From Torpedo marmorata (Eukaryota): a stretch of DNA of 64,000 nt. Below are positions 1 through 64,000 of the stretch, piece by piece. Within the stretch, counting starts at the first letter, position 1, and every line of letters begins with the position of its first letter. The stretch is from assembly GCA_977017645.1 (NCBI GenBank), contig OZ360221.1, positions 156,116,001 to 156,180,000 on the forward strand. The letters are read 5' to 3'. A program made the position numbers and the translations under genes. The notes beneath the pieces are model-generated. The model was not told where the DNA came from, searched no databases, and worked only from the letters and a program-made list of their open reading frames with translations.

Positions 1-370
1 AGTTAAGGTATTAACTAAAGCAGAAGCAGGCTTTAATTCCCAGTGAAGGCCTACCAGTGTGAAGGTGTGCAGGTTTCAGATGCACACAGAGTTTTTACAA
101 GGTTTGCAGCAAAACATCAATTACAATCCATTTGATGCCATTGAACAACCTCATGCTTGTGTTTGTGTCACAGACATAGAAGTCCTTGATTAAATTTGCA
201 AAGTGGTATATGCACAAAGTAGGTAGAAAAACAAAATCATAGGCATCATGTGCTAAAAGTTGCATTGTGAACATGAATTTTCAAGCTTAGATTTTCAGAA
301 CTGTGTTTCTGTCCAAAGCTGAATGAAATCACTGCCTGTCACATTTAATAATTGTTTGGAATTTCTACAG

Positions 371-492
371 GTTCAATTACATGAAAAATATAGAAGCAAA
401 GCTCCAGAAGCCAGCTTTTGAAATAAATGTGTTCAATGACACTCTAATGCAAGGTGACAAGGGAAGTGTTGCGAGTATTGACCTTCCAGAAG
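371..492 (+). CDS. PNGase F-like gene, internal exon A ([10 protein letters not shown]...SIDLPE)
   Basis: Acceptor tttctacAG (369-370) and donor G|GTAATA (493-494). 122 nt, open; the terminal G plus AC of the next exon makes GAC (Asp). Confidence 0.82.
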
Positions 493-3400
493 GTAATATA
501 ACTGATCTTTCCACAACCATTTTACTACGATTCCAATTACAGTAGTACTTTCACTGACTGATATATCTCTAATTACTTATGTTGCTAATCACTACCTCCT
601 GTGATGTTACTTGTAGACAAACAAAAAAATAAGGATTAATTTTCTGACATCCCACTTTTAGTAGGAATATTGTAGCTAATTACCCATAGAACCATAGAAC
701 ATTACAGCACAGAAACAGGCCCCTTCGGCCCTTCTAGTCTTTGCCAAACTATTTTTCTGCCTAGTCCCACTGACCTGCACCCAGTCCATAGCCCTCCATA
801 CATCCCCCATCCATGTACCTGTCCAAATTCTTCTTAAATGTTAAAATTGAACCCGCATTCACCTCTTCAGCTGCAAGCTCATTCCACACCCCCACCACTC
901 TCTGTGTGAAGAAGTTCCCCCTAATGTTCCCCCTAAACTTTTCCCCTTTCACCCTTAACACATGTCCTCTGGTTTGTATCTCACCTACCCTCAGTGGAAA
1001 AAACCTATCTACATTTACTCTTGTCTATCCCCCTCATAATTTTAAATACCTCTATCAAATCTCCCCTCATTCTGCTATGCTCCAGGGAATAAAGACCTAA
1101 CCTGTTAAACCTTTCCCTGTAACTCAGTTCCTGAAGTCCGGGCAACATCCTAGAAAATCTTCTCTGCACTCTTTTAATCTTAATGATATCTTTCCTGTAG
1201 TTAGGTGACCAACACTGAACATAATGCTCCAAATTTGGCCTCACCAATATCTTATACAACTTTACCATAACATCCCAACTCCTATAATCAATACTTTGAT
1301 TTATGAAGGCCAATATGGCAAAAGCTCTATTCACAACCCTATCTACCTGTGATGCTACTTTCAGGGAATTATGTATCTGTGTTCTCAGATCCCTCTGTTC
1401 CACCGCACTCCTCAGTGCCCTACCATTTACCGTGTATGACCTTTCTTGGTTTGTCCTTCCAAAATGCAACACCTCACACTTGTCGACATTAAATTCCATC
1501 TGCCATTTTCAGCCCATTTTTCCAGCTGGTCTAGATCCCTCTGCAAGCTTGGAAAGCCTTCCTCGTTGTCCACAATGCCTCCTTGTGTCACCTACAAACT
1601 TGCTGATCCAATTGACCACGTTATCATCCAGAGCATTGATATAGATGACAAACAACAATGGTCCCAGCACCGATCCCTGAGGTACACCACTAATCACAGG
1701 CTTCCAGTCTGAGAAGCAATCATCCACCACCACTCTCTGGCTTCTCCCGTATAGCCCATGTCGAATCCAGTTTACTACCTCAACATGAATACCGAGCTTC
1801 TGAACCTTCCAGACTAACCTCCCATGTGGGACCTTGTCAAAGGCCTTACTAAAGTCCATGTAGACAACATCCACAGCCTTTCCTTCATCAATTTTCCTGG
1901 TAACCTCCTCGAAAAACTCTATCAGATTAGTTAAACACGACCTACCACACACAAATCCATGTTGACTGTCCCTAATCAGTCCCTGGCTATCCAAATACTT
2001 GTATATCTGGTCGCTTAGAACACCTTCCAATAATTTACCTACTATTCATGTCTGGCTCACTGGCCTATAATTTTGGAGCCTTTTTAAAACAACGGAACAA
2101 CATGAGCTACCCTTCAAACCTCTGGCACCACACCTGTGACTAAAGACATTTTAAATATTTCTCCCAGAGCCCCTGCGATTTCTACACTAGCCTCCCTCAA
2201 GGCCCGAGGGAATATCTTGTCAGGCCCTGGGTATTTATCCTCCCTTATTTGCTTTAAGGCACCAAGCACCTCCTCCTCTTTAATCTGTGTAGGTTCCATG
2301 ACCTCACTGCTTGTTTTCCTAACTTTCTTTAACTCTGTGCCAGTTTCCTGAGTAAATACTTCTGCAAAAAAGCCATTTAAGATCTTCCCCATCTCTTTTG
2401 GCTCCATACATAGCCGATCACTCTGATCTTCAAGGGGACCAATTTTGTCCTTTACTATCCTTTTGCTCTTAATATACCTTTAGAAACCCTTAGGATTTGC
2501 CTTCACGTTGTCTGACAAAGCAATCTCATGTCTTCTTTTAGCCTTCCTGATTTTTTTTCTTGCATTTTTTATGCTCCTCAAGTACCTCATTTGCTCTGTG
2601 TTGCCTATACCTGCTCTACACCTCTCACTTCTTCCGAACTAGATCTCCAATGTCCCTTGAAGACCAAGGTTCCCTATGCCTGTTAACTTTGCCTTTAATT
2701 CTGACAGGAACATTCAACTCAGTACTCTCAAAATTGCACCTTTTTAGGTCTTCCACTTACCTCGCACATCCTTGCCAGAAAACAACTTATCCACACATTC
2801 TTGATCCTTCCTCATTTCCTCAAAATTGGCCTTTCTCCACATTAGAATCTCAACCCAAGGACCAGACCTATCCTTCTCCATAATTAACTTTTGAAACTAA
2901 TGGCATTATAGTGACTTCGATCCAACAATAGTCACCTGGAGGCTAAGTGAGATACTTGTCTTTGACGTGTTTCAATTAATTTATTAACAAAGTCCAATAT
3001 ATTCAAAAACTTTATTTACACACGTGACTTGCAGCAATCTTCAATGACTTAAATATAAACAGTTCTTGATAACGATGTATAATGAGTTCCTTTAAACGAT
3101 TCCTTTGACTGTATTTAGATGTTCAATTAAATGACTTTAAACCATAATGAAACTAGTTTAAATGTTCAATGAAACGCTCAATGAAACGGTCAATAAAAGA
3201 TATGGCGATCTCACTCACCCTCTTCTAAGCCTCCATCTTTTTCAATACTTTTTACCCGATTCGCGCATGCTCAATGCGCCTATTCCACCGCGCACACTCC
3301 ATCGCGCACACTCCACCTCCCACACTACACCGCGCACAATGCCGTCAATTCCAGACTGCGCATGCGCCCGTCGGCACTCCAGCGCATGCGCAGAGCACTA

Positions 3401-6400
3401 AACAGGCCGAGGACGGCCTACAAACACCACGACTCCTCCGTAACCCGCCGAGACATCGGAGCACCACGACCAAGGTAAGTAATTAAGCCTACGGCTCTTA
3501 CACCGGCCCCTAATTATAATTAGACGCAATGTCTTAAATAATAATTACACTATACCATTGACCCTTCTATTGCTTTCTTTTTTGCCTTGGCAATAGTAAT
3601 GTTTGCTTCCAGCTCCTGCTGTTCTTTTCTCTGCCTTAGCTGCTCCTGCATTTGTCTTAGCTGCTCCTCCTGTCGTTCTAAAATATGTTTATCCTTAAGC
3701 ATTTTTTGTTGTGCAAAAAGAGCGGCCAAGTCAACTTCAATCTTTGTACGTGAAGATGCAGAACTTGAAATACGAGAAACTCTGGAGCTCAAACCAGAAC
3801 TTCGTTTGCTTCTCCTGCTTTCAGCATTTGAGACACTGACACTTGCTTGTATTTCGTCCTGCACGTCATATGTTGTCTTCATACTTACCTCTTTCTCCAA
3901 TTCGAATTGTACATCCTTTGCATCTTCAACCTCTTCAATTTCTTCATCATTTTCTTCATCCTCTTCATTTGGTTACACAATTTCAGCCATTTCCACGTTA
4001 TCTTCTTGTTCATCTAATGAAGCTGCCTCTTCTTCCTTTGCCAGCTTCAATCTTGTGATGAGAACCTTTTTATTTCCACTTATGTCCTTTTTCAGTCGCT
4101 TCAATTCTTCTTTAATATCCGCAACCTTCATGTCTTCAATACGTTGGTCCTCTACAGCAACATCAGCGGTTGCTGCATCAGCTGCTGATACATCAGTGGC
4201 TGCTGTATCAGAGGCTGCTGCGGCCATTTTACTCATCTTGTTCCACTGTCCTTCAAGCATACACAACACTAGCCAAATCAACAGTCCCCAATGGACCAGC
4301 GGCAGCAATTCCAATCTGTGTTCTTACTTGCCAAAGATACACAGAAGGAGTCCACAGACTTATATGCCTACCACTTCAGATGACTGTAATGTGCTGCTAT
4401 TCACAAACGAGTTTCAACCACAACATCCGTCAATAATATCGCTGTTTTTCCAAAAATGGTTTCTCCAACGTATTGATAGTACACTTTACTATAAGATTTG
4501 AAGCTTTAAATCCCTCTCTGGCTGCTACTCATGGCAGATGGATGTGGATTACAAACTGCCCCCAACTCGAGGCATCTCCAAGATGGCCACCATTTTATTT
4601 TAAATATCAGTCCAAAGCACAGAGAGATTATTCTATCTTCTTTCCTTCAATTTTCTGTTCCAAACAACCACTTTTATTGACTAATAATATAGTGACTTCG
4701 ATCCAACAATAGTCACCTGGAGGCTAAGTGAGATACTTGTCTTTGACGCGTTTTAATTAATTTATTAACAAAGTCCAATATGTTCAAAAACTTTATTTAC
4801 ACACGTGACTTGCAGCAATCTTCAATGACTTAAATATAAACAGTTCTTGATAACGATGTATAATGAGTTCCTTTAAACGATTCCTTTGACTGTATTTAGA
4901 TGTTCAATTAAATGACTTTAAACCATAATGAAACTAGTTTAAATGTTCAATGAAACGCTCAATGAAACGGTCAATAAAAGATATGGCGATCTCACTCACC
5001 CTCTTCTAAGCCTCCATCTTTTTCAATACTTTTTACCCGATTCGCGCATGCTCAATGCGCCTATTCCACCGCGCACACTCCATCGCGCACACTACACCTC
5101 CCACACTACACCGCGTACAATGCCGTCAATTCCAGACTGCGCATGTGCCCGTCGGCACTCCAGCGCATGCGCAGAGCACTAAACAGGCCGAGGACGGCCT
5201 ACAAACACCGCGACTCCTCCGTAACCCGCCGAGACATCGGAGCGCCGCGACCAAGGTAAGTAATTAAGCCTACGGCTCTTACAGGCATTATGATCACTGG
5301 ACCCACAATGTTCCCTTACACATACTTCTGTCACCTGTCCTGTCTCATTTCCGAATAGGAGATCCAGTATTGCACTCTCTCCAGTTGGTATCTTTATATA
5401 TTGTTTTACAAAACTTTCCTGAACACATTTGACAAACTCCAAGACATCCAGCCTTTTTACAGTATGGGAGTCCCAGTCAAAATATGTGGAAATTTAAAAT
5501 CTCCTACTATCACAACTTAATGTTTCCTACAGCTGTCTGCTAACTCTCTACAGATTTGCTCCTCCAATTCTCGCTATTGGGCGGTCTATAATACAACCCC
5601 GTGAGTGTGGTCATACCTTTCCCATTCCTCAGCTCCACCCATATAGCCTTAGTAGACGAGCCCTCTGGTCTGTCCAGTCTGAGCACAGCTGTGATATTTT
5701 CCCTGATGATCAATGCCACTCCTCCCCCTTTCATCCTTCCTGATCTATCGTGTCTGAAACAACGGAAGTGCGGAACATTGAGGTGCCAGTCCTGCCCCTC
5801 CTGTAAGCAAGTTTCACTAATGGCCACAATGTCATAATTCCACGTGTCAATCCATGCTCTAAGCTCGTCTGACTTTCCGACAATACTCCTTGCATTGAAA
5901 TAGGTGCACCTGAGAAAATTTCCACCACGTACAACCCTTTGATTTCTGACTTTATGTGCAGTCTTCACATCATCTTTTCCTTCCTCCACTCCTCTATCTG
6001 CTCTGGCACTCTGGTTCCCAATCTCCTGCAAATCTGGTTTAAACCCCCCCCCCACCCCCCGGAGCAGTACTAGCAAACCTTCCCTCAAGGATATTAGTCC
6101 CCCTCCAGCTCAGATGCAAACCATCCCGTGGCACAGGTAGCAATCCTGAGATCACAACCCTCGTGGACCTGTCGTTCAACTTTGCGCCTATCTCCCTGAA
6201 CTCTCTTTGCAGGACCTCATCACCCTTCCTACCCACGTCATTGGTCCCTACATGGATCTTGACATCTGGCTGCTCACCCTCTCTCCTGAGAACTCGATCT
6301 GCGATATCTCAGACCCTGGACCAGGGAGGCAACGTACCATCCAGGAATCTTGATCCCTTCTACAGAACCTCTTATCTGTCCCCCTATGGAATCCTCTATC

Positions 6401-9400
6401 GCTACAGCTCGCCTCATATCCTCCCTTCCTTCCTTAGCCACCCAGACCAGACTCCATCCCAGAGACCTGATCGCTGTGGCTTGTCCCTGGTAGGTCCCCC
6501 CACCCCCCAACAGTTTCCAAAAAGATATACTTGTTATTGAGGGGAACGGCCACAGGGGTGCCTGTTCCCTTTCCCTCTCCTGACTGTCACCCAACTACCC
6601 TCCTCCTGCCTCCTAGGTGTGATAGTGTCTCTGTAACTCCTGTCTATCACCCCCTCTGCCTCCCAAATGATCCTTAACTCTGTTTGTAAGGAGCTGCAGC
6701 TGGATGCACTTCTCGCAGATGAAGTCGTCAGGGATACTGCTGGCTTCCCTGACAACACATATTCTGCAAGAAGAGCATTCCCCTGACTTGGCTGCCATTG
6801 CCACTCTCTATGACTAGAGGAAAAAATATATGATAAATAAAATAAAATATATGATCAATAAATGGGCAGCACGGATGGCGCTACGCCTTTACAGCGCCAG
6901 CGACCGGGACTGGGGTTCAAATCCTGCGCTGTTTGTAAGGAGTTTGTTCATTCTCCCCGTGTCTGCATGAGTTTTCCCCCGGGGGCTCCAGTTTCCTCCC
7001 ACAGTTCGAAACGTACCGGGGGTGTAGGTCAATTGGGTGTAAATTAGGCGGCATGGACACATGGGCCGAAATGGCCTGTTACCGTGCTGTATGTCTAAAT
7101 TTAAAAATTAAATTAAAAACCTGCCTTTACTACTTTTCAAAGAATGAAAGATAAATTTAATATATTAAATAATACGTATTTTGCCTATTTCCAAATTAAA
7201 GCATTTTTAGTTGAAAGGTTGGGCCATAATTTGACTTTACCTCGACAAAGTGAATTTGAATTATTAGTTACAAATGGAGGTGTAAATAAATTTATTTCTC
7301 AAATGTATAAATTATTACAGAGGAAAATGCCTAAAGTAGCTATCCATAAATCAAGATTAAAATGGGAATCAGATTTGAATGTAACTATAGAGGAAAAACA
7401 CTGGAAAGAATTATGTAAACTAAGTATGACTAAGATTATTAATGTTAGATATAGATTAGTGCAGTATAATTTTTTCCATCAATTATATTTAACACCTAAA
7501 AGATTAAAGAAATTTAATCCGACATTATCAGATTTATGTTTCAGATGTAATAGAGAGGAAGGTTCTTTTGTACATTCTACATGGTTTTGTCCAAAGATTT
7601 CTGATTTTTGGTTGAAAGTTAAGGAATTTTTGGACAAAGTATTAAGAATTACACTCCCAATGGATCCTATGATATTTTTATTCGGAGATATTAAAAGAAT
7701 TAGTATTATAACGAAATTAAATATGTATCAAATAGAGTTTTTGAGAATTGCTCTAGCTGTTGCTAAGAAATGCATTGCTATTACTTGGAAATCTGATGTA
7801 GATTTAGGTTTAGAAAGGTGGCATGCAGAACTTCGTTCATGTATACCACTTGAAAAAATTACTTATAATATACGTAATAAATATCATTTCTTTTTGAAAA
7901 CTTGGAGCCCATACATAAAAGCGGTTGGTCTAAGAATTTGAAGATCTCCAGAGATCAGATCAGACTGGTGAACCTATTTTCCACAATAGATTTAGTTTAT
8001 AGTTGTTCTTTGTTGTAGATTGACATTCTCCTTATTTTATCTTTTTCTTTTTTATCTTATTCTATCTTTTTCTTTCTTTTATTTTATAGATTAGTAGGGG
8101 TGGGAGGGTTAGGGTGGGGAGGGTGGTTGGGGGGGAGAAAATGTATTACATGTATTTTGATAATTTTATATTACGCTTTATGTATTTTGTGATTTAAAAA
8201 TTTTAAATAAAATATTTAAAAAAAAACAAAAACCTGCCTTTACCCGTGCCTACCTGCTGAATCCTTTTTGTTCCTCGATGGCGGCGCTGCCGGAGCCACT
8301 GTAATGGCAGCGCTGCCGCTGGTGCGGACCCACGGGGAGCGAGGAGCGGAGATACAGCGCTCCCGCGGGGTCCAACTGCCCAGTCAACTGCCGTCAGCTC
8401 CGTACGGACTTTGAACGGCCCGTTAAAGGAGCTGACGGTAGTTTTATTTAAATTCCCGTGACCGCGGGGTCTGCGCCCAAGTTGGCAGCGCCTCTGATCG
8501 GCAGCAGCCACGAGGGGTTGCAGACTCCAGGGGAGCAGAGGACTGGCGCAGGGCACCAGAAAACGGGGAGACCATCCCCATCTGAGAAGGAGAAGCAGAG
8601 GAGACGACCCACAGGGTGGTGACCATGGCGGCGGACCAGTGAGGGGTTCTGCGGCTGAAAGACCAATGCATGCGGCGGGCTGCTGGCGACTCGAGGCGAG
8701 GAACCCGCGGAGGCTGTGGGCTGCTGGAGACTGCTGTCGGGAGACTCGCGCCAGGCTGCGGACTGCTGGAGACTGGTTCGAACTGGCTGAAGGGGTACCA
8801 AGTATCGGAACCGGGATGCGAGGGGGTGCCGAAGGCGCTGAAGGGTTCCTGACTGTGTCGGAGGTTCGGATCTGGAGCTCGGGTTGCCAATAGTTTGGAC
8901 TGGACTCTGTGTGGTTGCGGAGGTGCTGGAGGCGAATCTACGGAACCTGGGTGACTCTGGGGGGACTCTCTTTTGCTTCTCTTTCTCTGACTGTAAGAGG
9001 CACTTCAGGCAATTTCTGCCGATGGCGAATCTGTCTGCCTTACAGCAGGCAACAGCAATTTTGTGTAATATGACACTGTTTTATTGCATGACAATATCTT
9101 GAATCTTGAATAGGGTGGCCCTTACTTAGTTCAACTCCTGCACCACCACCTCAGCCTCTTTTCGCTGAAGCCTCTTGAGCCAAAGCCTTACTACTCTGAC
9201 TCAGAGCACTCCGACGATGACCCGAAGACAGTGTTCCCTATATTTGATGCCTCAAAACCTGGAAACTTATTTTTAAACAGTTGTTAAAGCACATCATTTC
9301 AAATTATTTATTTTCCACTGAAAGCATTCACAATATTTTTCAAGTATTCTTTTGAATGTGTATTTACTGAAATCATTCATCTTGAGGTTTTTTTTCAATT

Positions 9401-12400
9401 TCCAATCCTGGATGACAAAACAATGAACCATGATAAGGACAGATGATGTCATTTTGACCCCTCAGTGAACTCTGTTCTTGGCTGGATCACTGTACAACTT
9501 CCTTGTTGATGTTGTGGTGATATTTAGTTGATGTGACATCATATTACATTTATCCGTCATTTTGTTAGCATTTAAATATGTGGCCCAATCCAAGCTAATG
9601 TCACGTGATCAACTACTGAAAAAAAAGTCAATCGATAATATTTTACGAATAAAATTGAAGTTAACAATAAGAAAAATGCTGATCCTTTTTCTGTTAAGAA
9701 AAATAGTTCTTGTGTGTGCAGACCATGAGTATGTCCTGTATGTCCTGGGGATTTTTATTTATTAACCAGGCTATCAAAGAGAAAGTTCAAGGAACTGCAT
9801 TTTATTTGTTTGGTTATTTTCTCAGAGTGCATGTTTGAGCAAATTGAGCATGCTTGAAGGATGATATCATTTAACTGTTTTGTATTTCGTGTGGCACTGC
9901 AAACAAAGATGAGGAAAGGTGGCTCCTTAATAAAAGTGGAATAGGGGACCATTTGCGTGAAGACTGAATATTTACAGTCAACATTAAGTAAGGTATAAGG
10001 AGAGAGCAGGAATATGGTATTGAGATACCATAATGTGTGCGCACACTAACCATCCGAGACTCATATTCATGAAACAATATTTATTTATTTATATGAAATA
10101 CTTGTCATTCATATGTATTGTTTGTCTGTATGCGTGTTATGTCTGGTTGTGTGTCTGCATGTTTTGTACTGAGGACCGGAGAACGCTGTTTCGTCAGGTT
10201 GTACTTGTACAATCAGATGACAATAAACTTGACTTGACTTGATAGGACAGGCCATGATTGTATTGAATCAGGTCTGTTTCAAGAATAATTTTTCAAGAAA
10301 GTAATATTATATTAATTTTTTCTTTTTCCTTCTTTTGTAGATTTTAGGAAGGGGAAGGAGTGGGTAGAGGGTGGGATTAGAAATATTAAGTAATAATTTT
10401 AATTTGAAATGTTTGAAAAATGTTATAAGGGTTTGGGGGGGTTAAGGGAAGGGGTAGATTCACTATGTAATACAATATAATTATAAAAGATTTCTCTGAA
10501 GTTAATATATATTATTCATGTATTACTGTGTGAAAATTTAAAATAAAATATTCAAAAAAAAGAATAATTTTTCCTGCTCCTTTTTTTAATGTTTTTTAAT
10601 TTTTAAAAATAATCAAGTACATGACTACATTTGAATGGCATTTGACTAAATTATTGCGTTATTTTAATTGTATAATCCTCAGTGATATGATTTTTTTAGA
10701 ATATTGAAAGTAATTTTAAGCACTGATTTTAAAAGGATTTTGGTTGTTGGAGAAGATTGATGTGGATGAATCTTATTATACTATCTCGAGGATATTATAC
10801 TAACTGGATATTGATATTGATGTTCAATTTATTGTCATTTTACACTACTTACATAGAGTAAAACAAAATGGAGTTTCCCTGGACAGTTCCCACAAAAACA
10901 CGAGTCAAGACCAAGACAATGCCTATTGACAAACAAAACAAACATTACTAACCAAAACAGCCCCTACCCACTACTCAACCTGTCGAGGAAGCCGCCATCT
11001 ACAGCAGGCAAGCAGCCACCATGGGCACCAGACAAAACAACCAGGTTCAAACCGTTTACCAGCCAAGAAGCCGCCGTAATCCAAGCGCCGCCATCTTAAA
11101 CGCGCTCGTGGTAAGGACACACTAAACACACGATAATTAAGAAAAACACAAGGACACCCCATACATGAATAACCCCCCTCGCTACAACAGTGACGACAAT
11201 ACTACAAACAGTAGGGTCGGACAATAGGCTCGATGCCACAACAAAAACTACTCAGCACAGAATTGCCCCAGTTCATTTAACCCAGAGTTCCAGTGCCCTA
11301 CGCCCATGTCCAGGAGGGAAAAAACCCCACTGAGTCCTTGGCCGCCGACTTCTCCTCCGTCTCCCTCCAACATCGCACCTCGCAGTGCCACTGCGACTGG
11401 GTTTCCCATCGTCCGCCCCAGCCGACCCCACCATCGAACTCCCCGCCGTTCTCTGCAGCATACTCCGGTCTTCACAGTCGCAGAATCTCTGTGAGTACTT
11501 GCTTGGAAGCGTGGAAGCTGTCCCAACCCCGTCCTCCGAGCTCCAACTGGTCGCTCTGCCACCGTCCTCCAAACGTCCTCAGCTGCCTTCGCGTCGTATC
11601 CTCACCTCGGCTGCCGTCGCCACTCGGCCCTGAGGATTGAAGGCCTACTACCGCAGTATCAATCCGGTCCGTGAAAGTGCCCTGGGACCTCACCCGGTGC
11701 TGTTGTTGTGTTCAAGATGTTCCTCGACGCTTCATTTATCCGATCCGATGATTGTGCACGGCTCTTAACATGAAGCATGCACAAACCCGGAGGAGCCGCT
11801 GCAAGTTACCCGCGCCGCCGCCATCTTGGGAACTGAGGAGGATATTAATTCAAATTTATCAGCTCAAAAATACCAGTAAATGAACAGATTCACTGAATCA
11901 GTGGAATGGATATGTGGAGTGGCTTTCAAGCAAAAATAGTTAATTATGTCATCTACCAATTGGGGAATTAAGCACCGGTCTCTCGTATTACAGGAGGGGA
12001 TACTAACCACGATACCAAGGAAGAAACCCGCCCCCCCACAGATGTTGCTCAGATTACTGTGTTTTATTCGGGTGTCTACATGTTTTTCTAGATTCCCGAA
12101 GAAGAACTCAAGCCTGATATGTTGATTGCCTTTTACTTCGTATGAATTCTGTGTGACCAGCTGAGTTTCTCCAGCACTTTTGTGTATTGCATTGTTCTTC
12201 CAGCAGTTTGTTTTTTTTTCATTCCAGATTCCAGCTTCTGCATTCTCTTGGGTCTCTAGTTAATTATATATCAGTAGTTTGCTTTCAAGCAATATAAAAA
12301 TAAATTATGTACAATTTTTCCTCAGGAAGTCAATTAGAGACCATTATATCATGTAATGTTTAATTTCAAATAAACTTTAGCAGGATTTTTAAATGCAGGA

Positions 12401-15400
12401 AGAATAACTGTAGAAGCAATACAATTAATGGGATCCTTAGATATTATAAATATCAGGGAGTAAGCTTCTGTAGTGTTCACTTGATCATCTACAGCAACCT
12501 TGCCCAGAACTTGCCCAGATCAATCACTACGTCCAAAAATTTGGTTTCAAAAAGGGATTAAAAAAGTAAATGATTGTTTTGAAGCTGGTAAATTTATTAC
12601 TTTTCAAAGAATGAAAGAGAAGTTTAATGTATTAAATAATACACTCTTTGCTTATTATCAAATAAGAGCATTTTTAGTTGAAAAGTTGGGTCATAGTTTA
12701 ATTTTACCAAGACAAAGTGAACTGGAGCTACTAGTTACTAATGAGGGTATAAATAAATTTATTTCTCAAATGTATAGATTGTTACAGAAAAAAATGCCCT
12801 AAACCAGGAATTCATAAATCAAGATTAAAATGGGAATCAGATTTGAATGTAACAATAGATGAGGAATATTGAAAAGAAATATGTAAACAAAGTATGACTA
12901 GAATTATTAATGTTAGATATAGGTTCATGCAATATAATTTTTTGCATCAATTATATTTAAAGCCTAAGAAACTAATGACATTTAACTCGAGATGATCAGA
13001 TTTATGTTTCAGATGTAATAGAGAAGAAGGTTCTTTTGTACATTCTACGTGGCTTTGTCCAAAGATACATGCTTTTTGGTTGAAAGTTAAAAAGTTTTTA
13101 GACAAAGTATTAAGAATTACACTCCCAATGAATCCTATGATATTTTTGTTTGGAGATATTAAAAGAATTAGTATTAAAATGAGATTAAATATGTACCAAA
13201 TAGAATATGCGAATTGCTCATGCATACCAATTGAAAAAATTACATAATTTACGTAATAAATATCATTTCTTTTTGAAGGTATGGAGCCCATATACAAAAA
13301 CTGTGGGTTTAAAGATTTGAAGATCTCTTGATACCAGGTCTGACTGGAGAACCTGTGTTCCACAATAAAATTAATGTATAGTTGTTTTTTCTTTTAGATT
13401 GACATTCTCCACATTCTATTCTTTTTTTTATTTTCTCTCTATTTTATTAGAGTAGTAGAGGGGGTGGGTTAGGGAGGGGGAAGGGAGGGAGGGGAGGGTG
13501 AAAATATATCACATGTATTCTGATAATTTTGAATTTTATAAACATGTATTATCGTGTGATTAAAAATTTTAAATAAAATATTTTTTTAAAAAATTAGGTA
13601 TAAATACCAAAGAAAATTTGTAATTTGTAAGACTCACACTGGCGAGGGTAGGGTAATAAAATAAGTGGTTGAGATTATAAAATTATAAGCAAGGATATAT
13701 AGAACCAGAATTTTCCTGATCATTAAAAGATCCAGAGTGGGAGAGCAGAAACGCAATATGAAATATAAAAGATTTAAAACAGAATTTAACTGACTGCTTT
13801 GGTTTCTTTATTATTTAAAGAGAGATGTTCAGGGAAAATAATACTTTTCATTTTAATAATTATAGTGCTTATTTGCAAAGTAATTAAAATTGAAATTGCT
13901 TTACAAAGGATATTCATACTTTCGATGAGCAAAACAAGCCTATGAATAGCTCCCTTGGAACATTTAATGTCGACATTTCATACACCTTTATGCAATATAA
14001 AGCCTGTCATTTATAATATTGCTAATTGAATATTGTTGTGATAGTTGGTGGATGTCACATCATGGCTGCTTCCTAATCATTACCTCTTCACACATTCAAC
14101 CCTAAATTGCGTCAGTCAACCTCTGCAGCACGAGTAGTTGATCCGGACATTATTTTAAATTAATACTTTATATTTGGCTTAAAGTAAAAACACACAATGT
14201 TGGAGAAACTCAGCAGGTGAAACAGTGTCCTTTATATAGCAAAGATAAAAATACATAACTGACGTTTCGGGCTTTATATTTGGCTGACTGCCACTCAAGC
14301 CATTAACCGAATTTAACGAACATAACAATATGGTGAATAAAATTGTTCAGAAGAAGCTACTTGTATTAAGTTGACCCCCAGTTTAGTCTGACAACCTTCA
14401 GAGAAGTGAGACTGCACAATTCTTAATTTCAAGAAATATCTCAGCACACTGAATACAGTGATGGCAATCAGCCCTTCTAACATCCTGACTATTGTGCTAA
14501 TCCTTTACAATTACATCACTGGTATTTACATCATTACAGAAAATAGTCCAGGTGTCCTTCCAAGTAGCATAATTAATGTAATCTGCCTTTTCGCAGTCCT
14601 CTGTAAAGAAATAGAAGTTGTCATTTGCAGTGTGATTGGACACTCAGAACCAATTAATTGAAACTCGCTTGTATTCCGTCAAAGCTATTGAACTCAAGAT
14701 AACATAGTCTTGGTCTAAATATACACAAATAGGCTAGATACTAAAGAAGAAGTAAAAGAGAGCTTGAAGACACAATTTGATTGAACGTTTCATCGAGAAG
14801 CACTAGAAGGAATAATCAATGGAAATTGGGAAGAAACCGCTAGAGAGTTACAAAAATTGCATAATATAATTTTTTTGTAGCTGTTGGAGGCCATCTCAGG
14901 ACATTGCTGTGGGAGTGCGCAAGGTCCAAACATGCCAGCTTTTCATTAATGAAGTTCTTCCACATAAGGTGGAAAGAGGGGGGTGATGATTGCACATTAT
15001 TAATTTCCATTCATAACTCCTTAGATTGTGAATAATGTTCAGCCATCATCCCTTGGTTCAAGGTTATGTGGAGAAAAATAAATGAATGAAAAAGTTAGAA
15101 TGTCGAATAGTGCAGTTTGACCTGCAAACAGTCTAACTGTGCAAGTTCATTACCATCAATTTTCATACGTGTAGTGCTCAAAAATACAGGCAGTGTGACC
15201 AACTTTAGAAAAATATTCCAGATGGAGCTTGATCAGAATGTTGTTCAAGGTATTCATGATGCCCTTTGTTTTATATTGGATTGGCCCAACTATGTTTTCC
15301 AATACTGTTTGTTTCTGCTACAGCTTCTTAATACTGGTTATGAAAAATTATAGTGCATAGTCCATACTTCCTACCAGAATTTTTGATGGTGTCAATAAAA

Positions 15401-18400
15401 GAGTTGGAGACTCAGGATCCTGTCAGAAATTCCACCCTGACCCAAGGTGTTTTATTTTGGGTAATGTGCAGGTCCAGTAAAGAAATGTGATACTAAACTA
15501 ATCAGAAATGGGGAAAAAGGCTTATGAAAGACTGCAGTAGCTTGATAGAAATAAGGATAATTGATCGTGGGAGACCAGAATAGTTATCTTGCACAAAATT
15601 TGATGAGGTGGGTATTGCAAATATATATCTGGTAAAAAAAAATTGAAGCATCCCTTTCTGTCTTCCATAGACCTACCTTCATTTAACCATCTAGATCTTG
15701 ATGTTTCATTGTCATGTCCTGGAACAACAGATGAAACTTGTGCTCATTGGGATCACAAAGTTCAGCTTTATGTGTGCTGCAAAGAAAACAGCTCGTACTG
15801 CAACCTTGAACTTGGGAGATGGATTACACCATTCCGGAGGTAAACAAGTACTTTGAACTCATTCCATATCCCACCACCTTATACGGTAAAAAAAGATGTC
15901 CCTCAAGTCCGTTTTATATCTATCTCTTCTCATCTTACATTTGTGCCCTCCAGTTTTAGATTCCCTGCTCTGTGGAAGAAAAAAGACTGACTATTTACCT
16001 TATCTATGTGCCTTATAATTTTATAAACCTAAGGTTCCCCCCTCAGTCTCCTACGCTCCAGGGAGTAAAGGCCCAGTTTGTACAGCCTCTCCTTATAATT
16101 CAAGCCCAGTAACTTTCTTGTAAATCTTTTTGAAGCCTTTCCAGCTTAATGACACCATTCTTATTGCTCGCTGATGAGAACTGCACAGAGTACTGAATTG
16201 CACTCAATATTCTAAGTGTGGTCTCACCAATGTCTTGTCCAGTAGTGACATGACATCACTGCTCATGTACTCAATGCCCTGACCAATGACATCGAAAACC
16301 CTGGCAAATTTCTACAGAAATTTCTACAGGTGGAAAGTGTGCTGACTGGCTGCATCACGGTCTGGTATGGGGACACCAATGTCCCTGAATGTAAAGCCCT
16401 GCAAAAGATAGTGGTCACAGCTCAGGACATGACGGGTAAAACCCTCCCCACTGTTGAGAACATCTACAGGGAACGCTGCCATCAGAGAGCAGCAGCAATT
16501 ATCAAGGATCCACACCACCCAGCACATGCTCTGTTCTCGCTGCTACCATCAGGAAAGAGGTATGGGTGCCACAAGACTCACACCACCAGGTTCAGGAACA
16601 GCTGCTACCCCTCCCCCATCAGACTCCTCAACAACAAACTCAATCAAGGACTTGTTTACGGACTCTTATTTTTGCACTTAATTGATTTTTTTCTCTCTTT
16701 CTGTATTGTACGTTGAGTCCGTTTTTTTTTGCACTGCCAATAAGTGGTAATTCTGCCTCGCCCGCAGGAAAAAGAATCTCAGAGTTGTATGTACTCTGAC
16801 AATAAATCTGAAATCTGAATCTGAAGGCAAACATACCAAGTGCCTTTTTCACCACACCTGGGCATTGGTTGGACAGGAGCAAGATCAGAGTGGGGAAGCC
16901 AGGGTCATGGAATGACATTGGAGGGATGTGCCCTCGGCCTTAAGGGATTGCACATGTGGTTTGGGAGTGAGATTCGGGAGTGGTGTAGGCATTAATGCCA
17001 TGTGAGGGCATGGTGTTTCAATGGAACAAAGAAAATTAATTTATAGGGGTTGTTTCAACACTGCATTTTGGAGGCATAGTGGTCCTTGGAATGACCAACA
17101 ATGACTGTACATGAAGTGACCTGGTATAATTTCCCATACAATCGAAAAGGAACTTGATGTTGGGAATTATGCAGTCCTGCGTGTGAGTAATATAGGAATC
17201 ATTACAGGTGTATTAATCAGACATAGAACACTACAGCACAATACAGGCCCTTCAGCCCTCGATGTTGTGTCGACCCATATATCCCTAATGTCTAAGAGTC
17301 TCTTAAATGCCCCTAATGTTTCAGCCTCCACCACCATCTCAGGCAAGGCATTCCAGGCACCCACAACTCTCTGTGTAAAAAACTTACCCCTAATGTCTCC
17401 CCTAAACTTACCTCCCCTAACTTTGTGCATATGTCCTCTGGTGTTTGCCATTCCTGCCCTGGGAAACAGGCGCTGGCTGTCCACCCTATCTATACCTCTC
17501 ATAATCTTGTAGACCTCTATTAAGTCTCCTCTCATCCTTCTACACTCCAAAGAGAAAAGTCCCAGCTCTGCTAACCATGCCTCATAAAACTTGTTTTCCA
17601 ATCCAGGCAACATCCTTGTAAATCTCCTCTGCACCCTCTCCATGGCTTCCACATCCTTCCTATAATGAGGTGACCAGAACTGAACACAATACTCTAAGTG
17701 TGGTCTCACCAGAGATTTGTAGAGTTGCAACATGACGTCTCTACTCCTGAACTCAATCCCCCTATTAATGAAGCCCAGCATCCCATAGGCCTTCTTAACT
17801 ATCCTATCAACCTGTGTGGCGACCTTGAGGGATGTATGGATTTGAACCCCAAGGTCCCTCTGTTCATCCACACTCCTAAGTATCTGACCATTAACCCTGT
17901 ACTCAGCCTTCTGGTTTGTCCTTCCAAAATGCATCACCTCACACTTATCCGGATTGAACTCTATCTGCCACTTTTCTGCCCAACTCTGCATCCTGTCTAT
18001 ATCCTCTTGTAACCTTTGACAACATTCAGCTCCATCCACAACTCCTCCAACCTTCGTGTCATCCGCAAACTTACTGACCCATCCTTCCGCCTCTTCATCC
18101 AGGTCATTTATAAAAATCACAAAGAGCAGGGGTCCCAGAACAGATCCTTGCGGCACTCCACTAGACACCGACCTCCAGGCAGGATACTTTCCTTCCACTA
18201 CTACTCTCTGCTTTCTTCCTGCAAGCCAATTTTTTATCCACACAGCCAAGGTTCCACTGATCCCATGCCTCATGACTTTCTGGATGAGTCTCTCGTGGGG
18301 GACCTTGTCAAATGCCTTGCTAAAATCCATGTAGACCACATCTACCACACTACCCTCATCAATTTCTTTTGTTACTTCCTCAAAAAACTCAATTAGGTTT

Positions 18401-21400
18401 GTGAGGCACGACCTTCCCTTCACAAAGCCATGCTGACTATCCTTGAGAAGACTGTACTTCTCCAAATGCTCATAGATCCTATCCTTAAGAATCCTCTCCA
18501 ATAGTTTGCACACCACAGACGTAAGACTCACCGGTCTATAGTTACCAGGATTCTCCCTATTACCTTTTTTAAACAAGGGGACTACATTTGCCATTCTCCA
18601 ATCCTCTGGCACATCCCCTGCGGCCAAAGAGGATTCAAAGATCATCGCTACTACCCCAGCTATCTCTTCTCTCACTTCCCTCGGCAACCTGGGGTATATC
18701 GCGTCCGGCCCCAGGGACTTATCAATCTTGATGTTTCTAAGAAGTTCCAACACTTCCTCTTCCTTAATCTCCACATTGTCCAGCACACAAGCCTGTTCTA
18801 TTCCGACCTCACCCTGATCAAGGTCCTTTTCTTTTGTGAATACTGAAGCAAAGTGTTCATTTAGGACCTCCCCAACCTCCTCCGCCTCCAGGCACATTTC
18901 GCCTCCTTTATCCTTTAGCGGCCCCACCCTCATTCTCGTCATCCTTCTGTTCTTCACATACGCATAGAACGCCTTGGGGTTCTCCTTAATCTTACATGCC
19001 AAAACCTTCTCATGCCCCCTTCGAGCTCTCCTAAGTCCTTTCCTAAGCTCCTTCCTGGCTACCATATACTTGCAGTTTCCTGCTTCCTATATCTAATATG
19101 TGCTTCCTTCTTCCTCTTGACTAGTTGCCTCACCTGTTTCGGCAACCATGGTTCCCTTTTCCTACCATCTTTTCCTTGTCCCAGTGGGACAAACCTATCC
19201 TGAACCCAACATAAGTGATCCCTAAACTTCCTCCACATTAGTTCTGTGCTTTCACCCTTGAGCATCTGTTTCCAATTTACTCTCGCTAGTTCCTGCCTCA
19301 TCCCTTCATAATTAGCCTTTCCCCAGTTATGTACTTTCCTATTTTGTCTGTTTTTATCCTTTTCCATAGCTATGCTGAAGCTAAGGGAGTTGTGGTCACT
19401 CTCACCAAAATGCTCCCCCACCGAGTGGTCTGTCACCTGACCAGGTTCACTACCCAGAACTAGATCCAGTATGGCCTCTCTCGTCAGCCGGTCCAGATAT
19501 TGTGTCATGAATCCTTCTTGAACACACTTGACAAATTCAGCCCCATCTATCCCTCTTGCAGTCAGGAGGTGCCAGTCAATATTAGGGAAGCTGAAATCAC
19601 CCATAACTACAACCCTGTATTTCCTGCACCATTCCAAGATCTGACTGCTTATCTGCTCCTCGGTGTCCCGAGGGCTATTTGGGGGTCTATAGACTACTCC
19701 CAGCACAGTGATAGCTCCCTTCCTATTTCTGACCCACCCACACTGACTCAGTGGACAATCCCTCTGCAGCGTCCTCCCTTTCTATAGCCGTGATGCTATC
19801 CCTGACCAGTAATGCTACTCCTCCTCCTTTTCTACCTCCCATCCTTTTCCTTTTAAAACTCCTAAACCCCAGTACCAGCATCAGCCAATCCTGCCCATCC
19901 TCCAGCCAAGTTTCTGTAACGGCCACAACATCGTAGTTCCACGTACTGATCCATGCTCTAAGTTCATCCCCTTTATTCCTAATACTCCTAGCATTGAAAT
20001 AGACACATTTCAACCCCCCTAACTGGCTACATTTATGTTTTGTCCCCTGCCTGTCTTTCCTCACCAACTCAGAACACATAGCTTCATGCTTTTGTCCTTC
20101 TACCTTAATCTCTGAACTCACATTCTGATTCCCACCCCCCTGCCAAACTAGTTTTAAACCCTCCCCAACAGCTCTAGCAAACTTACCCGCCAGGTTATTG
20201 GTCCCCCTCCAGTTCAGGGGCAGCCTGTCCTTTTTGTACAGGTCAGACGTTCCCCAGAAGAGATCCAGAAATCTGAACCCCTGCCCCCTGCACCAACTCT
20301 TCAGCCACGCATTCATTTGCCACAAAATCCTGTTCCTATCCTCTCTAGCGCGTGGCACAGGCAGCAATCCTGAGATTACCACCCTTGAGGTCCTGCTTTT
20401 TAACTTCTTTCCTAACTCCCTATATTCCCTCTTCAGGACCTCATCCCTACTCCTATCTATGTCATTGGTCCCCACGTGGACCACAACATCTGGCTGCTCA
20501 CCCTCCCCCTCCAGAATGTTATGAACTCAATCAGAGACATCCCTGTTGACCCTGGCACCTGGGAGGCAACATACCATCCGGGAGCCTCGATCTCATTCAC
20601 CAAACCTCCTATCTGCTCTCCTAACCAATGAGTCCCCAATTACCATAGCTCTCCTCTTCTCCCCCTTCCCTTCTGAGCCGAGGGCCCATCCCCTGCGCCA
20701 GAGACGTGACCATCACGACTGGTCCCCAGTAGATCGTCACCCCCAACAGTATCCAAAACAGTATACATTGTTGAGGGGAATGGCCACAGGGGTGCTCTGC
20801 ACTATCTTCCTATTCCCCTTCCCTCTCCTAACAGTCACCCAGTTACCTGTCTCCTGACTTTTAGGTGCGACTGTCTCCCTGAAGCTCCTCTCTATCACTG
20901 CCTCGGCCTCTTGAATGATCCTGAGTTCAACCTGAGTTCATCCAGCTCCAGCTCCAGCTCCAGCTTCCTAACACGGTCTCCCAGGAGCTGCAGCTGGATG
21001 CACCTCTTGTAGGTGTAGTCATCAGAGACAATTGTGCTGTCCCAGATTTCCCACATCCTGCAATCATACCCAGAGGTGACTAGTCAAATATCCCGAATTA
21101 TTCAAAGCAAGTCAGAGTGGTTTAAGGTGAGTGGAGGAAAGTTTAGGGGAGATGTCAGAGGCAGGTTTTTTACTCAGAGACTGGTGGGTGCCTGGAATGC
21201 ATTGCTGGGGATGGTGGTGGCTGGTACAATAGGGACATTGAAAAGGCTCAGATAGGCACATGGATGTAAGAAAAATAGAGGGTTATGGGTGTGAGGTGAG
21301 GAAAAATTAGATTGTCGTGGAGTAGGTTTCCATAGGTCAGCAGAACATCGTGGGCTGAAGGACCTGTACTGTGTGCAATGTTCTATTATCTTTTCCTCTC

Positions 21401-24400
21401 GCGATGGGTCGGCAGGCGGAGGAATTAATTTTCAATCATATAATGCTGGAAAAAACATATGATGTAATTGAATTTCCATTCTATTTTTCACTACTTTAAT
21501 TCATTCCTGATTAGAATTTTAGTGAATTGCCATCATACACTTTCCATATTTCCAATATTCTTACTATAATTCATGGTCAGGACAAGTTGTAGCCTAACCA
21601 ATAAGTACTTAACTAAGATCTCAGAATTTGATTTCTTTAAACAACAATTTTATCATGTTCAAGATTATTATTTTGGAAGAAAAATTTAAATGCAGATTTA
21701 CAAATTAAATGTACCGTAATTTATTTCCAAGGAGACAACATTTTTTGAACTTATCATTTTGATTCACTTTTTAAGATGAATGAAACAGAAGGAGTCTATG
21801 ATTTTTTTTTCAGCTCCTGGGATTACAAAAACTAACTACAAGTGAATACTAATGGGGTTTTTGCACATTTAGATTACTCTAAAACAGGAAGGATATATAA
21901 TTTTTGGTCCAGTGGGGAGCTTTCAAATAGGCAAGTAATCAATCATTGATAACAAAATAGTGAAAAGAGGAAGCTATGATGTTACTTCTGTTTTCACAGA
22001 TGCATTATTTTAAAGTCGAGCTTGTTCCTTTGTCTCCATTCTAATCCAAAAACTTTGGAGAGGACAAGCACTATTAGTCTTATCACATTTCAAACCTTGA
22101 AGCAAGGGCCGCCAATCTGTGAAGAAACTCAGCAAGTTATGCAGCATCCATAGGAAGTAAAGGCTGACCAACGTTTCAGATCTGGGAAGGGCCCAGGCCC
22201 GAAACATTGGTTATCCTTTACTTCCTAAGAATAACCTGCCAAGTTTCTCCAGCACATTTGTGTATTGCACTGGACCCCAGCATCTGCAGACTTTCTTGTT
22301 TAATGCCGCCAATCTGCAGTAGAGCATAAAAGCAGAAATGCTAGAACTCAACCAGTCAAGCAGAATCTGTGGAAAGAGATAATATTTCAGGTTGCATACC
22401 CTCCAATAGAGCTGAGAAAGAGACCAACTTGCTTTCTAAACAAAAGAAAAGGTGGGAAGGGCAATGGGTAAAACAAATGGAATAGTGTAACCATTGAACA
22501 ATAGACCATTGAACTCCATTGTCTGCGTTATAGGTTGTTGATGTTGTGAAGTCTGATTGATGGTGTATTGTCTGGCCTACAGGGACATGCCCATCAGGCC
22601 AGAATACCAAATGAAAGTAAAAAGGTGGGAGAGAAATAGAATAAACAAATGGCCTATCCTGAGGTTGGTCATTGAATTATGAAATGAGGGGAAATCTCAT
22701 GCAACTGTGGAATTTGCATCCTCATTAGGTTGTGAATGCTCAGTAATTAACTGTATTAAGGATGTGAACAATAGTTTTTTGATTCTAATAAAATCAAGAA
22801 ATACATTTGGACGGAGGAGAAAAGTAGAATAACAGCATTTTGGCAGTATCCATGGAAGGAGAAATAGAATTAACATTTGGGATCAGTAACTTTTCATCAG
22901 ACCTGGAAAAATGAGAAAACAAATGTGCTTTCAGTTGCAGAGATGGAGAGGAATGGAGGGAATGAGGAGAATGTCTGTAATAGGGTGGGGGCCAAGATTG
23001 TCAGTGCCTCAAATATTGTTGGTGTTGTCTAATAGAGGGTGGTGCATGCTTGTTAATCAGAGCCGATTTGGCTGGGGGAGTGTAAATGGAGAAAACAATG
23101 AATGAGGGCAATGGAGAGAAAAAGAATAATGCTGGGAACTTTGCTTCACATAAAGGTCACAATTGATGATTTCCTAAGTGCATTGCCACAAGAAGTCAAC
23201 TGGTATTAAATCATCTTCCAAAGCAAACCCATTGGTCTAGAAATTCTTGTACGCTAGTTTCAATGGATGGGAGAGTCATGTCTGCTTTAAGTTGATTGGT
23301 GAAGGGATGAGGAAGAAGTGCTAACATACAAAAAGCTTGATATAATCACGCATCCCTGGCCTTTTGCAGGATTATGCACATAGATCACGTGCTAATTGTG
23401 CAAACCTTTTGGATGATCCTTGCATCCCAGATGCAACTACATGGCTCTCTCTGGTAACTCAAATACAGCTGATGCAACTGACTGCCACAGGACGAGTGTC
23501 CAAATGCAAGGCAATAGCAATAACTTTCATAGCTGGAATGCTGGAATCCCTATACAAAAGGGAAGGTTGACACATGGTGTCCACAAAGCAAGTTATAATG
23601 GGCACTGACATTCTGCACTGCAAATGTGGACAGCAACCTATTAGATACTGCAGTTATTTTCATCTCCAGCCTGCCAAGTGCCTGATGCATATGTTTATGG
23701 CTCCATTCATCCTGATAATCACAAGCAAGGCAGACCTGATCAGAAGTTATTGCATTTCTCTTCTTTTTTGAAGTTCAGATGGGAGAATTGATCCTCAGCT
23801 TTAAAGTAGGCATGATGTCTTGCTACTTGCCTTCCTCACTCAGTTACAGCATATTTTCTCAGTCGGATGGTACCTCTGTCTCTGTCTTCTCTAAGATGGC
23901 ACCTGCTCCACGCAGCTCAGATTCTACTTTCGAACTGAAATGACATCAATAGCCCAAAACAATGTATTTTATGGAGACAAATAACAGAATGGAGAAAATG
24001 GAATCTGGAGCAACAGAAAAATAATCGGCTAGAGATACTCAGCAGGTCGAGAAGCATGAGAAGAAGGATTTTCGACCTTTCAGGTCAGCATCCTTTATCA
24101 AGCCCAATCAAAGGTCTTGATGAAGAGTTCCGACTTTAGGGTCGACAATTCTTTTTCTCCCACTGCTTCTCATCCCGCTGAGTTCCTCCAGCAGAGGTGG
24201 AAAATCTCATGATACGTTGCAAGAATAACAACCTGAGTCTCCATGTGAACAATACAAAGGAGAGGATTGTGGACTTCAGGGAGAGTAGGGTCGACCACCC
24301 TCCACTACACATTAAGGCTCAGTAGTGGAAAAACTAGAGAGCACCAAGTTTCTCAGAGTCCACTTCACAAGTGACCTATCGTGGACACGCAACATCTCCT

Positions 24401-27400
24401 CACTTGTCAGGAAGGTGCAACAGCGACTGCACTTCCTGAGAAGACTAAGGCGGGCAAAGCTACCGGCCACCATTCTGTCAAGTTTCTACAATATCTCTAT
24501 CGAGAGCGTCCTGGCCAGCTGCACCACAGTGTGGTATGGTCGCTGTCGAGCATTGGATCGGAGGTCAATCCACAGGACCATAAGAGGGGCAGAGAGGATC
24601 ACTGGGGTCTCCAAACCCCCCAAACCACCCCCCCCCCACCCATCGACGTGATCTACCGAGATCGTTGTTTGAAGAGGGCTTGCAAAATCCTTGAGGATCC
24701 CTACCACCCCGCACAGCATCTTTCAGCTACTCCCGTTGGGAAAGAGATACAGGAGTATTAGAGCCAGACCACCAGGCTGAGAATCAGCTTCTTCCCACGG
24801 GCAGTGAGACTGCTGAATGGCTGAATGAACTGCTCATACAAACCCTCCAAAACTATTTATTACACATAAATTATTTATTTTTTATCAATGTTTATGTACT
24901 GCATTTGTATCATTTGTCTGTATGTGTGTTACATCTGGATGTATGTTTGCATGTTTTGCACCAAGGACCGGAGAACGCTGTTTCGTCGGGTTGTACTTGT
25001 TCAATCGGATGATAATAAACTTGAATTTGAAGATTGGTTTTTGCACTGTACTTTATTGCAGCTAATTATTCTGAAATCAACTGCCTAGCCCTAGCCCTAG
25101 CCCTTTCCACATTTTCTTGCTGATGGAGACCACAATCTTTCAAGCCATTTTCACTAAATAAACCTCAATCAGGTAAAAATCCAAACTAGTGATGTTTGTT
25201 GCCTTCGCAGAATTAATTTAAATATTCAGGCGAGACCATGAGCTAATGCAAGTATTGTGTAGAATGCTGGTTGGGCCACAGCTTGAGTACTGTATACATT
25301 TCTAGCCAACACATAACAGAAAGAATGTGATGTACTGGCAAGTGTACAGAGCGAATTTATGAGGATCTTGCCAGGACAGAAAAGGTGTAGCTATGAGAAA
25401 AGATGAACCAAGTTATGGTTGTTTTTGTTAGGAACAAAAGAGATTATATTGTATTGTAGCCAGAGAATGGTAGGAAGCTGGAACCCACTTCCTAAAAGTG
25501 AGAAATAGTATCCTTTGTCATTAATGTAACATTATCTTTCTCTTGACTCTCCTTCCAAATATCTTTAGTTTCTTTCCTATCTTTCCTCAATCCCTGTGTG
25601 AGTTATCCCTGTCCATGAACATGACCCCCTGTTCCATCAGTTCTATCTCATCTATACATCCACCTTTTCATCTTTTCCCTCCTATGTTATCTGATCTTTT
25701 GAAGTCTTGTCAGGTACCGGTATTCATTTCCTTCAAGCCTCCACACCTTTTACTCAAAACACCACCCTTAATGTCTCAAGCTTTTGAAACAACCTCTTGC
25801 TTTTCTCTGTAAAGGCCTTGAATGTGCTGTCATATTTCAAATATATCCCCATTTTTCCTGGAATTTCATGCATGAATCTGGAATCAGGTTCCTGCCCTTC
25901 CACAGTATTAAAATGCATCTTATCGATGTTGCAAATAAAATCTCATTTGTCTCTAACAATGCTAGACCATCCCTCTTTGTCCTTCATGACTTGTCTGCAG
26001 CCAGTGACCCAGCTGAGTACACTATCTTCCAATGTCTTTCTTGTGTCATCCAGTGGCTGCTTCCATTAATATCTATGCAGCCTTGCACAAGTGCTTGACT
26101 GCAGTTTGCTTCCCTCTCTTGTGTCATTTCTTTTGGTGACCAGCGAGAAACTATTTTCATTGCCTTTTTTTTAATCATCGAAATGTTTTTCTTCAGTCAG
26201 GAAAAAAAAAGCACTTTACTTGTGTGCTGTGCAATGAGACAACCTAGCTCAACCTTGTCATGGTTGTTCTCATCCCGTTCGGTTCTGTAATTTGTCAGAT
26301 GTCTTATCAGGAAGGGAATATAATTGATCAGCTATTTGGAGTCAATAGAGAAAATGGTGAGTTTCATGAATAAAATTTGTTCACAAAGGATAAGACAGAA
26401 AACACAAAGAAAGCAAGGGAAAGATGATAGTTTGTGATTAAGAATTATGATTCTTGGAATTGGAGCCTGTGGGTAAAAAAATGGGAGAGGCGGATGATCC
26501 AATGGTCTCAATCATGGTGAAACAGAAGACCATGTATGTTTTGTTTTGATGAAGGCACTGGATTCAAAGGAGAAGGTTCAAAGGACTTTGTGAAGGAAAG
26601 AGTAAGTCGAGTTAATGGACAAAAGCAAGATGTGGCCCAATCAGATCTGACAGTCAATGGCTAAAACTGTATCTGTTTGTCAGCAAAATGTTGACTTGAG
26701 GTAATGGAGTTGGGGGAGGGGGGAGCACAAAACTGGGAGAGAAGCCACAGGTAACGAAAGTAATAGCTTTAAGAAGGACTAGGGTATTAATGAAGTTAAG
26801 GATGCAATTGAGCATATCAGAGTACAGAAGTCTTCTGGTGAAACCAAGATGTTTTACGTTTCATTAACCTAAGGATATTCTTCAGAAGTGAAAGGGCATT
26901 GTGGAAGGAGAGGCTGAGAGGTAAAGATTGATCCTCAAGCAGAGGCTACATTCTTTTCAGATTCTTATAAATTGGGCCATGTTTTTGAAACTGCATTTTA
27001 AAATTACATTCCTTCTTTGTCTCTCCTCATCAGCATTGAACGTTCAGCAGTAAGAATAATGTGGGTCAGGTATGAAATGAATACTTCTCTGCATTCACTA
27101 AGGAGAAAAACATTGTAGTTGTGGATTTCAAGGAGAGAAGGATTGGTGGGGACAATCCCTGTTGGATGTATCCTTGGTAGTTATGGGAGGCAAGGGAAGC
27201 GATTGCTGGGGCCCTGCTGGAGATTTTTTAATCTGTGTTGGCCACAGGAGAGGTACCAAATGACTGAGGACAACAAATGTAGAAGTTTATTCAAGAAGGG
27301 AAGTAAGCACTAAGATTGGAGGCGTTGTGGACAGCGAAGAAGGTTTTCAAAGCTTGCAGAGGGATCTGGACCAGCTGGAAAAATGGGCTGAAAAATGGCA

Positions 27401-30400
27401 GATGGAATTTAATGCAGATAAGTGTGAGGTGTTGCATTTTGGAAGGATAAACCAAGAAAGGACATACACAGTAAATGGTAGGGCACTGAGAAGTGTGGTG
27501 GAACAGAGGGATCTGGGAATACAGATACATAATTCCCTGAAAGTGGCGTCACAGGTGGATAGGCTTGTAAAAAGAGCTTTTGGCATATTGGCCTTCATAA
27601 AATCAAAGTATTGCGTACAGGAGTTGGGATGTTATGCTAAAGTTGTATTAGACATTGGTGAGGCCAAATTTGGAGTATTGTGTGCAGTTTTGGTCACCTA
27701 ACTACAGGAAAGATATCAATAAGATTGAAAGAGTGCAGAGAAGATTTACTAGGATGTTGCCCGGATTTCAGGAACTGAGTTACAGGGAAAGGTTAAACAA
27801 GTTAGGACTTTATTCCCTGGAGCGTAGAAGAATGAGGGGAGATTTGATAGAGGTATTTAAAATTATGAGGGGGATAGACAGAGTAAATGTAGATAGGCTT
27901 TTTCCACTGAGGGCAGGTGAGATACAAACCAGAGGACATGGGTTAAGAGTGAAAGGGGAAAAGTTTAGGGGGAACATTAGGGGGAGCTTCTTCACACAGA
28001 GAGTGGTGGGAGTGTAGAACGAGCTGCCAGCTGAAGTGGTGAATGCAGGCTCAATTTTAACATTTAAGAAGAATTTGGACAGGTACGTGGATGGGAGAGG
28101 TATAATGGGCTATGGACTGGGTGCAGGTCAGTGGGACTAGGCAAAAATAAAATGGTTCAGCACAGACTAGAAGGGCTGAAGGGGCCTGTTTCTGTGCTAT
28201 AGTGTTCTGTGATTCTATGGTTCTAAGCATAAAACGGTTATTACAGGCCAGTGAGTCAAATATCAATGGGAGATAAGTTATTGGAAAATTCTGAGGGACA
28301 CTTGGAAAGGTAAACCAGAGATAGGGGGAGATCCTGACTAATATGAGGTTTTTGAAGAAGTAACAAAATACTGTATACCAATGAGGGCAGTGCAATTGAT
28401 ATAGTCTACATGGACCAGTAAAGCCTTTGACAAGAAGGCTGATACAAAAGCATAGAGCCTATGTAATCACTGGGCAAGTTAGCAAATTGGACGCAAAATT
28501 AGCTGGGCAATAGGAGATGGAGGGTGGTGGTGGAGTTGCTTTTGTGATTGGAAGGCAGTGACCAGCGGTGTACATCAGGGAACAGAGCTGGGTCCCTTGC
28601 TGTTTGTCAGAATTGTTAATCATTTGGATATGAATGTAGTAATGATTAGAAAGTTTGCAGATGACACAAATTAACAGTCCTGGATTACAGATATTGATCA
28701 GCTAATAACTTGGGCAGAGCAATGGCAGATAAAATGTAATCCTGATTGCAAAATCATGCATTTTGGTAGGTTAAGTAAGAGCAAGACATATACTGTGGAT
28801 GGTAGGGCCCGAAGGAATTTTGAGAAATGGGTTCTGGTGTACAAGTCTTTTGAACATTTAAGATGCCAACCTGGGTGGGTAGGTAAAGTGGTGAAGAAAA
28901 ATTGGAAGAACAATAGAGGGTCATGGGTGAGGTAGGGAATAATTAGATTGTTGTGGAGTACGTTTACACAGGTTGGACAACATTGTGGGCTGAAAAGCTT
29001 GCTCTGTGCTGTAATGTACTCTGTTCTGTGTAAAATGCTGGTATTCCTCTCCATTTAAACGGTCAACAGTCACTGGGTATCAAACAAGTTGAATTCCTGG
29101 CTGTTTCTTTCTGCACTTTTACTTGGACTCAGACAAACTGGCTCAGGTGTGAACCCAAAATAATTCAGCCCTGTTAGCAGAATATTTACCGACTGCATCA
29201 TTGGGGGTGTTGATGAGAAAGCCACATCTGAAATATTCAATTAGTTGGTTATCAATCTGAAAATTAGTTGGAGATGCACATCTTCAGACAATTTCTTTAT
29301 ACATTTCTCAGATTTTCCCTAATACCCCCACAATAATTTCAGCAAATGCACCTCAAGAGTATAGATTTATATTGACATTTAAATATATACTCTACATCAG
29401 GGGTGGCCAAATCTTTTTGGTTGTGGGCCACATACAGAAAAATATAAGGAGTCATGGGCCAAACAATATTAACCCCGGAAGTTTTCAACCAGTTACCCTG
29501 TAAGAAAAATGGTGTTTTTGGACCATAAAACCCCAGAGCTGCGGCGAGGGAGAGCTGCACTGCTGGAGAGCTGTGCTGAGGCCGCATCACTGGAGATGTC
29601 AGAGGGCAGCCAGACCACTGCGAAGTTGCCTCTCTCTGCAACTGTGCAGGGTGTCTCATGTGACACCATGTGGGGAGGTTGCCCTGTCCTGCTCAGTATC
29701 TACCTTCATTACTGCCAGACAGATTATTTGGCAACCTAGTTTTGGGATCTTGCTGTGCAGTCAGCTGCAGGAGGCAGGAGGGACTGGATTGCAGAGCGAG
29801 CTGCTCTAGTTGGGAAGTGTTGGGACCCTCTGAAATAGACACAAGAGGTGCTGCAGAGATTCAGATGCCTCCGCGTTGAGCAGCCATCGATAGGTCGAGT
29901 ACAAAGGTGGAGGCCTTGTAGGCTGAGAGATGTGGAACCGCCCAATCCGACACTCCCGAGACCTGGATGGAGCTGTGTGCTCGGACTGTCGACGGAGCAG
30001 ACAGTTCACCCTGGGATGGCCCAACCCCCTCCACCACCTCAGAGTTCTGGTCACCAATGCAATGAGCAATCTACACACAGCAAGATCCCACAGCTTTACT
30101 GCTGCAGACACCTTCTGGTCTCATGGCACCCACAGCTGCCTCATGGGATACCATGTGTGGTGTCACACACCTCTATGCTTCCCCGCGCCTGGCGGGTACG
30201 GATTACAGGGCACCCTGGGAGGCTCGGGGAGGCATACACGGGCTGTTCCTCTCACACGTTTGTCCTCTCGTCAGTGACGGATTAACTACCACCCGGGCCC
30301 CAAGGCTGAGCTTTAGTAAGGCTCCCGCTGACCTTGCCCCCCTGCCCCACCCTTCGTTGAATAGAATAAAGTGACATTGTTACGTTAAATAACTTATATC

Positions 30401-33400
30401 GTTGTACTATGTATAAGGAAGAAATTTAATTGTAGCAACAACCCTTTCCAGAAGTTCTTTCATGTAATCACATTCTGACTGGTATTGTCGAGTAATCAAG
30501 TATGGTCTTCACTTGAAAACAGTTTGCAGTTAAAACAGAATGCCTTACCTGTGCTTGGAGAATAGCACAGCCAACTTCTCCTGATTTTCTTGCCATTTGT
30601 AAGGGAGCAGTAAAACATGGGCTTACTAAAGTAACGTTTCTGTTTACTGTCATATTTTATAGATTTCACAATACTGGCATTTATGTTGCAACAGGCTTCG
30701 CTCCCTGTCTTTAACCAGTATACACGCATGTTAACGCCAACTCGTGACGTAATAACGTCGTCATGGTAAACACAATCTCGCGGCTGCAGTATGAAGTCCT
30801 AAAAGCATTACTTCTAAATGTTTATATGTTTGGAGCCTAATTTAGAAAACAAAATAGTATTTGTAATATTCCAGATATGAAAAAAATATATGCAAAAGTA
30901 TTGAAATATCATCCAAAATACTCACATGTACACTCAATTAATTAAACCATTTTCTTTTTCTTACTCTCGGGCCCCCCTCCCTTCCAGGCCCCTAGGCTTA
31001 AGCCTACTCAGCCTAATGGTTAATCAGCCACTGCCTCTCATGCACCCACACAGCTGGAGCTGCAGCTGGAGCCTCCTAGCTCATCATGTCCACATCTAGC
31101 ATTGCACAACTGCAGTGTCACAACCTCTGGTTTTACCACACTGTGGTCTCCAGGAGGGGAGAGCTTGCAACACGAGCAGAGCAGGTGACTGCAGGAATGG
31201 GATTTGGACCAACGCGACCAGAGGACTCCCACCTCACCCTTCTCGCCCCCCTCTCCCTCCTCGCCCATCCCCCAAGCTCAAAGCAGTTCAGCTTTGTGTG
31301 AGAGCCAAGGCAGGGAACACCAGTGAGCCGTTCAGTTGGGGGAGACATCGCAGCTGCCTTGGATCTGGTTCCCAGGCAGCAGGTCAGCACACAGGAAGTC
31401 AAGCCCTGTCCTCTCTTGAGCTGGGTTTCCCCACCACAGCTCCAGGCGAACTGCAGATCTATGGCCTCCTGAGCTCAAGATTCAGCCCACTTAAAAAGAG
31501 CAGGAGAACACCCCCCCCCCACCGAATCCATTTATGTAGAAAGAGGGAGTAGGAAAGAGTGGAGACTCAAAATTACAGTGTCACCCAGTGTTGAAACTAA
31601 GAAGTGCAATGGTAGCATAGTATTGTTCCAAATGGCAGCAGCATCTAGTGTTAAAACTAAGAAGTGCAATGTACATACAGTGCAATTCATTGTTAGAGAC
31701 TATGGGCAATGGGCCACAGGTGGCCCGTGGGCTGTAGTTTGGCCACCCCTGCTCTATATAAAGGTAAGTCCCCTTTTAGTATTTTCACCCATAGTTTGCC
31801 AAAATGGTTATTCTTATCTATCCAAATTATAATTACAGACGCATTGGCCATTGGTTAACAGATGTCTCTCCTCTTCTACCCCTACTTAATGCTGCAAAAT
31901 GCACGTTCACAATGAAGACTGTGCCATGGGCCATGCCCTGGAGACCAACACTAAATCTTCGATTCAGTAAGGTAAACCAGGAATCAACAGGTAGGAAACA
32001 GCTGCTTTTTATTTGTGATTAATATGTTTGTGACTGGAGATGAAGCAAATCATACCAAGATCTTTGATTTCTTTTTATTGTACCTGATAAAGGAAATAGT
32101 GTATGCAGGAAGGAACAAATATTTAACAGGAGAAATCTAACGGAAAGAATGCTAAAATACTGCATTGGTTTTGCTTGAATTCTAGGTCAAAATGTGAGAA
32201 TGTGAGTTAATAGAATAATGGAAAATTGAGATAGTATATTAACAGAAATTTGAATCAAGCAATTTTAAATTGCTACTGTCCATGTGTCCAAAATCCATTG
32301 CTAATTGTAATAATTGCCTTGTGACACAAAATAACCCAGTTTTACTTGTATGTTACTGGCGCATGACCGCTATTGAGTTTCTATCCAATAATCTCATCTA
32401 AATCAGGAGGGTAAAAAGAGGATATGATATGAAGCTGGCAGGCAGGATAAAGGAAATAGTATTTCCTTTATCAAGAGATTCTACTGATATATTAAGTGTA
32501 AAAGGATGGCTAGGAGGAGAATTACTCTCATTAATGATCAACAATCCTGACTTTATGTGGAGCCACAGAAGATAGTTGGAATTTTAAATGGAGGAGATCA
32601 TGGAAGCCAAGGAATTGGAGAAAATGAATGATGAGATGCTCAACCATGTTAAAACTACCAGGGAGAAAATCTTAGCAGCCTTGGAGTTCATAATAGGACC
32701 TAAATCATTTGGGTAGGTGGGCCAAGGAGTAGCAAATGGAATTTAACTCTGACAAGTATTAGACAAGGTCGGACTTGCACACTGAATGGCAGGACCCTGG
32801 AGAGTGCTGTAGAACAGAGATACCTTGGGGTACAGGTGCATTGTTCCTTGAAAGTGGCAACTCAGATTGATAAGGTGGTGAAGAAAGCATTTGGCATGCT
32901 GGTCGTCATTGGGTGGGGTATAGAGTATAAAAGTTGGGACCTCAGTACAGCTGGACAAGCTGGACAAGTCATTGGTGAGATCACTATGCAGTTCTGGTCA
33001 CCCAGCTATTGGAAGAACCTCCATAAATTGGAAGGAATGCAGAGGAGATTCACTAGGATGATGCTGTGATGAAGCGTCTGAGTTATAGGGAGAGGTTTGA
33101 TAGGCTGGGTCTTTATTTCCTTAGAGTGAAGGAGATTGAGGGGTGATCATCGAGGGGCATGGATAAAGTGAATGCTCATAGTCTTTTGCCCAGGGTAGAT
33201 GATTCTAGAACTAGAGGGCATAGATTTAAGGTGAGAGAGAAAGATTTAAGATGGATGTAAAAGGCAACCATTTCACTAGGAGGGTGGTTTGTGTCTGGAA
33301 CAAACTGCCAGAGGAAACTGTAGAAGTAGGTACAATAACATTCAAAAGACATTTGAACAGATTTATGGAAATAAAGCATTGAGAAGGAAATGGATAAAAT

Positions 33401-36400
33401 GCAGGCAAATGGGACTAGCCCAAAATTGCCAACTTGGTTGGCATGGACAAATTGGGCTGAAGGACCTATGCTGTATGACTCTATGACTTTAGGTGCAATG
33501 ATAAAGTTTGTGTTGTGAGCAGTACAGCTAGACATCCCATACACAGTCCAGTAAGCGTTTCAGTTTACTCTAAACATTGATGTGTGTTACAAATGATGTA
33601 TGTGATATAGCTTAGGGCAAAAACCCTGCAGAAAAAAACAATTTATTTTTCCAATTTTTCACAACATATAAAGGAGCTTAGAAATTGATAGAGATGATGA
33701 AAAGCTACTGAAAATCAAAATGTATTTAAAATGCATCATGGTTGGCCAATTGAAAAACAGGTGACTATACCAAATCTAAAACCAAAACTGTAGTGAAAAT
33801 TAATGAGGGTACAGTTGCAGCCAAATATCCGAAATGTTATAACATTCTTATTTTTCTGAAATCCTGCATTTTCTCAGGTAATGCCAATTAAAATATGTTT
33901 TTATTTTTCATGTCAAAATGTTTGCAAATGTTGTGGTTGGGACCAGCATACTGTATGGTGTTGTATTTATGGAGCAGATACTGTGGTGCATGTTTTTAAT
34001 TGTTATGTTTGAACATGTAAATAGGCATAATTGAGGTGCAACCATCAGTAAACATTCTTCCCATTAATATTATGGTAGTTTCTTTTTTAATTCTGGTTGC
34101 TTTGATTTTTGTCAGATCATTTGTAACATGTAACTTTTTTTGGGTATCAAGTAACTCACCTCTTGAATCCCAAAGTGTTTACCGTAAACAAATCATATCA
34201 CATGATGGAATACACCCACCAACATGAATGAATGACTGCAAGTGCAGTAACATTCAAGAAGCCAAAACACTGTCCAGCATAAAGCAACCTTTTTCATTGA
34301 GAATCCTCGACTACTATTACTAGCCCATTTTGTCATCAGTGTGCATCATCTACAAAATGCACTACAACAACTCGCTGGGGCATTATGACAGCATCTCCTA
34401 AACCTGTAATCAAGAAAATGCTGAAAACACTTAACAGGTTTCAGATTTATTGTCAGAGTACATACATGACATCACATACAACCCTGAAATTCCTTTTTCC
34501 TGCAGGCGCGGCAGAATTACCACTAATTGGTAGTGCAAAAATAAACTGTACACAGCGTAAACATGTAAACAAATAAAAGAACTGTAAACAGATAACGAAT
34601 GTAAACAAACTGACTGTGCAATACGGAGAGTACAAAGAAAATCAATCAATAAAGTGCACAAGTTAGTCCTTAAATGAGTGTCTGATTGACTTTGTCATTG
34701 AGGATTCTGATGGTGGAGGGGTAGCAGCTGTTCCTAAACCTGGTGGTGTGAGTCTTGTGGCACCCGTACCTCTTTCCTGATGGCAGGAGCGAGAACAGAG
34801 CGTGTGCTGGGTGGTGTGGATCCTTGATGATTGCTGCTGCCCTCCGACGGCAGCGTTCCCTGTAGATGTACTCAATAGTGGGGAGGGTTTTGCCTGTAAT
34901 GTCCTGGGCTGTGTCCACTACCTTTTGAGGGCTTTACGCTCAAGGGTATTGGTGTTTCCATACCAGACCGTGATGCAGCCGGTCAGCACACTTTCCACCA
35001 CACATCTGTAGAAATTTGCCAGGGTTTCTGGTGTCATACCAAACCTCCGCAAACTCCTGAGGAAGTAGAGGCGCTGACGTGCTTAATTCACGATGCCATT
35101 GGTGTGTTGGGTCCAGGAAAGATCCTCCGAGATAGTGACTCCCAAGAACCTAAATTTGCTCACCCTCTCCACCTCTGATCCCCAATGATCAGTGGATTGT
35201 ATACCTCTGGCTTTCCTTTCCTGAAGTTAACAATCAGCTCCTTAGTTTTGGTGAAATTGAGTGCAAGGTTGTTGTTGGTGCACCATTCAGCCAAGTTTTC
35301 AATCTCCATCCTGTATGCTGACTCATTCCCTTCCTTTATACAACCCACTACCGTGGTATCATCAGCAAATTTGTAGATGGTGTTATTGTCGTACCGAGCT
35401 ACACAGTCGTAGGTGTAAAGTGAGTAGAGCAGGGGGCTAAGAACACAACCCTGTGGTGCTCCGGTATTGATGGAGATTGTGGAGAAGTTCTTACCAATAT
35501 TCACTGATTGTGGTCTGGAGGTGAAGAAATCCATGATCCAATTACACAGTGGGGTGTTAACTCCCAGGTCTTGGAGTTTGCTGGCAACATGTGTGGAAAG
35601 AGAAAAAGAGTTAATGTTTCAAGTCAAAGACTCTTTCTCTTTCCACAGGTACTTCCAGAATTTTCTATTTTGATTTCTTTTTTTTTTGGAATATTTTATT
35701 TGTATTTTTTAAAGCCAAACATATTATCAATAACAAAAGTAATACATCATCAAATATAATATTCGTCTGTTGACTGTTATACTAAAAAACAGCAACAAAA
35801 TTACAAACAAAGAAAAACCCACCCACCCAATTCCCCCCTAAAAGAAAGAAAGGAGAGTAAATCTATAGCCAGGCCCCTCCTCGTCTCCAGGACCTATGTC
35901 CATTTCCTCTTTAAAAATCCGAGTATGCCAAGTAATTTAAGCCTACGGGGTGGACGGCGAACCTCCAACGTCTTCTTTCCTTTTCTATTTTGATTTCTGA
36001 TTTCCAGCATCTGCAGTTTGTTTTCTTCTGAAACCAGCATTCTATAAACACAAGGCAACACCACCAACAGCAAATACCCTCCAAATTACACTCCATCCTC
36101 ACTTGGGCAAAAATCATCTCTGGGTCAATTGATTGAACTCTCAACCTGACAGCACTGTGGGGTAATGCCTGCACAAGGTGGCAGCTATTCAAGAAATCAG
36201 CTCACACCACCAAGTTGGTGAACAATACATGAAGGCCATGTGTGCAAGTCCAACATCCTGTGAATAATAAAAATGCACCTTCTTTATATTTGACAATGTG
36301 AAAATGATTTGAACCATTTACCTGATTAATATCATTTCTGATTTTTAAAAAGATTTATATAATTTAAGAATATGAACTTTCATGATTAACTTTCATGTTT

Positions 36401-39400
36401 GTCAAAGAGTGAACTGCATTTCTTTTACCTATTTCTAGTGTTACAACTCAAACCAGCAACAACAGAAGACGTAATTCAAAAGGGTTAAATTTTAACTCTA
36501 TATTTATTAATGACTATTAATATAATGTCTTAACACAATTAACCCCACTATAAGTATCTATAGCAAATATACGGATATCATATATTTATAAACAGTGTGT
36601 ATGTGAAAAACCCAGACCATTACAGTCTTTGCCCAATATTCAAAAAGGAAAAAACCCCAAAACCCCAGGTCAGTCAGTCAAGTAAGTCAGTCCAAAAAAC
36701 AGTCCACAAAATTCAATCTCAAAGTTCAATGTCACAGTTCAGTTCTTTAACTGATAACAAAGGACGTCGTTTTGAACGTTGGAGAGAGAAATGACTGATA
36801 TTGCATTGCAGTAAGCTTACAAATCCTTTTTCAGACTTCCTCAGATGACTTCCCTTGGTTCTCAAAGTGTGGTTTTTAACCCTTCCTCACTTATGAGGCA
36901 TGTGCATTTCACACAGCTCTCCAGCTGCCCTCTGCCGCTCCAACTGCCGTTCCACCGTTCCAACTGCCGTTCCTCTGCTCCAACTGCCATTCCATTGTCT
37001 CTCTGTCTGCACAGCTTGACCTTGGCGAGTCAGCACTCAGCTGTACCACAAGTCACACAGAGTTCTCAGCAGAATTCCATCCTTTATAAAGACAGTCCAC
37101 AGTCCAAAAGGTCAGTCCATGGTCCATAACACTAGCTTTCCACTAACAACTTCAGTCATAGTCATATGAACTAAAATATTTCTCTCCAGTTGAACATCAA
37201 TGTAAATTCCTGTTATTGACCAGTGCAAAGTGAAAAACATGGACTGAACTTAGATGGAAGTAAAACACAAAAGTCTGCAGACACCGCGGTTGAAGTAAAA
37301 ACACAATGCTGGAGACCAACACACCAATGGCATTGTGAAGAAAGCACACCAGCACCTCTACTTCCTAAGGAGTTTGCAGAGGTTTGGTATGACACCAGAA
37401 ACCCTGGCAAATTTCTGCAGATGTGTGGTGTAAAGTGTGCTAACCAGCTGCATCACGGTCTGGTATGGGAACCAACACCCCTGAGCGTAAAGCCTTTCAA
37501 AAGGTAGTGGACACAGCCCAGGACATTACTGGCAAAACACTCCCCACTATTGAATACATCTACAGGGAACGCTGCCGTCGGAGGGCAGCAGCAATCATCA
37601 AAGACCCACACCACCCAGCACATGCTCTGTTCTCGCTGCTGCCATCAGGAAAGAAGTATAGGTGCCACAAGACTCGCACCACCAAGTTTAGGAACAGCTG
37701 CTACCCCTCTACCATCAGAATCCTCAACAACAAAGTCAAATCAGAGACTCATTTAAGGACTCTTACTCATGCACTGTTGATTTTTCTTTGCTCTCTCTCT
37801 ATTGCACAGTCAGTTTCATTTTCATTTTCAGTTTCGTTCGTTGCATGTTGGCAGTTCTTTTGATTGTTTGCATGTTTACGCTGTGTAAAGTTTACTTTTT
37901 GCACTACCAATTAGTGGTAATTCTGCCGCGCCCGCAGGAAAAAGAATCTCAGGGTTGTATGTGACGTCATGTACGTACTCTGACAAGAAATCTGAAATCT
38001 GAAACTCAGCAGGATCAAACAGTGTACTTTATGTAGCAAAGATAAAGATACATAACCAACATTTCGGGCTTGAGTCCTTCATCAAGGTATGGAAATATGT
38101 CAGCAGGTGCCCGAACAAAAAGGTAACGGGGTGGGGGGAAGAGCACGGTCCCAAAGGCAGGCGGTAATAGGTGGAGAAAGGAGGGAGAGCACAGCAGCAA
38201 GCAGGTGTAGGAGGGATGGATAGGTGAATAGAGAGGGAAGGGGTGGAGAGCTGAGGGAAAGAAGACAGGGGAAGGGATTGGGATAATACATGAGGCCATG
38301 GACAGACATGTGAGTATGGGAGTGGGACGTAGAACCGAAATGGCCGGCCACTTAGATAAACAGCTGCAAATGTTCTGCCACTGCTGGTTTTCATGGAGGG
38401 AATAATTTCATCATAGCGACTTGAAATTAGTGAAAATAAAATCAGGTATTGGAGAGGCAGATGATCCATTACACCTATCTGTTTATTACTTGTGTATCCC
38501 CGGGTAGAAATCATATTGCACTGGTCGTATTAAATTATTTTTTCAATTTTTAAAATTTAAGATTAATAATTTGTAATGTGTTTAAGGAAAAAAGGTTTAT
38601 CTTTTGGGCATTAACAGTGATTATGTTCATAAGAACTGGCTATCCATTATACTTAACCTCTGACATTTGGCCCCATTGAAGTCAATTTAACTTGCACAAA
38701 GTGACAAATATTCCTGCTGTACCTCACCAACTATTAATGGCATCCAATTCTGTACAAATTATCTACCATTCTAGGTAAACTATGATGGACATTGTTGTCT
38801 ATGTTACAACTGAAGCCTCTTTCTGTGCCTCCATTGACAATCATGAACCATCAAGTAAAAATGACCCTTTTTGATCACCAAATTTAAAAGTTGCATTTTG
38901 GCTTTCTGTGATGTTGGGGGTGAAAAAAAAGCCAAAGCAAACTAAATACAGTCAAACGACTTCTGCAAATGTGGTCAATGTTAGATAAGATAGATAATAG
39001 ATAATAATAATAATGAGCTTATTGCCATATACATTGTAAAATGTACATATGCTCCAAAATTCTTACTTGCTGCAGCCAAACAGGTACTTTGTAAAAAAGA
39101 CAACAAAAACTAAAAAAATCCTCCACAGTAGTCTACTGAATTGAATTAAAAAGAGACAATGTTAAAAAAAAGATAATAAATGATCCCAGTAAAAATAAGA
39201 CAACTTTGCAATTGTGTTGATAGTCCTTTAGTGGTGCCAGAGCAGTGTAACAAGGGGAGGTTCAAAAGCCTGATAGCTGTTGGAAAGAAACTGTTCTTGA
39301 ACCTAGAGGTGCTGGTCTTCAGGCTTTGGTATCTCTGCCCAAAGGTAGCACTGAGAAGAGGTTTGTGACCAGGGTGGTGTGGGTCTTTTATGATGTTATC

Positions 39401-42400
39401 TGCCTTCTTTCGGCTGCACCTCACATAGATGTATTCAATGGATGGGAGGTCGCAGCCTGTGATGGACTTGGCTATGTTTGTTACCTTCTGGACCCTTCTG
39501 CAGTCCTCGGCATTCAAATTCCCAAATCAGGGTGTGATGCAAACAGTCAGTGTACTTTCCATAGTGTACCTGTGGAAGTTGATGGAATATTCAACGGCAT
39601 GCCAAATCAAGGTTGCTAAGATGTTGAGACTGTGAACTGTTGATATATGTAAATATTTTATATTTATTATCTCTTTCTGTACTAGGGTAATTTAATGTTT
39701 ACTATTGGAGTTCGTTTTTTTTAAAAATAACTACCTGTTTGGCTGCAGAAAGTAAGAATTTTGGTGCATGTATAAATTTTACTTATGTGTATGACAATAA
39801 GCATTATCATTTACCCTGAAAGGATTCAAAAGATTGCTATTTTGCAATAAATAAGTTCTGTGTGAGACCCACTGATATACTGCTGGTGAAATATATCCGT
39901 TCAAAAATTACTCTGTGCAAGGTGAAAATTATGATCAGAGAAGCACCTATAAATACAATAAACTATTAGTGAATCTTCTTGCAACATTGCATTATTTATT
40001 TCGACTATACAGTAATTGTAATTCCAGTTCTATGTACTTTGACATATATACTGTATATGTATACTGTATATACCGGTATTTTATCTTCTAGGGTACAATT
40101 CAACACTGCATCCATTTCAACTACTTCAGCTCTTTACTGGTGGCACTTTTGATAAGAATTACAACAAGAAGTATCAGCCTATTAAATTTGTTGTGCCACC
40201 CTCTACCAGGAAGGTAAAGAATATCAGAACATGATGCATCTAACTGTGATAAATGGCAGACTTGTGTATGGTATTAACTCAAATGTTTGATATCCTAGAC
40301 TGAATGACTATTTTCTGCAACTACGGTAGGTTGCGAAAAGCATGGAATGTTCAGTAATCTAGTAATCGAGAGGTAACCCAAACATGAGTATAATGCATCT
40401 GTCAGTACATTTTTTTAAAGCAACATAATATCGAGGTTTCACAACCAACAAGTTTTAGCAGGCATAAAGATGCAATATTAATTCTTTGACTCCAAACATT
40501 CAAGCCGACACAGTTGCAGAGAGGGAGAGGCAGAGGGGAATGTACATTTGCTGACATTCTTTTGCTCTGGCTTGCCTCCTCTCAATCAATCTTGCTCAAT
40601 GCTATCTCTCCATGTATGGACATATGTTGTAACTCTGTTATAACAAAGATGTTCCATCTTACCCTCATTGCAATGGGAAATCACAGAGCACTCAGGAGAG
40701 TCGGAGACCAGATATGGGTGCTCAGCAATCTATAGTGACAGCTATCATTAAAGTCTTGGCATGTTACGTATGTCAATTCGATGTCACATACAACAATGTC
40801 GAGTTGACAATGTCAAGATTGAGTGAAATGTGATATTTATAATGAAAAGGATAATAAATAAACATTCATTTTTTTGTCTCCTTTATGTCTTTACCCTCTC
40901 AAAGAAAGTGATCTAGATTGTTGATGCACCCCAAATGTGGCTAGTGGATGTGGTTAATATATATATTGTAGCCATTCTGGGCAACAATGGGCATCATTAT
41001 TGATGTCACTTTCTATTACATCCTCGTAAGGGAGGAATTGAGCTCTTTATTTCATGCTGTAAGTCCAAACATGGTGGGATTGATAAAGGGAGACCAATGC
41101 TACAGATAGTGGTGAAGACAGAAAATATTCAGCTGGTCAGACAGCATTATTCTATCTCTAAAGGCACTGCCTGACCTTAATATTTTTGAGCATTTTCTCT
41201 TTTAATTTCAGATTTTCCAGTATCTCCAGTTTTTTTTTGCTTTCTCCTGAAGATTGTGGTACTCTATTGTGGTAATGAAGAAAGAAAAATAACATACTTC
41301 TGCAGTTATACCTTATTCTAGGTTTCTTTTGCCTTGTTATTTTTAAAGAAGTAATAAGTTAAACTGCACCCATTCAGTCTATCTGGTTATATTTGTGATC
41401 ACTCTTCACAACCTCCTTCAGTTTACTTCATTTAACACAATCAACAGGGCTTTCTAATTCTTTGTGAATTTATCCAGCTTTTCCACAAATGCTATATACT
41501 TCAATAATACCTTCAAATAGCAAACTCCTTCCAATAACTCCCTGGGTAAAGAAAGAGAGTCTGGTGAACAGCTGAACCAGTGCTTTGAGGAGGAGGAGCT
41601 GAATTGTGATTGGCTCTTTGGAGTCATAGCAGCCAATAAAAGTAGAGTGGGAATTACTAACCATGCTCAGAGATCAGAATTAAGAAAGGTGCAAACACTC
41701 TGATAGGGCTATACTATAGCTTCTCAATAGCTTCTGGGAGGTAGAGGAATTTGTTATTTGCATCCATGAGAGTTTCTTGAAGCAGCATGTAGATGGTTCA
41801 AACAGGAAGGAGGCTGCACTAGTCCTTGCATTGGCAACTGAGCCTGGCCAGGTGCTCGGAGTTTCAGTGGAGGAACATTTTGGGAATACTGTTCACTCTT
41901 CCTTAACCTTCAAGATTGTTATGGAGAAAAATAAGATGGGCCTTGTGGAAAAGTACGAAAATGGAGGGAAAATTAAGACATGATTAGACAGGAGCTTGGG
42001 GATGGTAATTTGGAGCACCTGTTATCAGGCAAGCTCACATCTGACATGTGGGAGTTGTTTCGGGATCGACCAATTAGAGTCTAGGACGGACAATGTTCCA
42101 GTGCGAAGGAAGGATAAGGATGGCAAGGTGAGAGAAGATTGGATGATGAGAGAGGTCATAAATTTAGTCAAAAAGAGGCATATGTAAGGATTAGGATCTA
42201 CAAACAGACATGGCCCTAGAGGAATATAAAGATTGCAGGAAAGAGCTTAGGCAGGGTATGAAGAAGACCAATAGAGTTCATGAAATGTCCTTGGTGAGCA
42301 AGATTAAAGAAAAGGAATGGAAAACCTGGGGTGTATAATTCAGTGATCATTGGGGTATCAGAGATAGAGAGGGTGAGCAAATTTAAATTCCTGGGATTCA

Positions 42401-45400
42401 CAATCTCGGAGGACCTTTCCTGGACCCAACACACTAATGTCATTGTGAAGAAAGCACGTCAGCACCTCTATTTCCTCAGGAGTTTGCGGAAGTTTGGTAT
42501 GACGTAGAAAACCTTGGCAAACTTCTATAGATGCGTAGTGGAAAGTGTGCTGACCGGCTGCATCACGGCCTGGTATGGGGACACTAATACCTCTGAATGG
42601 AAAGCCCTGCAAAAGGTAGTGGACACAGCCTAGTACATCACAGGAAAATCTCTCCCCACCTTTGAGAAAATCTACATGGAACGCTGCCATCGGAGAGCAG
42701 CAGCAATCATCAAAGATCCACACCACCCAGGACATGCTCTGTTCTCGCTGCTGTCATCAAGAAAAAGGTATAGGTGCCACAAGACTCGTACCAGCAGGTT
42801 CGGGAACAGTTGTTACCCCTCCACCATCAGACTCCTAAACAACAAACTCAATCAGAGGCTCATTTAAGGACTCTTTCTTCGTACAGTATTTATTACTGAT
42901 TTTTTTTTTCTGTATTGCAGTCAGTTTCTTTACACTTTCTTTGTTTACATTTCTCTCTTTTATATACATATCTTTTCTTGAGTACAGTTTTTTTACACTA
43001 TCTATATTCTGCCTGACCCGCAGGAATCTCAGGGTTGTATGTGATGTCATGTATGTACTCTGACAATAAATTTGAACTTTGATAATCCCAAGGAATTTAT
43101 ACGAAATAAAAAAACAAGAGGATGACAAGGAAGAGGGTTGGACCGCTCAAGGCCAAAAGAGGGAATTTATGCTTGGAGTCAGAAGTGGGTGAGGACTTTG
43201 CATGTGTTTTACCAAGGAGAAGGACATGGACAGTGATAGGAAGCATAATGTGGGGAATGCTCATTTAAAGGGAATTTTGAGATCAAGAAAAAGGTGATTT
43301 GTGGTCTTTTGAGGAGCATTAAGGTGGAAAGGGCCCTGGTCCTGATGGGATATATCCACAGTTATTGAAAGAGGCAATTGAAGAGATTGCTGAGATCTTG
43401 CCAAAGATCTTTGGATCCTCACCAGTGAGAGGGGAGGACCTAAAGCATGAGAGAGAGTCTAATGTTCAAGAAGGGGAAAAAAAGGATAATCCAGGAAATT
43501 ATAGGCCAGTAAGTCTCACATTTGTGCTATTGAAACTCTTGGAAAGGATATTTAGGGGCAGGATTTATGCATATTTGGAAAGCCACAGACAGATTAGGAG
43601 CAGTCAACATGGATTAGTGAGGGGCAGGTCACATCTGGCAAGTACCAATCTGATTGAATTTTTAAGGAGGTGACAAAGGTGGTTGATGAAGGTAGGGGAG
43701 GGATGTTGTATATGTAGACTTTAGTAAGGTGTTTGAAAAGGTAGGCTGATTCAGAAGATGCAGATGCATGGAATCCATGGTGAATTGATAGTTTGAAGTT
43801 TGAATAAGAATTGGCTAGCTCATAGAAGACAGAGGGTAGTGATGGAAGGCTGTTATTTTGGCTGGAAGCCTGTGATCCATGTTCCACAGGGATCAGTGTT
43901 GGGATCTCTGTTGTTTGTGATAACATGGATGAAAAAATAGGTGGGTGGTTTGCAGAGGATACAAAGATTGGTGTTGTCACAGTTTAGAGAGTTATCAAAG
44001 AATACAACAGGACATAGAGTAGTTAGAGATGTGGATATAGAAATGGCAGATGAAGTTTAATCCAGACAAGTGTGAGGTGTTGCACTTTTGTATGTCAAAT
44101 ATAAGGAGAATGTACACAGTTAATTGCAGGGCTCTTAAAAGTATTGATGTGCAGAGGGACCGTTAAAGGACGCACAGCTGTGCAATGCCTTCAGCAACCC
44201 TGCAGGTGGAGCAGCCCACCCAGTTGAGATCGGACGGCTCAACCCCGTCCCGGATAGACTTCGTCTTCGTGTCGAAGGCTGTCACGGTCAGAAACACCGA
44301 CGTTATGCCGGTGTTCTCTGACCACTGCCTCCTTCGTGCCTCCTGTTGCCTTCTGGAGGACCAGAAGGCAGGCAAGGGAATGTGGAAGCTGAACGTGAAG
44401 TTGCTGACCCCAGAGAACGTGAAGGAACTAAAGGAGTACGCTGATTGGAGAACAGTGAAACCCTTCTTTGACTCCCCAGTGACTTGGTGGGAAGCGACCA
44501 AGGAGAACATCAAGAGGTTCTTTACCCTCAAAGGAGTTCAGAGGGCAAGACAGAGACAGAGGGAACTGATCCAACTCCAGACTGACCTGCAGCAACACCG
44601 CCTTCTGCAGTCGAGAGGGATGGATGTGAGGGAGGAACTCCGAGAGGTGAAGAGCCAGCAAGCCTTGCTATTCACCTCAGTCCTCCAAGATCATCTTCCG
44701 ATCCAGAGTCCGCACAGTGGAGCAGGATGAGACGTGCTCACATTTCTTCTTCCAGAAGGTTCACAGAGGGAGCTCTGTGATCCACAGCCTTAAGGAAGTG
44801 GACGGCTCAGTCACATCCTCGCAGACGGGCATTCAGAGGATCTGCAGATCCTTTTATACTGAACTGTACGACACGAAGGCTACAGATAGAATGGCCTCCA
44901 AAAACTTCCTGTCCTCTATCATGGAGGTCTTAGACAACAGCAAGCGGGAATGTCTGCATCAGCCAATTACTCTGGGGGAGCTGACGGACTCCATCCGTTC
45001 CTTTGGGTCGAGTAAGTCTCCCGGAAGCAATGGCCTACTGGATTAGTTGTACATGGCTCTGTGGGACTGGGTGGGCCCAGGCCTGCTGGAAGAGTACAAC
45101 ACTATGCTCCTGGCAGGAAGCATGTCAAACTCCATGAGGAAGGGCATCATCACCCTCATCTTCAAAAAGAAGGGGGAGAAGGAAGATATCAGGAATTGGA
45201 GACACATATCATTGCTAAACGTTGACTACAAAATCCTGTCCAAGGCCATCACCAATCGAGTCAAGTCTGCCCTGGGGTAGGTAATCCACCCAGACCAAAC
45301 CTGCACGGTTCCGGGCAGGAAGATCTCTGACAGCCTCGCGCTGCTCAGGGATACAGGGATACCATTGCCTACGTGCAGGACAGGGGGGTGGACACCTGCC

Positions 45401-48400
45401 TGGTCAACTTCCACCAGGAGAAGGCTTTCGACCGGATATCGCACACGTACATGATGGATGTGCTCTCCAAAATGGGCTTTGGAGAGGGAATCTGGAATTG
45501 GATTAAACTGCTCTACACAGACATCTGTAGAGCAGTCTAAATCAATGGGTGGGAAACAGATAGTTCCCCATCAAGTCTGGAGTTAGGCAAGGCTGCCCAC
45601 TGTCTCCATTCTTATTTGTGTGCTGCATAGAGCCCTTTGCCGAATCCATCAGGAGGGATGAGCGCATAAGAGGAGTGACGTTGCCAGGCAGTGGAGGCAC
45701 TCAGATCAAAGTCTCCCTGTACATGGACGACGTTGCCATCTTCTGTTCGGATACACGATCGGCCTGGAGACTGACCAGCAAATGTGGGCATTTTGAGTCT
45801 GCATCAGTCGCCAGGGTAAACCAGAAGAGCGAAGCAATGCTCTTCGGTAACTGGCCTGACCGGTCCACCATCCCCTTCACAGTCAGATCTGACTACCTGA
45901 AGGTGCTGGGGATCTGGTTTGGAAAGGCTAAGGCGTGCAACAAGAATTGGTCGGAGTGGATTGCAAAGGTCCACCAAATATTGGGTATGTGAGCACGGCG
46001 CTACCTCTCAATAACAGTGAAGAACCTGGTCACCAGGTGCGAGGTGCTCTCGGTACTGCTGTACGTGGTGCAGGTGTGGCTCATCCCCCGCACCTCCGTC
46101 CTGGCTGTCACCAGAGCAGTTATCCGATTCATATGGGGTCCAAAATGGATAGGATCTGAAAGGGCACCATTTACAAGTCGCCAGCCAATGGGAGCAAGGG
46201 CGTACCCAAAGTGGCCCTCATCCTGATGACCACCTTTGTGTGTGGCTGCATCAGGCTGTGTGTGGAACCAAAGTACAAGGTCACCAAGAGCCGCTATGTG
46301 CTGAGGTTCTACCCGTCCCAGGTGTTGCGAAGGATAGGCCTGGCCCCGTTGCCGCGCAATGTCACAGTTAGCTGGACTTTGCCATGCCACTTATCCTTCG
46401 TGGAATTGTTTTTTCCAGAAAAACACCTTTGACCACAAGGCCATCAAACAGTGGTCAGCACGGAATGTCCTGCAGAAACTGAGAGATAAGGACTCAATGG
46501 ATCCGGTGGGATGGTTCCCTGAGCAGACTGTCCAGGTCATCTGGCAGAATGCCTCATTGCCAGGGCTCACAAACAAGCACCAGGACTTGGCCTGGCTGGT
46601 GGTGAGAGGAGCCCTCCCAGTGAGATCCTTCTTGTACAAACAAAACATCACCCTCCATGAACGTTGTCCTTGGGATGGCTGCGGTGGAGTGGAGACTGTC
46701 AGCCACCTCTTTGCTGAATGCAGATTGGCAACGAGTGTGTGGAGAAGGATGCAAGGTCACGGTTCATCCCCAGCGGCATTGTGACAAAGGACTCTCTGAT
46801 CTACAGACTCTTCCCGGGGACACACTTGGAGTCCGACATCCAGAGCTGCTGGAAGGCCATCAACTCGGTGAAAGATGCTCTTTGGTCTGCCCGAAACCTG
46901 TTGGTCTTTCAGCATACTGAGATGTCGGTCCGGGAATGCTGCCAACTGGTGCATTCCAAGCTGCAGGAGTACATGCCGAGGGATGCACTGAGGCTTGGTG
47001 CAGCCTACGTGAGGGCGCTGTGGGGAAGGACCACAGTCTAGAGTCCTCCCATTACAGGGCACTGAGGGGCTGAGACCGAGGGGAAGCCCCTCAACCAAAC
47101 GTAGGAGGGAGAAACGACAAGATGCCACAGTAGTAGTAACGGGGTATTGAGAAAACAATGTACATTGATGAGAATGTTTAGATATGACTGACATAGGGGC
47201 ACTAGAGAGAGGTTGATGGAGTAAGTCACAACCTACAGAGCTCCTGCGAGTTGTTATGATAAAGCATTATTTAACAGCAATCCAGGCAGTGTCCTACCAT
47301 TGGATTATAGTTGGCAACACTTTGAAGTAACAGGGGTGGATTTTGAAGTGTTGAAATGCCTAACAAGAAGGCTAAAAGTAGAGACAGTATGCAGCAGCCC
47401 CAGAGGCCCACCCTGCAGACTAAAGCCTGGGCCTCGCCTGATCCTGTCTCCCCGGGCAGCTTACTGTCAGACCATGAAGAATAGGTAACTGACTTTTGAG
47501 CAGCTAAAGCTAGCAACGTTGACTGAACTTAGTAAAGACATTGTAGAGACCTTTAAAATGGAGATAAGAATACGTATTGGAGAAGAACTGGCTGCCCTTA
47601 AGGCGTAGCTACAGACCGTAAAAACGCAATTTGTGGCCGAAAAAGTATCCACAGACACCAAACTGAGAGAAGTTAAGGATACTGTTGGGGAGATAGAACG
47701 TTCAATATCGGGGTGTGCCGATGACATCTGTTCAATGCAAAAGAAAATTAAAACTCACACCACTGATATGATGAAGCTGGAAAATAGATGTGAGGATTTG
47801 GAAGCGAGGTTCCGGAGAAATAACATCAGGATAGTGGGAGTTCCTGAAGAAACCGACAACACGAGTAAAAACTTAGTACCAGCTTTATTAAAAGAGGCGT
47901 TCGGACTGGATAAAGAGCCACTGGTGGATCTAGCACACCGCACCCTACGGCAGATACCAGGGCTGGGGGAGCGCCCACGGTCCATAGTGGCCAGACTTTA
48001 CAATTACAGTGATCCTATGTCGTGCCAGAGAACGCCGCGAGGTAAAACTGAAAGGATGACTATCTCTGTTTTCCCTGAACTTCCTGCGAAAGTAGCCTGA
48101 AAGTGTTCAATGACGTCAGACGGGAACTGCGTACCCTGCAAGGGGTCCGATACGGGTTAATCTACCCAACCCAACTACGGATCACTTACGACGACAAGGT
48201 GAAGGATTTCCTCTCGGGTGAAGAAACAACTGATTAAATCGCGAGTGCAATGGGGTGCTGCCACTTAGAAACTATAGAACAATTACAGCAAACAGGCCAC
48301 TTCGGCCCCTCTTGTCTGTGCCGAACCACTTTTTCTTGCCTAGTCCCACTGACCTGCACTCAGTCCATAGACCACCATACCTCTCCCATCCATATACCTG

Positions 48401-51400
48401 TCCAAATTTTCCTTAAATGTTAAAATCGAGCCCGCATCTACCACTTCAGCTGGCAGCTTGTTCCACACTCCCACCACTCTCTGAGTGAAGAAGTTCCCCC
48501 TCATGTTCCCCCTAAACTTTTCCCCTTTCACCCTTAACCCATGTCCTCTGGTTTGAATCTCACCCACCCTCAATGGAAAAAGTCTATCTACATTTACTGT
48601 CTATCCCCCTCATAATTTTAAATACCTCTATCAAATCTCCCCTCATTCTTCTACGCTTCAGGGAATAAAGTCCTAACCTGTTTAACCTTTCCCTGTAACT
48701 CAGTTCATGGAGTCCAGGCAACATCCTAGTAAATCTTCTCTGCACTCTCTCTATCTTATTGATATCCTTCCTGTAGTTAGGCGACCAAAACTGCACCCAA
48801 TACTCCAAAATTGGCCTCACCAATGTCTTATACAACTTTAACATAACATCCCAACTCCTGTACTCAATACTTTGATTTATGATTTACACTTGTTGGGCAT
48901 TCTTATTTTAATCTGCAGTTACCAAACTTGTTAAGGTTGTTAAGGCAGAATTTTCAAGACTTATATAATACGCCATTACTACTGTTAAATTTAAACGCAA
49001 ATTTATTGGGCTGAACGACATAGAGCTGACTGAAGTGCCTTGCAATGCACCTGCAAACCTAATTCAAAATTCGCGGGAGGGATGGTTATGTTTCTTTTCT
49101 ATTTAAGCTCACTCTCCGAGTCCTTGACAATTCGGGCAAGGACATTTAGACCACGTGGATGTAAAGTGCTGTCCCCACGGCTTAGTCTTAATACGGGGAC
49201 AAGTGTAGTGAGTATGTGGGCATGTATTCAGATTTGTTTGTGTATGTTGTGGGGGGGAGGGGGTTGGGGGACCACCTTGACGCTTACATTCAATTAGGGT
49301 GGTACAGCCCACAAAATTTGAATGTATAATCCAATGAATCTGAGCACTCCTGGCAGGGGGATGCCTGTCAGATTTCTCAGTTGGAATATCAGAGGAATGG
49401 GAAGCCATATCCCTCTGAACCGGTTAAATAGAAATTGAGGAGAAACTGTGGGAAGAGGCTATTGAGAGAATTTGTTCTACAACCTCCTGCGCTCGCTTGG
49501 GACTCATTCAGTTAAGGTGCTACACAGGGTTCATTTTTCAAAATCCAGACTGTCATCCATTTATCCTGAAATAGAGGAAAAATGCAATAGGTGTAATGGC
49601 TCCCCTTGCCACCTAAGTCATATGTTTTATCAGTGCCCCAAAATACAAGGGTTCTGGAGTGCAGTATTCAGAATGCTATCTGAAATTTTTAAAGTCAATT
49701 TGCAACCCTGCCCATTGACTGCAATATTTGGAATCGCCGACAAATCCCTAAATTCCCTGCAGAAAGAAGCGATAGCATTTATGTCCCTATTAGCTAAGCA
49801 TCTAATCTTGTTACACTGGAAGTCTGACAGAGATCCTCTATTACATAATGGATTAAGGATATCAGTTTCTTTATTAAACTGGAGAAAATCAAATACACAT
49901 TAAGAGGGTCCACTGGAAAATTTTTCCCACAAATGGCAACCCTTTAAGAATTTTTTCTCTGAATTACGAGTGCTTACAGAGTAAAAGACAAACTGTGAGA
50001 TCAATCGGTAATATACCAATGATACTGTCAGCAAAGGTGCCAAGGTGGTCAGGGGGTGGGGTGCCCGGGCGTGTATCTGAGGGTGTACGTGAACATTTGT
50101 GTATATGTATGTTGGTTTTTCTGTTAAAAAAAGAAAATAGGAGCACAATGTACATCTGTATAATGTGTACAAAGTTGTTTTTGATGCTCAATAAATATAT
50201 TTTGAAAAAAAAAAGACAGCATGAATGTAAGAAGTCTTGAATGGCTTTCTTGTTTGTAAATAATTTATTGTGAATAAAGTATATTTTTGCAAAAAAAATC
50301 CTGGAGGCCCAAGTCCATTGCTCTTTGAAAGTGACCACGCAAGTAGATCAGGTGGTAAAGAAAGCATTTGGTATACTTGGCTTCATTGGGATGGGCATTG
50401 AGTATAAAAGTAAGGAAGTCATGTTGGCAGCTGTATAAAACTTTGGTGAGGCCACTCTTGGAATACTGCTTGTATTTCTGATCGCCCCATTTCAGGAAGA
50501 GTGTGGAGGCTTGGAAAAGGGTACAGAAAAGGTTGACCAGGATGTTGCCTGGTTTAAAGGGTTTGAGTTATGGGGAGAGATTGGATAAACGGGTTGTTTT
50601 CTCTGGAGAGTAGGAGACTGAGGGGTGACCTGATAGAGGTGTATAAAATCATGAGAGGCATTGATAAGGTAGATAGTCAGAATCTTTTCCCAGGGCAAAA
50701 GTGTCACGCACTAGGGGACATGTGTTTAAGGTGAGGAGCAGGAAGTTAAGAGGTGATGTGTAGGGCAAATATTTTAGACAGTAGTGGGTGCCTGGAACAG
50801 GCTGCCAGGAGTAGTAGTGGAAACCAGTACAATAGTAGTGTTTAAGAGGCTTCCAGGTAGAAAGATGAACATGAAGGGGATGGAGGGATATCTATTAAGT
50901 GCAAGCGACAGATTTTTAGTTTGATTTGAACATCACGTTTGAAACAGACCATGGGCCGAATGGCCTGTTCCTCTACTGTACTGTTCTATAATAATTTCTT
51001 TTCTTAATCCTGACTGGATTTATTAGTGATGGTATAACTTCCCTATTTATTCTGATTTACTGTGTACAGTTCCAGGCACTGCACCACATTCAGAAAAGGA
51101 ATTAGGAAACTTCACACAAAAAAGTAAGTCTCCCAATCGATATTAATTCAATTATTTTAAATTAGGTAGAAGGCTGATATCTAAGATTACATAGCGAAGA
51201 GAAGTAGATAAGTTTGGAAATCAATGATACATTATTTCACTGAAAGTGGAAAAAGGCTTGAGGAACTGTAAGGCCTGGCGTTGTGTTCATCTGTAACTAC
51301 ATCCTCTAGATTAATATGTATTTTATTTAATTATGGCAGAAATGACAGAATTCTAAAGTCTTGCACAGTTTATCATTTTTGCTTGCACATGCTCTCAAGT

Positions 51401-54400
51401 GAAAGTTCTTCTCATCTGGACTGGAAGTTTTAGAAGAATTAAACCAAGCAGAAAACCTTTATCCCATTTCAAAATGCAAGTCCCATTACTGATAATAGGC
51501 CTTTCCCGAGTGCAGATTTTCATCAGGCAAGACTTTAGCATGATGTAGACAATGACAAAATTAAACAGTTTGTTTCAAAGTATCAAAGAGGCCTTGTTTT
51601 GAAATTAAATTAATTTTTAAATTCATGACTAATTATATAGTTCTGTTCCCATAGTTGGGGTTCAGTTTTAGCCTTGGTGTGGTATAAAATTGGGAATAAT
51701 GGATTGACAGTCTATTTCAATATTTTTATTGATTTTATCAAATAAATGATACACAGGTACATACAATAAAATAAAGTATTAACAAATCTTGTATAACAAT
51801 ACAAATACAAATAATGTTGAAACCTATGTTACATTAAAAGGAAAAATAAAAATAAAACCACTATACTAATTTCTAAATATCGATCCCTACCTTCGGAAGC
51901 TACTGGCTTAACACAAACAATCCACTGCTAATAATAAAAAAAAGGGAAGGTAAACATTGGGTTCAAAAACCAGAAACTAATTGATCGTAAAAATCTTGAA
52001 AGTAATTAAGAAAAGAACCCCATAAAGAAACAAAATTAAGATTAATTTCAGTCGTGGAACATCGAATTTTTTACAAAGTCAGACATGCCATCATATCGGA
52101 CAACCATTGATTATGAGTGGGAGGGACAGCATCTTTCCATCTCATTAATATGGCCTTTCTTGCGATAAGGGAGGCGAGGGCAACTACATGGGATTGTGAA
52201 GCAGTCACAATTAAACCAGTTGGCTCACTTATTCCAAGGAGAGCAATAAAAGGATTTGGAGTCAAAGTAATATTAAGAACTAAAGACAAGGTACGAAATA
52301 CTCCTTCCCAGAAAATGGAAAGAGAAGGACATAACCAAAACATATGATACAACGTATCTTCTTCAGAAGAGAGATTAGAATAAAATTTAGCTAATTGAAC
52401 TTTGGAATAGTGGGCTCGGTGCACTACCTTAAATTGTAATAATGAGCACAAAGAGGATGAATGCACTCGCTTCAAAATAGAATTCCATGTAGTTTCAGAA
52501 AATAACTTGAAAATCTTGTTCCCATAGCTTTTTAATTCTGTCCAGGGAACTATCCCTAGAATTTAAAAGTAATTCATAAAGGCCAGATACCACCCCTTTG
52601 TAATTAAGTTGAAAATTATCAATCATCCCTATCATATTACGTTCCAGGTCTTCAGGGAGCTTCAAAATTAAAGATTTCAAAAAGCTCCTAACCTGTAAAT
52701 AGCGAGAAAAATGATGTCTTGGTATTGACACAGTCTAACTGAGGAACATCAGCAGGTTGTCTATAATGACAGCTCATTTCCAACATCCAGTTTTACCACA
52801 CCCCAATATTTAATTTTTTTTTCTTGTTAATTTTCAATATTCACTCTTAAGTGAAGATAAAATAACCCATCACAGCTTGAGAAATTTTATTCAGCAGAAA
52901 TTATTTCATTTTGATACAACAATGTTGTAGCAGTCAAAGGCTGATTGTTAAATTCCCACACAAAATTATCATAACCAATACAATATAATGAGTCATAAAA
53001 CATAATAAGTTACATTTCAGCAAAGACATGAGATGGACTGAGATCTAATGATTAATGTTTCTTCATGTAGATTTCAATTCTGCAGTTGAATTGCTAAAAT
53101 GATAACCCATGTACTTCACAGTTCACTGATTTCAGAGATGCTTCTTTAAAGGTATCTGTGATGGTGCTTGTTTATTATGTAGTCTGTTTCTCCATGTTAA
53201 TATCTAACAAAAATCCTTTAAATCATTTTCTGATTGCTTCTATATCAGGATGTGACATTCTGTTGAAGCCTAAATCAACAGAAATTGGGCCAAAGAATAG
53301 ATTGCTCACCTACACTTTCTATGGATCCACATTGTACCCAGTTCCACTGTTTCCACCTCTTTACCTATTGTTTCTTCCTCCCTTCCTCACTTGAAAGTGG
53401 TGAATGATAAGGGGAGAGAGGATGGAATCAAGATGTGAGAAAATAAGTTCTGTGGACTGTTCCACAGGACCATCCTGGCAGGCCCATTGTTTCCGCCTGC
53501 TCTTGCCCCACTGAACGTATTTCCTCATATCTTGACTCCATCCTCTCTTCCCTTGTCCAGTCCTTTCCTATTTACATGCAGGATACCTCCAATGTCCTGC
53601 ACCTCTTTGACGACTTCTGATTTCTTGGTCCCCACCGTCCTTCACCGTGGATGTCCAGTTTATATTGACTTCATATTGATGACTTTTATTGGGCATTATG
53701 TGCTTGCATATCTTTCTGAAATTGTAGTATTAAGTGAATTATAGTACAGGTACAATGATTGCATCCATTGTTTAAATGTCAAGAACATGGAACAAACTTT
53801 GCTGCTTGCACCTGATACATATCCCTCTATTCCCTGCATTTTCATGTGTCTATTTCGAAACCTCTCAAAACTGCTTCCACCTCTACTGGCAGCCCGTTCC
53901 AGGCACCTAGCACGTTTTTTTTTAAAACTAGCCCTACACATCTCCTTTAAACTCCCCCTTCCCTTCAAGTCACTTACATGCATGTCCTCTGGTATATGAT
54001 ATTTTAACCTTGGGGAAAAGATTATGACCCTATCAATGCCTCTCATAATTTTATAAACCTATCAGGTCACCTCTCACCCTCTGACACACCAGATAAAACA
54101 ACCCAGGTTTGTCCTTTCGCTCATACCCTCTAATCGCTTCTCCACACACAATTCCAAGTGTGGCCTAACCAAAATTTTGTACAGCTACAACAGTATGTCC
54201 TTACTTTTATACTCAATGCCCCACCCATTGAAGGCAAACATATTATTTGCCTTTACCCACCCTATCTACCTGCATAGCTACTTTCAAGAGCTATGGAACT
54301 GAACTCCCAGATCCCTTTGCACATCACTGCTTTCAAGTCCTGCCATTTACTGTATCCTCTCCCCCTACAGGGCGGTACGGTTGGTGTAGCGGTTAGCGCA

Positions 54401-57400
54401 ACGCCTTTACAGCGCCAGCAATCGGGACCGGGGTTCAAATCCCGCGCTGTCTGTAAGGAGTTTGTACGTTCTCCCTGTGTCTGCGTGGGTTTTCCCTGGG
54501 GGCTCCAGTTTCTTCCCACCATTCAAAATGTACCGGGGGTACAGGTTAATTGGGTGTAAATTGGGCGCCACGGACTCGTGGGCCGAAATGGCCTGTTACC
54601 GTGCTGTATGTCTAAATTTAAATTTACATTTGACCTCCGAAAGCCTCACACTAATCTGGATTAAACTCCATCTGCAATTTCTCTGTCCATATATGAAACT
54701 GATCTATATCTTGTTTTATCCTTTTAACAGCCCTCTACACAGTCCACAGATCCACTAATCTTAGTGTCATCCACAAATTTACTAACCCACCCAACTACTT
54801 TTTCATCCAGGTCATTTATATAAATCACAGCAAAACAGAAGTCCCAACATTGATCCTTGTCATGCATCAAAGACCTCCAGCATGATTAACACCCTTCCAC
54901 CACTACCCTTTGTCTTCTATGGGCCAGCCAATTATGAATTCAAACTACCAATTCACAATGGACCCCATGCATCTATATCTTCTGGATTAGTCTACCACGA
55001 GGGACCTTGTCAAATGCCTTACTTAACTCCATGTGGACAACATCCTAAACCACTTTTGTCACCTCAAAAAACTCACTCAATTTGTAAGACATGACCTGTC
55101 CTTCACAATGCCAGGATGAGTGTCCCGAATCTGACCAAATGTGCATAAATCCTAATCCCGGGTATCTTCTCCAATAGTTTCCCTGCCACTGATCTGAGGC
55201 TCACAGGCCTATAATTTCCTGGATTATCACTATTTCCTGCTTGAACAAACATTGACTACTCTCCAGTCCTCCAGGACCTCACTTGATATTAGCAAGGATA
55301 GAAAGATCTCTGTCAAGGCCCTAGCAATCTCCCTTGCCTCTTTCAATTAGCTGGGATATACCTCATCAGGCCTTGGGGATTTATCCACTTTAGACATTTA
55401 GTCATACATACAGCACGGTAACAGGCCATTTCGGCCCACGAGTCCGTGCCGTCCAATTTACACCCCATTAACCTATACCCCCGGTACGTTTTCAATGATG
55501 GGAGGAAACCGGAGCCCCCGGTGAAAACCCACACAGACACGGGGAGAACGTACAAACTCCTTGCAGTCAGCGCGGGATTCGAACCCTAGTCTGGTCCCGA
55601 TCGCTGGCAAGGCATTGTGCTAACCGCTACGCCAACCGTGCCGCCCTTAATGCTCTTCAAAAGACCAAGTACCCTCTTCATCTCAAAATGTCCCAATACA
55701 TTAGCATTCTTGACACTATGCTCCCTGTCACTGTCCTCTATTTGGTGAATACCAATGTAAAGTACTCTTTTAGAGCCTTACCCTCTTCCTCTGGCTTGAA
55801 GCGCAGATTCCCTCCTTTGTCATTGAGGACCTATCCTTTCCATTGTCATCCTGTTTTAAATGCAAGTTTAAGATATCGGGATTTTCTTTAATCCTGCTCA
55901 CCAAAGACATTTCATGACCCCTTTTGGCCTTCCTTATGCCCTGCTTGATCTTTTTCCTGCAATCTTTATATTCCTCCAAGGCCCTGTCTGATTTTTGCTT
56001 CCTAAACCTTACACAGTTACTTTTTTTTTTTACTAGATTCATGATCTCCCTCATCATCCTGTCCTTCCTTCTTGCTGGAACATGCTGATCCTGGACACTA
56101 ATTAGCTGGTTCTTAAACAACTCCCCTTCCACATGAGAGTTGTAGACATGCCTGATAACAGCTGCTTTCAATTAACTACCCCTAACTCCTGTCTAATAGT
56201 GTCATAATTTTCCCACACCCAATTTCATATGTTCCCCACGTGTTCCAAGCGTATCCTTACTTATAATTATTTTGAGACGTGGAATTGTGATCTCTATTCC
56301 TAAAATGCTCTCCCACTGAAACTCCAAACACCTGGCCCGGCTCATTTGCCATTACAAGTCTACATGCTGCTTCAAGAAACCCTCCTAGATGTACTTAACA
56401 AATTCTACCTTATCGAAGCCTCTGGCATTAAGGACTTCCCAGTCAATATTAGGGAAATTAATGTCTCCCACTACAACATCTCAGTTGTATTTGCACCTTC
56501 CTGTATTCTGTCCACGTATCTGTTTCTCTATGTCAGAGTGGCCAGTGGGAGGACTCCAGTACAACCCTATCAGAATGATTACACCTTTCACATTTTTGAT
56601 CTCAACCCATTCTGCCTCATGTCCATTCCATCCTCTCTGAGTGCAGCCTTGATGCTCTCCCTGACTAATAATGCAAACTCCTCCACCTCTTTTAATGCAG
56701 GAAATATTGAGCTGCCAGTCTTGTCCTGTCCCTCTTGCAGCCAAGACTCTGTAATGGCTATAACATCATAATTCAAAGTACTGATCCAGGCTCTATATTG
56801 GGAACAGTCTCTTTACTTTGTACACAGTGAAGCAGCAATGACTCATTCAGCCACCTCAACCCAGTCTGTTCTGATGCTGTTCTTATTTTAAGGAGTATAT
56901 TTTTCACCTTCAAGAAGAATCAGTCTACTTTGCAGGACCCTTGCAGGAAGACTGACAGATGTGCATCTTAGAATAGAATCACTCTGCCTTGTCAATCCAC
57001 TCTATGTATTTTTCCTTCCAAGTAGCAAAACTATTATAATGATGAATCAATAAGGTACTTTTTTGATGATCCATCCAATGATCTTGATTTTTTTCCGTTG
57101 CTTAATGTAAATTGCTCACCCTTCTAGTTGTGGATTGGCATTCAGTGTTGCTGGTGCATAAGACAGACTACAATAACTTCATTGTTTTTTTAAATTCAAT
57201 AGCACTTTGAAGAAGAATATTTTTAGCTCCACTCTATTAAAAGTGCATAGGGGCAATTTTAAATTAAGAGTGTTCATAATGTCAAAGTTTTCATTTGTTA
57301 GAACTGTTCATAGATGGCACAGTTAAAACAACACCGAATGTTGATATTGTATATTCCCACAATGGATTATGGAGAAATATTTGAAAGATATTTCAAATTG

Positions 57401-60400
57401 TTTCCCAACATTTTAAATAGTTTTCCACTTCACGCAATTTAAACTAATATGGGCATTTGGATCCATAATGTACCCTCCTTTTAAAAGTTCTTAAAAGCCT
57501 AATAAATATAAACAACAGAAGATCTATTCAGTTTCAGCACATTATTCAAGATTCAATTTATTGTCATAGTAATAAGACAGTGTGATATTCCATGAAATTT
57601 CTTTTTGCCTGCTGCAAGGCAGACAGATTCGCCACCGGCAGAAATTGCCTAAGCGCCTCTAACACTAAGTACATTGTTTCTGCTTCCTTGTAAATTAATA
57701 CGGTATATGCATTCAACAAAACAGATTGAAATAGAGATGCATACAGGGTATTGTGTTATTCTGCCTACACTGGCGACTTATTCTATTTCACAAAAACTGC
57801 AGAATAAATTATACTCTAATTGGTATATTTACAATCTTGTGGTATTGTGAAAGAAGATGACTTTGTGCTTTGTGTTACTACATCTCATCCCTGCCATAGA
57901 TTTTTCTTTCCTCAATTCAGTAGTGTGGCAACGCAATGTGCAACAAAAGATATCGTGCTCTTGACTGGTTTTGGAAATATGATGGCAAAATTACCGTAAC
58001 CACATGCAGTTTCATCCAGCTTGGAGGACTAAAGATCTGTCAGCATGTTTCCATCTTCCTCCCCACAATTATTGGTGTTTTATATTTTCCCTCTATTTAT
58101 TGTGACAATATATTTCCATCTACTTCCAGAATTACTTCTGATGTACTATACCAGGTTTCTTAGACTATTCTATTTTAAATAGAAGTAACTGAAAAAGGAA
58201 GGTTACTTTTTACCCAGTGTCTCAATACTGAGAAGATTATTTTAACCAACTCTTCTTCAAATATACCCATGAATGGAGTATTGTTGAAGCAACTTTTGTA
58301 TTAGTGTGCACAAAAAGTCAGCCAATTTTTTTACAAAAATATTCTGTGATTTGTGTAAATCATGACTGCAGGATTGTAAGAACTCTATAAGGGAGCGTGA
58401 ACTGAAAGGGCTGCTTTTAAATTGAAATATGACAGTATGACCATAAGAGTATGAGCAGAATTTTGCCATTCGGCCCATTGAGCCTGCTCCGGCAATCGAA
58501 TCATGGACTTTCAGAAAGCCTTTGATAAGGTCCCACATAGGAGATTAGTGGGCAAAATTAGAGCACATGGTATTGGGGGTGGGGTACTGACATGGATAGA
58601 AAATTGGTTGGCAGACAGGAAACAAAGAGTAAGGATTAACGGGTCCCTTTCAGAATGGCAGGCAGTGATTAGTGGGGTACCACAAGGCTTGGTGCTGGGA
58701 CCACAGCTGTTCACAATATACATTAATGATTTAGATCAGTGGTTTTCAAACTGCCCCCCTAAACTCACATTCCACCTTAAGCAATCCCTATGCCATAAGT
58801 GCTCTGTGATTGGTAAGGGATTGCTTAAGGTGGTATGTGAGTGGAAAGAAAAAGTTTGAAAACCACTGTTTTAATCGTATCTAATTGACTCGTTATGTGC
58901 ACGGTTTCATAACTCCAAAGGAAATGGGCCAATGACAATTTTTCTCAAGCAAAATATTTCAGTAACAATTGGGTCTAGAGCAGTGGTTCTCAACCTTCCC
59001 TTCCCACTCACATACCACCTTAAGCAATCCCTTACTAATCACAGAGCATTTATGGCATAGGGATTGCTTAAGGTGGAATGTGAGTTTAGGGGACAGTTTG
59101 AAAACCACTGATTTAGATGAAGGGATGACACAAAGCTGGGTGGCAGTGTGAAATGTGAACAGGATGTTATGAGAATGCATGGTGACTTGGACAGGTTGGG
59201 TGAGTGGGCAGATGCATGGCAGATGCAGTTTAATGTGGATAAATGTGAGGTTATCCACTTTGGTGGCAAGAACAGGGAGGCAGATCACTATCTGAATGGT
59301 GTCAGTTAGGAAAAGGGGAAGTACAATGAGATCTAGGTGTCCTTGTTCATCAGTCACTGAAAGTAAGCATGCAGGTACAGCAGGCAGTGAAGAAAGCTAA
59401 TGGCATGTTGGTCTTCATAACAAGGGGAGTTGAGTATAAGAGCAAAGAGGTCCTTCTGCAGTTGTACAGGGCCCTGGTGAGACCACTCCTGGAGTATTGT
59501 GTGCAGTTTTGGTCTCCAGGTTTGAGGAAGGACATTCTTGCTATTGAGGGAGTGCAGCGTAAGTTCACGAGGTTAATTCCCGGGATGGCGGGACTGTCAT
59601 ATGTTGAAAGATTGGAGCGATTGGGCTTGTATACACTGGAATTTAGAAGGATGAGAGGGGATCTGATTGAAACATAAGATTATTAAGGGATTGGACACAC
59701 TAGAGGCAGGAAACATGTTCCCGATGTTGGGGGAGTCGAGAACCAGAGGCCACAGTTTAAGAATAAGGGGTAGGCCATTTAGAACGGAGTTGAGGAAAAA
59801 CTTTTTCACCCAGAGTTGTGGATCTGTGGAATGCTCTGCCTCAGAAGGCAGTGGAGGCCAATTCTCTGGATGCTTTCAAGAAAGAGTTAGATGGAGCTCT
59901 TAAAAAAAAAAAAGAGTTCATAAAGATAACGGAGTCAAGGGATATGGGGAGAAGGCAGGAACGGAGTACTGATAGTGGATGATCAGCCATGATCACAGTG
60001 AATGGCGGTGCTGGCTCAAAGGGCCGAATGGCCTACTCCTGCACCTATTGTCTATTGTATCATGGCTGATATATTTTTCCTTTCTACCCCATTTTCCTAC
60101 CTTCTCCTCATAACGTTTGACACCCTTATTAATCAAGAAATTACTGAGGTGCATATGAAACAAAATTTATCTGGCCCCGCATTACTAAGATTGGGATACC
60201 ATGTTGAAATTAGGATATATTACTACTTTGCACTTATAAATCTACATTTAAGGCTTGTTTAATTCAAACTGTTGTGGTTCCAACTTTGTTAATATTCTTT
60301 GTTAATCCAGCTACTTTACCCTGCTGACGAAATTTATTTAAAGGTTTATATTATTATAGATGTAACAACTTTACTGTAATCTGAATTAAAACAAGCTCTC

Positions 60401-62556
60401 ATTTCAGTGTTTCTTAATGAGACATCTGCAAAATATTTTTTTAAGATGCATTTCTGGGAAACAACTACAGAGTACAATATGTACAATAATAACATTAGAA
60501 CATGGATTTTCATGAAAATTCTTTTAGCCTGCATCTTAATAAATATATTATTCTTATTCATCGAAATGTGATAGTTCTACAGCATGGAAACGGACCCTTC
60601 GACCAAACATGTCCATACTGAGCAAGCTAATTTCATTTGCTTGCATTTGGCCTTTCTCCTTCTAAACCTTTCCTATCCAAGTACTGTCTAAATTTCAGAT
60701 TTATTGTCAGAGTACATACATGACATCACATACAACCCTGAGATTCTTTTTTCTGCTTTTGAACATTACAATTGTTCCTGCCTCTACCACTTTCTCTAGC
60801 AGCTTGTTCTATCAGCCCTCTGTCAGAAGAAGGTCCCTCTCAGGTCCCTTGTAAGATTTTTCCCCTCTCACCTTAAACCTATGCCCTTTAATTGTAGATT
60901 GCCCTATCTATGCCCCTCATGATTTTACGAACCTCTATAACGTCCCATTTCTATGTTGCAGGGAGAAAAGCCTCAGTCTATCCAGCCTCTCCGTATAACT
61001 CGCGACTAGTCCTGGGAACATGCTTGTGAATCTTTTCTGCACCTTTTTCAAATTAATTACATTTTTCCTATAGCTGTGTTACCAAAGCTGCACACCACAC
61101 AATACTTCAAGTTTCGTCTCACCAATATCTTGTATAGTTGTAACATGATGTCACAGCTTCTCAATGCCCTGACCAATGAAGGCAAGTGTGCCAAATGCCT
61201 TCCTTACCATCCTGTCTACCTGCAATGCCACCTTCATGGAACCACCCACCTACACCACAAAGTCTTTTTTTATTTTATAACACACTCCATTCATTATACA
61301 AGTCTTGCCCTGGTTTAATCTAGGAAAGTACAACATTTTGCACTTGTCAGAGTTAAATTACATCTGCCATTTCTTGGCCCACTTTCGCAGTTCATCTAGA
61401 TCCTGTTGTAATCACCTTCACTGTCCACTATACCACCAATTTTAGTGTCATCCACAAACTGACTAAACTTGCTAACTACATTGTCATCCAAGTCATTAAA
61501 TATCAATAACAAACAACAGTGGACCCAGCACAGATCCCTGTGGCACACAGGAGTCCAAGTGAGTAATAACCCTCTAAAGGCATCACAGGCATCCAATCTG
61601 AGTAACAAGCCTCTACTGCCTCCTCTGTCTCTTACCATCAAGTCACTTTGGTATCCAATTGGTCTGCTCATCCTGGATCCACTATGATTTGGCCTTCTGG
61701 ACCAACCTACCATGTGGAACCTTGTCAAAGGCCTCGCTGAAGTCTATCTATACAACATCTACTGCCCTGCCCTCATCAATCTTCTTGGTCACCTCCTCAC
61801 GAAACTCAATCTTTCGTGCGACACTAGTTCCCATACACAAAGCCATGCTGACTAACTAATCAGTCTGTGCCCTTCCAAAGGAGATCCTGTCACTCCGAAT
61901 CACCTCCTGTAACTTACCCATGAACGATGTTAAGCTCACCAGCCTGTAATTCCCTGACTTGTCCTTTACAGCCAACATTAGCCACCTTGCAGTCTTCTCT
62001 CACCACACCCATGCTGAACAATAATGTAAGTATCTCTGCCAAGGCTCCTCCAATTTTTTCCCCTAGATTCCCATAATGTTGCAGTATACTCTTGATTGAC
62101 ATGGACTCTCTTCAAGTCACCACTAGTTGTTTGAGTTCCTTGGTCTCCATGTCTTTCTATATGGTAAATGCAAATGAGAAATCTTCATTTCGGACCTTGC
62201 CCTTTTCATGTGACTCAATACATAAACAACCTTGTTGATCATTATGGAGCCTATTCTTTTGCCTTTAATATACTGGTAGAATCTCTTGTTTGTTACATAA
62301 ATGTGATTACACGTTATTTCACATTAAGTTTTATTTGTAGTGATATACAGTATAACCAGTTTTCAGTGAACTGTGTATATTTTAATCTTTCAGGGGTATT
62401 TCTGACTCACACATTTTGTTCTATTGCAGGTTGAACTCTATGCTGTGATCACAGGCCATGGGAGTGATGAGAATGGCTGTGGAGAGTTTTGTGTCACTTC
62501 TCATCACTTTATAATTAATGATATATTTAATAATTCAAGGATATTTGACAATGCTG
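371..62556 (+). CDS. Partial multi-exon host gene encoding a PNGase F-like (peptide-N-glycosidase F domain) protein; 5 internal exons, 692 nt of CDS, both ends outside the window
   Basis: Exons 371-492, 15671-15839, 31839-31990, 40092-40213 and 62430-62556 are all bounded by AG/GT, and their phases match (1,2,1,0,1). Spliced product: [230 protein letters not shown]. Motifs parallel PNGase F (CDEWD, EIGRFITPY, DVTDF, ISGWG, GCAEWC). From memory it resembles the fish si:dkey-256h2.1-type gene (unverified). Confidence 0.88.
2907..5283 (-). mobile_element. Internally deleted non-autonomous BEL/Pao-type LTR retrotransposon inserted in the CR1
   Basis: Two 596-bp direct repeats (2907-3502, 4688-5283) with about 9 substitutions by eye. 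5-bp TSD GGCAT (2902-2906, 5284-5288). PPT-like TTAGGGGCCGG abuts the 3' LTR on the - strand. Internal ORF resembles BEL gag N-terminus (S-rich then coiled-coil); no pol. Confidence 0.85.
3550..4314 (-). pseudogene. Truncated gag N-terminus of the LTR element, with a SAP-like motif and one in-frame stop
   Basis: ORFs 3973..4314 and 3550..3900 share a frame and are separated by a single TAA at 3973-3975. [31 protein letters not shown] fits the SAP pattern; SVSVSN...[17 protein letters not shown]...[12 protein letters not shown] is BEL gag-like. Confidence 0.7.
6864..7114 (+). mobile_element. tRNA-derived V-SINE (HE1-like)
   Basis: tRNA-like head with B box GGTTCAAATCC; V-domain GGAGTTTG..TTCTCCCCGTGTCTGC...GTTTCCTCCCAC; CR1-like 3' end GGGCCGAAATGGCCTGTTACCGTGCTGTA. 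Confidence 0.85.
7131..8227 (+). mobile_element. 5'-truncated L1 (ORF2 C-terminus, 3' UTR, polyA) with 16-bp TSD
   Basis: Open 265-aa ORF 7144..7941 with CCHC knuckle (CFRC...HSTWFCP); AATAAA and A tail; TSD AAAAACCTGCCTTTAC at 7115-7130 and 8228-8243. Confidence 0.92.
8263..9111 (+). mobile_element. GC-rich non-coding retroposon with Rex1-like 3' end
   Basis: Starts ...CGATGGCGGCG and ends ATGACAAT..(CTTGAAT)2. The same 3' end recurs on the - strand at about 57545-57663. Inserted in the CR1 5' region. Confidence 0.65.
10040..10242 (+). mobile_element. Rex1/Babar LINE 3' UTR fragment (family B)
   Basis: Nearly identical to the 3' end of the 24200-25030 copy; ends GACAATAAA(CTTGA)3. Confidence 0.75.
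10295..10559 (+). mobile_element. L1 3' UTR fragment with polyA and 14-bp TSD
   Basis: G-rich then AT-rich UTR, AATAAA and A tail; TSD AAGAATAATTTTTC at 10281-10294 and 10560-10573. Confidence 0.75.
10813..11839 (-). mobile_element. ~1 kb GC-rich non-coding retroposon with Rex1-like tail and YY1-like 5' motif
   Basis: The - strand begins ...CCCAAGATGGCGGCGG and ends ATGACAATAAATTGAAC(ATCAAT)n. Flanked by GGATATT at 10806-10812 and 11840-11846. Confidence 0.65.
11953..12024 (-). pseudogene. tRNA-Asp(GTC) pseudogene
   Basis: Reverse complement TCTTCCTTGGTATCGTGGTTAGTATCCCCTCCTGTAATACGAGAGACCGGTGCTTAATTCCCCAATTGGTAG aligns gap-free over 72 nt to canonical vertebrate tRNA-Asp. Anticodon GTC>GTA; T-arm and acceptor stem are damaged. 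Confidence 0.85.
12035..12256 (+). mobile_element. Penelope-like (PLE) terminal-repeat fragments, one nested in another
   Basis: Motifs CTGAGTTTCTCCAGCAC and CCAGCTTCTGCA..CTCTTG are shared with the other PLE ends in the window. Confidence 0.6.
12533..13593 (+). mobile_element. 5'-truncated decayed L1, same family as 7131-8227
   Basis: ORF 12500..12802 is nearly collinear with ORF 7144..7941; it has stops, an internal deletion and the same 3' UTR. Confidence 0.88.
14180..14271 (-). mobile_element. 92-bp Penelope-like end insertion with 14-bp TSD
   Basis: TSD CTTTATATTTGGCT at 14166-14179 and 14272-14285; sequence matches the PLE end at 37256-38349. Confidence 0.72.
15671..15839 (+). CDS. 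PNGase F-like gene, internal exon B ([15 protein letters not shown]...CAHWDH...[10 protein letters not shown])
   Basis: Polypyrimidine tract plus AG at 15669-15670; donor AG|GTAAAC at 15840. 169 nt; overlaps ORF 15643..15843. Confidence 0.9.
15865..16857 (-). mobile_element. Old CR1 3' fragment interrupted by a Rex1 copy
   Basis: CR1 3' motifs CTAAGTGTGGTCTCACCAATG and TACTCAATGCCCTGACCAATGA; CR1 resumes as AGGCAAACATACC after 16824. Confidence 0.7.
16289..16824 (+). mobile_element. Rex1/Babar LINE 3' fragment (family A)
   Basis: [13 protein letters not shown]...[20 protein letters not shown]...[13 protein letters not shown]; tail GACAATAAA(TCTGAA)n. Confidence 0.85.
17221..21065 (-). mobile_element. 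Near full-length CR1 LINE with an open 632-aa RT-containing ORF
   Basis: ORF 17167..19065 ([34 protein letters not shown]). Endonuclease in 19059..19706 and 19723..20484 (YFNARS, GDFS, SDH). SGNH-like VHVGTND at about 20480. Frameshifts separate these ORFs. Confidence 0.95.
21110..21390 (+). mobile_element. CR1 3' end fragment
   Basis: [28 protein letters not shown] followed by the CR1 3' UTR GGGCTGAAGGACCTGTACTGTG. Confidence 0.8.
22120..22304 (+). mobile_element. Penelope-like insertion (inverted partial end plus end) with 12-bp TSD
   Basis: TSD GCCGCCAATCTG at 22108-22119 and 22305-22316; internal inverted arms GAAACTCAGCAAG...AGGAAGTAAAGG / CCTTTACTTCCT...AGTTTCTCC. Confidence 0.75.
23974..24197. 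mobile_element. Inverted pair of decayed Penelope-like ends
   Basis: ACTCAGCAGGTCGAGAAGCA...TTTATCAAG is inverted against CTTGATGAAG...CTGCTTCTCATCCCGCTGAGTTCCTCCAGCA. Confidence 0.55.
24200..25030 (+). mobile_element. Rex1/Babar LINE 3' fragment (family B)
   Basis: [16 protein letters not shown]...[14 protein letters not shown]; tail GATAATAAACTTGAATTTGAA. Confidence 0.85.
25700..26060 (+). mobile_element. Ancient L2-type LINE RT remnant
   Basis: [41 protein letters not shown] parallels the L2 motif LLKVTNDIL...SLLVLLDLSAAFDTVDHxILLxRLS. Confidence 0.6.
27060..29030 (+). mobile_element. Old CR1 remnant containing a young CR1 3' fragment (about 27305-28225)
   Basis: The young part is close to the reverse complement of 685-1600 ([17 protein letters not shown], tail GATTCTATGGTTCTA). 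The flanks hold degenerate CR1 RT motifs. Confidence 0.85.
29398..31751. mobile_element. Non-autonomous hAT (Charlie-like) DNA transposon, 2354 bp
   Basis: TIRs CAGGGGTGGCCAAA / TTTGGCCACCCCTG; 8-bp TSD CTCTACAT (29390-29397) / CTCTATAT (31752-31759), fitting the NTCTANAN-type preference. Confidence 0.88.
30272..31033 (-). mobile_element. Nested, internally deleted hAT (Tip100-like) with transposase N-terminal fragment
   Basis: TIRs CAGTGACGGATTAAC / GTTAATCAGCCACTG; TSD CCTCTCGT (30264-30271) / CCTCTCAT (31034-31041); ORF 30496..30729 [22 protein letters not shown] is a TTF/ZMYM1-type zinc-finger start. Confidence 0.85.
31839..31990 (+). CDS. PNGase F-like gene, internal exon C ([16 protein letters not shown]...[13 protein letters not shown])
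   Basis: Acceptor ttacAG at 31837-31838; donor CAG|GTAGGA at 31991. 152 nt; phases match both neighbours; overlaps ORF 31804..32022. Confidence 0.88.
32420..33490 (+). mobile_element. Old CR1 fragment
   Basis: [33 protein letters not shown]; CR1 3' UTR at about 33450-33490. Confidence 0.8.
34441..35580 (-). mobile_element. Rex1/Babar LINE fragment (family A) including RT core
   Basis: ORF 35160..35534 [21 protein letters not shown]...[10 protein letters not shown]; C-terminus in 34670..34918; 3' tail at about 34441. Confidence 0.9.
35679..35980 (-). mobile_element. L1 3' end fragment with 18-bp TSD, inserted in a PLE end
   Basis: PolyT then TTTATT; TSD TTTTCTATTTTGATTTCT at 35661-35678 and 35981-35998. 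Confidence 0.75.
36439..37131 (-). mobile_element. Solo LTR, 693 bp (Gypsy/ERV type)
   Basis: TGTTA...TAACA termini; 4-bp TSD CTAG (36435-36438, 37132-37135); TATAAA near 37085 and AATAAA near 36505 on the - strand. Confidence 0.8.
37256..38349 (-). mobile_element. Penelope-like end fragment interrupted by Rex1
   Basis: GTCTGCAG...ATGCTGGAGA|Rex|AACTCAGCAGG...TTTCGGGCTTGAGTCCTTCATCAAGG followed by a purine-rich tract; possible TSD ACTTAGAT (37248-37255, 38350-38357). Confidence 0.65.
37316..38003 (+). mobile_element. Rex1/Babar LINE 3' fragment (family A)
   Basis: ORF 37465..37863 ([20 protein letters not shown]); tail (TCTGAAA)n. Confidence 0.88.
38985..39610 (-). mobile_element. Rex1/Babar LINE 3' fragment (family C)
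   Basis: ORF 39146..39517 [10 protein letters not shown]...[17 protein letters not shown]; simple-repeat tail at 38985-39015. Confidence 0.8.
40092..40213 (+). CDS. PNGase F-like gene, internal exon D (YNSTLHPF...[25 protein letters not shown])
   Basis: Acceptor tcttctAG at 40090-40091; donor AAG|GTAAAG at 40214. 122 nt, open in the required phase. Confidence 0.87.
42314..43082 (+). mobile_element. Rex1/Babar LINE 3' fragment (family A)
   Basis: [17 protein letters not shown]...; tail GACAATAAATTTGAACTTTGA; CR1 sequence on both sides. Confidence 0.88.
47195..50214 (+). mobile_element. Internally deleted L1 (5' UTR, ORF1, ORF2 start and C-terminus, polyA)
   Basis: ORF1 [17 protein letters not shown]...AHR...PRSIVARL (47633..48100); ORF2 start SWNIRGM at about 49378 joined to C-terminal CNRC...HMFYQCP (49472..49903); AATAAA plus A10 at about 50190-50214. 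Confidence 0.85.
48266..48882 (-). mobile_element. Young CR1 3' fragment nested in the L1
   Basis: Near-identical to 685-1303; ORFs 48340..48573 and 48584..48844. Confidence 0.9.
51715..52729 (-). mobile_element. L1 3' fragment (different family)
   Basis: [10 protein letters not shown]...HMFWLCP...[10 protein letters not shown] (52071..52475); possible TSD ACAGTCTA (51707-51714, 52730-52737). Confidence 0.82.
53462..53662 (+). mobile_element. Penelope-like element reverse transcriptase fragment
   Basis: Translates [44 protein letters not shown]...(fs)TVDVQ, matching the PLE RT motifs RPIVS, YxxDT and MDVxSLY. Confidence 0.8.
54370..54625 (+). mobile_element. tRNA-derived V-SINE (HE1-like)
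   Basis: A box TGGTGTAGCGG, B box GGTTCAAATCC, V-domain and (TTTAAA)n tail; same family as 6864-7114. Confidence 0.9.
55390..55646 (-). mobile_element. tRNA-derived V-SINE (HE1-like)
   Basis: Reverse complement of the 54370-54625 family. Confidence 0.9.
57545..57663 (-). mobile_element. 3' fragment of the 8263-9111 retroposon family
   Basis: GGCAGACAGATTCGCCACCGGCAGAAATTGCC is the reverse complement of 9008-9039 with one mismatch; same (CTTGAAT) tail. Confidence 0.7.
58507..60058 (+). mobile_element. 5'-truncated CR1 inserted into the 3' end of an older opposite-strand CR1-type element
   Basis: [12 protein letters not shown]...[10 protein letters not shown]...EYCVQFWSP; tail (CTATTGT)2; duplication ATCATGG at 58500-58506 and 60059-60065. 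Confidence 0.88.
58737..59110. mobile_element. 374-bp composite palindromic hAT MITE, copy 1
   Basis: TIRs CAGTGGTTTTCAAACTG / CAGTTTGAAAACCACTG; perfect TSD ATTTAGAT (58729-58736, 59111-59118); splits the CR1 RT at INDLD|EG. Confidence 0.92.
60570..62270 (-). mobile_element. Old CR1 fragments with a small Rex1-A tail inserted at about 60693-60756
   Basis: [23 protein letters not shown] (61396..61728); CR1 3' UTR at 60570-60690. Confidence 0.78.
62430..62556 (+). CDS. PNGase F-like gene, internal exon E ([27 protein letters not shown]...)
   Basis: Acceptor ttgcAG at 62428-62429; donor G|GTAAGG at 62557. 127 nt; carries the ITGHG and GCGEFC motifs. Confidence 0.92.
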
Positions 62557-63619
62557 GTAAGGAACTTGGAAATTCTTGCTGTGTTCATATTTTCATTTTT
62601 TAGTAACTCCACAAATTTTACATTGAAGCCATGCAAATAGAATTGGGTTAGGGTTAGTGCATCATGTTCAAAGGTGTAGTATGAAAGAAAGCATCAATCA
62701 GATATCTTTCTATTTGAGTGAGAACTGCGAATGCATGCTCTACCAGTAGAAGGTTAGAGTTTAAAATCAGAATATAATCTGAAGCTTGGTTTAATTTAGT
62801 TTCCCTGCACTTCAGGGTTATATAACTGTTTGGAAATACCGAGAGTGAGTCTGGTCCATGTGTTATAATGGCTTCATGAATAAAGATAACCATTTGTGAT
62901 AGACATTAATTGGTTATGAGAATTTGATAATATTTTATATGAAGAATAATGAATACTAGGATTTATAGTAACACGGCTGCAATTGAATGATACTTAATAG
63001 AATATATTTGGTTGCAAAAATCCCATTTTAACAGATTTAAAAGGAGTGCTTGCATCTTTCTAACATCAATAAAGATCATGTTAAATTTTGTATGCTAATA
63101 ACATAAAAAGGTTATTTTCAATGGCACAGCACGCTGCTGTTCGACTGCTTTCATGTCAGCATGCTTCACCCAATAATATCCTCACTTCGGAGTCAGTGAC
63201 TTGTAAACTGGAGGTGTTTATATTTATTTCAGAACATACTGTAGTTTAGATCAGTATTCCATGGAGATATTGAGAATTCCTACATGTTTGGAAGTTCCAC
63301 TCTCTTATTGTTAAACTAAGACTTGTTCACTTGGATATTGTAGCCTCTGTGACATCCTTCATATGGGGATTCCTCAATTTATTCCTTGAGCCAGTTATTA
63401 AGAATAGAATTGTGTCTCACAACTGTTCATGATATTTGGCTGTGAATAAATAGCCATTTTATTTTCCTACAAAGTAGTAATTTGTACCTTCCTAAATTTG
63501 AAACATTCCAAAATTTATATCTACATTTTAGAAAGGGAAAGAATAGTCAATATCAACATTATTCTGTTAGTTTGAGCAAATTGTACATTTTAATAACTTA
63601 AGGAAAGCATGATTTAGAT

Positions 63620-63993
63620 CAGTGGTTTTCAAACTGCCCCTCTACTCACATTCCACCTTAAGCAATCTCTATGCCATAAGTGATCTGTGATTGGTAAGGG
63701 ATTACTTAAGGTGGTATGTGAGTGGGAAGGGAAGGTTGAGAACCATTGCTCTCGACCCAATTGTTACTGAAATATTTTGCTTGAGGAAAATTGTCATTGG
63801 CCCATTTCCTTTGGAGTTGTGAAACCGTGCACATAACGAGTCAATTAGGTACAATTAAAACAGTGGTTTTCAAACCTTTTTCTTTCCACTCACATACCAC
63901 CTTAACCAATCCCTTACTAATCATAGAGCACTTATGGCATAGGGATTGCTTAAGGTAGATTGTGAGTTTAGGGGGGCAGTTTGAAAACCACTG
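63620..63993. mobile_element. 374-bp composite palindromic hAT MITE, copy 2 (opposite orientation)
   Basis: Same TIRs; TSD ATTTAGAT (63612-63619) and ATTTAGA (63994-64000, cut by the window end); spacer is the reverse complement of the copy 1 spacer. Confidence 0.92.
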
Positions 63994-64000
63994 ATTTAGA

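What the first reader, a model, noticed from the sequence alone, without database searches (positions are those of the whole stretch)
371..62556. Hidden intron-containing vertebrate gene for a PNGase F-family N-glycanase with the catalytic Asp/Glu motifs retained
Seen: five short exons spread over 62 kb splice in phase with no stops. Known: PNGase F is the flavobacterial deglycosylating amidase, with active-site W59/D60 in CDEWD and E206 in GCAEWC; it is unrelated to the cytosolic NGLY1 transglutaminase-type PNGase. Here CAHWDH and GCGEFC keep both acidic residues, and ELGRWITPF and ITGHG are in the right order. Inference: this animal encodes a second, NGLY1-independent and probably active N-glycanase. 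The many Cys and N-x-S/T sequons (NDT, NSS, NST) suggest a luminal or secreted enzyme. I know of no well-characterised vertebrate member, but homologs are probably already annotated as uncharacterised proteins.
Basis: partly seen in the sequence, partly recalled or inferred. Interest (0 to 1): 0.8.

Follow-up and report, generated by a model that had tools for sequence, protein, structure and literature searches.

The report
Ray ortholog of fish Ngly2 N-glycanase
This is the middle of an intact ray gene for Ngly2, an enzyme already shown in zebrafish to cut sugar chains off egg proteins in acidic compartments, and the ray copy likely does the same, so the finding is real but not new.

Summary
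The five exons (371-492, 15671-15839, 31839-31990, 40092-40213, 62430-62556) have GT-AG ends and splice in phase. They are exons 6-10 of a 12-exon gene spanning 185 kb that gives a 707-residue protein with no internal stop. It is 92% identical to an electric-ray (Narcine) protein and 53.5% to zebrafish Ngly2 (si:dkey-256h2.1). Honda et al. 2025 (PMC12753239) characterised zebrafish Ngly2 as the fish acid PNGase: optimum pH 3.5, lysosomal, ovary-enriched, dimeric by cryo-EM, D421A and E555A dead, knockout eggs almost without free glycans. They report orthologs across fishes, elephant shark included, and none in tetrapods. The ray protein keeps all six active-site residues they name (W460, D461, H462, W520, H591, E600). 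One public contig carries both junctions around exon 7. NGLY1 exons lie elsewhere on the same contig. Activity, pH optimum and tissue of the ray enzyme are inferred from orthology, not shown. Already known; low interest.

The parts
371..492 (+). ngly2 exon 6 of 12 (residues 393-434): end of linker and start of the PNGase domain
   Evidence: tblastn; AG/GT ends and phase; its last 30 nt match a loose end of the X1 contig at 29 of 30 letters
15671..15839 (+). ngly2 exon 7 (residues 434-490): CAHWDH with W460, catalytic D461 (codon 15751-15753), H462; ELGRWITPF
   Evidence: covered end to end by the X1 contig
31839..31990 (+). ngly2 exon 8 (residues 490-541): holds W520 (codon 31927-31929), equal to zebrafish W480
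   Evidence: its first 30 nt match the other loose end of the X1 contig at 30 of 30
40092..40213 (+). ngly2 exon 9 (residues 541-581): start of the second jelly-roll (PF09113 region)
62430..62556 (+). ngly2 exon 10 (residues 582-624): ITGHG with H591 (codon 62457-62459) and GCGEFC with catalytic E600 (codon 62484-62486)

Best explanation
The window holds exons 6-10 of an intact ngly2 gene of a ray, whose product is likely an acid, lysosomal peptide:N-glycanase like its zebrafish ortholog. Shown here: a 12-exon open frame of 707 residues with a hydrophobic N-terminal stretch, thioredoxin-like, PA and PNGase F-type regions, and all named active-site residues. Inferred from zebrafish: it enters the secretory route, is N-glycosylated, forms a dimer through the thioredoxin-like and PA domains and reaches lysosomes. 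At about pH 3.5 it binds an unfolded glycopeptide in the cleft between PA and PNGase domains. D461 and E600 hydrolyse the Asn-GlcNAc amide, releasing the whole glycan and turning Asn into Asp. H462, H591, W460 and W520 hold the glycan core; the protonated histidines are the paper's untested proposal for the acid optimum. Likely role: release of free N-glycans from yolk (vitellogenin-derived) glycoproteins in oocytes.
For: Gene model intact, 11 of 11 introns GT-AG. 645 of 699 identical to the Narcine protein; 350 of 654 to zebrafish Ngly2, 181 of 294 in the PNGase domain. Quick tree of 24 rows: sister to Narcine (SH-aLRT 100), inside rays (100) and cartilaginous fishes (99). Zebrafish W420, D421, H422, W480, H546, E555 equal W460, D461, H462, W520, H591, E600, conserved in 138, 138, 135, 137, 136 and 136 of 138 homologs. 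The Narcine protein matches PDB 9lwg (Si:dkey-256h2.1) at E 1e-244 and PNGase F at E 1e-9. One locus found in the genome. A 766-nt contig joins exon 6 to 7 to 8 without introns. Zebrafish function: PMC12753239.
Against: No activity, localisation or tissue data for this species. Run X1 is only guessed to be RNA, is one contig of depth 7.7, differs at 2 of 171 laid letters and covers 2 of 11 junctions. The signal peptide rests on hydropathy alone. The genome searches give lower bounds, so a second copy is not strictly excluded. The tree is the quick one; the careful search did not finish.
Confidence: 0.93

Rival explanations
1. It is the ngly2 ortholog, but in rays it serves mainly outside the ovary (general lysosomal breakdown, or another tissue) or has a shifted pH or substrate range.
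For: Only 53.5% identical to zebrafish; residue 642 is His here and in 125 of 139 rows but Cys in zebrafish. Zebrafish ngly2 is detectable in other tissues at low level. No tissue data here.
Against: All six named active-site residues, both histidines included, are kept. The paper cites free glycans from unfertilised catshark eggs (its ref. 16, seen as a citation only).
Confidence: 0.15
2. It is a decaying or silent gene copy.
For: No run on record as RNA was available to show expression in this species directly.
Against: 2124-nt open frame over 12 exons and 185 kb, all splice sites canonical, catalytic residues and the conserved cysteines intact; intron-free contig across two junctions.
Confidence: 0.02
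3. It is bacterial PNGase F DNA by contamination or recent transfer.
For: The catalytic domain is of a family first known from bacteria.
Against: Spliceosomal introns of 1.4-40 kb holding LINE fragments, on a 284-Mb contig; the tree follows fish relationships.
Confidence: 0.005

Closest known systems
Zebrafish Ngly2 / acid PNGase (si:dkey-256h2.1; Honda et al. 2025, PMC12753239; PDB 9lwg)
   Same: Same domain order over the whole length; 53.5% identity, 61.6% in the PNGase domain; W420, D421, H422, W480, H546, E555 all kept; no CxxC in the thioredoxin-like region.
   Different: 45 residues longer, mostly at the N-terminus; 11 sequons against the 7 stated for zebrafish; His642 where zebrafish has Cys597; not assayed.
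Annotated cartilaginous-fish orthologs (Narcine, Pristis, Mobula, Amblyraja, sharks, Callorhinchus)
   Same: 64-92% identity; several are already named si:dkey-256h2.1 by their sources.
   Different: Species-level differences only; listed as uncharacterised proteins.
PNGase F of Elizabethkingia meningoseptica (PDB 1pnf, 1pgs, 3pms)
   Same: PF09112 plus PF09113 catalytic domain; D60 and E206 align with D461 and E600, W59 with W460.
   Different: No thioredoxin-like or PA domain, neutral to alkaline optimum, acts on constrained peptides (paper). By sequence alignment R61 and W191 are His here, and E118 aligns with Val518 in a weakly aligned stretch.
NGLY1, cytosolic PNGase
   Same: Same net reaction; present in this genome (PAW-domain exons at C5 about 125.0 Mb).
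   Different: Unrelated transglutaminase-like fold with a catalytic Cys (recalled); cytosolic and neutral pH (paper).

Membership tests
Ngly2 (animal acid PNGase) | PF09112 + PF09113 PNGase F-type domain at the C-terminus | tested here: met
   Window exons 7 and 10 pass both Pfam cut-offs
Ngly2 (animal acid PNGase) | N-terminal thioredoxin-like domain without CxxC and inserted PA domain | tested here: met
   Exons 1-5 align to zebrafish 58-343 (60/128, 69/133, 18/25 identical); PF02225 found in the 92% identical Narcine protein; no CxxC among Cys positions there
Ngly2 (animal acid PNGase) | Catalytic Asp421 and Glu555 | tested here: met
   D461 and E600
Ngly2 (animal acid PNGase) | Active-site His422, His546, Trp420, Trp480 | tested here: met
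   H462, H591, W460, W520
Ngly2 (animal acid PNGase) | Orthology to si:dkey-256h2.1 | tested here: met
   Quick tree groups it inside rays; one locus found; synteny not examined
Ngly2 (animal acid PNGase) | Secretory targeting and lysosomal location | tested here: inconclusive
   Hydrophobic stretch at residues 10-24 and 11 sequons; location not testable
Ngly2 (animal acid PNGase) | Activity at acid pH, homodimer, ovary-enriched expression | not testable with these tools
   Shown for zebrafish only (PMC12753239)
PNGase F (bacterial enzyme proper) | Stand-alone catalytic domain with Arg61 and Trp191 | tested here: not met
   Multidomain; His at both places by alignment. It works like PNGase F but is the Ngly2 branch
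NGLY1 | PUB, transglutaminase-like and PAW domains | tested here: not met
   Only PF09112, PF09113 and PF02225 on the Narcine and zebrafish proteins; PAW maps 31 Mb away

The most novel reading that the evidence does not exclude
The ray enzyme is a functionally distinct Ngly2, with a pH range, stability or substrate range fitted to urea-rich cartilaginous-fish physiology or a role outside the egg, and could serve as a new acid deglycosylation reagent; my five literature searches found no assay of a cartilaginous-fish Ngly2.
Probability: 0.12. Interest if true: 0.35.

Novelty: already known. Interest (0 to 1): 0.12.

Why it matters
A second animal N-glycanase of PNGase F type was a real open question from 1991 until 2025, but it is now answered in print. 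This locus adds one more intact ortholog, in a ray, with its full exon structure. It gives a ready target for testing whether Ngly2 makes the free glycans reported in shark eggs.

Tried and rejected
No RNA holder listed: the run search gave one holder, only guessed to be RNA; this says nothing on expression level or tissue. Junctions of exons 8-9 and 9-10 and the seven others outside were not tested with reads. An AlphaFold job on a 40-sequence alignment headed by the Narcine protein had not finished after eight collecting calls, so no model and no fold search exist; the fold claim rests on sequence match to 9lwg. Sun et al. 2015 (PMC4367255), which the paper credits with first noting the zebrafish homolog, is not held. 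The paper's supplements (alignment Fig. S2, species Table S1) could not be read; they bear on which rays were already listed and on residue pairing. Tetrapod absence was not tested independently: no named tetrapod is among 40 hits or the best 120 of 213, but unnamed rows and 93 unlisted hits remain. No earlier scan notes exist for this genome. Rejected: pseudogene, contamination, NGLY1 paralog.

Full report
Observation. A six-frame scan finds CAHWDH and ELGRWITPF in one frame at 15739-15834, and ITGHG and GCGEFC at 62448-62492, all on the + strand. A search with exon 7 returned 40 proteins among 43 candidates, led by rays: Narcine 95%, Pristis 92%, Amblyraja 89%. The Narcine protein maps five collinear exons in the window. 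With GT-AG ends they are 371-492, 15671-15839, 31839-31990, 40092-40213 and 62430-62556; together 692 nt, 1.1% of the span, in phase and without a stop. Zebrafish Ngly2, as a distant query, hits four of the five at 53-92 bits, against at most 25.8 bits in 30 shuffled windows.

Whole gene. The own-genome search gave 12 matches, all on contig C5, + strand, in protein order (a stricter first look was used, so weak copies may be missed). A PF09113 search found only this locus. Seven further exons were fetched. The 12 exons span C5 156,014,338-156,199,281, all 11 introns are GT-AG, and the 2124-nt frame gives 707 residues ending in TGA. Residues 10-24 are hydrophobic, a likely signal peptide; there are 11 sequons and 21 cysteines. 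The animal is a ray close to the electric ray Narcine, by 92% identity and a quick tree of 24 of 139 rows (SH-aLRT 100; the careful search did not finish).

Splicing. The one run found (X1, guessed RNA) has a 766-nt contig that covers exon 7 exactly, with 2 other letters in 171. Its loose ends equal the end of exon 6 (29 of 30 letters) and the start of exon 8 (30 of 30). So a form without these two introns exists in this species or a close one. The other junctions were not tested.

What it is. Exon 7 matches PDB 9lwg, named Si:dkey-256h2.1, at E 5e-24 and exon 10 at 1e-16. The Narcine protein matches it at 1e-244 and PNGase F at about 1e-9. Honda et al. 2025 (PMC12753239) name si:dkey-256h2.1 ngly2. 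I read its abstract, introduction, results and discussion and passages; supplements were not readable. The text does not give the code 9lwg; I link entry and paper by the molecule name and by residue numbers that agree at an offset of 25. They report an optimum at pH 3.5, almost no activity above pH 6, broad glycan range, no activity on a cyclic glycopeptide, loss of activity in D421A and E555A, weak activity in W480A, a dimer of thioredoxin-like, PA and PNGase domains, co-location with Lamp1, ovary-enriched mRNA, and knockout eggs that are smaller and almost without free glycans. [quoted passage not shown]

Residue test. In an alignment with 138 homologs (5 of 143 held were dropped as under 500 residues), zebrafish W420, D421, H422, W480, H546 and E555 correspond to W460, D461, H462, W520, H591 and E600 here, conserved in 135-138 of 138. 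Identity to zebrafish is 350 of 654 overall and 181 of 294 in the PNGase domain.

Second enzyme. PAW-domain exons that match solved PNGase PAW domains at E 5e-20 lie on C5 near 125.0 Mb, which points to a separate NGLY1 gene; its other exons were not examined.

Mechanism. Shown: intact gene, domains, residues, two spliced junctions. Inferred from zebrafish: secretory entry, dimer, lysosomal location, acid hydrolysis of the Asn-GlcNAc amide by D461 and E600 on unfolded glycopeptides, release of free glycans from yolk proteins. The role of the two histidines in the acid optimum is the paper's proposal and untested there.

Novelty. Already known. Searches for 'ngly2' (3 papers), 'dkey-256h2.1' (1) and three wider ones (listings only) showed one paper on the enzyme and none that assays a cartilaginous-fish copy; the library lacks most subscription journals. 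Interest 0.12.

Noticed in passing
window 17167-20526, - strand (intron 7): Long LINE retrotransposon piece with GDSL/esterase-like, endonuclease and reverse transcriptase (639-aa open frame) matches in three separate frames; this make-up fits the CR1 clade (recalled). Fourteen further related pieces at 63-81% identity lie across the window.
   Followed up: partly
window 7117-7941 +, 52071-52562 -, 47609-48100 +, 35160-35618 -, 16249-16716 +: Other open frames that look like retrotransposon fragments; Pfam supports only 35160-35618 (reverse transcriptase) and, under cut-off, 7117-7941 (zf-RVT).
   Followed up: partly
window 15748-15756 and 62457-62459: By sequence alignment W460/H462/H591 (zebrafish W420/H422/H546) pair with PNGase F W59/R61/W191, whereas the paper's text pairs W420 with W191 and the histidines with W59 and R61. 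Its Fig. S2 could not be seen.
   Followed up: partly
L007 and L008 (G000:C5 about 124.97-124.98 Mb): NGLY1-type PAW exons lie on the same contig as ngly2, 31 Mb upstream; probably coincidence.
   Followed up: partly
L005 586-719 (exon 11), residue 642: The motif after the catalytic Glu has His in 125 of 139 rows, this one included, but Cys in zebrafish, so the one assayed member is unusual there.
   Followed up: no
proteins P0039, P0113, P0122: Three homologs (pearl oyster, an unnamed row, fugu) have Arg at the His422 place, as PNGase F does; natural test cases for the histidine explanation of acid pH.
   Followed up: no
proteins P0021, P0065: Database entries join Ngly2 to septin (Labeo) or to a galactosyltransferase (Gymnothorax); likely gene-model fusions.
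   Followed up: no
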